From positions 28,210,001 to 28,274,000 of the forward strand of contig NC_043016.1 of assembly GCF_006345805.1 (NCBI RefSeq): DNA of 64,000 nucleotides, given 5' to 3'. A program made the position numbers and the translations under genes. The notes under the pieces are model-generated. The model did no database searches, was not told where the DNA came from, and saw only the letters and a program-made list of their open reading frames with translations. Positions within the stretch are counted from its first letter, which is position 1. The number at the start of each line of letters is the position of its first letter. This document shows, piece after piece, positions 1-64,000 of this stretch. Source of the DNA: Octopus sinensis. Taxonomy: Eukaryota.

Positions 1-212
1 GAGAGAGAGATGAATATCATGTGGTGAGGATCATTGATATCCTTCATTTTTGCCTCTGCAGAATTAAATATTAGAAATGTTATAACACTGTGGATGTAAC
101 ACGATGATGATGACTATTCTCTGTTGAATCTACACCATTTTTAATGTTATACTATTCCATTTGTTTTATTAAATATATAACTAATAATGATTTATTTTTC
201 TTTCCTTGACAG

Positions 213-404
213 TATTATTACTTTATTGGGTATTTCATCGTGTGGTTAATGGTTAATTTAGTCCAAATTGTGAAAAATCAACCAAGACTTGGTCACTATG
301 AATTTCAAAACTTATCGACACAGTTGATAAGAATTGAATTCTTTGTTACGTTTCTGTCAGGGCTGGCATATATGGCTTTTCCACATTTTTTGACTACCTT
401 GTTT
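213..404 (+). CDS. Exon (equivalent to exon 4) of plus-strand paralog, tandem TP53I11/PIG11-like membrane protein
   Basis: ttccttgacAG acceptor, GTAAGT donor at 405, 192 nt phase 0: YYYFIGYFIVWLMVNLVQIVKNQPRLGHYEFQNLSTQLIRIEFFVTFLSGLAYMAFPHFLTTLF. Upstream exons lie outside the window. Confidence 0.88.
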
Positions 405-2154
405 GTAAGTTTTCTCTTTTAATCTTTCTAATTTTCACCAGCTGACATTGGCAACATGTCTAATGTTGGATCTGTTAACTGTATGAATAATAAAACTGCT
501 GCTGTTAATAAATATTTATCTTGCTCCCAATTTGTCAGCATAATTAGGTATGGTCCGTTTCTCTGACCTGAGCTGGGTTACACAATCTGTAAGAGATGAA
601 AGTAGGGAATCACTGATTGCTGATTTTAAACTTTTCTAAAACAGACAGTACCATCTGTCATTGTGTTAATTTTTTTATCCTCCTCTTGTACAAAATAATG
701 ACAGTTTAGACTTACCGTAAAACATTATTAGCAAAATATGGTTCAAATACCTCCTTATTGAAAAGAAAGGTATACAAAAGGGAACAGTGACAACCTAAAC
801 ATATGGATAGGAGCACTAGAGGGAAAGCATATTGATGGCACAGTTGATTGATATGTGGTTTACTGGATTGTTGCCAGTTAAGCGTGTTAGTCATGGATAT
901 GCTACAGTTAACTATACCTTACTGTGCTACCTACATACAAAGGTAGCAGGGTTTGGGAGAACAGAAGGTAAGGTCTTGTTGCCCTTTCATGATTTAAATC
1001 TGGTAACTACTGAGAATTTGAACAGACAAAAGGGAGCTTCTCTTTGGTTTCTAATCAGCTAGAAATAACAGCAAGGAGTGGGAATGTGTGTATGAGATAA
1101 AGACTAGATGGTGGTGGCAAGAATGTCTTTGAATAAAGCTGACTTTGAGCCAAACAAAATAATGCTTTTTAGCCCTAGATTATTGCTAAGGAGTTGAACT
1201 ATCCTGAGGGATGTTCCAGTTTTGACCATCCCATCTTGATGTCAGTCCTATCGCCTTTGCCCTTCCATATTTTAAGATAGTAAAGTGGAGTTGAAGGGTG
1301 ATTTGGCTGTTATTTCTCGCAGTTATTTAATTTGAGCTATTGTATAGAACAGGCATGCTCAACCTCTTTTTGTTAGGCATGCCAATCACAATGCCCTTGG
1401 GTTCCAGTTTTCCCTTGCCTGTTAGTAGAGATCCTTCTGTCTCCCCTCATTTTATATGGCTTCTTTCATTTGTCTTTTATTACTTCCCATGTCACCATGT
1501 CATTGATGGAGTGGAAGAATTCCCTCACCAGCAATAAATCTGTGTCATTTTTATGGCTTCATCTCAGTTTTTTTTGTTTGGTACCAATTTCTTTGAGCAC
1601 TGGATGGATAGAAGAAGCACATTGCTGGTCAAATTGTTATCAAGTCTGAGAAAATGCTTAGTGCCCATTTCTTCTTGCTTTACTGGGGTTGACTTTGCCA
1701 TTCATCCTTTTGGAGTTAAGATATGTACTAGTTAAGCACCATCCCCTAGACTTTAGCAGCTTGTGCCAAAATTAGGAAGAATTAATATTATTATACAATA
1801 AGAAAAACCTATTTGAGGTTGTTCATAATTTTTGGTCACAAAAACCTAATTAAACTGCTTTTTTTTTTAACCCGTTAATAATTAAAGTCTCTTAATTATC
1901 AACAAGCAATTTAACATTTTAGTGATGATTACTTTATATTGATTGTATGTGTTTTGTGTATTTAAGTATGTATGTTATATTTAATGAACTAACTGCTATA
2001 AACAATATTAAATGTTTTATGTCATGCAAACAAGTTCTCTGCTTGACAACTTTCTACACAATTGAGAGAAAATATTTTCTAAAACTTTTTTTCTTCTTTT
2101 CTCTAATTTTCCCATAAAGTATAATTGTTATCCCAAGTTTTAAGTAGTGGTGTA

Positions 2155-2321
2155 CATTAGCATAGCTAGAGTGTGTGCCATCTGGAACGGCCCTTCCGTT
2201 TGCCGACCCCTGGACCTCACAAAAGACGTATTGCATACAGCAGACCCGAAAGTAATGCCCCTTTAAAAGTGCTGCTTGGAGCAGACCACCCCTACTGCCC
2301 ACCCCACTAGCTACACTAGTG
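2155..2321. mobile_element. hAT-type MITE (mirror copy at ~33590-33760; related fragment at ~57980-58101)
   Basis: Imperfect TIR cattagcatagctag / ctagctacactagtg; 8-bp flanks gtggtgta / gtgatgta (7/8 match). Confidence 0.6.
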
Positions 2322-2984
2322 GTGATGTATGTAATAAATTATTGTACTTTATGGTAATTATGTACTAATTGTATCTCAGTGATAATTGTTAGTTATAATG
2401 TATGTAATAAGTTCTTGCTGGAGAGGAAAAGCTCATTGAATCAACAGGAATGTGCCAGGGACTGTAGATAATCTGCAGCTGCCTGGTCAGTTTCACATGT
2501 CATATGCCAAGATGCAGGGCAACAAAGCTTGTTTTGCACTATCAAAATTAATTGCTGTTTTGGGGAGTCCATCAATCATGTTGACAGGAAAGGACAGGCA
2601 TTTTACCTTTTCCTTCTGTCTTTGTAAGATATAGCATGATGAGGGGTAACTGAAAGAACTGAAGATAGGGACTCTTTGTCTTCCAGTTTTCAGCAGAGAA
2701 GGGAGTGGGAGGTGTTGTTACAATAACTTGTTTAGAAAGGTGGGTGTTAGTGGCTAAGAAGGCCTAAACAAAAGGGCTTACTCTTCAGAAGCACTTTTAG
2801 GTCAGAAAATAACATACTAAAATAAGGTACTTGCCTTTGGTGGTTAGGCTAACCTAGCATCTGTGTGTTTGGATATAACAGTCTCCACTATTATATTTTC
2901 TTTGTATTGGCCTCGTTTTGATCCCTTCAGTATATTAAACAAGTAATTCCCACTACTGTTGTTATTTTCTTTCCATTTCTTCAG

Positions 2985-3125
2985 TCTCCAAAACCTGATC
3001 TAATCCATGTATATATAACTCAACTTGTGGGTGGATCGACACTTGGTGGTATTTGGTTATCTTGGTACTCTACGAGTTTTTACCTAGAAAGAGATATAAA
3101 ATCAGTTTTACTCTCTCGTGTTTAC
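2985..3125 (+). CDS. Exon (equivalent to exon 5) of plus-strand paralog
   Basis: ccatttcttcAG acceptor, GTAAGT donor, 141 nt phase 0: SPKPDLIHVYITQLVGGSTLGGIWLSWYSTSFYLERDIKSVLLSRVY; identical by eye to 32782-32922 (-). Confidence 0.9.
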
Positions 3126-4292
3126 GTAAGTATTGTTTTTTGATTTTTTTTTTTCCTTCTATTAAATGTGTATGTTTTACAAGTCAAATGTATCTAAATT
3201 TCTGATTTATTACTACCAATTATTGTATTTCATGGTGTGAATATTTCTAAAAGAGGCTGTTCTCTTTTATTTAGCCTTGCTATAATTAAATTGATGTTTG
3301 GTAGACAGGTACATGCTATTTGTTAATTAGTCTACCAGTTTATGCTAGTGGACATGCTAAAACAGCTTTGCTTGATTGAACAAATGATCAAAAAGTTTGT
3401 CAGCCAATTTAATATAGTTTCTGAATTGCAAGCTTGGTTCTTCATGATAGTTACACTATAGAAATAAGGGTAGTTGAACTTTTAGTCCTGCTTATAGCTG
3501 AATTGTATTGATGAGTATATAGCTTAATGAAACTATTAAGTCCTTCTTGTTTACTGCAAGGCCAGTAATAACTTGTTGATCTAATGAAAAGCAGCTGTAA
3601 TCATTTTGACCATGTGGTTATATATTGTAAGCTTTCCAGAGTATTTTACGGTTATATCAAGTGACTAATATCAACATTCTCTATTAGTGTATAGAATAAA
3701 TTGAAAATGCACAACATACAGTGTTATACAGAATATTCCACAAATCAGTGTGCATTTTTCTTTTTCCTTGCATTTTAATTAATCAAACAGATTTATCTAA
3801 TATTCTTAGATTTACATGGTGCTGTAGGTCATGCAGGCTTTTATGCTTTCCAATTCTGTATTTCATATTGTGAGATATTTTTCAGCCAGATTTTTATGTC
3901 TGGTTACTTTTCCTCAGATTGGAGCACATGCACACCAAGTAATATAGTTTGTCATTGACAGTAAAGTTCTAGGCCTTTTCAGTTCATGGCACTTTTGGCT
4001 TTCATAAAAGAAACAAAACTGTTATGGAATACATCAATGAACATTGGAGGAACTGTTATTTGGTTGGCCATTTTTCATAACTGGCTTTAGTTGGCCAAAT
4101 TTGCCATTCAACCTCTTAATATATAAATGTCTACAATACTCTTTAATTAGTTCCTGTTTATACAGTTTAAATGTATTTTTCTCACTCAAATTGTCAACTG
4201 TTGCAATAAGCTGTATTGTTTTTTGATTCTGTTCTCCATTTCAATGTTGTTTGCCAAAGTTTATCTGCGTTTTTTTTTTCTGTCTCTCTCAG

Positions 4293-4466
4293 ACAACAAT
4301 CATAATTTTTGCTGTGATAACCCAAAGCCACTTCATGCTAGGATATCCTAAACTGGAGAATATGTGGTTGTTCTTCACTTGGTTCCTTCCATTTGTACTT
4401 GCAATTGTTGGTCTCATTATGATAAATGCACGACGAAGATACCCAATAAAGAAAAAGGCAACATAA
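4293..4466 (+). CDS. Terminal exon of plus-strand paralog, ends in KKAT (KKxx motif)
   Basis: Polypyrimidine tract + AG at 4291-4292, phase 0: TTIIIFAVITQSHFMLGYPKLENMWLFFTWFLPFVLAIVGLIMINARRRYPIKKKAT*; AATAAA at 4504 and 4990. Confidence 0.9.
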   Translation, partial: TTIIIFAVITQSHFMLGYPKLENMWLFFTWFLPFVLAIVGLIMINARRRYPIKKKAT

Positions 4467-5044
4467 ATACTTTGCAAAAGACTTCATTTGCAACTCCTAT
4501 GCAAATAAATGGTAACGTGTTTGGCTGAAGCAAATATATTTTTTCATAATTTCTTTATAAATGTTTATTTTTGAAATGATTTTTCTCCTGGCACATTTTT
4601 TGAAGTAGAATTAACTAGCTATGAAGAACATGACATAATTTTAGATGGTAGTTATTTTCATTTGAGTCTAGATTTACTGTTTGTTTTTACTGATAAAGAT
4701 AATTAATATTCCAAATATTATGGAATTTTTAATCACCTCACAGGTGACTTTTCTATGAATCAAACAGTTTAGGCAATACTATATAATCTTCACATCATTT
4801 TTCCTCTAAAGTCTAATTGATATATTTCAATATAATAATCATTGCTCTTAGGAATAGTTGTAATTATATATATTTCTTTAATCCTGTTTATGTAACTATA
4901 ATTAAATCTACAATAGTTTAATGGCTTCACAGCAATTAAGTAAACAACTGATATCCGTCCCCTCACCCCCATCGCCTATTTCCAGTTTTAATAAATTGGG
5001 ACTGGTGTGTCAACTCATTTCAAAAAAATTATTTTTTTTTATTT

Positions 5045-8000
5045 TCAAGGTCTATTAGAGATCATTAATATTTTACAAATGTTGCAGGGGAGAATAATTC
5101 TTTGGTAAAAAAAATAAGAGACGCTTCTTTTCTGGGGTTTTTTTTTTTTTTTTTGAGAAACTGCAGGAGCTATTTGGAGGTCACTTTTCCTTTCTAACTT
5201 GCATTTTTGCTGTCTTACCTCTTTCCTCAATTCTGCTATCAAACACTACCTACTGGGATCATGCTGCTTATTGTTTATTTTTTTCCTTTGTTTCACAAAT
5301 TTGTCTTATCAATTAAATGATGGCACTTACCTACCAGATACACTCACCTTTTAGAATACTATCCAAGACAGTGTCAATATCTGAGGTGAATTACTCGAAG
5401 CAAATTCAATCTTTGAGTTCTTCCAAAAGCCCACAATGTTTGGATTCATACATGCTTGTGATTTGATCAAATTGAGCAGACATGCCCTAGTCACTGTAGC
5501 TTTATTCCTGCTTCAGGAGTTCTTCTACCTAAGCCCCCATGTAATATTAGATGTTTTCATTTTGATTTGAATATTCATGTCATGTTTGCTGTTAAAGACT
5601 TTGCCAGGGTTGTTGCATCATCTAGTTACACATTCCTGCCATGCAGTGTCCAATCTCTTAAAGCACAAATTCTGGTTCAACTGCTTCTTCATGTGTTGTG
5701 CCCCCACTTGGTAGATAATTCCACCTCACCTAGGTCTGCTTTAGGTATTCTCTCTGATATGCGTTAGTAGCTTGTCTCAGTTTTTTTTGGAGTGCTACCC
5801 CTAACACTATTAAATGCTGCCTTTGTAATTTGTGGTCTATTCATCACGGATGCCCATGGATGTTCCCCCACTAGTAATGGTCACAACATTACACATGAAA
5901 TAAATAAGAGAAATACTTTGTCCCATGCAGAAAGTGCAGCAGCTACTCGGTTCACTTTCCCTTTCCTATTCTTTTTTTATTCTTTATTCAAAGCTTTGAA
6001 TTTACAGACTAAATTTCATTGTTTTGCTGTTACCTTTGATGAATAATTAAGAAAAAGTGGTGTGTGTTGCTGGTTTTAGAATTAATGGAGCTACTTTACA
6101 TGTCTACTACGACAGTTACTCGTAGGATTTCCCATTTGGAAACACAAGTTTCCTAAATATTAAGTCTGCTTATTATTTTTGTTTTGCTTTTCGTGTTTTT
6201 GTTTTTATTCTTTTGCACCAAAGGTATGATGGCATGACCAATATTCCACTGAAATGATGGGTCACACTATCCTTATTATGTTGGTCAACATTCTAAGAGA
6301 TGACACTATATCAACATCTGAGATCACTTATGGCAAATTCAGTCTGAGTTCTTCACAAACCCCTCAGAATATTCAGATCATCCACTCTTGTTGTGCATTG
6401 ATGAAGTTCAGCAGAGATGTCCTTCTTACTGTGACTTCTTTCCTATCTGTCTAGGCCCCTAATTAGTATTAGATGCCTTTCATTCTGATTTTCTATAACA
6501 AATCTTCATAGCATGTTTCCTATAAAATACTCTGCTACTGTCATAGCATTATCTGCTTATACCCTCCTGTTTTGCAGTGTCCAATCTAGTAAATCAAATT
6601 CCTTCTCCATGTGTGTGCCCCATTTTGCAGATTATCCCACCTCTCCTTAGACTATGTCTTGGTATTCTTTCTTTCTGTGTTATTATCATTGGTTTACTGA
6701 CATAGCACTTTTTGGTGCTATCCTTAAGAATGTTACATACTGCTCCTTCCAATCTGTTTACTCAATTTTCATGGATAGCAATGGATCTCCTGCCACTGCC
6801 AATAACATTCCTCTTCTGTTGAGCCACAAGGCCTGGGCAGGTTTATACGAGGGATCAGCTGTTTCCCATGCAGTTTGATCCCCCCTCTCCACGCAGCTGG
6901 TGGCTCCAAGGGAACGATGGGTCGATACAGTTTGGTACCAGATGCGTCACAAGAGTTGTCGGTGATGACGTGTTGTGTCAGGCCGCCTTAGGAACTCCAG
7001 TTCCGGATTTTCTGTTGGGGTTTACTCCCTTAGCCTTCCCCAGGAGGGGGTCTTGATATCCAAAATATACATAAAATATATGATGTGAAGTATATAAAAA
7101 TTTATATAATGAGCAAGCTATAAATATATATAATATATAAAAATTAGCGAGAAAAAAAGCAGATATACAGTAAATATATAATTACACATTTATTGGATAG
7201 CTGTTGACTCTCAAGAGTTCCTCTGTCCTTTGGCGGGTTTTGTTTTTCATCCCGCAGGGTGTCCAATAAACACCCTCCTCACCAAGCAAGCTTGGTGGGG
7301 TTGCCAGTTTAGTCACCAACAGCCCGACCATGCAACAGGTTGTACTGGGTTACATGTTACCAGTAGCACTCAAAAGTGACCTGCCAACAACATTACACAT
7401 GAAATAAATATCAGAGATACTTTGCTGAATGCAGAAAGTGCAGGAGCAACTTGGGATCACTTTTCCTCTCTTACTCTCTTTACTCTTTTACTCTTTTACT
7501 TGTTTCAATCATTTGACTGCGGCCATGCTGGAGCACCGCCTTTAGTCGAGCAAATCGACCCCGGAACTTATTCTTTGTAAGCCCAGTACTTATTCTATCG
7601 GTCTCTTTTGCCGAACCGCTAAGTGACGGGGATGTAAACACACCAGCATTGGTTGTCAAGCAATGCTCGGGGGACAAACACAGACACAGAAACACACACA
7701 CACACACATATATATATACATATATACGACAGGCTTCTTTCAGTTTCCGTCTACCAAATCCACTCACAAGGCTTTGGTTGGCCCGGGGCTATAGCAGAAG
7801 ACACTTGCCCAAGATGCCACACAGTGGGACTGAACCCGAAACCATGTGGTTGGTTAGTAAGCTACTTACCACACAGCCACTCCTGTATGTTTTCTTTTAA
7901 GATTTTCAATTTACAGACTAAATTTAATTGTATTGCTGTTACCTTTGATGAATAATTAAGGAAAGGTGTTTGTGTTTGCAGGTTTTAGAACTGATAAAAC

Positions 8001-9140
8001 TAATCTAGATTTCCATTGGAACACTTAGTTGTAGGATTTCCCATTCGGAGTTAGAATCTGAGGAAGATGGATGTGATCCTTTTAAAATCAACAGAATGAA
8101 GTGCCAGTCATGTACTATGAGCAGCCATAGTAACACACCTTCTCTATAAGGTCTGTTGTTGCTTATTGTTTTTCTTTGGTTTCTTCTGTTACACAACTGA
8201 AAGTATGGATGTTACTGTCTTTATACTGTTATGAAGAATGTTTCCTTGGATAATATCAGCATCTGAGATCAATTAATCGTGGCAAATTCAGTCTGTGAGT
8301 TCTTTTGAAAGTGGTCCAATGGAAATCTAGACTAAGTATATCAACAAAATGAAGTGCCAGTCATGTACTGGGGTGAACCATAGCAACACACCTTCTCTAA
8401 ATATGAGGTCTGTTGTTGCTCATTGTTTTTGTTTTGTTCCTTCTGTTACACCACTTAAAACATAGGTCTTACTGTTTTGATGCTGTCATGATGAATGTTT
8501 CTTTGGATAATATCGATATCTTAGACCAATTGCTTGTAGAAAATTCAGTTTGTGAGTTCTTCTGAAAGCCCTCACAATGTTCAAATTTATCCACACTTGT
8601 GCTTTGATCAAGGTGAGCAGAGATGCCCCAGACACTGGCTTTGTTCCTGCCTCAGGTACTCATCTGACCAAGACCGTAAGTCCAATCTTGTAAAGCGAAA
8701 ATTCTGGTCCAGCCACTTCTCCATGTGTGGTGCCTCGTGACAAAGTATATCATCATTCCTTGGTCTGCTCTAGTGTATTCTCTCTGATATTGTGTTAGAA
8801 GCATGACACAGTGCTGTCCCTAACTTTATTAAATACAGTCTTTGTAATTTGTGGTCCATTATTCACGGTTGCCCATGGATCTTCCCCCACTAGCAATAGT
8901 CACATACACATGAAATAAATATGAGAAATACTTTGAGTAGCTGCTGCACTTTCTGCATGAGACAGAGTTCACTTTTCTTTTCTTGGCCATTCTTTTTCTT
9001 TAAATGCTTTGAATTTACAGACTAAATTTGATTATTATGCTGTTAACTTTGATGAATAATTAGGAAAAGGTGTGTGTTTGCTGGTTTTAGAATTGATAAA
9101 ACTAGTCTTTTAGAGCTGTTAGTTGTAGGATTTCCCATTT
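5045..9140. repeat. Local array of ~3 diverged copies of a ~0.9-1 kb unit, interrupted by insertions
   Basis: Recurring blocks such as caaattcagtctgagttctt (~5400, ~6335, ~8283, ~8543), acatgaaataaata (~5893, ~7395, ~8908) and tttacagactaaattt...gctgttacctttgatgaataatt (~6000, ~7910, ~9013). Confidence 0.75.
7470..7884 (-). mobile_element. tRNA-derived SINE with CORE-like domain and internal (CA)/(TA) microsatellite
   Basis: Minus-strand head ggagtggctgtgtggtaag...ggttcagtccc (Pol III A/B-box-like), then ttgggcaagtgtctt; copies at 30416-30792, 43537-43903, 51283-52037, 60545-60930. Confidence 0.85.
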
Positions 9141-9202
9141 GTAGTTTGAGTTCCAATATGGAACATGAACTGGGGTTAGCCATAGGAACATAGCTCTCTT
9201 AA

Positions 9203-9422
9203 CCCTTTAGTGTTGAGATTAATCTGTTAAATGTAATACTTTTTTCACTCAAATTATTTTCAATTAATCATACATTATCTTACAGCTTTGAAGTTTCAAT
9301 GGTGTGATAGTTTATTCTTAGAATGTCAATGTAGGTTAGGTGTGAGGGGTTAGATATGGCCAGTTTGAATGTAAACATGTAGGATATTTGGGCCGGATAT
9401 AGCCAGCTTAAACACCAAAGGG
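9203..9422. mobile_element. piggyBac-type MITE
   Basis: TTAA on both sides; TIR CCCTTTAGTGTT / AACACCAAAGGG. Confidence 0.8.
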
Positions 9423-9568
9423 TTAAATAGCCACTTTCTTCTTCCTCTTGATGTCACTTCAAAATCTGAAATCTGCATTCACTTGCTCCACTACTCGCAT
9501 ATGAATCTTTTAAATGGTTTATTGATTGAAATATGTGAAAGAATGCTGTAAAAGAGGTAGATGTGATA

Positions 9569-9720
9569 TCATTTCTAAAATGTGTCAGTGGTAATGCCCT
9601 TGATGTTACTGAGGATGATTTATTGTTTGAAGAAGATACTGATGACCCAGATCCTATTGCAGAGAATTCCAGTGATGATGAGAGTAGGAGTAGTATAGAC
9701 AGCAACACTGAGAATGAGTA
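9569..9720 (+). pseudogene. pogo/Tigger transposase C-terminal fragment
   Basis: SFLKCVSGNALDVTEDDLLFEED resembles the pogo-family SFxKCGISNALDGTEDD tail, followed by an acidic stretch. Confidence 0.55.
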
Positions 9721-11809
9721 ACTTTGAAGAAATGTATGATGAAACATACTAAAATAGGATTTCCCATTTGCAGGTTGAGTACTGTCTATTTGCTAATTTC
9801 AGCAAGAACCTTAACATTGCCTCTCAACTTGCATCAACTTAACCTCAACATGCTGGGGCTTCCAGTCAAAACATAGCACAGGGTGCAAAAAGTTGTTCCA
9901 CACTGCTTGCAGAATGGGTCTTCCTCTTTGCTGCATATTTTAAGGTTATTTGTAGTTGGTATGATGCCAGTGATGGCAAACAGGAGAAAATTTTGGTCTT
10001 TGATAAGTGCTCCAAATTTCTTTACAGGACATGAGGCATTCAAGTGCCTGGTCTCACTGTATCCATTGCTCCTGTTAGCAAAGCCCTACTACTTTCATAC
10101 AGTGATCCTCCAGGTTATGGCTAGTTATATAGGGAACACAATAGGTGATGTCTACTTTCCCCTTAAATGCTGTAGGGATTATTACTTGTTATATAAGGAA
10201 CATGTTAACTTCTGTTAACAGTGTTTTATGAATGTGGTAGAAGAAACAAAGGTGATAATTCAGACCAGCATTTTTTTTTAACTACTGATACATTGTTTAT
10301 ATTTAATTATATTTTGATTATTAGTGAATTTTAATGTTAAACTACTTATATTCCTCAGCAATGTCTAGTCAGTTTCAGAAAAAATACCTAATTGTGTCCT
10401 TTGATAATAACAATTTAACAATTCAAACATTCAATTGTAGCTTTAGATATACTTAAGCCATTGTCTGAACATATTAAAAAGAGTAGAGATGTATTTCTGG
10501 AAATCTTTTACTGGTTTCCATCACTAGACCTTGGCTATGCTGGGGCAGCACTTTCCAGAGAATTTCTTTCTCTCTCTCTCAATTTGGCTGAAATTAGAAT
10601 TTGAATGGGCTTTACCAGGTAAACGTACCCAAGATACACTGTATAGCTTAGTTATCTGTTATCTGTACTTCACCAGTACCCAGGAGAAATATGTGCCTGT
10701 TAATGATGTTATAAATCCATGAGAGTGGTGCCCACTTCTCTAGTGCAGTACCAGTACTCAGAAGAATGTATATAATGTTGTATATAAATATATACTTATG
10801 TAAAAATATATATTTTCTTTCTAATAAACTATTTTTTCAACTTGTGTTGATTTTCTTTTCTTCTTTTCTTTTTTTTTTTTTTTTTCAATATACAACTTTA
10901 TTTCAGTAAAGCAGAATATTCATTTTCATCATAAAACATCAGGCATGTAAATTACTATTTCTCATCCTTGCTGGCATGGATTGGGCAGATTGCCCCAATC
11001 TAGTAACACAGTAACTCAGAATAAGGATCAACTCAAATAAAAACAGAAGTTTACATTTCTCAATTTTAGTTTGGTAGGAAGGGCAGGGTGTACTGAGTGC
11101 AACAAGGCGAAAGATACTTCTTGACCACTACAATTTAGAGTGTATTCGATGCATTTTATCATGGCACCAGTGGTAGAGAAATTGTCTTGTGCTCTGCTAG
11201 ATTAAAGATCCTTTACTATGCTCTGGTGTATTGGTTTACTTCAAGGCACTGATATCAATATAGTGAATACAAAAAGAGAGAGAGAGAGAGCAATGATAGA
11301 ACAATGGAGTTGGGGTGGTGGTGAAGAGAGGAAGTATATGATGATTGAGAGTAATTGAAGTGAACAATTTATAGTGTCTATCTCCCTCCTCTCTCTCTAT
11401 ACATGTGTGTGTGTGTATCATTCATTCAACATCCCTTTTTTCCATGCTGACATATTTCTGCAAGACACCTGTTCCTGTACTTCTATCATACTTTCATATT
11501 CCTCAACACTCTAACCTACTCAGTTGAGGGGTATTGTCTTGTAAATACTTGGTGACCTCACCAATGCTGGTGGCACAAAAAATGCACCCAGTACATTCTG
11601 GGAAATTATTGTCATCAGCTACAGAAACTATACTAAAGCAGAGATTAGCACATCACTTTGGTTTGTCATTTCATGTTGAACCATCCAACCCATGACAGCA
11701 GATATATATATATTTATATACACACACACACACATATACACTCACACACAGTCCACTGTTCTGTTAAGATATGATCAATAAAAAGAACTCCATCCAGTGA
11801 AAAATACCA

Positions 11810-12760
11810 TTTAATGTTCAGTATAAAGATATGAGCTATTGAGTTTCTTACTGTGAAGACAAGTGTCTAGGCTGGATTTTATAACATACATTGTTTCTCC
11901 AAGCAATCTATAGGCTCTGAGCACATGGCCTATTCTATTTGGAACTAAGGATGTTGATGCAAAAAGTAGAGGGGTAAATAAAAATGGAAAAAGAAAATTT
12001 GAGTTAGGTTTCCTTTTGACCATAAAACCATAATTAAACTAATTATAGAATAATTCTTAAACTTAAAAAGAACGTGCAATCTTTCAGCTACACATGAATT
12101 GCATTTCTTAGATCCATTAACATATGGCATGGATTTCTCTACAATTCTCCATTTGATTGTATGTGGTGTTCAGTTGGTCTTCAAACCCCATACATCGCTA
12201 GCCAATTTAGTGGCTTTACTTTTGCCAATGTGTCAGAAAGAAGATAGGTGGTTTTCATAAAATCTCTTGAAATCACCTTTTCCTGAACCAATGTAATTTT
12301 TCTTTCCAGTTAGATTATCTTGAAGTATTGCTGTGACTTCTGCCTCATAGAGAAGTGTTTATCATACATGCCTAGTCAAGTGGGTAAGATTCAGGGCCTC
12401 GCACATTCTTTTTAAATTAAAGAATTCCACCACACCACTTAATTCCAGTTCTGGAATTTTCAGCAAATGCAAGTATATGGATAAATTTCTTTTGGCGTAC
12501 TGGTGGACCCCATCCTCTCTACATTTTTTATTCACCCTCCCACTTTTCGCATCAACCTTGTTTGTGTAATTTCTCATGTACCAGTGTCCTGATTTCCAAA
12601 TAGAACAGACTATGTGCTCAGAACTTGAAGGTTGCTTGGAGAAACAATGAGTGTTGCTGAAAAGTTCTAGCCCAACCTTCCAAGTTCTTTTACAAGGCTT
12701 AGAAAAACTGAAGGACTTCAGCAATAAGTGTGTGAATCTGAGAAGGGTATATGTTGAATA
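11810..12760 (-). mobile_element. Degraded Penelope-like element fragment
   Basis: PYVNGSKKCNSCVAERLHVL resembles the Cys motif at the end of Penelope-like ORFs; frame broken. Confidence 0.4.
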
Positions 12761-12842
12761 AAATCATAATTAACTGATCTTCCAGTATTTTATTTTACCC
12801 AAAGCCAGGAACTTTTCAGCCTCCCTCCTTATATCTAATATA

Positions 12843-13079
12843 TATATTTCTTTACTGCCCACAAGGGGCTAAACATAGAGGGGACAATCAAGGACAGACA
12901 AAGGGAGTAAGTCGATTACATCGACCCCAGTGCGAAACTGGTACTTTATTTATCGACCCCCGGAAGGATGAAAGGTAAAGTCGACCTCGGCGGAATTTGA
13001 ACTCAGAGCATAACGACAGACAAAATACTGCTAAGCACTTCGCCTGGCGCACTAACGTTTCTGCCAGCTTGCCGCCTTA
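12843..13079 (-). mobile_element. tRNA-derived SINE with Meta-like central domain
   Basis: Minus strand: taaggcggcaagctggcag...gagttcaaattcc...gaggtcgactttacctttcatccttccggggtcgataaataaagtaccag; further copies at 22578-22971 (+, one full and one partial in tandem) and 47296-47387 (partial). Confidence 0.8.
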
Positions 13080-16000
13080 GCCATGCAAAAGTTTGTGTCA
13101 GTGTGTCACACTTTGGCCCCTCTCTCACTATTCATTGACACTCTGACTATTGCTCATGTTGGGGTGAGAATAATAGTAGGCATAGAGACAGTGAGGGTGG
13201 TGGTGAAGACAGAGAGAGAGAAAAAAAAAGGAGAGGAAATGAAAGAGAGACAAAGAAATTTAGGGAGAGTTGGTGTTTTTATTAAAAGTAATAGTGCTGA
13301 TGGTGGCAGTGGGACTAATATGAGAGACAAAGAGGGGTTATGTAAGAGAAAGAGGGACTGACCATTGAAGTAAGATGCTGAAGTAACATACTGAAGGAAC
13401 ACACACTTTGTGATGGTAATGGGGTGATAGCAATAGTATGAGCTGTAGTTGTGATGGAGGCAGTGGTGGTAGCTGAGGCAGTGAGGGATGAAGTGAGAGT
13501 AAGCAATGTGAAAGACAGTGGTGATGGTGATGAAGGCAGCAACGTCAGAGGTATTGATGGTGGTGATGTTAGAAGTCTGAATGGTGTGTGTATGGCAGAT
13601 GTGATGATGGTGGTACTGTCGTTTATCATGCAGCTTTGCAATAAGTTCAAAGTCAACAAGTTATATCATTGTTTTGATCAAAATTGTTCATTGCTTGAAA
13701 AATATTGAAGTTTAATAAAATTTAATATGTACTCAATGCATGAAGTGTCATTGTTGGTGGGCCCAAGGCCTAATGAAGAGCCCTTCACAGGAACTAGCTT
13801 AAAATCTGCCCAATTCTAGTCTTCTCCAAGTAAGTTTTTATTTCAATAATTATGACCCGCACTCTTAACTCTTTACTTGACCTTTCCTCCCTGCCTGTCT
13901 GTCTTCCTCTCTACCTGTCTCTCTCTTTCTTATTTTTCACCCTTTCTGGTTTCTTTTCCTCTCTCTCACTCCTCCTCCTCTCTCTCTGGCTGCTGACCGG
14001 AGGACTGCTAACTTTCTTTCTGCCCGCTGCTTTCAACAAGTCAGCATCGGTTTTTTTCTCTCTTCTGCAAGCCAATCTTCGGAATGCGTTCTAACGAATT
14101 TTTCCACCGTCTAGGCTTAAAAAACAGAAGAAAAAAAAAGCCCTTATTGTTGGTTTCCTTGTCCTGTTTTTATTCTTTATTTGTACTGTTTTTTTCTTCA
14201 TTTGTATTGCTTTTACGTCCTGTTCTTGTCGCTTTTTTTACCCCTCTGCAAAAGAATTTTATTTAATTCATTTTGCAGGAAGGACTGCTTCGGCCGGATT
14301 GTGTTCTGCCCTTACCTTCGAAACACGCATTGAGTCGAAACAGGGGCAGCTGATGAAGGGGAATATTCCTTGTATTGTTTGTATTGTACTCTGTTTTTTC
14401 GTTGTTAAAAAAAAACTGTTTTTTTTGTTTTTGATTTTATGTTTTCGTTTCTCGTGGTTCTACGTTTATTTGTGGTGTCCTGTACTCATATATGCATGTA
14501 TATATGCATATAGATGTAGGTATGTACATATATGTATGTATGTATGCATATGTTTTATTTATTAACTTGTTATTATATATATATATATATATATATGCTA
14601 GCTTAACACTACTACATTAACACATTATGAACAATAAGAAATTTAGGAAAGGTACAGTTGAACTATTTGAAAAAAAAACAGGAGGCCTGAAGACATATTA
14701 AAAATAGAACAGTTGGAAGTTCCCTACTTGACAACTTGCTGAAGCTACAAGAAAGATCTGTGGTTAGAGCAAGTTGGAACTAGACCTGTTGGTGGAACAT
14801 TACTATAGATTGAGCCATAAAAGCTAAGAGACAGTCTTGAAAAGGATAGACTAGAAGAAAGTGGGCAGCAGAGAACTATACCAAGTAGCTAGAAAAGAAG
14901 TTAGACACCAGATGTACTTAGCAAAAAGGAGAAATAGAAAGCAACAGATTTGAAAATATTCTGAGTAAGTCTAGATGTTGTAGTCTAGAAGTGTGTGCAG
15001 AATTTTAAGGATACTCTTGTTCTTGGGGACATTGAATAAAAAGAAGCATAACTGTTATTATAAAAAGCTGTTAAACAAGGAAATTGTATGAAAAGCAGAG
15101 GGTTTTCCATCTTTGTTTCAAGGTAAGAAAAGAGAGAAGACCCTCATTCTTCCCATGGTGGACTCAACAGGGGACCAAGCATTCATGTTGGCAACAGTAT
15201 GATAAACATTTAATGAGGGATGAATATGAAAACTAGCAGAAGAAATTGAAGGAAAATGTTGAAAAGAGTGAAGAAAAAGTTACCAATATAGAAGGTGGGA
15301 AGAAGCAATGGGAAATATGACAATTTAATTGTATGTTAGTATGTTATAAGTGATGTCTTAATCAACAGAGAATATATTTGTGAATGAGGTGAGGAAAAAA
15401 AGTATAAATCAAATAAATCTTTCCCTGTAAATCCACCCAAATCCATTCCCTTGGCTGTGGTTTCACTAGATAGGGACATTTGGAATTTTGCTGATTCATT
15501 TATTATTTTTGTTCACCCTTTTCAAGCCTAGCCAGGCTCATGGGCCTGGTTTCCTGGTTTCTGTGGCGTATGTCTTCCCCCCAGCTGGATGGGACGCTAG
15601 TCCATCGCAGCATTACTCAAGAAACAGGAAGAGAGAATGAGAGAAAGTTGTGACGAAAGAGTACATTAGGGGTCGCCACCACCTCCTGGAGCTTTTAGGT
15701 GTTTTTGCTCAATAAACACACACAACGCCCGGTCTGGGAATCGAAACAGCGAGTCCACTGCCCTAACCACTGGGCCATTGCACCTCCACTGATTCATTTA
15801 TGTCATTAATTAGATAATGAGGTATTTGGTTGCTGTGTATTTATTCACTGTGGAATAGTGTCAGAGGAGAGGCTCCGTAGTAACACAGCGATTCAAAACA
15901 TGATGTGATCAAAAATGATTACATTGCTTTTTAAGTTGTAATTCAATTTACTTACACATGTACATTGCTGTTGCACAACCATCCAATAGCTTTCACATTA

Positions 16001-17599
16001 TCTGTATATAGTCATAGACCAGCGATTCAGTTTGTTTTTGGTTTGAACCAAATCCAAGGTGCTGGTAAGTTACAATATTGGCTAAATACCAGTATCCATC
16101 ACTCTTGATTCCATCCAAGGTGACTTGTCTTGCCTAATCTATGACTTTCAGTTGTTTTAACACTTAGTGTTATTAGGGAGCCTCTCCCTAGACATTTTCT
16201 CTCTGTGAATTCAGTAACCAAAACACATGTATTGTGTATGTACATTGGTAATTTTTTTCCTTCCTCTTCCCTTCCTTGGAACTTTTCTTTTTCTATGTTT
16301 CTGACAAAGAGCTCCACTCGAAACGTTAAATTCTCCTTCTTTCCTTTCTTGAGCGTCCAATAACACTATACTTGTTTCACGTCCTCGTGTTGTGTTTTCT
16401 CTTTGTTTTCATGTTTGGATTAACTATATATATATATTTACACACACACACACACAATGCATGTATTTTGGTTATTCACTATATATACACATACACACAC
16501 AGGTATATAACAGATTCATGACCAAGGATTGAAATGTAAGTCTTTACATTCATTTCTTTTGTTCTTTAATTATGCCCTTAGAATCGTTTTGTTTAATCTG
16601 CAAGATAAGTTTAGCAAAAATATGAATTTTAATAAGTAGGAAAGAACACAGGACTCCAGTTTCTTGAGGGAAACTAGCCTTGCTTGATATGCAGGAAAGG
16701 TGAAGGTATAAACTTCACACACTGTACCTGATGTATGCTACGAGCATGCAAGACATGTAGTGGAATCACAGGCAGTCTATCGAATAATATAAGCTTTGTT
16801 GTATGCATAAGATCCACTATGAACAAACAAGAAATAGTTTTTCTAACATGCTTAGATGGCTCACTGGAAGCAGTTTGATAAGTTTTGTTATTTAGGTCTC
16901 ACAATTAACAGGGAAGGTATTTGTTCAGAAAATATAACAGCCAACTTAACAGGTTGGATCTATGCCAGCTTCATCCCCTTCTCACTTTTCATTTCCCTTT
17001 TTCCCTTCCCCTTTAAATGCGAGACCTTTATACACATGTTACTTCATCACCCTTACCATTTTGTTCTCTTTCTCATCAACTTGTTACATATCCTTTCTTT
17101 TTCCCAGCCTATCCCTTCCACACATGTCTCTCCTATATTTTCTACTCTGTTGCTCTCTCACAACTATAAATCAGTTCCTCTTATCATATTTCACTTTGTC
17201 AGTGAAACTTGGCAGGGATACAAATCATTGATTGATACGATTTCTTTATTAGGCATAAAGCCCCAAGGACAGACAAGACCACAGTGGACTCAAAAACATA
17301 AACGAATGTAAATGTGATGAAATTATATAAAAAATGAAAAATGAAAATGGTCGCATGGGCCCCACTCCCATGTGGTACCATTTGAACCGTTATATACATT
17401 ATTTACAATTGTTCTATTTTTCACTATTTTTTAAAAATAACATAAAACACTTTACTCTTTCTTTTTCCTCTCAATTTAACATATTTTCTTTATAATAGTA
17501 CTTCATCAATGGTTCAATTTCTATTAAATCCACGGATCTTTTCAGTTTGAACGGCAGTTTTTAACATAATTTCTAGGTAACTAAAAAATTTTAAACTTC

Positions 17600-20160
17600 A
17601 TGTCCTGCGCCGTGAGGATGAAAGACTTGAGGTATTTCGTGTTGCAAGACAGTGTGTGAGAGAGAATCGTGATGTGGTAGGAGAGAAATGTGTTCGCATG
17701 GAGGATGGTTCACTTGCGCTAAATGAGGATGCAAAGAGAGAAGCTTGGAGACGCCACTATGAAAGGTTACTGAATGAGGAAAATGAATGGGATAAAGAGA
17801 GTCTGCCGAATGTTGACCCTACAGAGGGACCAGCTATCCGAGTTGATAGTTCCGTGGTAGCTAAGGCAATTAGAAGCATGAAGACAGGGAAGCCCCAGGC
17901 CCATCAGGAATTACTGCAGAGATGCTCAAAATATCTGGCAGTGTCGGCTATAACCTAGTCACCCGTATAGTCAACCAGGTGATACACGAAGGAGTCATAC
18001 CCAATGACTGGTGCAGCAGCATACTAGTCAACTGCTACAAAGGTAAAGGTGATGCCCTAGATACAAATAATTACAGAGGTATCAAGCTGTTGGATCAAGT
18101 AATGAAGGTTACGGAGAGGGTCATAGCCCAACTAATTAGAGAGAGAGTTAGTTTAGATGAGATGCAGTTTGGGTTCGTGCCAGGGAAAAGTACCACTGAT
18201 GCTATATTCCTGGTAAGGCAGCTGCAGGAGAAATACCTAGCCAAAGATAAGCCCCTGTACCTTGCTTTCGTTGACATGGAGAAAGCTTTTGATAGGGTCC
18301 CCCGATCCCTTATCTGGTGGTCAATGAGGAAACTAGGGATAGATGAATGGCTGGTGAGGACTGTGCAAGCCATGTACAGAGATGCCGTAAGTAAGGTTAG
18401 GGTTGGCAACATGTACACAGAAGAATTCAAAGTAGAGGTTGGGGTCCACCAGGGTTCAGTACTCAGCCCCCTCCTATTTATCATAGTACTCCAGGCAATT
18501 ACGGAGGAATTCAAGACAGGCTGTCCCTGGGAGCTCCTCTACGCTGACGACCTTGCTCTTATTGCTGAGTCACTATCAGAACTGGAGGAGAAGTTCCAGG
18601 TGTGGAAGGAGGGTTTAGAATCAAGGGGCCTTAGAGTCAACCTAGCTAAAACCAAAGTACTAATAAGTAGAAAGGTAGACAATCCACAAATATCTTCAGG
18701 AAGATGGCCCTGCTCGATCTGTAGAAAAGGTGTAGGTAGAAACTCTATAAGATGTACCCAGTGTAAGCTATGGACACATAAGAGGTGCAGCAATGTCAAA
18801 GGTAGGCTAACTGGGAAGATAGTTTTTGTATGTGGCAGATGCTCGGGAGCATTAACCTCCGAAAATCTGCAGAAAACAACTTCCGTCACTTTCCAGGGGG
18901 AAAAACTAGAAGTAGTTGATAGCTTCCGTTATCTAGGTGACCAAGTCAGTAGTGGGGGTGGGTGCGCTGAAAGTGTAACTGCTAGAATAAGAATAGCCTG
19001 GGCAAAGTTTAGGGAGCTCTTACCTCTGCTGGTGACTAAAGGCCTCTTGCTCAGAGTAAAAGGCAGACTGTATGATGCGTGTGTACGAACAGCCATGCTA
19101 CATGGCAGCGAAACATGGGCCGTGACTGCTGAGGACATGCGTAAGCTCGTGAGGAATGAAGCCAGTATGCTCCGATGGATGTGTAATGTCAGTGTACATA
19201 CTCGACAGAGCGTTAGCACCTTGAGAGAAATGTTGTACCTAAGTAGCATCAGTTGTGGTGTGCAAGAGAGACGATTGCGCTGGTATGGTCATGTGGCGAG
19301 AATGGATGAAGATAGGTGTGTGAGAAAGTGCCAATCCCTAGCAGTTGAGGGAACCCGTGGGAGAGGTAGACCCAGGAAAACCTGGGACGAGGTGGTGAAG
19401 CACGACCTTCGAACTTTAGGCCTCACTGAGGAAATGACCAGAGACCGAGACCTTTGGAAATATTCTGTACGTGAGAAGACCAGGCAGGACAAGTGAACCC
19501 AGCCCACTTATGAATGCCTTTCCTCCCTTGGACACAAAGACCGGCTGAAGCAAGCGAAGTCGATATAGAACCTCATCCGACGACAGACACCCATGCCAAC
19601 CCCCCATGCTTGCGAAGACATGTTGGGGCAAGCGAAATCGAAATCGAAACCGAATTGAACCAGCCAGAATCCCTGGCCTGGTGGTACGTAAAAAGCACTA
19701 TCCGACTCGTGGCCGTGGCACGTAAAATACTCCAATGCGACCGTACGACAGGCACCCATGCCAACCTCCTTTGCTTGTGAAGACATGTTGGGGCAAGCGA
19801 AATCGAAATCGAATTGAACCAGCCAGGATCCCTGGTCTGGTGGTACGTAAAAAGCGCTATCCAACTCGTGGCCGATGCCAGCACCGCCTCGACTGGCTTC
19901 CGTGCCGGTGGCACATAAAATACACCAATCTGACCGTGGCCGTTGCCAGCCCCGCCTGGCACCTGTGCAGGTGGCACGTAAAAAGCACCCACTACACTCA
20001 CGGAGTGGTTGGCGTTAGGAAGGGCATCCAGCTGTAGAAACATTGCCAAATTAGACTGGAGCCTGGTGCAGCCTTCTGGCTTCCCAGAACCCCGGTCGAA
20101 CCGTCCAACCCATGCTAGCATGGAGAACGGACGTTAAACGACGATGATGATGATGATGAT
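17600..20160 (+). mobile_element. 5'-truncated RTE-clade LINE with (GAT)n tail
   Basis: RT ORF 17656-19496 with one frameshift near 17890 (KTGK/APGPSGITAEMLK); motifs FVDMEKAFDRVP, GVHQGSVLSP, LYADD, RLRWYGHVARM, RGRGRPRKTW; 3' UTR ends gacgttaaacgacgatgatgatgat. Confidence 0.95.
17922..19496 (+). CDS. RTE reverse transcriptase (524 aa open portion) with embedded PHD-type zinc finger
   Basis: YADD motif; CSICRKGVGRNSIRCTQCKLWTHKRC...CGRC fits C4HC3 spacing. Confidence 0.9.
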   Translation: MLKISGSVGYNLVTRIVNQVIHEGVIPNDWCSSILVNCYKGKGDALDTNNYRGIKLLDQVMKVTERVIAQLIRERVSLDEMQFGFVPGKSTTDAIFLVRQLQEKYLAKDKPLYLAFVDMEKAFDRVPRSLIWWSMRKLGIDEWLVRTVQAMYRDAVSKVRVGNMYTEEFKVEVGVHQGSVLSPLLFIIVLQAITEEFKTGCPWELLYADDLALIAESLSELEEKFQVWKEGLESRGLRVNLAKTKVLISRKVDNPQISSGRWPCSICRKGVGRNSIRCTQCKLWTHKRCSNVKGRLTGKIVFVCGRCSGALTSENLQKTTSVTFQGEKLEVVDSFRYLGDQVSSGGGCAESVTARIRIAWAKFRELLPLLVTKGLLLRVKGRLYDACVRTAMLHGSETWAVTAEDMRKLVRNEASMLRWMCNVSVHTRQSVSTLREMLYLSSISCGVQERRLRWYGHVARMDEDRCVRKCQSLAVEGTRGRGRPRKTWDEVVKHDLRTLGLTEEMTRDRDLWKYSVREKTRQDK

Positions 20161-21446
20161 ATACTGGTAGAATGTGTTTATAAAACATCTTTTCTCTTGG
20201 CTTTATTGAGAAAATTCTATAGTTTGTAAGATATTTGTTGTTGTTTTTTCTTCAATTTCAACCAATCACTGACGTCTATTGAGGAAAAAACATTCTGTGC
20301 CGTATGAATATGTCCCTCGTTTAAGAAACAGATTGGGTTTATTTACATTTGTGAAGAAAAAAGATACCCTTCCTCCCACCCCTAACCCTAAAACAGATTG
20401 AAATGCAATAGATCGATACTAGGGTCATAATTATGGGTGACAATTTCATATGACACCGCTAGAAAAAACTGCCGTTCAAACTGAAAAGATCCAAATCCAC
20501 AACCGGCAACAATTCTTTGAATTCCACCCTTACTCCTAGTGGGTCAATACTATCCCCACACATTTCTTCCAGTTTCTTGTAATTTTCCTTTCCGATCACT
20601 ATCGTCTTCATATCCTCTGCATATATGTATGATGGTACTTTCACTGTTACTATTTGATTAAACTTGACTTTATACACTGATAAAAAGTGTGAGCTGGTGT
20701 CAGCATTTATCTGATGATGTCATCAATTTTATCCAAGTTTCTTCTGTTTTGCAAAACTAATGAAAAATTGCTTCCATGGTAACCATGCAACTCAAAATAC
20801 ATACATTACATTGGTAATCTTGTTTCAGTTACAAAGGCAGTATGTATCACCAAATTTTGTAATGAGAAAAATTGAAGAAATATCATTGCTTTATATTGCC
20901 TGTTCAACTCCTGCAGTCTCTATTGCAACAGGGAAAATTATTTTCAGAATTAGTTATGGAGAGATTTTGAGGAAAAGTCACAAAATTTCAGAGAAAAATC
21001 TGCTTATTTTCAAAAGTTATGCAAAAAGAAATCATGAAGTAGATGGAAAAATAGTTTGGTTTCATACACAGAAGAGAGATTATGGATGCAACTACAGGAG
21101 AAATACTTGGCTAAGAAGAAACCACTATTACTGGCATTTGTTAACTTAGAGAAAGCATTCGAATTGAAAGCTGCTCTAATGCAGTGAACATTATCAGTCA
21201 CACGTACATATATGTGTTTTGTTTATAAAATAATTTACTGTAAGACAGTGTCCTAGGAAAGCTCCCTACATGACATTAAGTATTAAAGAAAACTGACTGT
21301 CTAAGAGAAGCAAGACAACTCGTCTAAGGTGATCGAGAATAATAGATAATAGTTTGCTATTGTTTCAGCTCCTTGAAATGAATTGAATCACCAGGCTGGT
21401 ACATATATGCAAATAGGGTGAAGTGTATTTGCTGATGTGCTGCAGC

Positions 21447-21760
21447 ATAACACATCATCATCATAATTGTTTAACATCTGCTTTCCATGCTGACATGGGT
21501 TGAACAATTTCATTGAGGAACGGCAGGCCAGTAGGCTGCACCAGGCTACAATCTGATCTGGCAAGGTTTCTACAGCTGGATATTGTTCCTAATGCCAACC
21601 ACTCTGAGAGTGTAGCATGTGCTTTTTACATGCCACCGGCACAGGAGCCAGTCAGGTAGTACTGGCATTGACCACATTCGAATGGTGCAATGGTGCTTTT
21701 TATGTGCCACTGGCATGGGGAGCCAGTCAGGCAGCACTAGCATGGGTTCCAGTCAGGTGG
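21447..21760 (-). mobile_element. RTE 3'-tail copy (short LINE fragment or SINE tail)
   Basis: (CAT)n-ttgtttaacatctgctttccatgc...gcaccaggc...gctggat...taatgccaaccact matches 19960-20160; others at ~36480-36675, 37350-37445, 38644-38810, 51440-51715, 55672-55870, 63025-63405. Confidence 0.8.
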
Positions 21761-24700
21761 CACTGGCCAAAACTACGATTTTGATTTCACTTGACTCAAC
21801 AGGTCTTCTCAAGCACATCATATTGCCCAATGATTCAAGGGTACTTTTAAATGGGCTGGTTATGCAACACTGGCATCAGCCATAGCTGCAATCTCGCTTA
21901 ACTTTCTGGGTTTTCTCAAGCACAGCATATCGCCAAAGGTCTCAGTCACTTGTCATTGCTTATGTGAGGCCCAACATTTGAAGGTCATGTTTCACTACCT
22001 CATCCCATGTCTTCTTGGGTCTACCACTTCCACTGTTAGGGTGTGACACTTCACACAGCTGTCCTCACCCACATGCAACACATGATCATACCAGTATAAT
22101 CATCTCTCTTGCATACATTTGATGCTTCTTATGCCTAACTTTTCTCTCTGTTGTGTATGCACACTGACATGACACATCCAGCGGATCATACTAGCTTCAT
22201 TTCTTTCAAGCCTATGCATATATTCAGCAGTCATGGCTCAATTTTTACTGCTGTGTAGCAAGGCAGTTCGCACATTAAAAGCAGCTCTAACAATACACAA
22301 TATCATGTGGTATGTTTTATCAGATCTGCTTTTAATTCAAAATTTAATTTAGTTCCACATGTGCTATGCACATCAGCAAATAAAGCTCTTAGTGCATGTC
22401 ATTTAAGTGCATCTGCTACTTACAAAACTAGATTTCTCTATTAGCTGGTCTATGATCCCACAACACTCATTGTGCATCAATACGTTTTATGGAGTACAAC
22501 AATGGGTTTCTAATCACTACTTTTCAACACATTGAGCATGATCTTTTCCCTGATGGTAGCAGGATTATGTCTTGTTTTAAGGCGGCAAGCTGGCAGAATT
22601 GTTAGCACAGTGGGTGAAATGCTTAGCGGTATTTCGTCTGCCGTTACGTTCTGAGTTCAAATTCCGCCGAGGTTGACTTTGCCTTTCATCCTTTTGGGGT
22701 CGATAAATTAAGTACCAGTTACACACTGAGGTCGATGTAATTGACTTAATCCATTTGTCTGTCCCCTCTGTGTTTAGCCCCTTGTGGGTAGTAAAGAAGT
22801 AGTTATTTCATCTGCTGCTACGTTCTGAGTTCAAATTCCACCAAGGTAGACTTTGCCTTTCACCCTTTCAGGGTCGATTAAATAAGTACCAGTTACGCAC
22901 TGGGCTCAGTATAATCAACTTAATCCGTTTGTCCCCTCTGTATGTAGCCCCTTGTGGGCAGTAAAGAAATAAGATGTCTTGTTTCCTACTAACAATAGTT
23001 CATTAAAAAGTAGTCGATAGCTTAACTAGTAAACAATTGGTTGTGGTTCTGTAAGTAATGTAGCGTGAGTAAGAACAGGTTGCAGGAAGTTCAGAGAGCT
23101 ACTACTACTACTGACAACAAAACCCTTTTTTTTTTTTACAGTGAAGGGCAGACTGAGTCATGCTTGTGTTACAATTGTCATCCTGCATTAAAGCAAGCAT
23201 GGGCCTTGAATGCAGAAGTTTTGAGAAAACTGTGGGGAAAAATGAAGGAAACAATGAAAGTTTGCATGAACGAGACTGTACACATATGTGGAGAAAAACT
23301 TAGGCATAAGAAGAATCAGATGTAATGTGCAAGAAGACTTCATGCAACATGTACAGATAAGGACAGCTGCATAAAGTGCTGATCACCATATTTAAATAGA
23401 GTTTTGCAATAGAGGAAGACATGGAATCAAGTGTGAAGGCTGATCTCTGGACCCTGAACATCACAGAGATGACAAAAGAACTGCTGGTAATATATGGTTC
23501 TTTAGAAATCTATCCACCTGAATGACACTAAGATTCTGGAAGCACTAGCCTGGGGTAGTCTTCAACCTGTCCAGCTCCTGTCAAACTGTCTAACCCATGC
23601 CTGCATGGAAGGTGGATGTTAAACGATGATGATGATGATGATGATAACATCACATCTACCCAACCCAGTTTCCTTCTTAGGACTTTCTTACCATCTATCA
23701 TTTCTCTAAACTGCAGTATTCTGCTGTCGTAATTGTACTGAACAGCCGTACTTCACTGATACCACCTATTCCTCTTACAACCTAGAACCATTTCATTTAT
23801 TAACCATCCTTTTTTAATGCTGTTCTCTCCCGTCACTTTCTACATTAAATGTCTTCAACCACACATCATCTCTTTCTCTCATCTCCTGTCCCTCTCAGTG
23901 GTATTATCATTACTATTCTACTATTTCTTACTCTGCCTTCTACTGTCAGTTAGTTCCTACTCTCCACTCCTTATCCCCACTATTCACATCTACCTTGCAA
24001 CTTTACCCAATTTCTAGATTTTTCACTCTTCTCTATATATCATCCCTAAACGTGTGTTCATTATTATATTCACTCCTCACCCATCTAGGCAAAAGAGACC
24101 AACAGAATAAGTACTAGTCTTCAAAACCCAAAGGAATGAACTTTTCAACAAAGATCCTTCAAGGTGTTGCTTCAGCATGACCACAGTCCAATGACTAAAA
24201 CAAGACAAAGGAGAAATCTTTTTTTTTCCTTTTTGCTTGAAAGAATAAAAAACAAAAACCTTCATAGAAAAATTCATAAATTTTATTAAAAATTTTTTTT
24301 CTCGTCTGAAAATGTTTTTAAGAATGAAATAATTTGAGCAAGGTGGTCATTAATATCGAGTCATTTAAAAAATGTTTAATTCCAAATGATATGTATGCAT
24401 ATAATAAAGACATTGTTAATTATTTTAATGACAACTACCTTCTAAAATCTTAAGCAACAATACTATGAAAACTTAATAATACAATATATTCCTTCTTTTA
24501 GGAAATAATAAATTGTATTGCACAATACAAATAAGATTTTTTTTTCAAACAATTGCTGTTAGAACAGCAGAAATATTGGGTTAATTATCCTAACAGAGTG
24601 GAAAAATTTGTCAACAAACAGCCATTGGACTCAAACCCACATCCCTCACAACTCTGGCTGAGTGCTTTACCATTACGTTAAACTGCCCACTAACAAATTT

Positions 24701-25139
24701 CTGCTGTTCTAATGGCAATTATGTGTTTGGAAAAATATCATTTTATTTGCATCAATACAATACACATTTTGATGCTTAAAAAAACACACAAAAAACATGT
24801 TAGTTTGTTTATATTTATATACATGTAAATCAATTGTATATTGCACCAATGAAAAATTAAACCTTCACCATCATATGCAAGTTATGAGTGACAATACACA
24901 ATGCCCAGCTGATAAAAGACAATCCCCCCTCCGCCTCTCTCTATTCTATCTTGTTTGATCTACATAGGTACACTGTATTCATTCCACTCTGCAATTTTTG
25001 CTTCAGTTCATTTTCTTGTGACTTCACCTTAGCGCCTTGTCAGGGATTGGACTCAGAACCTCTAGGTGACTACATTGCATTAACCAACATCTTTACCCAC
25101 TATGCTATGTCCGTAGGCAGTGACACAGTGAATTTTTAA

Positions 25140-26110
25140 GGCTTATACACTTAATGCCCGTGTAATCTAATGGTATTACTTTTGTGGCAGTCTGCCCTTT
25201 TCTTCCTTAATTATTTGTTCCCATATTGTATTTAACTCTGCACTTGACCTGCCTAACCCTTTCGTTACCAACCCGACTGAAACTGCCTATGGCTCTGTAG
25301 TACAAAGGTCTTGTTTTCATAAGTTTTGAATTAAAATCTTTCACCAAACCTTAATCACAATTTATGTTCCTAACACTGGTTGAATGATAACTAAGTTATT
25401 TCACTAAATTCTTTGTTATATTTAAAGTAATTGAAAGAAACACAGAGCATCTCAAAATAAATACAGTAATGAAAGGGTTAAGCAAGTAGCACACATAGGA
25501 AAACTGCCTAAGTTTTCTAATTTTCCAGTGGTGCTCTCTATCTGATATTCTGACCTCATTCCATAGTGGCTGGTGGCCTTCATTTTCCCAAATGTAATTG
25601 GCTATACCTGACTTATCAATATCCCTCCATGTCATGGTTTTCTGATGTTCCCCTACTCATACTTCAAGGGGGTAGCATGTCTCTCCTTTGTAAACCTTAC
25701 CACAGCTGCACACAGTTTTTGGTTATATTCTCTTGTATGAGGGCCTTCACTTGGAAGAGATATCTGCTAAGTGTTGAATTACTTCTCAATACCATCCTGA
25801 TGTCATATGGACCACAGATCTTTTGTCTTTTCTGAGGCCACTGACATAGGGTAGTCATACCATGGCACTGTTTTCTTGGATTTCATCTTCTTCCCTCCTC
25901 CTAGCTAGGGTAGATAGTATGCTTGCTGGGCAGTTGCTACATTGTAGTGTTTCTCAGTTTGATCATTTCTTAGTAGTATATGCCAGGATTGTTACTTATA
26001 GTTTTTGCTCGATGTCGTAGGTAATGAGCAATCCCTCTCTTGACACTGTACTAGCTTAAAAGCCACACTGTGTGCAGACTTTTAAGCTACCTCCTGTCTA
26101 ATTAGACCTG
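25140..26110 (-). mobile_element. Degraded Penelope element, GIY-YIG end, interrupted by a piggyBac MITE
   Basis: Broken frames give KNCV..CSCGKVYKGETCYPLKV, DKSGIANYIWENEGHQPLWNEVRISDREHHWKIRKL, then GRSSAELNTIWEQIIK beyond the MITE. Confidence 0.7.
25257..25477. mobile_element. piggyBac-type MITE (related degraded copy at ~28917-29130)
   Basis: TIR CCCTTTCGTTAC / GTAATGAAAGGG; flanks CTAA and TTAA. Confidence 0.75.
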
Positions 26111-29100
26111 TGGCCTAAAATTAATGAGAGCTAAATAGCATGACTATATGCCCTGGTGGTGTTTGATCAGAGGTTAAAAGATGGATGAGAATTAATTCTG
26201 TAATGCAATCATTCTATTGTTCCAGTTCCAAGTTGAATTCCAACTGTTGGCCAATTTGCCCTAAAGTTATTATCTCAACATAAGCGAATGTCATTTACCT
26301 CCCCCTTGATTTCTGATAAACGCCAACCAAGATGGCATGACTCAGCCAAGCTTTACCTGCTAGAAGTAGCAACCCAAATGCTTCTAAATCAGATCCCAAT
26401 GCTGAATGTTTAAGAACCAAATGAAGGGCAGATTTTCAATCCTGGGATTATTCTGGTACCAAAAAGGTATATGTTTATGTAGAGGAAATGTGGACTGAGA
26501 TACAGAGATCCTGAACAAACAGAATTTCGTGTTTATTAATATAGACGGATGATGAGAATTGAAGTTGGGGTACTCTTCTGTGAATGTTGGTTTTGAATAT
26601 AGTGAGTGGAATGAGAACAGTGTACCTCCATGTATCAAAGGGTTAGGTTTGAAATTCTGATACAACTGAGTTTGACACAAGACACTAGTAGAAGGCTGCA
26701 GGGTAGAACAGTCAAAACATAGTGAAAGCAACAATCAAGATGAGGACATCAGTTTGATTAATGTAAATAGGGTACATAATATAAATTCCTCATTGCAGAA
26801 ATTGTGTTTCTATGATAGTAGCCAAAGGGAGCAATAGAGGCTTTCAGCTACCAATGGGAATTGTTGTGATGGAAATTAGCCAAAGTTTTAAATATAAGTA
26901 GTGGAGGTTGGACCTGTATTATAAAAGCAAGTGGAGGAGGAGTGCATTGCAAAATCAGGTGGGCTTATGTAGGAGTTATTTGTGTCGATATGATTCTGTA
27001 TGAGAATACTAAAGGAATTAAGGGAGAAAGATGATTATGAAATCATAATTAAATCTTTAACCCACCTTTGTTAACCCAATCAACTTTCTAACACAGTGCT
27101 CCCACCCCCTACCTCCATCCTGCACAACAAAAACTCCAATAGTATAAGGATTATATCCAGCACCATAAAGATCCATAATACAGGTATCCTTTGGCAACAC
27201 CATGAAATGAGAAACTAACATGTACCTGTCACAGCAGACCTGCTCCATGAAAGGCAAGTTGAAACAAGCATGTTTTCTGTATTTTCCAACAGTTGATCCT
27301 ACTATATTGGGTTGATGGTAAACATTCAAAAGCTGCCTACACCAACTCAACTCATTCTGCTATCTGGAATAAAACCTCCACATCTCTCTCCAAACACATT
27401 TGGAAATCAAAGAATACAAAAAAAGCAGATACCACATGGGAAATCATTGAATACTAGAGAAATGGATAGATGGTCTACAGTCTTCCTCATAGTTTCCCTA
27501 ACAGCTTTCACCCAACTATAATCCTAAAGAAAAGAACCAAACTCATTGCAAATTACTACCATATACCAAAGTTCCTGTTGGTCAGCATGGAAGAAGTGAT
27601 ACTTACTGAACCTAAAAGAATGGGTATCATGAAATACAAAATCAATCATGTGGCTAATTACAGGTGCTTGACCACCATTTAAGATCTACTGATGAGAATG
27701 GTGAATTTATAAGAAACAGTGAAATAAGAGGAAATAACTATCTAAATTAAAACATTTAAGGCAATATTGAAGGTGTAAATGCAGAAAAAGTTTATTTTGC
27801 ATATCTCTAATAACATTATTTATAAAATCAAAGTGAAATACATACATGTGTGTGTGCATGCAAACACATATCAGTAAATGTTAAGAAAGAAAATTCACAT
27901 TTTCAATAATATTTGTTAATTTGGCAAATATCTGCACTATTAAGGCACACTGATCTTAGAATATAGAAACTGAGGAAAACCTGGTTCTCCCTAAAAATAT
28001 ATATTTATCATTGTTTTTATACCACAAATCATTAAATATCCAAAATCTTTCAACAAAAGACTATACCAACTTTAAAGGAAAAGATTTTGAAGTTGTTTGA
28101 TCAGTCAATCTAGTAAATAACAGCAACTGAAATACAGCCATGAATAAAAGATATAGTTACAGAGACAAAAAAAGTTTAACACTGCACATATGTGAAAATA
28201 TATAAACAATGCAGAAAAAAGATTTTTAAAATGCTGGTCTGAGTTGTTACATTTGTTTCTTCCCTCTTGTTCATAAAACACTAAGTTTTCCCTAGTTCAG
28301 CTATAAACTATTAATTAGCTATTGTGTTGCATAATATGAAAATATCACAACAAAAAGTATTAAACATGTAAAGCTTGAGTAAACAGAAAGTAAAACCAGT
28401 TAAGTTTTGAAATAGATGGAGTAATCTGAAAGATTCCAGCCAAGTCTGAAATCATATTTCAATGATATAAACAAAAAATGGTAATACACAACATTTTTGA
28501 TTAGTTCATGAGTCAAAAATTAAATCATATTCAGTTTTTAAATGTAATTCTAAACCAGTCTCTCTTTTCAATGTGTTACTAACACATTCCAAATAACCAA
28601 AATAGTTTTGATGAGAAGAGGTCAATAGGTTAAAGTTCATGTATGGCAAGGCAAGGTCAAAAGGACAAGTAAACTTCCTAGAGAGAGGAATAGAGAGAAG
28701 GAAGCCCACTAACTCTACGTTTCATTATAGTGTTAGTTCTAATAAACTAAAAGTGATTATATTTAATTTCTGTAGAATGGTTAAGAATTTAGTTTGTGGT
28801 CACAAATTTCTGAATTCAGCACCCAGGGTGGCATCTATCTACAGCAAGTGTCATTTGCCATTGTACCTCTAATACAAAAAGGTACAGCCTTGGGTCTTCA
28901 TGACAGTTATAATTAACATTCTTGTTGCCATAGTACTACTGAAAATTTACTGCCTTTGTTTGAATTAGTTTTGAAAAGGATAACTCAGTAAAATAACTCA
29001 TTATTAATGTAGTATTTGAAACGTATTTTAGCACGAAAATTTGATGGAAGGTTTTAATTTAGATCACTTTGAAACAGGAAGATTGCATCATAGAACCAGG

Positions 29101-29871
29101 GTAAGTCTCAGGAGAGTTGGTATCAAAAGGTGTGTGTGTGGAACACGCAGTCACTTACAAGCTAATTCAATGAGCAGATAATCCAGTTGATCAAACAACT
29201 GAATATGTATCATCGTCAATGCCAAAAGAGATCAATTTTATTTGTTAAACACGAAGAGACGCCTTCAGTATAATAGCTGACATCAGATGAACAATACTTC
29301 AGATCTGTTTGAATAAACAAAATATTAGTGACCTCTAATAGACCTTGAAATATTCAGGGAGACAGTGTGAGTACAGTCGATTATATCAACCTAAGTATGT
29401 GACTAGCACTTTATTTTGTTGACTCAAAAGGATGAAAGGCAAAATGCACCTTACTGAGATTCAAATTCCAAATGGCAAAGCCCATGACTAAATGTCACAA
29501 TGGACAGCTGAACTAGTTTTATCAATTCTAAAACCAACAAACACACACAGCTTTTTGCTTAGTATTCAGCAAAGTTAACAGCATAACAATCAAATCATTT
29601 TGTAAATAAAAAAAAAACCAAAGCCTTCATCTTGAATGAAAATATGGTTAAATATTGTAAAAAAAAAAAAAAAATAATAATAATAAAAAGCAAATGTCAT
29701 TTGGCAATACATTGTAGAAAATAGCATGACAAGGAAAAACATTTAGAGAAATTAATTTTTGTTTTTTTAATGAGTGGATGTAAGAGAATGGAGGTAAAAA
29801 TATAACCAACCCTTCTTAATGTAAAACCTCAAATATAACACCACTGATATAATGATAACATATCAGTTGTC

Positions 29872-30325
29872 AGAAAGACTTCCTCCTGCCCCCCGCCCCC
29901 CTTCTTGCAAATTATTGTTTTCACTTAAAAAGAAATTTTTTTTGCTGAAAACCCATGTTTTCGGATATGGAGATTCCAGAAAATTGCAAAAGATTGGAAT
30001 TTTGAAATTCCGCCCCGCCATTCCCCCCTCAATTTCTTCATTTTTCACTCTTTCCCATAACCCAAACCCTAACCAGAAAAATTTTTTGAAATTTGTTTCA
30101 GAATCATAACCTCCATATTTTTCTGCATATTTACAAGAAAAAAAAAAAAAAAACTTGAAATTGAAAAATTTAGGTGGTGGTGGCAGATTTCAAAATGCTG
30201 ATTTTTACCAATTTTTTTGCAGATTCATATTCTCTGTAGATGGGTTTGTGTAGAAAAAGAAAAAGAAAATAAAAAGAAAAGGGGTGTTTTTTGGGGGGTG
30301 GGGGGTATAAAAAGGAAGTCTTGCC
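29872..30325. mobile_element. Palindromic MITE (GGCAAGACTTCC-type TIR, 8-bp TSD)
   Basis: agaaagacttcc...ggaagtcttgcc; flanks cagttgtc / cagttgtt; same family as 46124-46594. Confidence 0.75.
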
Positions 30326-30899
30326 CAGTTGTTTAATAAAGGTACAGAGCACCACGACGCATAATCACGGAGGTGTGAGTTCGAGTCTCATAGCCGGCCA
30401 CCAACACTTTTTAATTTAAGGCGTAGGAGTGGCTGTGTGGTAAGTAGCTTGCTTACGAACCACATAGTTTCGGGTTCAGTCCAACTGCATGCCACCTTTT
30501 ACTATAGAGTCGGGCCAACCAAAGCCTTGTGAGTGGATTTGGTAAACGGAAACTGAAAGAAGCCCATCGTATATATGTATATGTGTGAATATGTTTGTGT
30601 GTCTGCGTTTGTCCCCGCAAACATCGCTTGACAACCGATGCTGGTGTGTTTACGTCCCTGTAACTTAGCGGTTCAGCAAAAGAGACTGATAGAATAAGCA
30701 CTAGGCTTACAAAGAATAAGTCCTGGGGTCAATTTGGTCGACTAAAGGCGGTGTTTCAGTCAAATGACTGAAACAAGTAAAAGAGTAAAAGAGATACATT
30801 AATGTGAAAAGCACAAATTTTATTAACAGAGATGATGGAATTAAAGGGAGGTAAAAAATTTTCTAATGTTTAATAGCAGGTAAAAACAAACTTTAAAAA

Positions 30900-33800
30900 A
30901 AAAAAAGAATTTTTTTTTGAAATGAGTTGACATGCCAGTCCCAATTTATTAAAACTGGAAATAGGCGATGGGGTGAGGGGACGGATATCAGTTGTTTACT
31001 TAATTGCTGTGAAGCCATTAAACTATTGTAGATCTAATTATAGTTACATAAACAGGATTTTAAAAAAAATATGTAATTACAGCTATTCCTGACAATGATT
31101 ATTATATTGAAATATATCAATTAGACTTTAGAGGAAAAATGATGTGAAGATTATATAGTATTGCCTAAACTGTTTGATTCATAGAAAAGTCACCTGTGAG
31201 GTGATTAAAAATTCCATAATATTTGGAATATTAATTATCTTTAATCAGTAAAAACAAACAGTAAATCTAGACTCAAATGAAAATAACTACCATCTAAAAT
31301 TATGTCATGTTCTTCATAGCTAGTTAATTCTACTTCAAAAAATGTGCCAGGAGAAAAATCATTTCAAAAATAAACATTTATAAAAGAAATTATGAAAAAA
31401 TATATTTGCTTCAGACAAACACGTTACCATTTATTTGCATAGGAGTTGCAAAATGAAGTCTTTTGCAAAGTATTTATGTTGCCTTTTTCTTTATTGGGTA
31501 TCTTCGTCGTGCATTTATCATAATGAGACCAACAATTGCAAGTACAAATGGAAGGAACCAAGTGAAGAACAACCACATATTCTCCAGTTTAGGATATCCT
31601 AGCATGAAGTGGCTTTGGGTTATCACAGCAAAAATTATGATTGTTGTCTGAAGAGAGACAGAAAACAAAAACGCAGATAAACTTTGGCAAACAACATTGA
31701 AATGGAGAACAGAATCAAAAAACAATACAGCTTATTGCAACAGTTGACAATTGAGTGAGAAAAATACATTTAAACTGTATAAACAGGAACTAATTAAAGA
31801 GTATTGTAGACATATATTAAGAGGTTGAATGGCAAATTTGGCCAACTAAATAACAGTTCCTCCAATGTTCATTGATGTATTCCATAACAGTTTTGTTTCT
31901 TTTATGAAAGCCAAAAGTGCCATGAACTGAAAAGGCCTAGAACTTTACTGTCAATGACAAACTATATCACTTGGTGTGCATGTGCTCCAATCTGAGGAAA
32001 AGTAACCAGACATAAAAATCTGGCTGAAAAATATCTCACAATATGAAATACAGAATTGGAAAGCATAAAAGCCTGCATGACCTACAGCACCATGTAAATC
32101 TAAGAATAATTAGATAAATCTGTTTGATTAATTAAAATGCAAGGAAAAAGAAAAATGCACACTGATTTGTGGAATATTCTGTATAACACTGTATGTTGTG
32201 CATTTTCAATTTATTCTATACACTAATAGAGAATGTTGATATTAGTCACTTGATATAACCGTAAAATACTCTGGAAAGCTTACAATATATAACCACATGG
32301 TCAAAATGATTACAGCTGCTTTTCATTAGATCAACAAGTTATTACTGGCCTTGCAGTAAACAAGAAGGACTTAATAGTTTCATTAAGCTATATACTCATC
32401 AATACAATTCAGCTATAAGCAGGACTAAAAGTTCAACTACCCTTATTTCTATAGTGTAACTATCATGAAGAACCAAGCTTGCAATTCAGAAACTATATTA
32501 AATTGGCTGACAAACTTTTTGATCATTTGTTCAATCAAGCAAAGCTGTTTTAGCATGTCCACTAGCATAAACTGGTAGACTAATTAACAAATAGCATGTA
32601 CCTGTCTACCAAACATCAATTTAATTATAGCAAGGCTAAATAAAAGAGAACAGCCTCTTTTAGAAATATTCACACCATGAAATACAATAATTGGTAGTAA
32701 TAAATCAGAAATTTAGATACATTTGACTTGTAAAACATACACATTTAATAGAAAGGAAAAAAAATCAAAAACAATACTTACGTAAACACGAGAGAGTAAA
32801 ACTGATTTTATATCTCTTTCTAGGTAAAAACTCGTAGAGTACCAAGATAACCAAATACCACCAAGTGTCGATCCACCCACAAGTTGAGTTATATATACAT
32901 GGATTAGATCAGGTTTTGGAGACTGAAGAAATGGAAAGAAAATAACAACAGTAGTGGGAATTACTTGTTTAATATACTGAAGGGATCAAAACGAGGCCAA
33001 TACAAAGAAAATATAATAGTGGAGACTGTTATATCCAAACACACAGATGCTAGGTTAGCCTAACCACCAAAGGCAAGTACCTTATTTTAGTATGTTATTT
33101 TCTGACCTAAAAGTGCTTCTGAAGAGTAAGCCCTTTTGTTTAGGCCTTCTTAGCCACTAACACCCACCTTTCTAAACAAGTTATTGTAACAACACCTCCC
33201 ACTCCCTTCTCTGCTGAAAACTGGAAGACAAAGAGTCCCTATCTTCAGTTCTTTCAGTTACCCCTCATCATGCTATATCTTACAAAGACAGAAGGAAAAG
33301 GTAAAATGCCTGTCCTTTCCTGTCAACATGATTGATGGACTCCCCAAAACAGCAATTAATTTTGATAGTGCAAAACAAGCTTTGTTGCCCTGCATCTTGG
33401 CATATGACATGTGAAACTGACCAGGCAGCTGCAGATTATCTACAGTCCCTGGCACATTCCTGTTGATTCAATGAGCTTTTCCTCTCCAGCAAGAACTTAT
33501 TACATACATTATAACTAACAATTATCACTGAGATACAATTAGTACATAATTACCATAAAGTACAATAATTTATTACATACATCACCACTAGTGTAGCTAG
33601 TGGGGTGGGCAGTAGGGGTGGTCTGCTCCAAGCAGCACTTTTAAAGGGGCATTACTTTCGGGTCTGCTGTATGCAATACGTCTTTTGTGAGGTCCAGGGG
33701 TCGGCAAACGGAAGGGCCGTTCCAGATGGCACACACTCTAGCTATGCTAATGTACACCACTACTTAAAACTTGGATAACAATTATACTTTATGGGAAAAT

Positions 33801-35911
33801 TAGAGGAAAGAAGAAAAAAAGTTTTAGAAAATATTTTCTCTCAATTGTGTAGAAAGTTGTCAAGCAGAGAACTTGTTTGCATGACATAAAACATTTAATA
33901 TTGTTTATAGCAGTTAGTTCATTAAATATAACATACATACTTAAATACACAAAACACATACAATCAATATAAAGTAATCATCACTAAAATGTTAAATTGC
34001 TTGTTGATAATTAAGAGACTTTAATTATTAAGGGGTTATAAAAAAAAAGCAGTTTAATTAGGTTTTTGTGACCTAAAATTATGAACAACCTCAAATAGGT
34101 TTTTCTTATTGTATAATATTAATTCATCCTAATTTTGGCACAAGCTGCTAAAGTCTAGGGGATGGTGCTTAACTAGTACATATCTTAATAACTCCAAAAG
34201 GATGAATGGCAAAGTCAACCCCAGTAAAGCAAGAAGAAATGGGCACTAAGCATTTTCTCAGACTTGATAACAATTTGACCAGCAATGTGCTTCTTCTATC
34301 CATCCAGTGCTCAAAGAAATTGGTACCAAACAAAAAAAACTGAGATGAAGCCATAAAAATGACACAGATTTATTGCTGGTGAGGGAATTCTTCCACTCCA
34401 TCAATGACATGGTGACATGGGAAGTAATAAAAGACAAATGAAAGAAGCCATATAAAATGAGGGGAGACAGAAGGATCTCTACTAACAGGCAAGGGAAAAC
34501 TGGAACCCAAGGGCATTGTGATTGGCATGCCTAACAAAAAGAGGTTGAGCATGCCTGTTCTATACAATAGCTCAAATTAAATAACTGCGAGAAATAACAG
34601 CCAAATCACCCTTCAACTCCACTTTACTATCTTAAAATATGGAAGGGCAAAGGAGATAGGACTGACATCAAAATGGGATGGTCAAAACTGGAACATCCCT
34701 CAGGATAGTTCAACTCCTTAGCAATAATCTAGGGCTAAAAAGCATTATTTTGTTTGGCTCAAGTCAGCTTTATTCAAAGACATTCTTGCCACCACCATCT
34801 AGTCTTTATCTCATACACACATTCCCACTCCTTGCTGTTATTTCTAGCTGATTAGAAACCAAAGAGAAGCTCCCTTTTGTCTGTTCAAATTCTCAGTAGT
34901 TACCAGATTTAAATCATTAAAGGGCAACAAGACCTTACCTTCTGTTCACCCAAACCCTGCTACCTTTGTATGTAGGTAGCACAGTAAGGTATAGTTAACT
35001 GTAGCATATCCATGACTAACACGCTTAACTGGCAACAATCCAGTAAACCACATATCAATCAACTGTGCCATCAATATGCTTTCCCTCTAGTGCTACTATC
35101 CATATGTTTAGGTTGTCACTGTTCCCTTTTGTATACCTTTCTTTTCAATAAGGTGAACCATATTTTGCTAATAATGTTTTACGGTGAGTCTAAATTGTCA
35201 TTATTTTGTACAAGAGGAGGACAAAAGATTAACACAATGACAGATGGTACTGTCTGTTTTAGAAAAGTTTAAAATCAGCAATCAGTGATTCCCTACTTTC
35301 ATCTCTTACAGATTGTGTAACCCAGCTCAGGTCAGAGAAACGGACCATACCTAATTATGCTGACAAATTGGGAGCAAGATAAATATTTATTAACAACAGC
35401 AGTTTTATTATTCATACAGTTAACAGATCCAACATTAGACATGTTGCCAATGTCAGCTGGTGAAAATTAGAAAGATTAAAAGAGAAAACTTACAAACAAG
35501 GTAGTCAAAAAATGTGGAAAGGCCATATATGCCAGCCCTGACAGAAACGTAACAAAAAATTCAGTTCTTATCACCCATGTCAATAACACTTCAGGTTCAT
35601 AGTGACCAAGTTTAGGTTGCTTTCGTATAATTTGGACTAAATTAGCCACTAACCACAGGCAGAAGTTCCCAAGAACAAAGTAGAGAAACTGTCAAGAAAA
35701 GAAAAAAAAAAAAGATCATTAGTTATATATTTAATAAAACAAATCAGAATTAAAACAATTATTATTAGAAATAACTAGAATAGTATAGAAGAGAATAGTC
35801 ATCATCATCGTGTTACATCCACAGTGTTATAACATTTCTAATATTTAATTCTGCAGAGGCAAAAATGAAGGATATCAATGATCCTCACCATATGATATTC
35901 ATCTCTCTCTC
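30900..35911 (-). repeat. Right arm of the ~5 kb inverted duplication
   Basis: Reverse complement of 1-~5040 with scattered substitutions and short indels. Confidence 0.97.
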
Positions 35912-38900
35912 TCTCTCTGTCTGTCTAAGTGAGAGAGAGAGAAAGAGGGAGAGACAGATTCTGCCTGGAGGGTGTGAGGTGAATCTGTGGAAAAGAGGAC
36001 CTAGGAGGACGTAGAGTAAAGTGGTGCAAAATGACCTTCAGATGTTAAGCAATTAGCAAAACTTGAGAAGACCTGTCCACCTAAGTAATCTGGACATCCT
36101 AAAGGCATGTTGTTTATGCCTCTGTCCTTGAAAAATCTCTCCTCCATCTGTGTGTCACTCACTTCATTCACCTCTCCTTTATCTCCCACTCTTGCAATTT
36201 TCACACAATCTATCCTTCAACATGTTCCTCACCCCCCCCCCTTCTCCCTGTATTCACTCACTGCATTTTCCTCCCTTTCATTTCCAGTGCGGGTGAGCTT
36301 ATCTGCCCATTCACCCTATCCAATCCTCTGTACCACTTTACTCATATACACTCCCTTGTAACTTGATGGTATACCCCAACCCATTTTCACCATCTTCTCT
36401 CTCACTCCTCTCCTGGGTTAGCCACCTCCCTCAATACCACTAGCTCTTCAGACAACAGAGTTTAGTTTTGCAAGTTTCTTGGTGACCCCACTGCAGTTGG
36501 TACCACATGAAAAGCATCCAGTACACTCTGTAAAGTGGTAGCCATTAGGAAGGTTATTCAGTTGTGGAAACCACACCAAAGCAGAAAGTAGGGCTTGGTA
36601 TTGTCCTTTGGCTTGTTGGTTTCTGTTAAACTGTCCAACCCATGCCAGCATGGAAAGCAGGCATTATATGATGATGTTTTATTAATTAGACTTGTGTCAT
36701 TACCATCATCATAATTCTGATTCAACGTGCATTTTCTACTGAAGCTTCATACTTATTACTGGAGCAAAGTATTGCTGAACATGGGATCTTGGGTAGAGAA
36801 CAAGTTTCTAAACTACAAATGATTACAATATATGAGACTATAAAAATCTGCAAGACCTTCCTATGATTTAAAGGAAAATGTAAAAAACAAGATGCTTTCC
36901 CTCACAACCTTGCTACCAAGCAAATGGCCGGTCAAAATCTATTCTAATTTAAAAAGGGAAAGAGAAACAATCAAACTTAGATTTGTACATATACATACAT
37001 ACATACAACCTATAAAATGTGACTTTGTAGCAGTATTTACTCTACCCCACCTGGACACACACCATACCTGCAGACACTCTCACACATACATGTACCTTGT
37101 ACAAAGAACAGAAAATCAAACATGTCAATGACAACAACAAATGATTTAAGGCTGCAACTGAGTTTCAAGTCATCACTTGCTGAAGTTCCTTCTCTTCTAG
37201 GAACTACAAATAGTGAAAACAAGGCAACGAGCAGAGAGGGGGGTTGATTATATCAAGGAATAAGGAATCAAACTCATTCTAAAGATGATATACACTACAG
37301 GAAATTAAGAAAATTAGAAAACCCTAGGGTGAAGGAAGGGGCTAAGATTGAAGCCTAGTGCAGCCATCTGGTTTGCCAGCCCTCAGTCAAAATTGTCCAA
37401 TCCATGCTAGCATTGAAAGCGGATATTAAACGATGATGATGATGAATATTATTCAACATACACTAGATTTTGATAATGGAATCAGTCAAGGTGTTAATTA
37501 TCAACTATCAGTTTCTGCTTTGACTCCAGAAGACGTTAGTATCATCGTTCATGAGAAAACTACAGAAATATAACCCAGATAGTTTACGTACAGTTGGAGA
37601 AGGAAGATAAAGTTAAAAGAGTCTACAGTACATAACTTCAAAAAATAAAGATCCTATGATGAATAGAAGCAGAAAAAAACTGGGTATTGTATCATGACAA
37701 TGTACTGTGAATAGAACAAACAGCAGCCATAATTAGTGAACACAAAATGGAGCAAAACAAGACATAGAAGTAAAGGGCTTTTTGATAGCAGAGTGGGTAG
37801 CAGCCCTAGTTAAGTTGAAATCAGAAGATATACTTGTAATGCACAGTGACAGGTTGTGTTTACCAACTCTGGCTATTTACGCCTTAGTTAATCAGACATT
37901 ATGGTTATAAACTATTAGAAGAACAAAATAGATACTTCAGAAGGACTGACTACTAAGACATTCAAGTGATCGACCAAGATGCAAAAATAAGAGAGAGATA
38001 GTTGGGAGGGGGTATAGAAAAATATAATAGAGGACAAAACCAGATTATAAGACATGTAATTTGTATCAAGATGCCCTCTTCTTCAATCAACTACAAGAAA
38101 AGTTCTGAGACAAGAACAAATCATTAAAGCCAATATTTATTGATTTGGAGAAGACATCTTTGACAATGTACCATGAAGAATGGCTGTGAGAACAATGTAT
38201 GCAACATATAGGTGCTAAAAGCAAGGTAAGTGTTTGCAACCAGTTCAAATAGGTAAGCATCTACCAGCACTATCCCTGTTTCTTTCAGTTTAAGACTGAG
38301 TAGTCCCACAGTTCTCAAAGCTAAATTAGTTGCAGAATTAAAGAAAACCTCCCAAATTTGGAAGATGGGATTCAAACAGAGAGACTCAATAGTCAATTTA
38401 GCAAAGACAAATGTTTTAGTTAGCAGAAAATACAACAGAATGCTAGTACCAACTTGGAAATGGTTGTGTTTGATATACAGAAAGTCAGCAGGGAGGTACA
38501 ACTGTTGTACACTGTGTACCAAATGTAAATAATGGGTGGATAAAAGGTGTAGTGGTATCGCAGACAGGCTGACAGAGAAGTATTTCAGATGATACACAGA
38601 GGTAGTTAACAATAAAGTCCCTCAACTGCCCAGAAGACTCATTCATCATCATCATCATCATTTAACATCCGTTTTCCATACTGACTTGGGTTGGATGGTT
38701 TGATAGGAGCTGGCAAGCCAGAGGGCTACAAAAGGCTCTAGTCACCTGTCCTGGTGTGATTTATATAGCTGGATCCTCTTCATAATGCCAGCTATTTTAC
38801 AGAGTGTACAGTGGGTGATAAGCAACTTGTTATCTAGATGACCTAATCATTACTATCAAGGGGATTGAGGTAACAGAAATGGTAGCTTCACAAATGATCT

Positions 38901-39372
38901 GTTAATAGATGGCTTCTCTCTCACTGAAGAACAGACTTTATGATGCGAGATTTAAAGGTAGTGAGGTTTGAGCATAAGAATGCGGAGGACATTGGGTGGA
39001 AACTGGGAACAAACAACGTAAACACGTTCTATAACTATGAATGTGGAATTAAAACATTGCTGCTGGCACTCTGGTACAACCAAATCTACTTCTCAATATA
39101 TGACCTCATATTATCCATTTCTAGTCTGTAACGTGCACTCTGGCTTTTGTCAATTCATTTTGTCCGTTACATTTTACCTTTTCACTAGTTTCAATCATCA
39201 GGCGGCCATGCTAAGGCACTGTTCTGAAGGGTTTTAGTCAAACCAATAGACCACAGGACTTTCCTTTAAAAGCATGGTGTTTATTCTCTTAGTCTCTTTT
39301 GGCCAAACTGCTAAGTTAAGGGAGACATAAACTAACACCAGTTATCAGCAGTGCTGGGGGATAAAGACAGAG

Positions 39373-39412
<40 letters not shown>

Positions 39413-42400
39413 CAACTCAAGTATTAACAGAAGTATTAATACATGCTAAATATTAACAGAAGCTCAGGGAAGGAAAGAAAGGTGGTTTTACATTTTGAGG
39501 AAAGTCCAAGAGTAAAGGAAGACAGGAAAAAAAAAAAAATCGCCAACAATTCACATGTAGTTCCAGTTTATATATATATATACATACATACATTCACAAC
39601 AGGTTTCTTTCAGTTTCCATCTGTCAAATCCATTCACTAAGCTTTCGTTAGAAGACACTTGCCCAAGGACCAAGGTGCTATGCAGTGAAACTGAACCCAT
39701 AAGCATATGGTTCAGAACTTCTTACCCCACAACTGTACCTATGCCTCATATGAAATATGTTTAATATATCTTTTTCTGCTGGAATACAAAAGACATTGCA
39801 AATGAGAGTTACCAAAAGCCACAGCCTACCATATTAAACAGTAAAAATACTTACAAATGTAGTGAACTTGTCCATGATAAACATAGCATGATATGCAAGC
39901 GTGAGGATTTGGATTTTTAGCCCCTGCAAAAATGAAAATATAAAGAATGAGGGAGAGAGAAAGAGTGTGAAAATGAGTCAACACATTGTTCAATCAATCA
40001 CAATAGAAATGCCACATTTTATTTAGCTTCGAAGGCACAAACATTTTTTCATTTTTGCTTTTTTTAAATTTTTTTGGAGTAAATATTTTCAATGCTTCCA
40101 GTAACCATGGATTTGTAGCAGAGTAATCTCTAAACTGATGCAGCAGATCAAAGACAATAATAGTAAGGTCTGAATTTACAATTGCTGGGTATAATTTAAT
40201 CCAGTTTTCTTATTTGCAAAATAGGAGTTTGTTAGCCCCAGCCATAAAGATGTAAAAACTTAGAAGTCAATTTAACTGATGATCGTGACAAACATATTAA
40301 TTCTTGAAAAAAATGGAAGTCAACTCTAGAATTAGGAAAGATGAAAATAAAAACTAATTAGACTAGCATTGCTTTAACAACATCACTAATTTAAAGTACT
40401 GAATATGTAAAAAATAAATATGGTGACCAAGTCCAGATATGGTTTGTTTAAAAAATAATTTATAAAATGAAGCCACCAAATCTCTAGAGGATTAAAACCA
40501 TTTAGAAAACTAGGTTAACTCACCAAAATACGACTCCACATCATTGTTCCAATAACAGATTCATCCTTGCTCATGCGACATTTGTATAAAACAAAAGATG
40601 CCCCTACATGAATCGCTCCATATATCCGCATTAAAGCTAAATGTGATGCTTCTATCGGCGTCCCTTCACTCACCTAAAATAAAATGTAGCTACAAATTAT
40701 ATAATACTTGTTAATTATAATTTTTCATAATGATTTTGACAACAAATCATTTAACATTTTAAAACTAATATACTGAACAACCAATAAACTATGCAAACTT
40801 TTAGAAAATGCACACACACAAAAAAAAATAGAAAATTTTATTTTATTAAATTTGAATATTTGCAAATATAAATGTAGAATTTACAGGAATCAAGAATCTT
40901 CATAATATGAAAAGTTTTGGTTCGGAGAAAAAGCATTAATCTTCACTGAGTAACTGTCACATTACTAACAGGAACTTCAACTTTCTACCATAGCAAATCT
41001 TAGGATGTGTTTTTTTTACTTCTTGAACATGGTGTAGTTGAGGTGGATTAGTGTATATGGCTGGGTAAACATGGTTACATGGTTGGCATGAACAAGGACA
41101 TACTTAAGCATTAATCACTGTCAAAAATAATTAAATACCAAATATGAATGAGAATACTTAAATATTAACTTGGATAGTAGGAAGCTTCAGATGGTAAAGC
41201 TGCAGCTTACCAACCTTAACAGTTGATAATCTGTTATCCATCACCAGAACAGGGCTCCGTTAGGGGCCTATGCACAAAACAAACATTATTTCGACATGTT
41301 AAGTAATGAAATTTTTTTCAGTAAATGTCACCCTGCAGTTGCTCTGCATTCTAAAAGAAATATTTTTAATAAAAAAAAAAAACTATGACAGTACTAAAGA
41401 AAAAAAAATACAACCATTCTCTGTCTCCCTCGTGATCTTGACTTCAAGATTACAAAACAGGTGAACTTGATGTAGCTGATGCATGCTTGGAACTTCATTT
41501 AACCAATGTTTACATAACAGATCTTTATTACATTCCAATCACACTGATATGTAGGTTTTCTATATTACATTGAACATATATCAATCACTTTAACCCACTT
41601 CTCTACTATTTCTACACCCATCTCAGTTGGTATGACACTGTTTTTGATATCCTCTCATTTTGCTATTCAGCCTCCGACCCACAACTTGCAGTGTACCTAT
41701 CATTATATTCATTCTCTACCTCTCTCTCTCTCTCTTGTACCATCCCAACAACATTTTCCTCTTTATACCCATATTCAGACCCTCTTTTTTCTCTTACCCC
41801 CATGGCAGTCACTCCTATTCAAGCTGAATCACATTTGTCTTGTAATGAACGGTGAAACAGACTCATCAGTCATAGTTGCCTGAGTAAAATGGCTGGTGTT
41901 TGAATGGAGACATTCAAACACCAGCTACTACTTAATCATTGTCAAATACATGACAACTGCTCTAATACTCTTCTTCATTTTGCTAGTCTCTCATGGTTGA
42001 GAAAGACAATTCCACAATTTCTTGCTAAATAACCTGCAGAGATAATATTGTTTACAGTGACCAAATGTTTGTGCTATACATTAGTTTATTCCCTCCTTCA
42101 AATCGACATTGCATGTACAGTTGCATGGTGTGAAGTATTTTGTTCATAAGCACAAAGCATCATCTGGTCTGGGAATTGAATCCATGACCTTACAATCTTC
42201 AGTATAACACCTCTGATCACTAGGCCCCATGCTCTCTCTAATACTGGTGCTACAATAAAATACACCCAGCATACTAAAGCTGGTTTGTGAAAGAAAGGGC
42301 ACCCAGCCAAAGAAAAATGGAACAAGTGACAATTGCTCTTCTGACTTGTCAAAGACAGTAGCTTGAAGTTAAAACTAACTCGGGCTGCGATGACCCATAC

Positions 42401-43051
42401 AACACATGACAGCATAGAAAGCAGGCATAAAACAACCATGAAAAAGAAACTTACTAAATCATTCAGCTTTCATGATACAAATATTGATTACTTAGTTAAG
42501 ATCAACTGCTGAAGGAGAAGAGGTAAAAATCTATTGCATCACCCAAATATACTAATACTTTATCAATGGTAAATAGATGAAAATCTAATGACGGCCTTAT
42601 CATGATTTGAACAATAAAACTTGTAAATAAAGGAAATAATCTAGCTTTCAAAATACATCAACAAGTAACCCATTATTTATGGACTAGGATACTTATAAAT
42701 GTAAAAAGAAAGAGAGACAATTTTAATATTCATAGGGATTGGGCCAAAATGAGTATTTCTGATTTCTCATCCCCCACTTGCTTGAAACCACTACATTGTA
42801 AGTATTGCATTGTCATTTTGTACTTTTGCACCATGTTTAAGAGTAAAAAATTGGCCAGCATAACGGTTGTTGAAATTAAGAGGGTGACAGGCACATTTTT
42901 TTTTCAAAGAAATTTTTTTCTCAACTTTGACTTAATTGTAATCAAAGTTATTAATAAAATATCTGGATAATTTTAGGTGCTTAACAATTAATATTTTTTT
43001 CTCTGCTAGATTCCAAGTAATTTTTTTCCTTACACTAATGCCATAATTTTC

Positions 43052-43082
<31 letters not shown>

Positions 43083-46000
43083 AGGAAGAGGTCTAAAGTG
43101 GGGCAAAATTAATAATGACTTATTTCAATAATTTCCTCTTTAACTACATGGTGCGTAAATATACCAGGAAGAGAGCCATTCTAGCAGATTGTGAAGAAGC
43201 TATAGAGAATATTTTATGTTGAGTTGTTTTAGTCGTGTTTTGTTGTTTCATATTGTGAGTCATTTTTCCAGGATCTTTCATTTGACCTAGATATTTTTAA
43301 TTTTTGGTGCATTTCTGATGTCTGAGGATGAATATTGATGTGTACGAGTCTTTTTTCAAATATATTCCTGGAGAATTGAAGTAGCAAAGTTACCATATTT
43401 TGTGTTACTCATTTTGCCTCATCTAAATTATACTCAAAGAGAATGGAGATAATTTTCTGAAAGTGTTCTGAATATGCTGTAGTGCTTTTAATGCATTTGC
43501 TTAGCTGATATAGGTTTTGTAAGGTAGTGAACATATTACTCTTTTACTTGTTTCGGTCATTTGACTGTGGCCATGCTGGAGCACTGCCTTTATTCAAGCA
43601 AATTGACCCCAGGACTTATTCTTCGTAAGCCTAGTACTTATTCCATCGGTCTCTTTTGTCGATCTGCTAAGTTACGGTTGTCAAGTGATGTGGGGGGGGG
43701 ACAGACACACAAACACACATATATATATACACATATATACAACAGGCTTCTTTCAGTTTCCGTCTACCAAATCCACTCACAAGGCTTTGGTCGGCCCGAG
43801 GCTATAATAGAAGACACTTGCCCAAGGTGCCACGCAGTGGGACTGAACCCGGAACCATGTAGTTTGTAAGCAAGCTACTTACCACACAGCCACTCCTACG
43901 CCTATATGTGAAAAATTATTTTTCTCTAAGTCAACATTACTCATTGTGTCCTATTCACCCTACCTGCTACATTAGTTTTAATACAAAGACTTCTTTTCTT
44001 TCACTATTTCAAGTGCTGATTCAACGAAGCATATTAAATATTCATAACATAAAGCCGGTTTTACAAGTTCTACGCATGTCTGTTCCTATACTTGTTCTAT
44101 TAGGTCATTCATTCATTTTTAAACAATCAATATGACTCGATTAGAAAGGGAGATAAGGGTAGAGACAATGACCTTTTTCAATATATCTGAGATTAGTAAG
44201 AGAGAAAGGGAGTAAGTTAGACTGGGGATTTGATTTGAATGCTTGCAAGAGTGGACTGAGTTAAAGGCACCCATGAACTTTGACATCAGTGTTGCTGTCA
44301 GGATCACCAGAACACTCAGGAGGAGGTAACTGCTGTTAAGCCATTTTTTAAAACTGCTTCTATCGGATGAGAAATTTAGAATCTCTTCAATGTAAATAAA
44401 AATTGCTTTAATTAAAAAATAGCTAAAAGAAAAAAATTACTGTTTATTCATTCAGTTCAAAGGATACTGAGAAATATAGTTAAATAACTGATCCAATAAG
44501 TTTTTGTATAATCTACGCCAAATTTCGCCCATATGACTTAGTAAGAACTATTTGCATGTCACACATTTTAATTAATAATTTACTAAAAAGTCTACTGAAA
44601 CGAAGTTTCTAAATTTCTCATTTAGATTTTAGTCTTTTGAAAAATGGTTAAATTCCTCCTTATTCTTCTTTAGATTCTAATAGTAAGGAGTACCACCAAC
44701 TCAACATTCAAGTTGGGCAGTAAAATATGGAACTCATCAAAATAAGTAAACTCAGAAATAGTAATCATTCAGACAAGTCTAAACTGACACATGCTAAATT
44801 TATCTTAGTCTAGCATCAGATAAGATTTTCTTTCAAGCTTTCTCAATTGAGTAGGAGAAAATTTTCAAAATATCTTGAGGAATATAAATGAAACAAATAG
44901 TGAAAACAAGGAACAAGATAGGTATCTATATCATTTCCCATTCAATATGAGAATAATTCCAATCAAAATGAGAATATCAAAAATAAGAAGGCAATCTAAA
45001 ATATACAGTATTTTTGTGTTAGTTATTTATCACTAATAATAATAAACAAATGTTTGTGTTATATTGTTCAATTCATAGTCAATTTATTCACTAAGTTTAT
45101 TTCCAAAAATCATATTACACACTACAAAAATTAAAGCATTGTAGATAACAACAAAATTGATTCAACATAACACTAAAATATCACATCATTGAGATTCAAT
45201 GCATCATCCACATTTGCTTGAATACTTGCAATAGAATTTGAGCATGTATTTGGTGTTATTTGTTCTATTGCTTCAACAACCACTTGTTCAAGTGCTCTTA
45301 GCCTATACTCTTTAGTTGTCAATTCACTAGGTGTTACTGATAAAATATCATGAAGTTTATTGGCCAATTCACATTTGACATAACTTTTCACTATTGACCA
45401 AATTTGTTCAATTGGATTGAACATGGGGCTGTAAGGTGCCACTCGCAAAACTTCATGCATTGGAAACTGATCTTCATTAAAAACTTGCTCCATCTGAGAA
45501 CGACATGGGGCATTATCAATTACCATAGCTACTGATCTGGCATATCGACTAAATGCCTTAATTAGGCAACACCACGTCTATTCTTTGGCATTCTCTTTTT
45601 CAAATGAGCCCTGTTTAAATTCATAATGAAGACCACCGTTTCCAATACAGCAAATAATATGAACGTTTGCTCCTTTTGAACCAGCTGCAACTGTTGTACA
45701 TCTTGTTCCTTGTGAAGCTTGACCTTCACATCTTGAGATATGAATATTAAAATTGCTTTCATCCATAAACAAAATAGGTTTGTTTATGGCCTGATATTCG
45801 AGCAAACTTAAGACAAAATTTCTACGGTTTTTTTTTTTAATATTCTCAAGACAATTTGGTCTTTCAGGTTCGTTTCTTACATTTTTCAATGTGTACATCG
45901 ATGAATCCAAATGCCTAGCGACTGTTTGCTTTGATATATATTAAGTTCAAATTTCTGCCGTACTGTGCTACAAATTTCACCAAGTGTTATTTTAGGATCA

Positions 46001-49000
46001 TTTTCAATTAGTTCAGTAAAATAATTTTCATGTGCTCTGACTACTTTCAAATAAGTTTTACCACCTCTTCAGCAACTGTTGATTATGGTACGTTCAATTC
46101 TGTGGCCAATCTTCTCCAATCACGGCAAGACTTCCTTTTGTACCCCCCGCCACCCCACCCCCCTTTTTTTAATTAATAATTTTTTTCTACAACCCCCGTT
46201 TTCGGCTATGGAGAATACGAATCTGCAAAAAAACAGGCAAAAATTGGCATTTTGAAACCCTCACCCCTAATTTCTTCATTTTTAACTTTTTTTTTTTTCA
46301 TAATATGTGAGAAAATACGGAGATTATGATTCTAAAAGAATTACCCAAAATTTTTTTCTGAAAAAAAATTTTTTTTTTTCAAATACATGCGGAAAAATAG
46401 AGATTATGATTCAGAAAAAAATTTCCAAAAACTTTTCTAGTTAGGGTTAGGGTTAAACGGTTACGGTTTGGAAAAAAAAAGTGAAAAATGAAGAATTGGG
46501 GTGAGGGTAGTGAGAAGGGGATCTCTGCATCCGAAAACGGGGGTTTTGGGGGGAAAAAATTGCGAGAAAATGGGGGGAGGGGAGGAAGTCTTCCCCAATC
46601 ACCACCATTGCGGTATACAGTTAAAATGTATTATTTTTTTCCTCTCTCCACAAATATATTTGCTCTTTTGATTTTCTAGGCACAGTGCAGATCGATTAAG
46701 AAAGAATAATTCAAATCGGACTATTACAACTTTTTTTTACATGACTACTGAGAGTATCCAATAAATGGTCTTTAAGGAAACACCACACTCTTTCACACAA
46801 AAAAATACCTCAAGATAAGGGTGGGAAAAAAATGAGATACGATTCCAGAGGCAGTTCTCTCCCCTCAAAGACAATATTCACGCGCCCCCTCCCCTTTACA
46901 ATTTCTCTCTCTCTCTCTAAGCATCGGCGGCTGTAGTTCCAAGTCAGATAACCACGCATTAATATTCTCATTTTGGCGGAATACGCACACCACTCGTTTT
47001 CGGCGTAATCCTAACTCCTAAATACCGGGTGTGCGTATTCTTTACTTTCGCCCACATTTTGAATGAAATTATTCCATATTAAATCTGAATTTCTTAGTCC
47101 TTAATTATTCTCGTTTTGAATGGAATTATTCTCCTATTGAATGTGAAATGAAATGGACAGTAGTTTCAGAAATAAAGAGGTTTAATATTGGAGTTCCGGC
47201 TTCAAACAACGATCTTTAAAAAATACTTTGCACTAAATTATTCCCAAAGCAAAATAATCCTTTCTACTATAGGCACAAGACCTGGAATTTGAGAAGAGGT
47301 GGATAGTCGATCACATCGACCCCAGTACTTGACTAGTACTTAATTTATCGATCCCGAAAGGATGAATGGCAAACTCGACCTCGGCGAGTAATAATGTTAA
47401 TAGATTCGGCTTTCGGGAAACGTAAAATGCTTGAAGAGGCGATGGTGGAGATAGTGAAGATTTCTAAAACATTTTAGTATAAAACTTTAGATTTTAGCTG
47501 AGGTGTCTTTGTGCCTATTTGTTACCCAACCATCACTTGACAACCGATGCTGGTGTGTATACGTCCTCGTAACTTAGAGATCAATAGAATAAGTCCTGGG
47601 GTCGATTTAAAAACCCTTAAAAGCGGTTCTCCAAATGGCTACAATCACATGGCAAACAAGTAAAAGAAAATATTGTTTGTATGTCCTTTTCAGACTGTCA
47701 CCCTACCATGATGAAGTATTCCGTACCTTTATTATCCCGAGATTTACATCGCATCCCTCGCAGATCCAATCAAGCCGGACAAGTTTAAGGGTAAAAAGCA
47801 GTCGAAAGATATGTCTCGGCTTGTACAGGGTTCGGATCTGAGGTGGGATTAAATACCCTTTTCTCGTAAAAAAACATACACCCGCTACATAAACATCAAC
47901 AAAGAAACGAAAGCAAATCTCAAGTTATAACCACAAGTGTGCCTTCTTCCCTTCTCGACTTTGTTTCTTCATAACTTGTGATATACCGATCTCAGTTCTT
48001 CGGATTAGAAAATAAATATCATCAATGGCCTAAGGCTCCAGGAGGGGCAATAGTTTCTATAATGGGAATAGTTTTAAATTAAAGTACATCGTCGTTTTGG
48101 AGATGAAAATTTATTTCACTGTTAGGACGATATTGCTATTGCAACATCTTCCTAGCAAATTCATTAACATCTCTATGGAAACTTCTTACAAAAATTGCGG
48201 GACTTTCAGTAAATAACGTTGAAAAATAAATTCTAAATTTTCATATTTTCAAATGAAACTGTGTTTAAAAAAATTTTTTAAATCAGGCAATATATAATTG
48301 GGAGATTCTCGTAAGTGAAATGTTTAAGAATTCGAAATGTATTTCTTTATCAAGCACAAATCTTATAATATGACTTAAACTAGGATGTGATGCCAAAATA
48401 ATTTTGGTTAATGTTTACAATATTAACCCAATATTACCCGGGTGTTTTTGTTTTGACTTTCATTTTACTTCCTTATTTTTCCTCCCGTTTAAGGACTCGT
48501 TTATTACTGTAACGTCAGTGTTTACCGTTTTATAAAATTAAATTAGAAAATTGGACAAAACAGAGAACACAATTGAAAAGGAAAAGAAAAAAAGAATCGC
48601 AATAGCGAGCAAATCCTTTAATATCTGAAATCGAGTACAAGTAAGTTTAAAATCCATTTATAAAGTATATTATTCCCAAACAAACCTAAGTAAGAGCAAC
48701 TAAATAGAATACTTCAGAAATGTGTTAATAAAATAATTCTTGATGTCTTTTATAAACTTCTAAAATCACACACACATACACAAACACACACACAAAGTTA
48801 TCCCTGCGCTGCTTTTCGGCTCTTCATTTTAATTTTCACTTATATCTGTGTATAACTAAATGTCCGTGTGATCACGTACTCGAAATCCTAATTAAAAAGT
48901 AAATAGATTTTCGAAATAGCTATTATACTACATTAGGATATTGGAGCGCACAAAATTTGAACTGAAATTGTACCTGTAAAGAATGTATTTATTCCAGGAA

Positions 49001-49681
49001 GCCCGTTATTTACAGATAGTTACGATATAAACACATCCCGGACTTTTTGAGCCTTAATGGAGATGATCAAAAAGGTATTAACGATAAATTTGACATGTGA
49101 ATCTCCTTATTTACATTAAATAAGAACAAATACACACCAACTTCATTAACCGGGTGTCGTTGCGGGTGGAAATTTAGAATTTCTTACGACAGGCATTTTA
49201 AGTGTGAAAGGGTACTTCAAACTTTGCAACAAAGAAAGATTATATCAAAACTAATTTAACATCTTTATTATATCAAGAAGTTTTTTGTTTTTTTTTTTAA
49301 AAATAAGCATTTCCAAATGATGAAGACTCTTAAGAATAACATTATTTCTAGGAAAGGTTCTTCGGAATTCTACAGGTAAAACATGAATAACTCTAAGAAA
49401 GTTTTAGTATCTTATTCCTTAATTAGATCTTTTTAGAAATAAAAAAAAATTATTAATTTCACAGCAATAAATAGTTATTTAAAAAGGCATTATTTTTGGC
49501 AATTACTAACCTGTCTGCGAAGAAACTCGTTCGGGAATAACAGAGCAAATATTCCTAGAAAAAATTCAATCAACATATCAGCCAACAGCCATGTTTTTAC
49601 TGATAGAAATAATGCTGGCGAAAAAATGAATGGCATAGCAATTATTCGGACATAATCGAAAGTAGTTAAATTGAAATCCAT
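31474..49681 (-). CDS. Complete six-exon gene: 299-aa ~8-TM protein with two tandem TP53I11/PIG11-like repeats and C-terminal KKAT. Exons 49681-49511, 40673-40524, 39923-39855, 35688-35494, 32922-32782, 31647-31474
   Basis: All introns GT..AG and phase 0; exon lengths 171+150+69+195+141+174 nt give one open frame from ATG to TAA. WLLADMLIEFFLGIFALLFPNEFL, LMRIYGAIHVGASFVLY and GLKIQILTLAY resemble human TP53I11 ([50 protein letters not shown]) as recalled; remote similarity, not searched. Confidence 0.88.
45173..46630 (-). mobile_element. Disrupted IS630/Tc1/mariner-superfamily transposase (DD35E spacing) in intron 1
   Basis: HTH-like DWRRLATELNVP, catalytic MDESNFN, IDNAPC and PYSPMFNPIE (35 residues between second D and E); frameshifts, stops and a MITE insertion. 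Confidence 0.85.
46124..46594. mobile_element. Palindromic MITE with perfect 8-bp TSD inserted in the transposase
   Basis: TIR ggcaagacttcc / ggaagtcttcc; TSD CCAATCAC at 46116-46123 and 46595-46602; transposase frame (RNGGDWRRL) is continuous once removed. Confidence 0.88.
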
Positions 49682-49800
49682 TCTTGCGGTCGCGAATGCA
49701 AAAACAGAGACTCCGTTAGAATTCTGGCGCTATATATTGACGCATGCGCGAGCACTGCTTCAATTAACGAACCCAATTAACGTGCTGCTGAGTTATTTGT
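49682..49800 (-). promoter_or_regulatory. Putative core promoter / 5' UTR of the minus-strand membrane-protein gene
   Basis: Locally CpG-rich; TATATA at 49731-49736 and NRF1-like palindrome CGCATGCGC at 49741-49749, 50-70 nt upstream of the ATG. Confidence 0.45.
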
Positions 49801-50779
49801 TAATGCTATAAGGTTTCACGCTCTCTTTCTTTTTCTTTATTTTTTTCGATATTTACATTGTGTTTTATTTTAAGAAATGAAAGCTATTGAAAATCTATTA
49901 GATTAGCTTGAAATATTTGACTTGAAGAAAAAATTCTATGTGACCAAATATAGTGCTTCATTTAAAATCCTCAATACTCTCTTATTGTTTTCTTCGATTT
50001 TTGTAGTAGATTGTTCTGTCTTGAGAAGTGAACCATCGTATATTAGACAGATTCAATCAAAACATTACAAATGTTTTTTCATTAATAAAACAATCCATTC
50101 ATGTATATTACTACTATAGAAATGGGTGGTTGAATAACATTGAGGAATGGGCCGAGGATATAGTATAAAAGTTGGCGGTTTGTAGCATGTCTAGGAAATG
50201 GAGGAGTTTATGTCTTTTCTGTCTTCTGATACCCCTCAACCCCGGGTATATTGATTGATTGATTATTACTATGAACAAACGATCGATAGAGATTATTACA
50301 GTTACTGCTGTTCTTCAACTTTAAGTCAGCTCTGATCAATCAAAGGTATTCCTAGCATGGAGGGTTACATATTTTTTCCAGGTAGTGTCCCTCCGGCTTG
50401 ACATAATCCAATGAGTTTTTTTGTTTTTTTCTAAAGATGTAAGAGTATATTATGAACGCGATCTGGCTGCTATTTCTTTCACCTCGAACGAACATGTAGA
50501 GGGTCCCTCATTGACTCGGGACAACAGTGATAGATTGCAGGGTTAAATATTCTGTGGATTCCTGTCCGAGAGTATACCAGTTTGTGATGAACTGATTTTA
50601 TCTCTCATCCTTGTAAAAATCGACAGAATATAAACTGTACCTGAATCACCAGACGGAAGTTAGCTTTGGTTTCCTCGTTATTAAGCAAGATATATGAATA
50701 TTATCCAGGAAAACAGGCTGATACAAGTGACTTGCTTTTATGAGGGCGATAAACGTTTCATATCATTTGGGGAAACTAT

Positions 50780-51100
50780 CCCACAGTGTAGTACCTATTT
50801 GCAGGTAGATAGCCTGGGCTGTTGACAGTGAGTTGATCAAGGAAACAGTACAGTGAACTAAACAACACTATCTATTTACAGTTTGGTAGACTGGGCTGTT
50901 GAGCATTGTGTTGGTCATGGACACAGTACAGTGAACTATATCACACTGTGGTATCTACTTATAGCTAGGTAGGCTGGAGTGCTGCCAGTTAAGCATGTTG
51001 GTCATGGACAGAGTACAGTGACCTATACCACACTGGTACCTGGCCACTTGTGAGCAATAAAGAAACAACTACACTGTGGTACCTACATGCAGTTAGGTAA
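50780..51100. repeat. Degenerate ~80-bp minisatellite (3-4 units)
   Basis: Recurring tgggctgttga...tggtcatggacacagtacagtgaacta...cacactgtggta. Confidence 0.65.
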
Positions 51101-51740
51101 ATAAAACTGCTGCTTATGGCAATAGGGAAACTAGAAAAGTAAATTTGTCAAAAGAAAATATTCAGACATTCATAGTTTAGAAGATAACCTCATAATCATG
51201 TTTTGGGTAGTCATTTCCAAAATGGGGATTTTGAGCATATGTGGTCATTAGCTACCATACACACATATACATAGGTGTAGGAGTGACTGTGTGGTAAGGA
51301 GCTTGCTTACCAACCACATGGTTCTGGGTTCATTACCACTACATGGCACCTTGGGCAAATGTCTTCCACTATAGCCTTGGGCCAACCAAAGCCTTGTGAG
51401 TGGATTTGGTAGACTGAAACTGAAAGAAGCCCGTCGTATCATCGTCATCATCGTTGTTTAACGTCCGCTTTCCATGCTAGCATGGATTGGACGGTTCAAC
51501 TGGGGTCTGGGAAGCCAGAAGGCTGCACCAGGCCCAGTCTGATCTGGCAGTGTTTCTACAGCTGGATGCCCTTCCTAACGCCAACCACTCTGTGAGTGTA
51601 GTGGGTGCTTTTTACATGCCACCGGCACATGTGCCAGACAAAGCTGGCAAACGGCCATGATCGGATGGTGCTTTTTACATGCCACCGGCACGGAGACCAG
51701 ACGAAGCTGGCAATCAGACAAAATGTATATATACATATTA

Positions 51741-51790
<50 letters not shown>

Positions 51791-52129
51791 GTGTGTGTAT
51801 GTGTATGTGTGTGTGTGTATGTATGTTTGTGTGTGTGTTTGTCTCCCCAACACTGCTTGACAACCAATGCTGGTGTATTTTCGTCCCTGTAACTTAGCCG
51901 TTCGGCAAAAGAGACGATAGAATAAGTACTAGGCTTACAAAGAATAAGTCCTGGGGTCGATTTGCTCAACTAAAGACAGTGCTCCAGCATGGCCGCAGTT
52001 AAATGACTGAAACCAGTAAAAGAGTAAAAAAAGAGAGATTATGCATATATATATACATACTGTAGATGAGGTCATGAAAGTTATTGAAAGGTTTACAACT
52101 CAATTGATTAGGAATAAAATTAAACTAGA

Positions 52130-53190
52130 GGAGATGCAGTTTAGTTTTGTACCACAGATGCCATCTTCCTAGTGAGACAGTTGCAGGAAAAGTATTTGGC
52201 TAAAAATAAGCCATTGTACTTAACTTTCGACAGAGTCCCCTGCTCTGTTATCTGATGGTCTCTAAGGAAGTTAGGAATAGAGGAGTGACTTGTTAGAACT
52301 GTACAAGCCATATTCAGTGGTGCTGTCAGTAAGGTGAGAGTCGGCCACAAATATAGTGATGAATTTAGTGTACAGTTTAGGGTTCAGTACTCAGCCCACT
52401 CTTATTCATTATAGTCCCCTAGTCTATAACAGGAATTCAAAAATGGATACCCATAGGAACTGCTATATGCTTATGACCTCAATCTTATTGCAGAATCTGT
52501 AGCAGAAATGGAGAACAAATTCCAGTATGGAAGCAAAGGACTTTAAAGCTAACTTAACAAAGACCAAAGTTAAGACTCTCTTTCCGTCAGGTAAATGGCC
52601 CTGCTCAATATGTAGGGAAACAGTTGGAAGTAATTCCATTTGCCACACCCAGTGTAAGCTATGGACACAAGAGGTGCAGTGGAATCACAGGTAAATCAAC
52701 AGATAAAGTTGTCTTCATGTGTGGCAGATGTGCAGGAACAATAAGCACTAACAGCACACAGGACTTAGATTCTCAAATATCCAGGAGAATCTCTTGAGGT
52801 TGTAGATAGTTTCTGTTAACTAGGAGACCAAATTAGCAGTGTGAAAGTAGACTGTATGATGTTTGTGTGTGAAGGCAGTATGCATCGGTGGATGTGCAAC
52901 ATCAGTGTGCATCTATGACAAAGTGCAAGCGTATTGAGAGAAAAGTTGGACATAAAAGGAATTGAATGCATCATGCAAGAGAGAAGACTATGTTGGTTTG
53001 AACATGTGATGTGTATGAATGAAGACAGCTGTATAAAGAAGTGCTGATTACTGAAAGTAGATGGTACCCCTGGAAGAGGGAAACCCAGGAAGACATGGGA
53101 TGAAGTGGTAAGGTCTGACCTCAGGATGTTGAGCCTCATGGAGAAAATAGCAAGGGACTGAGATGTCTGGCAATGTGAGGTTCTTGAGAT
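52130..53190 (+). mobile_element. Old, deleted copy of the RTE LINE
   Basis: Traces of TDAIFLVRQLQEKYLAK, GSVLSPLLFII, LLYAYDL, WPCSICR and RGKPRKTWDEVV with many stops and deletions. Confidence 0.8.
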
Positions 53191-54026
53191 GTACCCACAT
53201 CAGTTCTAGAAGTGCTGTGTGTTCCACCTACATGTAACAAGAAAACTTTTCACACACCCTATCCCAACAAACCAAACTACATCTTTTCTCTTCCTCACAT
53301 CTCCTCTTTCGTGCACTATGCTTATCTTCAACTCCCCAATCTTGTCCTCATGGCCCAGTTCACTGTATCATTGCTATCCAGTAGCACACAACCTCCTTTA
53401 TATATACCCAGATTTTCACCACTCACTGCATTCCCCTCCCCCGCTTCTTTGGCAATGCCCTACCACTTAATTTATGACCTCTCCTTTTACTCAACCATCC
53501 CATGTATATTCTGATCCCTGTCTCTTGTGAGTATGCCCAGCACTTTGCCACTATTTCTCTTCTGCTCCTTCTCTTGCACTCTTTCTCTCTCCTGCTTTTC
53601 TCTTGGGTTGGGTAACCATGTATCTCTTTTACAGCTCCCTCTCTCTCTCTCTCTCCCTCCCTCTTTCTCTTTAGCAAGACACCTGTTTCTGTCTATCTCA
53701 CAATAACCTTTGATCATCTGACACAAGATCACTTCCTCCAATGCCCATCCCCTCTCAAAGGATCTGTCAAGTTTTGTAATTTCTTAAGCACAGGTATAGG
53801 AACAAGGATCAAATAGCCATAAACTGTGAATTTATATCTCATCACAGCAGAAACACAACCAACAGCAGAATGTATGCAAATTGGTAACAACATCAATCGT
53901 GATCCTGTAGTGATGAAATCAATTGTTTGCCTCCATTTATTTTAATTGCAATACATAGCAAAAAAACGGACAAGTTCACATAAACCTCATCATGCCATGT
54001 GACTGGTGGTTTTTAATTAGTTAAAC

Positions 54027-56044
54027 TTGGGGGTCACCAAACTTTTTCTTAGTGGGCCAGACAAAGCTAAAAGAATGCCAAGCACAAACTGGATAAATAT
54101 TTTGCTCAATTCAGTACAAAATAGAATATACTGAATGTACACAAAAAATAAAGACAGTCATCCTATTTATTTATCAATACATAAAATACATAAAATAATA
54201 AAAACAATAAACATATTTTAATAATACCAAAATGTTAACAAGTTAGAATTTTTAGAAAAAGTGCGCACATAGCTGAATTGCATAAAAAATAAGCAGCACA
54301 AAACTTAATGAGATTTGTGAAACTGCCGTTTTGCTTCCAAAATATCATCCACATTTACTTTATGATTGCTGCAGCCAACTATAAGAATTACTTTCAAATC
54401 GTTTGTCAGTGAGCTTTGTTCAATGTATTGACTTAACACACTTCATTTTTGAAAAAATTTGTTCACAAACATAGGTTGTTCCAAAAACTAATGCCATACC
54501 TGAGGCAAATTTCTTCAATTTTGAAAACTCATCAGCAGTCAAGCAGTGATAAAATTCAATGAGCTTTCCTTCTCTGTGCTTCTCTTTCAACAAGGTATTA
54601 GCTTGCAAGTCAATAAGCTCCAGTTGTAGTTCAGTTGGCATGTTACCAAGATTACAGCCAAAGGGATTCTCAAACAAAAGAATTTCTTTCTCAATTCTGT
54701 CAAGCTCTGAAAACCTTTGAGAAAAAAGACCCAAATAATTTTTTTAATGAAACTCGAGGTTAACATGTTCCATATTTTCTGTGTAAAACTCTTGAAAACA
54801 CTGAAAATGAGAGAGGTTTCCTCCTTCAAATTGTGCTTCAAACAATGATAGCTTTCCTCGAAATGCTGTAATGATTCTGTAGAGATTACAGATAAGGTTA
54901 TTCTTTCCTTGCAGTTTTGAATTCATTTCATTCATATGAGAAGTGACGTCAACTAAAAATGACAACTTTGATAATCATGAAGGATCTGACAGCTGTGAAT
55001 CATCCATTTCTTCTATAATCTCAAAGTTGCAATTAACAATACGAATGAACTCAAGACGTTGTGATGTACTAGAGAGATCAGTAGACTCATCCTTTACAAG
55101 AGAATACCACAAAAATTTCTTAGCTTTCTCATGTATCTGTAACTGTGTATTCTCTCCAAGTTCTTCTATTCTCCACACAACTGAACTAGCTAAAAGGCTG
55201 ATACAGCCAAACATGTTAGCTTTTTCAGGACACGAGTCATTTCCTGCTTCCATCAGGCACTATTTTAATAAAGTTTCCATCAGTAAATGCCAACTTATTC
55301 ACTATTTTGCAACTTACGTGAGTGATAGATTCATTTTCGTAAAGAAATTCCTTTGAAATACCAAACTACATTTCATAGGTTCAAATTTCTCGGACCACAA
55401 TTTTCTAGAATATTGTAGTGACGACAAATTATTATACTCTTTCATAATAGCAACAATTTCGTTGCATATCAGGCAACTAGCTTTCTGGTCATTTGTTTCC
55501 CCAAAGAAGTACTTTTCTCCCCATTATTCATTGAAAAATGTGACATTCTTCAACTTTTCTCTTCTTAGTAGCTATAACAATGGGTGAAGAAAAAACAAAA
55601 GCAGCATCAGATATTCTCATTTTAATTGTAATCACTAATAAGTGACCAGCCCGAGACACACGTGATGTACTCATCATCATCATCATTTAGCGTCCACTTT
55701 CCATGCTAGCATGGGTTGGATGGTTCAACTGGAGTCTGGGAAGCCAGAAGGCTGCATCAGGCCCAGTCTGATCTGGCAGTGTTTCTACAGCTGGATGCCC
55801 TTCCTAATGCCAACCACTCTGTGAGTGTAGTGGGTGCTTTTTACATGCCACCGGCACGGGGGCCAGGCGAGTACTGTAGTAATTAATATGGCGCGTGACT
55901 CAGTATACATATGACATGTGTAATCTAAGAAGTGCAAGAAGCAGTATAAAAGCATGTTTATTTTTTTCAGCATACGTCGGCAGGCCAGACAAATTGACAG
56001 CATGGGCTGGATCCGGCCCGTGGGCCATAGTTTGGTGACCCATG
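54027..56044 (-). mobile_element. Internally deleted hAT transposon (GTF2IRD2/SPIN-like transposase)
   Basis: Fragments RIEELGEN...YSLVKDESTDLSSTSQ, FLVDVTSHMNEMNSKLQG, FGTTYVCEQIFSKMK; TIR gggtcaccaaact / agtttggtgaccc; 8-bp flanks agttaaac / agtaaaac; RTE tail nested at 55672-55870. Confidence 0.85.
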
Positions 56045-56148
56045 AGTAAAACAAATGTACTGCATTTGTTATATATTGATTAGAAGTTTCATATATAACA
56101 CTCATCACCTCATTAAGGAAGTCGATTTGGTGGATATCTTTCACTGGT

Positions 56149-56760
56149 TTAATTCCCTCTGCCGATATCCCTCTGCCTAAAAATGTAATGCTTGAAGTCT
56201 TTTGAACACATTTTTTTTCTTTTGACTTGTTTCTTGCGTAATCTTCCAAGGATGGCATTTAAATGTTTATTCAGGTTCTCTTCCGTCTTGGCAAAAACGA
56301 TTATATCGTCTTGGTAGGCAAGGAAAGTTTTTAGTCCCTTGAACACTACATTCTCTATAGCATGCTGAAAAAATTGCAGAGCTATTTATCGTCACCATCT
56401 GTAATTGCGTAACCAAGTATACCCCTCTTGAAAATATTTATGATGCAGAGCTTCTGACTATTTTCATTGAGCTCAATCTGCCAATATGTGTCAGTTAAGT
56501 CAATCTTAAAGAAGAATTTTGTGCCACTAAGCTTGCTGAACATTGTTTCTGTTTGTGGCAAAGAATAAGCTTCCGTGCATATTTTTTCATTTAAGTGAAC
56601 TTTATAGTTGGGTCACATACACAGTCATCCATTTTTCTTTCTAACCCACATGACTGGAGAAATATTGACTATGCCACCTAGAGCGCATATTTTAATTACA
56701 CCTTTGGTTTCCAATGCATCTATCAGGGTGAGTAAAAAGTAAGCAACGTTTTGAACCATG
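56149..56760 (-). mobile_element. Ty3/Gypsy reverse transcriptase fragment
   Basis: SPVMWVRKKNG, AYSLPQTETMFSKLSG, KIDLTDTYWQIEL, FLAYQDDIIVF across broken frames. Confidence 0.8.
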
Positions 56761-56869
56761 AAGAATCTGTACTGGATTTTTGCAGAATCTTGAATTTTTT
56801 TTTTAAACATTTTTTTGCAATTGTCTGATAATACAGACATAGACTTGCCCAAATGCATCGATAAATTAA

Positions 56870-57990
56870 CATTAATAAGCAATTTTGCTATTTACCTCCA
56901 AAAAAGGACGTAAAGCAGCAGAAACTGCTCGCAATATCAATGGAACTTTTGGTGAGGAGATGACCAGTGAGTGGTCAGCTCGAAAATGGTTAAAATGATT
57001 TCACAGTGAAGACCTGAACCTTGAAGATTGTGAGTGTAGTGGGCATTCATCTGTCATTGATGACAGTCAATTAAGGACCATCATTGAGAAAGATCCACAT
57101 AAACCCACTCAAGAACTGGCAAAAGAACTTGAAGTTAGCCAGAAAACTGCCTGCAATCGTATGCATGTGATCGGAAAATCAAAAAAGCTCAATAAATGGG
57201 TACTACACGATTTGAATGAAAATCAGAAAATACGCAGATAGGAAATTTGCTCATTGCTTCTTCTCCGTAACCAGACCGATCTATTTCTTGACTATATCGT
57301 AAGTTGCAACGAAAAGGGGATTCTGTACAATAATAAAAAATGTTCTTCACAGTGGTTGGACCAAAATGAAGTACCAAAAAACCTTCCTTAAACCCGAGCT
57401 CTTCAAAAAGGTCATGGTGACTGTTTGATGGTGTACTGCTTTGTTCAATGTATTGACTTAACACACTTCATTTTTGAAAAAATTTGTTCACAAACATAGG
57501 TTGTTCCAAAAACTAATGCCATACCTGAGGCAAATTTCTTCAATTTTGAAAACTCATCAGCAGTCAAGCAGTGATAAAATTCAATGAGCTTTCCTTCTCT
57601 GTGCTTCTCTTTCAACAAGGTATTAGCTTGCAAGTCAATAAGCTCCAGTTGTAGTTCAGTTGGCATATCAGGCAACTAGCTTTCTGGTCATTTGTTTCCC
57701 CAAAGAAGTACTTTTCTCCCCATTATTCATTGAAAATGTGACATTCTTCAACTTTTCTCTTCTTAGTAGCTATAACAATGGGTGAAGAAAAAACAAAATA
57801 TCTACTATAACTTCTTAAAACCCAGAAAAACCATTACTGCAGAAACATATTGCCATGAAATTGCCAAAATGAACGAAAGACTGCTACTCCTCCATCCCAA
57901 ACTGGTCAACAAAAGAGGGCCAATTATTTGTCACGACAATGCTCAAGCACATGTTTCATTAATGACTCTCCAGAAGCTGAGGGAACTTGG
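56870..57990 (+). mobile_element. Degraded mariner transposase, interrupted at 57438-57798
   Basis: KGRKAAETARNINGTFG, KWVLHDL, KKVMVTV, then IYYNFLKPRKTITAETYCHEI and HDNAQAHV after the insertion. Confidence 0.85.
57438..57798. repeat. Two-segment local duplication of hAT sequence (54413-54641 joined to 55468-55600)
   Basis: Near-exact copies; ORF track gives the same peptide for 54420..54734 and 57445..57675; internal junction at shared GCAT. Confidence 0.92.
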
Positions 57991-59228
57991 CCCTTCCATT
58001 TGCTGCCCCAGACCCTACAAAAAATACATATTGACTACAGCAGACCAAAAGTGCCGCCTGGGGCAGACCGCGCCTATGATTCCCCACCCCTAGCTACGCT
58101 AGTGCACCCAATTCACATTTCAGTGGAACATAGTGAAATTTACAACCCCTTATACAGGAGAATGAAAGCCACCCCAATTGTGCAGCCAAGAAGCAATTCA
58201 AATTTTATTATCAGACACAACTTCTTCACAAAAGGAAGGAGCCAATTATCAATGGCAACTACAAGATTCTTAGAACATTTAGGCTCTCTTATAAAGGGAC
58301 ATTTAATTTAAATTAACCCAAATCACTGGAACTGGATTCTCTAGATCTACATGTTACATTTGACTTCTACCATTAGCTTACACACTTTAACTACCTGATA
58401 ATTTTGTCTTTCTTCTATCTATTAGAACCTCTACTACTCTCTTCTTTGTTCTGATGGCCATATTCTTCCATGTGGATAGCTATGTATTCTATCTGTCTGT
58501 CCGGCCATCCATCTACATACATACACACATACATACATACATGATGGACTTTCCCATTGAAGACAACATATGAGTGTTCAGCTTTTTTACCAAACAACCT
58601 GCAAATATGATTTGCTTATAGTGATCAAATGTATGTACTGTACATTAGCTCACTCCCTCCATCAAATTAATGTTGCCTGAACAGGTGCATGCAATCATGA
58701 GTGCAACACCATAACCATGTGGCCACGCATCGAAAACACGTGAGGACATGGAACAAAAATAGTGTTATTGGACACTCAAGAAAGGAAAGAAAGAAGGAGG
58801 ATTTAACGTATCGAGCGGAGCTCTTCGTCAGAAACATAGAAAAAGGGAAGGTCCAAGGAAGGGAAGACAGAGAAAGAAAATCGCCAACGAGGCACATGCA
58901 ATCATGACACTCCATCGGTTACGATGACGAGGGTTCCAGTTGATCTGATCAACGGAACAGCCTGCTGGTGAAATCAACGTGCAAGTGGCTGAGCACTCCA
59001 CAGACATGTGTACCCTTAACATAGTTCTCGGGGAGATTCAGTGTGACACAGAGTGTGACAAGGCTGGCCCTTTGTAATACAAGTATAACAGAAACAGGAA
59101 GAAAGAGAGAAAGTTGTGGTGGAAGAGTACAGCAAGGTTCGCCACCACCATCTGCCGGTGCCTCGTGGAGCTTTAGGTGTTTTTGCTCAATAAACACTCA
59201 CAACGCCAGGTCTAGGAATCAAAACCGT

Positions 59229-59941
59229 GGATCTTTTCCTTTTGAGCGGCAGTTTTCAACACAATTTCTAGTTAACACTTTTAAACTTCGTATACTGGTA
59301 GAATGTGTCAAAATAAAACATTTTTTTCTCTTGACTTTCTTGAGGAAATTGTAATTTGTAAGTTTAACGTAGTTTAATTTTTCGAATTTTAACCAATCAA
59401 TGGCCTCTATTGAGCTGAAATCATTTGCTGCGTCTAAAACTGAGACAACATCCTGTCACTAACCCTAACCCTAAATTTTACCCTTTCGTTTTGTTTTTTT
59501 TTCTTAATTGTTAAATTAATTTAATTGTTACGCGTGTGTCTAAAATTATTTGCTTTGTTTTTGTTTTGAAATGCACGTGTATTGTTTAAACTATTTTCCA
59601 TTGCTTAAGAAAAAAAAAAACGAAAGGCTAAAACAAAAGCAATGGAAAATAATTTAAACAATTAACAAACAAAATAATTCTATAATTTTATACACACGCT
59701 TTCCGTACGTAAACATAGCAGTGACAGGATGTTGTCTCAGTTTTAGATGCAGCAATAGAGGCCATTGATTGGTTAAAATTCGAAAAATTAAACTACGTTA
59801 AACTTACAAATTACAATTTTCTCAAGAAAGCCAAGAGAAAAAAATGTTTTATTTTGTCACATTCTACAAGTATACGAAGTTTTAAAGTGTTTAGTTAACT
59901 CGAAATTGTGTTGAAAACTGCCGCTCAAAACGAAAAGATCC
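59229..59941. mobile_element. MITE with ~230-bp TIRs inserted in a tRNA-derived SINE (~58870-60000)
   Basis: 59229-59460 is the reverse complement of ~59720-59941; same GGATCTTTTC terminus as 17534/20492; flanks rejoin to a SINE also seen at ~15520-15790. Confidence 0.88.
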
Positions 59942-61788
59942 GTTTCGGGTCCGAAACCGCGAGTCCGCTGCCCTTACCACTGAGCCATCGCGCCTCCGCA
60001 CACACATATACATATATACCGTCTAAGAATCCATAAATCAGAAAAAGAAATATACATTCGTATATTTGTTTATAGAGTGGGATCTCTTAATCGTAGTGTG
60101 CAGTATTATATATCCATAACAGCCTATCTTACCAATTGATTTCACATCTATTTAACCCAGTGCCCTTCAGAGATGGTAGTTATGGAATGAAATATGGCGA
60201 CTACTCTCAATTGATGGAGATGAAAAGGAACATCAAGTTTGTCGGTGCTGTGACTATGACGAAACGAGCTGAGCTGGGGGGGGGGCTGTTAAGAGTTATG
60301 TCCCTTGGCACCAAAACACCCTCTGTGGGTGTATTGGGAGGCGACAAAAGAGTTTTTTTGGAAAAATGTGTATTGGAAATGTGCGTAAGTTTTAGGGTCG
60401 GTGTTCTTGTAGAATTCGAATATGTACAGTGGTACTATGTGTGTAGTATTTGGGGGGTTGGGGTTGGCGGATGCCCAAAGGCCGCATAAGCATCTGTGTG
60501 TTCATTTCTGTGTTTTTTTATTTGTTTTACTCTTTTACTATTTTACTTGTTTCAGTCATTTGACTGCGGCCATGCTGGAGCACCGCCTTTAATCGAGCAA
60601 CTCGACCCGAGGACTTATTCTTTTGTAAGCCCAGTACTTATTCTATCGCTCTCTTTTGCCGAACCGCTAAGTAACGGGGGCATAAACACACCAGCATCGG
60701 TTGTCAAGCAATGCTAGGGGGACAAACACAGACACACAAACACGCATATATATGTATTTATACATACATATATACGACGGGCTTCTTTCAGTTTCCGTCT
60801 ACCAAATCCACTCACAAGGCATTGGTCGGCCTGAGGCTATAGTAGAAGACACTTGCCCAAAGTGCCACGCAGTGGGACTGAACCCGAGACCATGTGGTTG
60901 GTAAACAAGCTACTTACCACACAGCCACTCCGAAGCACATATGTAGGAATTGTGTATGTCTAAATCATCTTTTACTGGGTGCCACTGTTCTCATATACTG
61001 GTGTTTAGATGTGTCATTTGGTTTGGTTTTATGTGGCTGGTTACCCATTTTATCTCCAACCACTTTACAGAATGTATATGGTTCATTTTCTCATCAACAC
61101 TAAGGAGGCTGAACAGTCCTCAACAAAGCAGGACTTGAGATATCTCACAGTACTACACAACTGCTTATCCACCAATCATTTCAAAGTGTACTGGATGCAT
61201 ATTTTTTAGTAACACTAGAAATTTAGTTTTGTTCACCAATCACTTGCAGAGGGAGGCCCAGTGGCACTGGCTCGGGAATGAGTCATCTTGTGCATCATAA
61301 CTGTAGAAAGCTCTCAGTAACTTGAGGCATGTAGACAGAGGATGGGAAGGAGAGAAGAAACAATGATAGCAGAAAAGGGTGGGTGTGGAGTGATAGGAAG
61401 TGTAAAAGGTACTCAATAACCCAGGATGAGTGCATTTGTTTGGACGACCAAGGAGGGGAATAGGAGAAAGATCAATGACAGCAGAGAGCCCAGAAATAAA
61501 TGGTTGAGTGGTGGGGTTGTGTTGAGTCAATTGACTATAACTTTATTAATCTAAACAGCTTCATGTTTTGGATATTTTAAAAATAAGAAAATAAAATGGA
61601 AGAAAACTCAAACCAACAAAAAATATATTATAAATATTTGTATAATTGTTTTATTGGAAAATTCTGAAAGTAACTGCTTTCATAAATCGTATTGATATCA
61701 AAATATTTCAACCAAAATATCATAGAAATTAAAAAATAAAATTTTAGATTTTACTAATTCACAATCATTAAATTAAATATATAAAAAT

Positions 61789-61956
61789 TCAATCTTGTAA
61801 TGTTTGAAGAGAATATATATTATTTTTCAGATTTTTTCTGAAATTCCAAACTTTGGTTGGTTTTATAGCCATCTTAGTTTCAAGCTGCTGCTTGTAACTT
61901 TTAGCAAAAAATCTGTTTGCATCAGTAATATCTGTATTATTAATATATTCATCCAA
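61789..61956 (-). CDS. NUDT6: Terminal exon of NUDT6-like Nudix hydrolase
   Basis: atttcatttcAG acceptor, phase 0 matching the upstream exon: LDEYINNTDITDANRFFAKSYKQQLETKMAIKPTKVWNFRKNLKNNIYSLQTLQD*. Confidence 0.72.
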   Translation of the reverse strand: MDEYINNTDITDANRFFAKSYKQQLETKMAIKPTKVWNFRKNLKNNIYSLQTLQD

Positions 61957-63603
61957 CTGAAATGAAATAATGTAGACATGTTAAAAGATCTTTATTAAAA
62001 ATTTCACAATAAAAATTTATTAAAAAATAAATTTGTATAAATTAATTTCTTTTTCATTCAAGAACGGAGAAGCAATATAAGAAAATTACTTAAACCAATT
62101 TAACTCTTAAAGTCACAGCATCTAATTGGTACCATGAGGAAGAATAAACAGCTTTAAACAAGAGGATTGTTTCTTAAATCATAGTGTTGAGTTCAAATTA
62201 TTTTATGGTCTATTGAACACGTCTACCAGAAACCACTCAAGTGCAACTACTCCTTTATTCTCTACAAAGAAGCAAATATTTCAGAAGTCATTCAATAATC
62301 CAAAGACTACAATCAAGAGGGTCATCTTTATTAAGGATACCATAGAAAAGACCTAATAATTGCTCTTCCACAGAATATGACAGAGTGATGAAAGTTGACT
62401 TGGGAGAGGCAGCTGAAAATTTCATCACATCTTGTTCAGTCCTCATAGAGACTAAACATTATCATGGTTTCTGAATCTGCAAGACAGCATATTTTATTGG
62501 AGTTAAATGTGTCCTGACAGGAGAAGATGGAAGAGATACAAAAATAGAAGGTGAAGAACCAAGAGTTGGCGGAGGATCAAGTGTGTGCCAGTGGAAATAG
62601 ACTGGTGATGGTTTGCATATTGTTCTCTTAGTAAGGCCTATGGAGAGTAGAACTATCAAAAACAAAGAACTCTCAAAAGGAATGAGGAGGATACAAAAAA
62701 TGCATCAAGGTGGCTCTGGCTAAGAAATAGGTGACTGCTAGGGGGTCAGTAGTAACAAACCTAGTCCTAGTCGCTTAGATGAAGGTGAATGTCAAAAAAC
62801 ACTAAGCACCCAGTGCCCCAAAGATACAACACTGATGATGTTTCCAAATATTGCATCCAAAAATTTATGAAGGACTAAGAAGTAGATTATAACTCAAATA
62901 ATTGTTTTTGCAATTAAAATTACAAGTATTTTAAAAAGAAACTACACCATTACTTAAAAATTTATATTTAAAAATGTCTGTTTTTAGACCATTTTTCACA
63001 TTTTGGGTGTTTTGATATAATGTTCATCATCATCATCATCATCATTTAGCGTCCGTTTTCCATGCTAGCATGGGTTGGACGGTTCAACTGGGGTCTGTGA
63101 AGCCGGAAGGCTTCATCAGGCCCAGTCAGATTTGGCAGTGTTTCTACGGCTGGATGCCCTTCCTAACACCAACCACTCCGCGAGTGTAGTGGGTGTTTTT
63201 TATGTGCCACCTGCACAGGTGCCAGACAGAGCTGGCAAACGGCCACGAACGGATGGTGCTTTTACGTGTCACCGGCATGGGGCCAGCCGAGGCTGGCAAC
63301 GAACACGAGCGGATGGTGCTTTTACGTGCCACCGACATGGGGCCAGACAGAGCTGGCAAACGGCCACGAACGGATTTTACGTGTCACCGGCACGGGGGCC
63401 AGAATACTTTCCAAATATCTTTCAGACAATCTTCCTAAGTTAAGCCAAAAATTAAACTGGAAAGATCATTGGAATCATGTTAATAGAGTAGTGAAAGGAC
63501 ACCACAAAAAAAAGTGTTAAAAAAAAAAAAGGAAGAAAACAAATTTAAGTAAATGAAGTTATATGAAAGTGAGGCTATAAAATAAAGAAAATTTTCTACT
63601 TAC

Positions 63604-63806
63604 ATCCATCCATTTACATTCTTTCACTTCTTGTAAACATGGATTTATCTCTTCAGTTAATGGCCGTAAAACACAAATGAAATATATATCTGAGCAGCCA
63701 AAATAGTAGTTGTGTTGATGGCGGAATGCTAATAGTGATTCAAATTTACATTTAACACCAGTTTCTTCAAATGTTTCCCTGATAGCAGTATCTGGTAAGT
63801 CCTCTT
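63604..63806 (-). CDS. NUDT6: Internal exon of NUDT6-like Nudix hydrolase with most of the Nudix box
   Basis: EDLPDTAIRETFEETGV fits E-x7-RE-x2-EExG; continues ESLLAFRHQH...FGCSDIYFICVLRP...CKWMD as in NUDT6; AG acceptor and GTAAGT donor. Confidence 0.9.
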
Positions 63807-64000
63807 CTGCATAATAATATAATAACATTTAAATTAAATTGTGCATATATAATATATACATTAGTAAATATATAATGAAATAAACTGGTGTATAATGAGT
63901 GTGTGTGTGTGTCTATACCTGTGTTTGTTCTCACCACTGCTTGACAACTGGTGATGGTGTGTTTATGTCCATGTAATTTAGTGGTTCACCAAAAGAGATC

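Follow-up and report, generated by a model that had tools for sequence, protein, structure and literature searches.

A tail-to-tail DUF8292 gene pair in Octopus sinensis with inverted arms apparently homogenised by gene conversion and one probably decaying copy

The analyzed DNA, a stretch of 64,000 nucleotides from Octopus sinensis (GCF_006345805.1 NC_043016.1:28210001-28274000; hereafter the window), contains a tail-to-tail pair of gene copies in an inverted repeat. The same pair was found in Octopus vulgaris, and the arms of the repeat are a mosaic of sequences with different histories. Taken together, the data make it quite probable that an inverted duplication of about 10 kb has been homogenised by gene conversion while the copy on the plus strand decays. 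Judged from the comparison of the two species, gene conversion is apparently ongoing and holds the last 6.5 kb at 98-100% identity.

The minus-strand gene and its protein

The gene LOC115222545 is located on the minus strand of the O. sinensis chromosome DNA, downstream of a Nudix gene (Nudix exon at 63562-63828). It comprises six coding exons for 299 amino acids, and the spliced product matches XP_029648666.1 exactly. The splice sites are canonical throughout these exons and those of the plus copy. The exons of the minus copy are:

49511-49681, minus strand: exon 1, carries the ATG, without counterpart in the plus copy
40524-40673, minus strand: exon 2
39855-39923, minus strand: exon 3
35494-35688, minus strand: exon 4, AG/GT, phase 0
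32782-32922, minus strand: exon 5, AG/GT, phase 0
31474-31647, minus strand: exon 6, includes the stop codon, AG/GT, phase 0

The family was identified as DUF8292 (Pfam PF26941) by precomputed matches on the proteins P0001-P0004 and on the gene models of the genomic records L001-L005. Pfam scans of the single exons and of the whole protein, using a copy of Pfam without PF26941, gave no match. In the look-ups made, members of the family were found in molluscs and one brachiopod only.

The 299-aa product is predicted to be a membrane protein of 9 helices and contains two internal repeats; its AlphaFold model shows 9 long helices (pLDDT 92.8). The two halves are homologous according to hhalign (probability 98.6%, E = 6e-16), the second half being encoded by exons 4-6, which agrees with the C-terminal repeat assigned to these exons in the initial annotation. 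A BLASTP comparison of the N half with the C half gave no match, so that the repeat is visible by profile comparison only.

The search of the PDB for a similar fold yielded no convincing match to the DUF8292 protein (best Foldseek E = 0.011). A possible distant relative is the TP53I11 family (PF14936), which likewise consists of small multi-helix membrane proteins. It was matched weakly by 2 of 31 DUF8292 family members (E = 0.013-0.08), but the best bit scores of about 13, and with them all scores, fall far under the Pfam gathering cut-off of 27, and the octopus protein itself gave no hit to PF14936. Literature searches on DUF8292 and on octopus combined with gene conversion returned nothing about this locus. 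The minus proteins of O. sinensis, O. bimaculoides and O. vulgaris are placed in one 90% cluster, the representative of which is a Nudix protein.

Extent and identity of the inverted arms

Using BLASTN, window positions 1-5049 were aligned to the reverse complement of 35911-30891 with 96.8% identity over 5,076 columns (82 mismatches, 27 gap openings). A repeat search returned the same pairing in pieces of 93-100% identity each. In the MAFFT alignment of the in-window arms, 4,904 columns match, 87 are mismatched and 88 contain gaps, corresponding to 98.3% identity over aligned bases. The inverted repeat reported in the initial annotation was confirmed, and each arm carries three exons with canonical AG/GT sites and phase 0.

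The arm length of about 5 kb given there was found to be an effect of the window edge. Position 1 of the window corresponds to position 9630 of the O. sinensis flank record L005, the overlap being identical base for base. In L005 the high-identity arm extends a further 1,465 bp leftward, so the arms measure about 6.5 kb. The duplicated region is composed of the following parts:

1-5049, plus strand: left (plus-copy) arm, in-window part, with 1,465 bp more beyond the window start
30891-37469, minus strand: right (minus-copy) arm, complete, 6.58 kb, 98.2% identical to the plus arm, or 99.1% once the two diverged patches are excluded
5050-30890, no strand: spacer between the arms, 25.8 kb, TE-rich, oriented as in O. 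vulgaris
120-345, plus strand: diverged island of the plus arm, 79% identity, spanning ~90 nt at the 3' end of intron 3 and ~130 nt at the start of exon 4
35553-35790, minus strand: partner of the island in the minus arm; O. bimaculoides and Argonauta show the minus type
4845-5049, plus strand: inner arm end (partner 30891-31093), 92.5% identity, with paralog-specific differences common to both species
37470-39619, minus strand: middle of intron 3, unalignable with the plus copy
39620-41000, minus strand: older block of paralogy with exons 3 and 2, 89% identical to the plus copy

Along the duplicated unit, the identity between the copies is very uneven and ranges from 79% to 100%. Diverged patches within the arm, as noted in the initial annotation, were confirmed; there are two, the island at 120-345 and the inner 200 bp. 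At the inner end, the homology of the arms stops in a poly-A/T run. The outer breakpoint of the duplication lies near 41000, about 300 bp 5' of exon 2, and the plus-copy counterpart of the exon 2-3 block was located outside the window (L005 ~5250-6600). The middle of intron 3 differs in content between the copies, dispersed-repeat copies included.

The spacer carries a reverse-transcriptase ORF at 17874-19493. Positions 7528-7800 and 30496-30759 were considered as an extension of the arms and rejected, since they belong to a dispersed element of about 400 bp with five copies in the window. For the mirrored intronic TE relics proposed before, one mariner-like match at 69% was obtained (arm positions 2184-2321 against a relic at 57982-58104), which supports them weakly.

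Structure and constraint of the plus copy

The plus copy (LOC115222697) has three exons in the window:

213-404, plus strand: exon 4, one codon shorter than minus exon 4, first ~130 nt diverged
2985-3125, plus strand: exon 5, identical to minus exon 5
4293-4466, plus strand: exon 6, includes the stop codon, translation identical to that of minus exon 6

The translations of exons 5 and 6 are identical between the arms, as had been stated. In exon 4, the 3' third is identical in both arms and the 5' two thirds are different. Upstream exons had been expected for the plus copy as well. In the flanking sequence, exons 2 and 3 were indeed present, but exon 1 was not found, and the similarity to the minus copy is lost about 300 bp before exon 2. 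Searches with tblastn (three exon-1 peptides) and blastn (word size 9) gave chance matches and repeats only, with no exon-1-like sequence in 5.5 kb upstream in O. sinensis (L005 1-5557) or in 9.8 kb upstream in O. vulgaris (L001 1-9868).

In both species, exons 2-6 of the plus copy have open frames, and their phase and AG/GT sites are intact; the only indel of exon 4 is in frame. A premature TGA in exon 6 of the O. vulgaris plus copy removes 11 residues, whereas none is present in O. sinensis. Genes are annotated at the plus copy in both species (115 aa for LOC115222697, 186 aa in O. vulgaris). In the protein collection searched, no transcript-derived octopus member of the family was found.

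The dN/dS ratio between the paralogs was 1.0-1.3 for exon 2 and 1.2-1.7 for the exon 4 island, both from small counts. Between O. sinensis and O. vulgaris, the plus orthologs differ by 13 amino acids including one stop (dN/dS 0.67), compared to 0 amino-acid differences between the minus orthologs (Fisher P = 3e-5). The family-conserved Arg90 is replaced by Cys in the plus copy of one species and by His in that of the other. Replacements in the plus copy are slightly more common at positions that vary in the family (one-sided P = 0.048).

As far as can be judged from these substitutions, the comparison shows no purifying selection on the plus copy. We lean towards regarding it as a 5'-truncated, decaying copy that would be non-functional, and its 3' exons may look intact because conversion keeps refreshing them. 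The initial annotation had assumed two membrane proteins with a shared C-terminal and a different N-terminal repeat. This was not supported, given the missing plus exon 1, the dN/dS of about 1 and the 13 replacements versus 0.

The pair in other species

The pair was sought in another octopus assembly and was found in O. vulgaris in an identical tail-to-tail arrangement (plus copy and spacer in record L001, minus copy and spacer in L003). The flanks and the paralog-specific sites of the arms are shared with O. sinensis. The presence of the pair in O. vulgaris argues against both an assembly artefact and a recent duplication.

In Argonauta, the Nudix gene is followed by the DUF8292 gene on one strand, as in the window, and a single counterpart was found. 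No second copy was identified in the 10 kb downstream, a distance that falls short of the octopus spacer of 26 kb. Exons 4-6 of O. bimaculoides are located on an unplaced scaffold of 7.6 kb that ends at the arm boundary. The chromosome record with the O. bimaculoides Nudix gene (L006) ends at the equivalent of about window position 54659, before the DUF8292 gene, and one fifth of it is N. Concerning the question whether the duplication is older than the O. bimaculoides split, 4 sites in exon 4 speak for it and 3 are in conflict.

Evidence for gene conversion

In the in-window arm, the comparison of the four sequences (two copies in two species) revealed 64 paralog-type sites, 8 species-type sites and 1 cross-type site. 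At a species-type site, the two copies of a species agree with each other and differ from the two copies in the other species. The great majority of the paralog-type sites (59 of 64) is located in two patches, the 225-bp island over the 5' half of exon 4 and the inner 200 bp, while 7 of the 8 species-type sites lie at arm positions 2422-4268. In the arm core, the two site types are spatially separated (Fisher P = 0.0013). A Sawyer-type permutation gave P = 0.0075 in O. sinensis and P = 0.012 in O. vulgaris. One region stands out:

2101-3940, plus strand: putative youngest O. sinensis conversion tracts, where both copies differ from O. vulgaris

In this region the O. sinensis copies have 0 mismatches in 1,039 nt (2101-3140) and 0 in 784 nt (3157-3940), compared to 17 differences from O. 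vulgaris over 2101-3940. In either assembly, part of the perfect arm identity could have been introduced by polishing with reads mapping to both arms.

Polarisation of the species-type sites by O. bimaculoides showed 5 sites at which O. vulgaris carries the derived shared state and 2 at which O. sinensis does. The derived shared states in both species point to conversion in both lineages. Old states survive as singletons in 10 cases in one plus copy and in 1 case in a minus copy. In total, 42 singletons were found in plus copies versus 14 in minus copies (P = 2e-4), an excess that indicates a minus-to-plus conversion bias. Conversion thus seems to have continued in both lineages since the species split, presumably mostly from the minus to the plus copy; the species-type evidence for it amounts to 8 sites. 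Of the two possibilities named in the initial annotation, the older pair under conversion is favored over the recent duplication by the O. vulgaris pair, the identity range of 79-100% and the species-specific states.

Proposed history and alternative explanations

According to the history we propose, a segment of about 10 kb would have been duplicated in inverted orientation, probably long before the split of O. sinensis and O. vulgaris. The segment would have begun some 300 bp before exon 2 and ended some 580 bp beyond the stop codon, so that exon 1 was not copied, and the outcome would be the tail-to-tail pair that is 25.8 kb apart today. Since then, the 3' 6.5 kb would have been overwritten repeatedly by non-allelic, intrachromosomal conversion from one inverted copy to the other, the donor being mostly the minus copy. 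This would have left a mosaic of post-split tracts in both species and pre-split tracts, in which two small islands would keep the original divergence of about 10-20%.

Other explanations differ in how they account for the plus copy and for the identity of the arms. Both copies could be working, the plus copy being a neofunctionalised paralog with an unseen first exon or an internal start. Selection would then guard exon 2 and, in the 5' half of exon 4, helix 5 and its loop against homogenisation, while conversion fixes the shared C-terminal repeat. The intact frames and splice sites of exons 2-6 in two species, the in-frame codon deletion, the dN/dS of 1.2-1.7 in an island between converted flanks, the retention of the invariant D94 and R105, several conservative changes and the gene models in both annotations are consistent with this. 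We nevertheless consider it rather unlikely, as no exon 1 was found within 5.5-9.8 kb upstream and the paralogy breaks inside intron 1. Moreover, the intronic part of the island is diverged as much as the exonic part, which indicates neutral divergence. The 13 replacements, including a nonsense codon, arose between very close species while the minus copy has 0, and four O. vulgaris replacements in plus exon 5 fall in the conserved FYLERD stretch. With ~40 neutral changes the chance of zero stops is roughly 0.2, so the intact frames are weak evidence. That selection on a working, N-terminally different plus paralog keeps the 225-bp island apart amid conversion is likewise unlikely. If true, the homogenised inverted pair would contain, in the island, an exon segment that resists conversion and diverges in function. 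It is hardly conceivable that the plus copy acquired the island from a more distant, third member of the family elsewhere in the genome. Its edges are sharp within near-identical sequence, as expected for such a patch, but no third octopus member of the family was found in either protein search, the divergence is of similar order to that of the exon 2 block and the inner arm end, and comparison with Argonauta shows octopus-specific states common to the plus island and the minus copy.

The arms are 100% identical over long stretches, which would also fit a simple recent inverted duplication without conversion. This is extremely improbable, since the orthologous O. vulgaris pair shares 64 paralog-specific sites, the identity varies between 79% and 100% along one unit with copy-specific content of intron 3, and in 2101-3940 the O. 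sinensis copies resemble each other more closely than they do their O. vulgaris orthologs. Inverted false duplications and the homogenisation of repeats by polishing are known assembly errors, and mis-joined haplotypes, a foldback read or true paralogs made near-identical by polishing could mimic the observed arms. The O. bimaculoides scaffold with exons 4-6 ends at the arm boundary, which indicates a region that is hard to assemble. An artefact is still very improbable, as two independent assemblies of two species have the same arms, spacer, orientation and patches, the flanks, intron 3 and exons 2-4 differ between the copies, and species-type sites with unlike derived states occur in both assemblies.

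The conversion-homogenised pair with a decaying plus copy, as preferred here, would be a clear case, at the sequence level, of inverted paralogs evolving in concert in a cephalopod. A sister species makes it possible to date its conversion tracts, which differ in age, and there is an apparent bias from gene to copy. The gene models at the locus are poor: LOC115222697 has 115 aa, and the O. vulgaris models are one of 186 aa and one of 741 aa that fuses RF-1, Nudix and DUF8292. Short reads cannot place exons 4-6 in one copy or the other, and the O. bimaculoides assembly is probably interrupted by the arm region. Intact-looking duplicate exons are no proof of function where conversion refreshes them.

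Comparison with known systems

The octopus pair cleanly exemplifies a well-known process and involves no new element type or mechanism. In the palindromes of primate sex chromosomes, large inverted arms undergo arm-to-arm gene conversion. The octopus locus resembles them in its inverted arms, its unique spacer and a structure that is conserved across species. In addition, in part of the arm the arm-to-arm identity is higher than the identity of orthologous arms between sister species. Unlike the palindromes, the octopus arms are only 6.5 kb long with a spacer of 25.8 kb, form a mosaic with unconverted islands and appear to hold a working gene in only one arm. With one working gene, the effect would not be the preservation of two good copies.

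At Xq28, human IKBKG (NEMO) has an inverted partial duplicate, IKBKGP1, without the 5' exons, and near-identity is kept by exchange. The arrangement is similar to that in octopus, where the functional gene also adjoins an inverted copy without 5' exons and exchange would keep the shared part near-identical. For IKBKG, a complex structure with pseudogenes has been described (PMC11420330). The octopus pair differs in gene family and phylum, in the diverged islands retained in the arm and in the orientation of the spacer, which is the same in O. sinensis and O. vulgaris.

CYP21A2/CYP21A1P and GBA1/GBAP1 are gene-pseudogene conversion pairs in direct orientation, best known for transfer from the pseudogene to the gene. 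They share with the octopus pair the non-allelic conversion, the combination of a working gene with a relaxed copy and the mosaic tracts. In contrast, the octopus pair is inverted, and its conversion bias seems to run from the gene to the copy.

Structure of the Gene Pair

Positions 1-5049 are the reverse complement of 35911-30891 (BLASTN: 96.8 % over 5076 columns, 82 mismatches, 27 gap openings), which bears out the inverted repeat described in the initial annotation. Over aligned bases, the in-window parts of the two arms are 98.3 % identical; the window contains no N and has a G+C content of ~36 %. The arms lie in a tail-to-tail gene pair, LOC115222545 (minus copy) and LOC115222697 (plus copy). 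The minus gene has six phase-0 exons with canonical AG/GT splice sites, and its spliced product of 299 aa exactly matches XP_029648666.1 ("uncharacterized protein LOC115222545 [Octopus sinensis]").

Exons of the two copies (window positions; L005 is the O. sinensis record around the plus copy)
49511-49681, minus strand: minus copy, exon 1
40524-40673, minus strand: minus copy, exon 2
39855-39923, minus strand: minus copy, exon 3
35494-35688, minus strand: minus copy, exon 4
32782-32922, minus strand: minus copy, exon 5
31474-31647, minus strand: minus copy, exon 6
L005 5558-5707: plus copy, exon 2
L005 6337-6405: plus copy, exon 3
213-404, plus strand: plus copy, exon 4, splice sites as in the minus copy
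2985-3125, plus strand: plus copy, exon 5, splice sites as in the minus copy
4293-4466, plus strand: plus copy, exon 6, splice sites as in the minus copy

Among 1.84 billion representative proteins, searched exhaustively, only 45 relatives of the 299-aa protein were found. Those looked up are all uncharacterised and come from molluscs or the brachiopod Lingula; the precomputed Pfam domain on the relatives is PF26941 (DUF8292). Comparison by hhalign shows the N and C halves to be homologous (probability 98.6 %, E 6e-16), and the confident AlphaFold model, built with 31 sequences (pLDDT 92.8, pTM 0.90), consists of nine long helices in a 4+4+1 arrangement. A Foldseek comparison of the model with solved structures gave nothing convincing (best E 0.011), and a likeness to TP53I11 remained far under the Pfam threshold. 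In Argonauta hians, a single DUF8292 copy is located on the same strand downstream of a Nudix gene. The minus copy is likewise found downstream of Nudix (Nudix exon at 63562-63828) and therefore occupies the ancestral position.

L005 continues the window upstream (L005 9630 corresponds to position 1) and agrees with it base for base in the overlap. The RefSeq model of the plus copy comprises 115 aa, with its start Met within exon 4. Paralogy between the copies begins ~300 bp upstream of exon 2 (minus coordinate ~41000). Upstream of it on the plus side, no exon-1-like sequence was found in 5.5 kb (O. sinensis) or 9.8 kb (O. vulgaris), this DNA holding only a 24-28-bp minisatellite and repeats. 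The duplicated unit is therefore ~10 kb long and contains exons 2-6 without exon 1. The minisatellite is large and has CT-rich units in both species (L005 1-1851; ~1800-6150 of L001, the O. vulgaris plus-copy record); it is located 3.7 kb upstream of plus exon 2.

Sequence identity of the two O. sinensis copies by segment
Block of exons 2 and 3: 89 % on the whole; 83-93 % near exon 2; 97 % at exon 3
Central part of intron 3: unalignable, with own content in each copy
Arm, plus -1465 to 5049 / minus 37469 to 30891: 98.2 %
Arm minus the two patches: 99.1 %
Patch plus 120-345 (intron 3 end and initial 130 nt of exon 4): 79 %
Arm, inner 200 bp: 92.5 %

The arm thus reaches plus -1465, and the ~5 kb proposed initially was an effect of the window edge. 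It includes mismatch-free stretches of 1039 and 784 bases. With identities of 79-99.1 % among the aligned segments, the uniform low divergence of a simple recent duplication is excluded.

Repeats in the Window

Relics of transposable elements are abundant throughout the window.

Transposable element relics
17874-19493, plus strand: RVT_1 and PHD-like finger in a 540-aa open frame, mid-spacer
52065-53174 and 21909-22274: weaker relatives
45176-45940, minus strand: DDE_3 transposase relics within the first intron of the minus gene
57776-58090, plus strand: mariner-type transposase relic between the minus gene and Nudix

The mariner-type relic has a weak match (69 %) at arm positions 2184-2321. 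A SINE-like element of ~400 bp is dispersed over 7479-7884, 30425-30793, 43536-43933, 51796-52037 and 60526-60931 (copies 80-91 % alike), one copy being located 100 bp beyond the minus arm at its inner end. A further, weaker inverted pair at ~7.5 kb and ~30.6 kb, considered as an extension of the arm, was rejected as two of these five copies. The contiguous sequence 57438-57798 recurs as 54413-54641 and 55464-55600 (100 % and 99 % identical), there ~820 bp apart, which has the appearance of a very recent repeat copy interrupted by an insertion.

The Pair in Other Octopus Species

O. vulgaris carries the pair on one chromosome record, again tail to tail and with 26 kb between the gene ends; L001 covers the plus copy and the first 10 kb of the spacer, and L003 the minus copy and the last 9 kb. 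The pair is therefore real and predates the O. sinensis / O. vulgaris split. The O. vulgaris model CAI9734526 (741 aa; L003 10001-84439, OX597829.1) joins RF-1, Nudix and DUF8292 and is a chimeric annotation. It draws LOC115222545 into a 90 % protein cluster with a Nudix representative, by which LOC115222545 is masked in homology searches.

In unique DNA, mismatches between O. vulgaris and the window amount to 0.5-0.8 %. The unconverted divergence between the paralogs (11-21 % mismatches) is 15-30 times as high, and equals or exceeds the divergence from O. bimaculoides (8-14 %). In the diverged patch at plus 120-345, O. bimaculoides shares the minus-type state at 45 sites and the plus-type state at 9. 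With Argonauta as outgroup, exon 4 has 16 plus-private changes; four sites favour a duplication before the O. bimaculoides split and three conflict with it. The duplication probably dates back at least to this split. O. bimaculoides exons 4-6 are found on a scaffold of 7.6 kb that is unplaced and contains five N runs (L004; LGKD02052202.1 1-7607); its end coincides exactly with the inner arm boundary. This suggests that the inverted repeat may also be present in O. bimaculoides and may have broken the assembly at that boundary.

Evidence for Gene Conversion

Within the in-window arm, both copies of both species were aligned in 4967 columns, and site patterns were analyzed in these. Sites separating the copies in both species (paralog-type) numbered 64, of which 46 were located at 21-341, 13 at 4849-5046 and 5 at 958-1867. 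Sites at which both copies of one species are alike (species-type) numbered seven, all at 2422-4268, with one more in the arm extension; a cross pattern was found once in the whole duplicated unit. In the arm core, the counts of paralog-type/species-type sites were 5/0 to the left of position 2000 and 0/7 to its right (Fisher P 0.0013). When the variable sites were permuted in a Sawyer-type test, the longest concordant run between copies had P 0.0075 (O. sinensis) and 0.012 (O. vulgaris).

Polarised against L004, which is 86-92 % identical to the arms, O. vulgaris has the derived shared state at five species-type sites and O. sinensis at two; conversion has therefore occurred in both lineages since the split. 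The arm is a mosaic of islands never or not recently converted and of tracts homogenised before the split (~350-1900 and most of the arm extension) and after it (~2100-4800). The O. vulgaris pair, the uneven identity and the two site classes confirm the earlier proposal of an older pair under conversion. Plus exon 3 encodes IVVLEYH in O. sinensis (L005 6337-6405) and the minus-type ILTLAYH in O. vulgaris (L001 10648-10716); the O. vulgaris sequence points to a possible separate small conversion tract around this exon, outside the main arm.

States found in a single sequence are more frequent in the plus than in the minus copies (42 vs. 14; P 2e-4). At ten such sites the odd plus copy has the O. 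bimaculoides state and the other three sequences are derived, with one mirror case. O. vulgaris plus exon 5 carries four replacements at conserved positions (T to I, FYLE to FCIK) that are absent in the O. sinensis plus copy, and O. sinensis plus exon 3 carries three that are absent in O. vulgaris. On the simplest reading, the minus copy would overwrite old or new plus-specific states, at different places in each species.

Functional State of the Plus Copy

Judged from sequence comparison, the plus copy is rather likely to be a non-functional, decaying partial copy. It lacks exon 1, its dN/dS against the minus copy lies at 0.98-1.33 for exon 2 and at 1.2-1.7 for the exon-4 island, and within the island, intronic and exonic sequence have diverged to the same degree. 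Between O. sinensis and O. vulgaris, the plus orthologs differ by 13 amino acids in 242 codons (dN/dS 0.67), whereas the minus orthologs differ by none in 299 codons, with one synonymous change (Fisher P 3e-5). The plus differences include a premature TGA in O. vulgaris exon 6 (L001 18190-18363; CGA in O. sinensis), eleven codons before the normal stop; none of the other three copies has this TGA. At Arg90, a position conserved in the family, the plus copy has Cys in one species and His in the other.

A working divergent paralog is unlikely against these observations, although frames, phases and splice sites of the plus copy are intact in both species, the lone exon-4 indel removes one codon, and both annotations call a gene there. 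Family members also vary slightly more at the replaced positions (one-sided P 0.048). By a rough estimate, ~40 neutral substitutions would introduce no stop codon with a probability of ~0.2, so that the intact frames carry little weight. The initial view that the locus encodes two membrane proteins is accordingly doubtful.

Comparison With Known Systems

The literature searched contained no report on this octopus locus or on DUF8292. Gene conversion between inverted arms is familiar from sex-chromosome palindromes, and the process is the same in the octopus pair. Human IKBKG / IKBKGP1 likewise combines a gene with an inverted, 5′-truncated copy whose shared part is kept alike. PMC11420330 describes a complex structure with pseudogenes for IKBKG. 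The octopus pair is a new, well-resolved case of an already known kind.

Follow-up and report, generated by a model that had tools for sequence, protein, structure and literature searches.

A short diverged island in exon 4 of a homogenized inverted gene duplicate in Octopus sinensis is very probably an unconverted remnant of older paralog divergence

We asked why a segment of ~220 nt stays strongly diverged between two inverted gene copies that are nearly identical on either side of it. The window, by which we mean the whole 64,000-nucleotide stretch of O. sinensis DNA that was analyzed, carries inverted arms at 1-5049 on the plus strand and 35911-30891 on the minus strand. Self-BLAST aligned these arms at 96.9% identity overall, and outside the island they are ~99.3% identical. 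When mismatches between arm A and arm B were counted in 50-nt bins, nearly all of them fell between ~115 and 345: positions 1-114 held a single mismatch and the ~4.7 kb at 346-4800 differed at ~0.65% of sites. A three-way alignment bounded the island at A 123-341 and B 35789-35557, with an A-to-B identity of only 71 to 76%. The 219 nt of the island contain at least 45 mismatches, where 1.4 would be expected at the background rate (Poisson P = 7e-51). The left edge is abrupt and lies in an intron; on the right, divergence tapers off midway through the exon. The parts of the duplication are the following.

1-5049, plus strand: arm A, comprising the end of intron 3, exons 4 to 6, and 0.6 kb of 3' flank; it runs off the window leftward.
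OX597829.1 of O. vulgaris (L001 13934 onward): ortholog of arm A, at 98.3-99.3% identity.
123-341, plus strand: divergent island of copy A, from the alignment; 45 B-unique sites lie within 115-345.
35557-35789, minus strand: divergent island of copy B, the ancestral-like version, which agrees with the cuttlefish ortholog.
30891-37344, minus strand: recently homogenized stretch of arm B; with the island excluded, it is 97.5-100% identical to copy A.
37535-41000, minus strand: older part of the duplication in B, with the exon 2 and exon 3 regions and an unalignable middle of intron 3.

Copy B is a complete gene of six exons (window 49681-31474, minus strand) that encodes a product of 299 aa, and all of its exons are in phase 0 with canonical splice sites. 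The two genes stand tail to tail across an inter-arm spacer of 25.8 kb. The affected exon is exon 4 of these six, the number under which it had originally been described.

49511-49681, minus strand: exon 1 of copy B, 57 codons, with the ATG at 49681; it has no counterpart upstream of copy A.
40524-40673, minus strand: exon 2 of copy B, 50 codons; its protein is 100% identical in O. bimaculoides.
39855-39923, minus strand: exon 3 of copy B, 23 codons.
35494-35688, minus strand: exon 4 of copy B, 65 codons.
32782-32922, minus strand: exon 5 of copy B.
31474-31647, minus strand: exon 6 of copy B, including the stop codon.
213-404, plus strand: exon 4 of copy A, 64 codons, phase 0, with canonical AG/GT.
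2985-3125, plus strand: exon 5 of copy A, with the same nucleotide sequence as in copy B.
4293-4466, plus strand: exon 6 of copy A, including the stop codon, with the same nucleotide sequence as in copy B.

The 5' part of copy A lies off the window, and the O. vulgaris copy A was used in its place. Homology between A and B reaches its limit at L001 9558, equivalent to window 41000, ~0.3 kb upstream of exon 2, and the 9.5 kb upstream of O. vulgaris A showed no resemblance to exon 1 of B or to the 23 kb upstream of B exon 2. Copy A is thus a partial duplicate with exons 2-6, which to judge from the sequence appears to be without B's first exon and promoter region.

These comparisons also exposed two faulty public gene models. 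Neither public annotation has a complete model of copy A, the sole model being the truncated P0001 of O. vulgaris (L001 9869-18363). That model begins at an internal ATG of exon 2; the open frame of O. vulgaris A exon 2, together with an AG acceptor, reaches 44 codons upstream of its start. The second faulty model is LOC106882167 of O. bimaculoides (P0063, 109 aa). The B side of the window matches O. bimaculoides CM046616.1 (L002) at 88-91% identity, and an assembly gap of 784 Ns there (L002 20825-21608, corresponding to CM046616.1 ~34,075,524-34,076,307) starts 9 nt before the expected exon 3 of B. The gap at exon 3 means that LOC106882167 consists of exons 1-2 plus intron read-through and is a truncated model, not a short gene. 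We rejected a loss of copy B exons 3-6 in O. bimaculoides, whether by deletion or by a lineage-specific insertion, because the break is this 784-N gap.

Codon alignment of exon 4 (A 213-404 against B 35688-35494) showed 19 amino-acid replacements and one codon missing in A, all within codons 1-43, and only three codons in the whole exon with silent differences alone (codons 25, 44, and 56). The copies encode the same protein over codons 44-65. All of these counts, the identical remainder of the exon, and the near-identity of the intron upstream (the single mismatch in 1-114) reproduced what had originally been reported. The island is not confined to the exon: in copy A, 123-212 is intronic and 213-341 exonic, and the ~90 nt of intron are diverged (K 0.36) on a par with the exonic part (K 0.29). 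A second diverged patch had been described at ~123-160; its divergence was confirmed but its separateness was not, as it is the intronic part of the same island, split by a conserved block at 163-189. This 27-nt block, ATTTGTTTTATTAAATATATAACTAAT (163-189 in A, 35749-35723 in B), has no A/B difference although it lies in the middle of the diverged intronic sequence. Allowing for position, such an identical block inside the island has P ~0.02. It bears a CTAAT motif ~25 nt upstream of the acceptor and possibly holds the branch point.

The gene product is a DUF8292 (PF26941) protein, a two-repeat, multi-pass membrane protein. Precomputed PF26941 matches include P0001, the O. vulgaris ortholog of A, and P0063, the O. 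bimaculoides ortholog of B. A phmmer search of 1.84 billion representatives, in which close relatives are collapsed, returned 38 matches, 18 of them at E <= 1e-10, with a cuttlefish cluster at 7.8e-88 over residues 4-240. Members of the family occur in cuttlefish (58% identical), bivalves, Lingula, and Branchiostoma (amphioxus), and all are annotated as "uncharacterized"; a literature search on DUF8292 found no paper naming the family. Copy B aligns with these members end to end and has the same two-repeat helix bundle. Among the DUF8292 loci examined, the octopus locus differs from the others in being the only one with an inverted partial duplicate.

The AlphaFold2 model of copy B (pLDDT 91, pTM 0.89) consists of an N-terminal helix and then two repeats of four helices each; the helices span 7-24, 28-48, 66-89, 95-122, 129-153, 164-186, 201-224, 230-258, and 263-289. 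Comparing one half of the family profile with the other showed them to be homologous (hhalign probability 98.8%, E = 5e-17), and DUF8292 arose as an internal duplication of a four-helix unit. On the model, the island takes in helix 129-153, loop 154-163, and the first turns of helix 164-186. This agrees with its earlier placement in the last helix of repeat 1 and the linker between the repeats, and includes the start of repeat 2 as well. Pfam scans gave nothing significant, the best hit being a weak one of the cuttlefish protein P0002 to PF14936, p53-inducible11 (E 0.079), and a sequence search of the PDB with the protein found no match. Foldseek against the PDB returned a single modest match (TM 0.53, E 0.012) to 8xqw chain O, from the Chlamydomonas Ycf2-FtsHi complex. 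The PF14936 and 8xqw matches are possible leads to relatives of DUF8292.

We determined which copy had changed by polarizing the 38 amino-acid differences between A and B in exons 2-4, with the cuttlefish ortholog as the outgroup. The outgroup state was kept by B at 19 of these positions, by A at 3, and by neither at 16 (P = 0.0009). Within the island, B matched the outgroup at 10 positions and A at none (P = 0.002), and every polarizable island replacement falls on copy A. Copy A has also changed at three arginines conserved in the family, Arg73, Arg90, and Arg152. Copy B is strongly constrained: exons 1-2 of B compared with O. bimaculoides gave dS 0.14, dN 0.008, and omega 0.06. The ratio of nonsynonymous to synonymous changes was 20:4 on the branch between A and B versus 2:9 within B (P = 0.0004). 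Were half of the silent changes but hardly any replacements assigned to B, omega on the A lineage alone would exceed 1; such a value depends on the noncoding yardstick chosen, and along the older part of the duplication the available yardsticks have a mixed conversion history of their own, with K from 0.03 to 0.21.

The conversion history of the arms was read from O. vulgaris A compared with window B. Identity was 82-92% in the exon 2 region and 95-98.5% in the exon 3 region; the middle of intron 3 (39665-37535) was not alignable. Further on, identity was 97.5-99% in the left flank (1.4 kb of intron 3), ~80% in the island, and 98.5-100% in the right flank (4.7 kb). Since O. vulgaris A and window B differ by only 1.0-1.7% on either side of the island (1.7% on the left, 1.0% on the right), the flanks were homogenized before the window genome and the O. 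vulgaris reference split. O. vulgaris holds an A-type island with 3 differences in ~219 nt, so the island, too, existed before the split; this is what the comparison of orthologous exons, proposed with the original prediction, gave for arm A. Exchange continued afterward. Outside the island, window A and window B differ by 0.65% versus 1.07% between window A and O. vulgaris A, and over 346-4848 the unique sites numbered 32 in O. vulgaris A, 15 in window A, and 7 in window B. The window arms are therefore mutually closest, which indicates exchange since the split. Sites at which the two window arms agree with each other and differ from O. vulgaris A begin at 445, so this later tract ended within ~100 nt of the right edge of the island. 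The claim that conversion homogenizes the arms is thus borne out, in the form of a mosaic of old and young tracts, with window A closer to window B than to its own O. vulgaris ortholog.

Ongoing hypermutation of the island was considered and rejected, as 3 differences in ~219 nt between the two genomes correspond to the background rate.

These data lead us to conclude that the island is very probably an old, unconverted remnant of copy A's own sequence. Copy B is the complete, conserved parental gene and copy A a partial duplicate starting ~0.3 kb upstream of exon 2, which has evolved fast wherever it stayed unconverted, that is, in exon 2 and in the island. Conversion has homogenized ~6.4 kb between the middle of intron 3 and a point 0.6 kb beyond the stop codon, in at least one episode before the split from the O. 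vulgaris reference and at least one after it, and both tracts ended at or within ~100 nt of the right edge of the island. For conversion to be efficient, long stretches of near-identity are required, and heteroduplex with many mismatches is rejected by mismatch repair. A patch that is 25-30% diverged and bears indels is for that reason a barrier in itself. At the island, which is ~25-30% diverged with indels at its left edge, heteroduplex may have been blocked or rejected by mismatch repair, and a derived A segment that moved into the constrained B would presumably have been removed by purifying selection. For the whole reading, in which such a barrier together with purifying selection is also the reason why the old divergence persisted, we see the balance of for and against as even. 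The pattern is of a known kind. Adaptive maintenance of A's version is not needed for the data. Selection against conversion may also have acted, and the two conversion episodes ending near the same edge would fit it as well. A counterpoint to our account is that copy A is unlike free-drifting DNA in its conservative replacements, its kept frame and splice sites, and its 27-nt block.

One alternative is that both copies are functional, that A has a new property located in helix 5, the loop joining the repeats, and the first part of repeat 2, and that converted haplotypes are selected against. It is close to the original prediction, in which selection keeps this segment different and the segment is a specificity-determining region. 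Nei-Gojobori counts for the island were S 25.5 and N 100.5, with 4.3 silent and 25.7 replacement changes, giving dS 0.19, dN 0.31, and omega 1.6 (Fisher P = 0.43); dS ranged over 0.14-0.19, and omega was 2.3 when the O. vulgaris A sequence was used. Exon 2, which was never converted, gave dS 0.14-0.16, dN 0.19-0.20, and omega 1.2-1.4, and pooling island and exon 2 gave omega 1.41 (P = 0.46). The point estimates (1.6-2.3 for the island, 1.2-1.4 for exon 2) lean toward a selected difference, but omega never differs from 1 (P = 0.43-0.46), and a ratio above 1 for the island as compared with the rest was not established. We also simulated random mutation by scattering as many substitutions as were observed over the B sequence. 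This simulation yielded ~20 island replacements per 32 substitutions versus 19 observed, and 17 versus 17 observed for exon 2. The number of replacements is thus the random expectation, and the scarcity of silent changes is what neutrality predicts in these AT-rich codons. The description of the island as almost purely nonsynonymous is accurate as a count and fails as a sign of selection, and it carries a general caution: a run of replacements with few silent changes can be the neutral expectation in AT-rich codons.

Comparison with exon 2 bears on the same question. Total divergence was 30/126 in the island exon versus 25/150 in exon 2 (P = 0.17), with K nominally highest in the island exon (0.29 versus 0.19). 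The dS of the island equals that of exon 2, so the island is as old as the rest of the unconverted duplicate; and since exon 2 shows a like pattern of dS and omega, the island is nothing special within copy A. The idea of a specificity-determining region is accordingly not supported as it was stated, and neither is that of selection keeping the segment different, given that ~90 nt of intron belong to the island and are equally diverged. Further points against a selected difference are that copy A is without exon 1, which encodes helices 1-2, and has no known promoter, that Arg73, Arg90, and Arg152 are replaced in it, and that the O. vulgaris copy stops 10 codons early and has 4 more replacements in exon 5. 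In its favor are the sharp peak within homogenized flanks, the repeated conversion with a newer tract ending ~100 nt from the same edge, and the conservative nature of the replacements, with frame and splice sites kept and the branch-point block conserved. A divergence peak of this kind is also a recognized signature of selected sites in converting duplicates (PMC3924837; PMC3728101). Weighing both sides, we regard a selected difference as unlikely, if well short of negligible.

A second alternative is that copy A is a dead fragment drifting neutrally and that the island is merely the gap between two independent B-to-A conversion tracts. Several features noted above point this way: the absence of exon 1, omega near 1 with as many replacements as simulated, the loss of conserved arginines, and the fact that neither public annotation holds a complete copy A model. 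The differing divergence of the two flanks (1.7% on the left, 1.0% on the right) fits two tracts. O. vulgaris A adds a premature TGA, in place of CGA, 10 codons ahead of the normal stop, and a cluster of 4 replacements in exon 5 at which window A, window B, and cuttlefish all agree (FYLERD); within it, O. vulgaris A reads CIK versus YLE in both window copies and cuttlefish.

Against a dead fragment stands the quality of the replacements. In the island their mean BLOSUM62 score is 0.05 versus -0.73 for random ones (P = 0.015), and 0 new charged or Pro residues were found versus 3.9 expected (P = 0.013). Conservativeness was significant for the island helix alone (P = 0.0035), for exon 2 (P = 0.029), and in combination (P = 0.004). 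Copy A has no stop codon (joint chance ~0.07), and neither stop nor frameshift occurs in 279 nt at 17-24% divergence. Its one exonic indel is a single codon and in frame, whereas the adjoining noncoding DNA is full of indels. The splice sites are all canonical, and the 27-nt branch-point block is conserved. From its sequence, copy A still looks coding, or looks to have been so until recently, and is not clearly dead. We consider the dead-fragment explanation improbable.

Equally doubtful, in our estimation, is a bolder form of the selected difference. In it, copy A would be a live, neofunctionalized paralog starting from a new first exon, residues in helix 5, in the loop between the repeats, and at the beginning of repeat 2 would set the partner or substrate specificity of DUF8292 proteins, and selection against conversion in both directions would have held these 43 codons apart while their surroundings were homogenized again and again; the segment would then point to the functional surface of the family.

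The two remaining alternatives fare much worse. A short conversion tract from a third, more distantly related paralog could have introduced one of the island versions; a single such tract would account for the shortness of the patch and its abrupt left edge, and the island exon is nominally more diverged than exon 2. This is nevertheless very improbable, since the B version is ancestral-like, the A version matches the divergence style of A's exon 2 at the same dS, the searches found only two copies of exon 4 in the window and a single one at the O. vulgaris locus, and protein searches with B exons 4+6 and with B exons 1-3 matched no octopus proteins other than P0001 and P0063, the only close octopus relatives among ~15 billion proteins (other members are <=58% identical). 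Assembly chimerism, that is, a mis-join or collapsed haplotype in a difficult-to-assemble repeat, is scarcely credible: inverted repeats do break assemblies, and O. bimaculoides has its N gap exactly at this gene, but the window has no N runs, an A-type island with the same edges occurs in the independent O. vulgaris chromosome assembly, the B-type island preserves the reading frame and is the version nearest to the cuttlefish ortholog, and splice signals are kept in both versions.

Divergence peaks in converting duplicates are known from human red/green opsin exon 5, RHD/RHCE, and the Tigriopus GOT1 paralogs (PMC3924837, a review citing Innan 2003 PNAS; PMC3728101). The octopus locus resembles these systems in its near-identical flanks, in paralogs that are closer within a genome than orthologs are between genomes, and in a short, sharply bounded segment of high divergence that overlaps coding sequence. 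Their peaks coincide with sites at which the copies are known to differ in function, and the two copies are complete genes that are expressed. The octopus island, in contrast, includes intron, has an omega not above 1, and shows its polarized changes in one copy, which is the copy without exon 1. Arm-to-arm gene conversion has reportedly been described in palindromes of primate sex chromosomes, by Rozen et al. in Nature in 2003. The octopus locus is similar in having inverted arms with a spacer and ~99% identity by intrachromosomal conversion; its arms differ from those palindromes in being small (5-10 kb), only partly homogenized, and interrupted by an internal unconverted patch.

In the CYP21A2/CYP21A1P pair, a functional gene and a defective duplicate exchange sequence (PMC3843699). 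The likeness lies in a constrained parental gene next to a partial or defective copy, in mosaic conversion tracts, and in the purifying selection expected against a defective segment entering the functional gene. Octopus copy A differs from CYP21A1P in having no frameshift or stop in the window and in its conservative replacements, and for these reasons its status as a pseudogene is not established.

As the evidence stands, the locus is a clear and well-delimited example of how conversion between a constrained gene and a truncated, inverted duplicate of it leaves a discontinuous mosaic. Should selection hold the island after all, it would mark a functionally discriminating surface of an uncharacterized lophotrochozoan and amphioxus protein family and would provide a cephalopod example of conversion opposed by selection.

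We note several repeats and mobile elements around the locus. The inter-arm spacer contains an intact ORF of 524 aa (window 17922-19496, plus strand) with a PHD-like zinc finger and an RVT_1 domain (E 2.9e-32); it is probably a non-LTR retrotransposon of recent origin. The remnant of a DDE_3 (PF13358) transposase, split by a frameshift, lies in intron 1 of copy B (window 45173-46068, minus strand). Exact look-up of this transposase ORF gave no match and a homolog search found no octopus protein; its closest proteins, 56% identical, come from metagenome assemblies and the microsporidian Cucumispora. At 54413-54641 and 57438-57666 lies a perfect direct repeat of 229 bp (100% identity, copies 3.0 kb apart), which may mark the two ends of an element inserted recently or may have arisen by recent duplication in place. 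At L001 1687-5300, upstream of O. vulgaris copy A, we found ~3.6 kb of imperfect short tandem repeat that is open in three frames and reads as a "protein" rich in Leu, Ser, Tyr, and Cys. A dispersed repeat family of ~400 bp, with copies 77-92% identical and in both orientations, occurs in the window at 7479-7884, 30419-30793, 43536-43909, 51256-52029, and 60526-60958, and one of its copies sits just past the outer end of arm B.

Follow-up and report, generated by a model that had tools for sequence, protein, structure and literature searches.

The window analysed here, a 64,000-nucleotide stretch of Octopus sinensis DNA, raises the question of what is encoded on its minus strand between positions 49681 and 31474. 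A preliminary description had proposed a six-exon, unannotated-looking gene for two fused TP53I11/PIG11-like repeats of four transmembrane (TM) helices with a KKxx tail, and we aimed to establish whether the gene is intact, to which family its product belongs, and what role this product may have.

Gene structure and the inverted duplication

The gene, further called gene B, comprises six exons, all at the proposed bounds, separated by phase 0 introns with GT..AG borders. It encodes a 299-aa protein with the C-terminus ...RRRYPIKKKAT. The 900-nt reading frame is complete, starting with the ATG at 49681, preceded by an in-frame stop upstream, and ending with a TAA at 31474. Each intron carries a GT(A/G/T)AGT donor and a polypyrimidine-AG acceptor, all ten splice sites being canonical. 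The 3' half of the gene lies in one arm of an inverted segmental duplication, whose other arm holds the 3' half of a tail-to-tail paralogue, gene A, which is only partly inside the window. The features are as follows.

49511..49681, minus strand: gene B exon 1 (57 aa), with the ATG at 49681 and donor CAG/GTTAGT; matches Argonauta exon 1; encodes TM0 (residues 7-24), repeat-1 helix 1 (residues 28-48) and the conserved FP motif
40524..40673, minus strand: gene B exon 2 (50 aa), acceptor TTTTATTTTAG, donor TTG/GTGAGT, phase 0; repeat-1 helix 2 with the first part of helix 3 (SHLALMRIYGA ... MMWSRIL)
39855..39923, minus strand: gene B exon 3 (23 aa, GLKIQILTLAYHAMFIMDKFTTF); remainder of repeat-1 helix 3
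35494..35688, minus strand: gene B exon 4 (65 aa), acceptor CTTGACAG, donor TTT/GTAAGT; repeat-1 helix 4, the predicted cytosolic linker RKQPKLGHYEPE, repeat-2 helix 1 and its FP motif
32782..32922, minus strand: gene B exon 5 (47 aa); repeat-2 helix 2 with the first part of helix 3 (IHVYITQLVGG ... LLSRVY)
31474..31647, minus strand: gene B exon 6 (57 aa and TAA); repeat-2 helices 3-4 and the predicted cytosolic tail ARRRYPIKKKAT with the dilysine motif
30891..35911, minus strand: arm 1 of the inverted segmental duplication, with gene B exons 4-6 and about 580 bp past the stop
1..5049, plus strand: arm 2 of the duplication, continuing beyond the left edge of the window
213..404, plus strand: gene A exon 4' (64 aa), about 70% identical to gene B exon 4 at the amino-acid level
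2985..3125, plus strand: gene A exon 5' (47 aa), the same in protein sequence as gene B exon 5
4293..4466, plus strand: gene A exon 6' (57 aa and stop), the same in protein sequence as gene B exon 6, including the KKAT tail

For the short exon 3, no other 69-nt open AG..GT candidate combines a strong acceptor (TTTTCATTTTTGCAG) with a GTAAGT donor; this exon is kept as a separate exon in Argonauta hians, and its residues are also present in the homologues P0002-P0004. The Argonauta orthologue (P0001) is 78% identical to the gene B protein over 100% of its length and has identical borders of the six exons. The exon structure is well beyond what chance would produce. The gene is described as unannotated-looking with partial justice: no identical protein was found in a database of 5.8 billion proteins, which held no full-length model of this copy, but orthologues are annotated. 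The model in Argonauta is full length. In Octopus bimaculoides (LOC106882167), the annotation gives just a 109-aa fragment reading through the exon 2 donor, and the Octopus vulgaris model represents 186 aa of the paralogue, again as a fragment.

The two arms of the duplication are 96.8% identical over 5076 aligned bases, and the octopus annotations at this locus are fragmentary, as they could be if gene B were a dead recent duplicate or an assembly artefact of the 5-kb inverted repeat, and not expressed. We consider this scarcely credible, given the complete reading frame with its canonical splice sites, strong constraint relative to Argonauta (dN 0.13, dS 1.69, dN/dS 0.078) and the conserved synteny with the Argonauta locus, where the same NUDIX gene lies upstream. 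Moreover, gene A exon 4' has 97% identity with P0004 of Octopus vulgaris, and thus both copies are older than that species split. The spliced form of a cephalopod-like homologue, P0002 (55% identity), is probably expressed, as judged from its unbroken reading frame on three short contigs (1.2-1.8 kb) from three sequencing runs. The locus holds an intact gene, kept under selective constraint in an Octopus-like cephalopod.

Most differences between the paralogues fall in helix 4, the linker and the beginning of helix 5, where dN/dS is about 1.6; the amino-acid differences between exons 4 and 4' are confined to the first 42 codons. A third octopus paralogue was found elsewhere. The suggested expansion in this lineage is therefore modest, two tail-to-tail copies and the third paralogue.

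Internal repeat and the DUF8292 family

The proposed internal repeat proved genuine, as did the quoted matches between the halves, although it is weak in one sequence and becomes clear only with the 70-member profile. Comparison of the halves of the single sequence by BLASTP yielded E 0.16 (24% identity over 116 aa), hhalign with five cephalopod sequences E 0.01, and hhalign with 70 family members a probability of 99.4% (E 3.6e-21, 117 columns), so that a repeat is detected where the absence of one had been named as an argument against the proposal. The exon structure follows the same pattern. The intron after SRVY in repeat 2 aligns exactly with the one after SRIL in repeat 1, introns 2 and 5 coinciding in alignment position and phase, and introns 1 and 4 are offset by a single codon; thus, the intron positions echo the duplication. 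In each repeat, helix 1 carries a conserved D, followed by G and, at the helix end, FP; helix 2 has H-x4-R-x2-G, the loop after it a D, and helix 3 an R. The paired positions (repeat 1/repeat 2) are D35/E173, H68/H203, R73/Q208 and R105/R240; in the cephalopod repeat 2, Gln (Q208) stands for Arg and Glu for Asp, and hence the polar pattern is not strictly kept. We conclude that the two halves are homologous tandem copies in the same orientation.

The preliminary description had considered a match to another profile family adverse to its proposal, and the protein was placed in Pfam PF26941 (DUF8292). By sequence comparison it is a member of this family, which is separate from TP53I11, membership being judged by proxy, from the precomputed PF26941 annotation of homologues. 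This annotation is listed on every homologue returned (P0001-P0005, P0013, P0014, P0100-P0103). A profile seeded with the gene B protein retrieved 85 family representatives at E <=1e-3 (39 at <=1e-10), nearly all of them of 260-360 aa with both halves covered, and most matches begin at about profile position 5-30 and end at about 250-290; with 69 members the protein was aligned end to end. The family includes LOC115222545 (Argonauta hians, P0001, the gene B orthologue), the Octopus bimaculoides LOC106882167, Lingula anatina LOC106179696, Pecten maximus LOC117333528, Branchiostoma Hypp4707 and Lepisosteus LOC107079889 / 'si:dkey-104n9.1'. They share with the gene B protein the length of about 300 aa, the N-terminal helix followed by two four-helix repeats, the D/G/FP/H/R/G/D/R pattern in each repeat and, in most members, K at -3. 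There is no difference in kind, gene B being set apart by its tail-to-tail pairing with a paralogue.

If the fusion were a trait of this lineage, the double form would be restricted to it. Instead, both halves are covered by homologues of about 300 aa from Lingula, chiton, bivalves, gastropods, sea urchin, starfish, a tardigrade, amphioxus and gar. Judging from this distribution across molluscs, brachiopods, echinoderms, a tardigrade, amphioxus and gar, the repeat duplication is older than the divergence of the bilaterian phyla sampled. The double-repeat proteins of these groups are in every case named 'uncharacterized', and a literature search retrieved no paper mentioning DUF8292.

Predicted topology and the relation to TP53I11

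The AlphaFold (AF2) model of the gene B protein (pLDDT 93.9, pTM 0.91) has nine helices rather than the eight expected from two four-TM repeats, the extra one being N-terminal and followed by 4 + 4. With this additional helix, the N-terminus is predicted to be lumenal. Over the family, the mean K+R count is 10.9 in the predicted cytosolic segments vs 5.85 in the lumenal ones (3.96 in the C-tail), and this distribution together with the nine helices favours a cytosolic C-terminus. We infer from the model that the inter-repeat linker and the C-tail are cytosolic. In a Foldseek search against the PDB, the only whole-length fold resemblance was to 8xqw chain O (E 0.016, TM-score 0.53/0.51, 315 columns), a 318-residue membrane subunit of the Chlamydomonas Ycf2-FtsHi chloroplast import motor. 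This is an algal chloroplast inner-envelope protein with 14% identity and rmsd 7.1 A, and sequence searches yielded no match between it and the gene B protein; the resemblance of the model to it may serve as a lead only.

The relation to TP53I11 (Pfam PF14936) is remote. The N-half of the gene B protein scores 13.6 bits against PF14936 (E 0.07), compared to the gathering threshold of 27 bits and to 313.8 bits for true TP53I11; the whole protein yields no match. Thus, the protein belongs to a sister family and is not a TP53I11 member. On the other hand, hhalign of the repeat profile vs 24 vertebrate TP53I11 sequences produced a probability of 93% (E 3.5e-7, score 45.1) over 123 columns covering all four helices, the N-half alone reaching 87.6% and the C-half 56.7%, whereas the controls failed (reversed profile, E 0.37, score 11.6; best column shuffle, E 0.018, score 19.3). 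The claim of a TP53I11/PIG11-like protein stands, hence, as remote homology but not as a Pfam assignment.

Could the resemblance be compositional or convergent, arising between four-helix membrane bundles without common descent? The matches of single sequences to PF14936 (E 0.05-0.08, in only 2 of 70 members at E <=1), the lack of any match for the family consensus sequences and the 15% identity in the hhalign alignment would agree with that. However, the 123 aligned columns are collinear and score far above the reversed and shuffled profiles; FP after helix 1 and R-x-Y-G-G/A in helix 2 (R-x-Y-G-G in TP53I11) are in register; and the bona fide TP53I11 protein P0168 has independent precomputed matches to PF14936 as well as PF26941. 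The two models share one predicted helix layout (helix 1, then a short helix after the Pro, then three further helices), and both proteins have lysine at -3 (RRPKKV, RKPKKV and LKAKKV in TP53I11). We therefore regard convergence as very unlikely. Profile comparison shows the repeat unit to be remotely homologous to the entire membrane part of TP53I11, residues 58-180 of the 189 aa in vertebrates aligning with one unit, and thus the gene B protein amounts to two TP53I11-like modules joined covalently in tandem, TP53I11 itself being a single one. The vertebrate protein differs in having a 57-aa hydrophilic N-terminal region, invariant in the 24 sequences and without a counterpart in the gene B protein, where a hydrophobic helix comes right at the start; TP53I11 also lacks the extra N-terminal helix and the conserved His before Arg.

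The C-terminal tail and possible function

In the gene B tail, ...PIKKKAT, positions -3, -4 and -5 are all K, and the dilysine motif was described correctly: KKAT is a canonical KKxx as well as KxKxx signal, on a C-terminus predicted to be cytosolic from the family K+R distribution. Classical COPI cargo with KKxx / KxKxx motifs includes yeast Wbp1 / mammalian OST48 and ERGIC-53. The gene B protein is similar to such cargo in its predicted cytosolic C-terminus and in the lysines at -3, -4 and -5, about 10 residues past the last helix, but the known cargo is mostly type I single-pass, whereas nine helices are predicted here. Argonauta (KKSS) and P0003 (KKKD) retain a dilysine motif, but P0002 ends with the non-canonical QMKKK.

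The lysine-rich tail could merely be topogenic, following the positive-inside rule, with the protein working beyond the ER, in the Golgi, endosomes or plasma membrane. Tails of the family are basic in general, as this rule alone would produce, and 75% of the representatives lack a strictly canonical KKxx/KxKxx (present in 17 of 69, 25%). Still, K occupies position -3 in 42 of 69 representatives (61%, against a background of 6.6%; binomial P 4e-32) and 4-19% at other positions from -1 to -10, despite the varying tail length. Such fixation relative to the C-terminus, and not to the membrane, is a signature of a carboxy-terminal signal. In the eight commonest TP53I11 tail types, KK with one residue at the end is observed, several being KxKxx, and all those tallied have K at -3, which together with the family frequency supports a COPI-type signal. 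TP53I11 is found in the ER and Golgi according to the passage of PMC11036061 that cites the Human Protein Atlas. The purely topogenic tail is thus unlikely. With a retrieval signal, K(-5)K(-4)K(-3)AT would be read by COPI, keeping the protein in, or recycling it to, the ER and early Golgi; judging from the sequence, ER residence is plausible.

The preliminary description had also suggested a transporter or a lipid/sterol-handling protein, but Foldseek, Pfam and PDB searches point to neither, and we found no evidence supporting this role. As a small-molecule or ion transporter or channel, the protein could form a pseudo-two-fold pore or binding site from its parallel four-helix repeats, lined by D35/E173, H68/H203, R73 (Q208 in repeat 2) and R105/R240. 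Conservation of charged and polar residues within the helices of both repeats, an internal-repeat architecture typical of many carriers and the effect of TP53I11 dosage on ER Ca2+ would fit such an activity. Against it, all transporter and channel matches of Foldseek in the PDB are at the noise level (TM-score <=0.28, E >0.09), Pfam and PDB sequence searches were empty, and the repeats are parallel with an even number of helices, whereas alternating-access carriers have inverted repeats. The substitutions in the cephalopod repeat 2 also do not favour a conserved site. Hence, we consider a transporter or channel improbable.

A regulatory or scaffolding role appears to us more likely than an enzymatic or classical transporter activity. 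This role would be in ER membrane homeostasis, possibly in the ER Ca2+ load, as reported for TP53I11, and the conserved intramembrane D/H/R would then help to pack the helices or bind a small polar ligand. In one study, which offers neither a mechanism nor a demonstrated localisation, knockdown of TP53I11 lowered and overexpression raised basal ER Ca2+ (PMC11719883); carried over by analogy across remote homology, a Ca2+ role of the gene B protein is weakly suggested. Taken as a whole, a DUF8292 protein with a double TP53I11-like module, a COPI-read tail and a regulatory or scaffolding role in the ER is the explanation that we hold to be reasonably probable.

A bolder reading, to which we give little credence, would join both families as COPI-cycled dimeric four-helix modules of the ER/Golgi setting the luminal ion (Ca2+) load, with the octopus paralogues diverging. 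The dimers would be covalent in DUF8292 and homodimers in TP53I11; the Ca2+ load would be set directly, by forming a leak or counter-ion route or by regulating a pump; and gene conversion would homogenise the paralogues except for the patch of helix 4, linker and helix 5, where partner or ligand specificity would diverge.

The gene B protein is a new member of a known, uncharacterized animal family, which is old and widespread. For annotation, the analysis provides a correct full-length model of a gene held as fragments in two octopus annotations and reveals a second paralogue in the inverted duplication. The nine-helix model, the conserved intramembrane D/H/R and the conserved -3 lysine offer handles for mutation. 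The findings are a useful lead for work on TP53I11 and ER membrane proteins, rather than a change of the field: the human p53-induced TP53I11 is tied to an older and wider animal family carrying its module twice per chain, which suggests that TP53I11 may act as a dimer.

Gene model and its conservation

The preliminary description had claimed a six-exon frame for a 299-aa, unannotated-looking protein. The reading frame of this minus-strand gene (gene B) was rebuilt exon by exon as follows:

49681-49511, minus strand, exon 1
40673-40524, minus strand, exon 2
39923-39855, minus strand, exon 3 (23 aa, a 69-nt AG..GT candidate)
35688-35494, minus strand, exon 4
32922-32782, minus strand, exon 5
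31647-31474, minus strand, exon 6

The introns are long and all in phase 0, with pyrimidine-rich AG acceptors and donors of the form GT(A/G/T)AGT. The start codon is the first ATG after an in-frame stop, and the spliced coding sequence of 900 nt yields 299 aa with the C-terminal end RRRYPIKKKAT. Exon 3, the sole exon without a visible long ORF, is the lone strong 69-nt AG..GT candidate within the 4.8-kb interval; a candidate at 37.6-37.7 kb was discarded because its phase was wrong and it had no donor.

Among 5.8 billion proteins searched, four homologues were identified: the Argonauta hians orthologue (P0001), which has 301 aa and aligns with 100% of the query at 78% identity; two proteins of 298 aa, one of them P0002, which come from assembled public sequencing runs and are 54-55% identical; and a 186-aa fragment from Octopus vulgaris (P0004). 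Each of the six exons, even the 23-aa exon 3, is kept among the homologues, and the Argonauta genome has six exons with borders identical to those of gene B. The dN/dS ratio of 0.078 between gene B and its Argonauta orthologue (dN 0.13, dS 1.69) shows strong purifying selection, and the six-exon frame is upheld by both observations. The P0002 ORF is unbroken on three contigs of 1.2-1.8 kb, each from a different sequencing run; these contigs are probably transcripts, which would imply expression of the spliced product in a relative.

The window derives from an Octopus that is near to O. bimaculoides and O. vulgaris yet distinct from both. The Octopus bimaculoides protein LOC106882167 (P0103, 109 aa) differs from gene B at two residues. 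Its end, ...SRILVS, corresponds to exon 2 read through the GTGAGT donor to the next stop (compare window 40524-40515), and this public annotation is a truncated model rather than a supported short isoform.

The Argonauta orthologue comes after a NUDIX hydrolase gene on the same strand. The window also contains the 3' exons of such a gene, with a NUDIX domain at E 4e-10 and with 87% and 58% identity to the neighbour in Argonauta:

63810-63598, minus strand, NUDIX hydrolase exon
61968-61792, minus strand, NUDIX hydrolase exon

The NUDIX gene is situated upstream of gene B on the same strand, so the synteny with Argonauta hians is conserved.

Inverted duplication and mobile elements

Positions 1-5049 (plus strand) are an inverted duplicate of 35911-30891 (minus strand), with 96.8% identity over 5.1 kb, this being the extent within the window, as the left arm meets its left edge. 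About 25.8 kb separates the two arms, and the left one contains three exons of a paralogue, gene A:

213-404, plus strand, exon 4'
2985-3125, plus strand, exon 5'
4293-4466, plus strand, exon 6'

The two genes are arranged tail to tail at a distance of 27 kb, and the protein sequence encoded by exons 5 and 6 is identical between them. Most mismatches between the arms fall within about 300 bp (window 100-400 versus 35500-35810) that span the last part of intron 3 and the initial two-thirds of exon 4; smaller clusters lie near arm positions 4000-4100 and 4800-5049. Over codons 1-42 of exons 4 and 4', dN is 0.31 and dS 0.19; the kilobases flanking this patch are 99-100% identical. As the Octopus vulgaris fragment P0004 matches exon 4' (97%), the split between the two versions goes back further than the near-identical flanks would imply. 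The simplest reading is gene conversion sparing the exon 4 patch; the pattern suggests that either conversion spares, or selection maintains, this patch, which covers helix 4, the linker and helix 5.

Several other elements were observed in the window:

17922-19496, plus strand, intact ORF of 524 aa that encodes a reverse-transcriptase domain (RVT_1, E 3e-32) as well as a weak PHD-like zinc finger
45173-45910, minus strand, in intron 1 of gene B, two adjoining ORFs that weakly match the DDE_3 transposase domain (E 8e-5 and 8e-4)
7483-7884, 30425-30793, 43536-43897, 51279-51999 and also 39172-39712, both orientations, dispersed SINE-like repeat of about 400 bp

The first is a non-LTR retrotransposon sited between the two paralogues. 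It accounts for the local GC peak, a 49% stretch at 18-20 kb in a window that is otherwise AT-rich (GC 31-40%). The second is a decayed Tc1/mariner-type transposase. The SINE-like copies are 68-88% identical; some of them occur within introns 1 and 3 and just past the right duplication arm.

An ancient double repeat related to TP53I11

The comparison of the two halves of the protein depended on the number of sequences used. With a single sequence it was not significant (BLASTP E 0.16), with five cephalopod sequences marginal (hhalign E 0.01), and with 70 family members decisive for the internal repeat that had been claimed (hhalign probability 99.4%, E 3.6e-21; residues 27-147 aligned to 165-281). 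The family consensus carries twice the series D-x7-G-x6-P, then H-x4-R-x2-G, then D, then R. A trace of the duplication survives in the gene structure: introns 2 (SRIL|GL) and 5 (SRVY|TT) share both phase and aligned position, introns 1 and 4 are offset by one codon, and only intron 3 lacks an equivalent in repeat 2.

The preliminary description suggested an expansion in this lineage. An exhaustive profile search over 1.84 billion representatives (E <= 1e-3) yielded 85 matches, 39 of them at <= 1e-10, nearly all of 260-360 aa and aligned over both halves. Every named member is called 'uncharacterized' or 'hypothetical':

Brachiopod: Lingula, at least three genes
Molluscs: the chiton Liolophura, Pecten, Mytilus, Solemya, Saccostrea, Potamilus, Patella, Gigantopelta, Littorina
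Echinoderms: Lytechinus, Acanthaster
Tardigrade: Hypsibius
Chordates: Branchiostoma and the gar Lepisosteus (also si:dkey-104n9.1)
Octopus: a third paralogue, LOC115222861 / LOC106877804

The double repeat is therefore no cephalopod invention; the protein represents an old family of bilaterians that was already on record as a domain of unknown function. All named members are labelled PF26941 (DUF8292) in databases, and a literature search turned up no paper on it. When the full protein, each half, four homologues, the 70 members and three consensus sequences were scanned against a local Pfam set that does not include PF26941, no significant family emerged; MASE3, DUF5472 and the other remaining matches were dismissed as noise.

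Whether the repeats are TP53I11-like, as had been proposed, depends on the criterion. By Pfam they are not TP53I11: the N-terminal half scores 13.6 bits against the TP53I11 family PF14936 (cutoff 27 bits), which appears in the scans only at E 0.013-0.08, is matched by two of the 70 DUF8292 members and by none of the family consensus sequences in local Pfam, and a word-indexed search aimed at TP53I11 with the single-repeat profile retrieved DUF8292 proteins only. Profile-profile comparison, however, reveals remote homology. One TP53I11 sequence, confirmed by 313.8 bits against PF14936, served as bait only; it retrieved 526 database proteins, 24 vertebrate TP53I11 were aligned, and all comparisons rest on database sequences.

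Comparison with the TP53I11 profile (hhalign)
Repeat profile: 93%, E 3.5e-7, 123 columns (unit 24-151 to TP53I11 58-180)
N-half profile: 87.6%, E 3.5e-6, 124 columns
C-half profile: 56.7%, E 1.1e-4, 60 columns

The controls for the repeat comparison gave E 0.37 (reversed alignment) and E 0.018 (best column shuffle). P0168, a true TP53I11, has precomputed matches to both PF14936 and PF26941. In the AlphaFold model of TP53I11, 57 disordered N-terminal residues are followed by a helix, a short post-proline helix and three more helices, and this layout after residue 57 matches the repeat unit of gene B. Given the scores relative to controls, the double match and the helix layout, we conclude that the repeat unit is a remote homologue of the TP53I11 membrane domain, DUF8292 and TP53I11 being sister families.

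Topology, dilysine tail and possible role

The AlphaFold2 model of the gene B protein, built on the 70-sequence alignment (pLDDT 93.9, pTM 0.91), contains nine long helices:

Residues 7-24: N-terminal helix
Residues 28-48, 66-89, 95-122, 129-153: repeat 1
Residues 164-186, 201-224, 230-258, 263-289: repeat 2

The first helix, which the family consensus retains, is not part of the repeat; a signal-peptide reading is unlikely, as its n-region is net negative, a conserved basic turn follows, and it is confidently packed in the model. Since each repeat has four helices, the two share orientation. Across the family, K+R amount to 10.9 in the segments that face the cytosol if the C-tail does so, versus 5.85 in the others, and the tail itself averages 3.96. 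On this charge bias, the N-terminus, which bears a native N4-L-T sequon, is predicted to be lumenal, and the linker RKQPKLGHYEPE and the tail cytosolic.

Foldseek found no convincing relative of the octopus model in the PDB. The sole whole-length match was 8xqw chain O (E 0.016, TM-score 0.53), all others being noise. This chain is a 318-residue membrane subunit of the Chlamydomonas chloroplast import motor (Ycf2-FtsHi), and it has no sequence similarity to the window protein; a preprint on the Ycf2-FtsHi complex describes a membrane subunit, Moc45, with at least seven helices, and no link to chain O was found. The TP53I11 model matched only generic helical bundles in the PDB, and at the sequence level neither the family and repeat profiles nor that of TP53I11 gave anything meaningful there.

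The claimed KKxx tail is present, as KKAT fits KKxx and KxKxx alike. Of the 69 full-length representatives, 42 have lysine at position -3 (background 6.6%, binomial P 4e-32), versus 4-19% at the other last-ten positions, and the pattern holds despite variable tail lengths. The strictly canonical dilysine motif occurs in 17 of the 69, and lysine at -3 accompanied by K or R at either -4 or -5 in 27; tails of the RSKSN type are also seen in other family members. What characterizes COPI dilysine signals is a lysine at a set distance from the carboxy terminus; hence, COPI-dependent residence in the ER and early Golgi is what we infer with the best support. When vertebrate TP53I11 C-termini (P0104-P0223) were tallied, the eight commonest types all ended in KK plus one residue (e.g. 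RRPKKV), and the canonical KxKxx forms RKPKKV and LKAKKV were observed in many species. We know of no discussion of such KxKxx tails in this p53 target gene. TP53I11 is placed in the ER and Golgi by the Human Protein Atlas, as cited in PMC11036061, and basal ER Ca2+ is lowered by its knock-down and raised by its overexpression (PMC11719883). Both papers on this relative are consistent with COPI-dependent ER/early-Golgi residence.

The gene and its internal repeat were thus judged real, as were the kinship with TP53I11 and the dilysine tail, and the gene B protein is an ordinary member of a catalogued, widespread and wholly uncharacterized family. The analysis pinpointed no biochemical activity for it, and the earlier suggestions of a transporter or a lipid/sterol-handling protein remain guesses. 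The conserved intrahelical D, H and R, among them D35, H68, R73, R105 and their repeat-2 partners, could form a polar site or merely packing salt bridges. With low confidence, we favour a regulatory or structural function in the early secretory pathway over transport.
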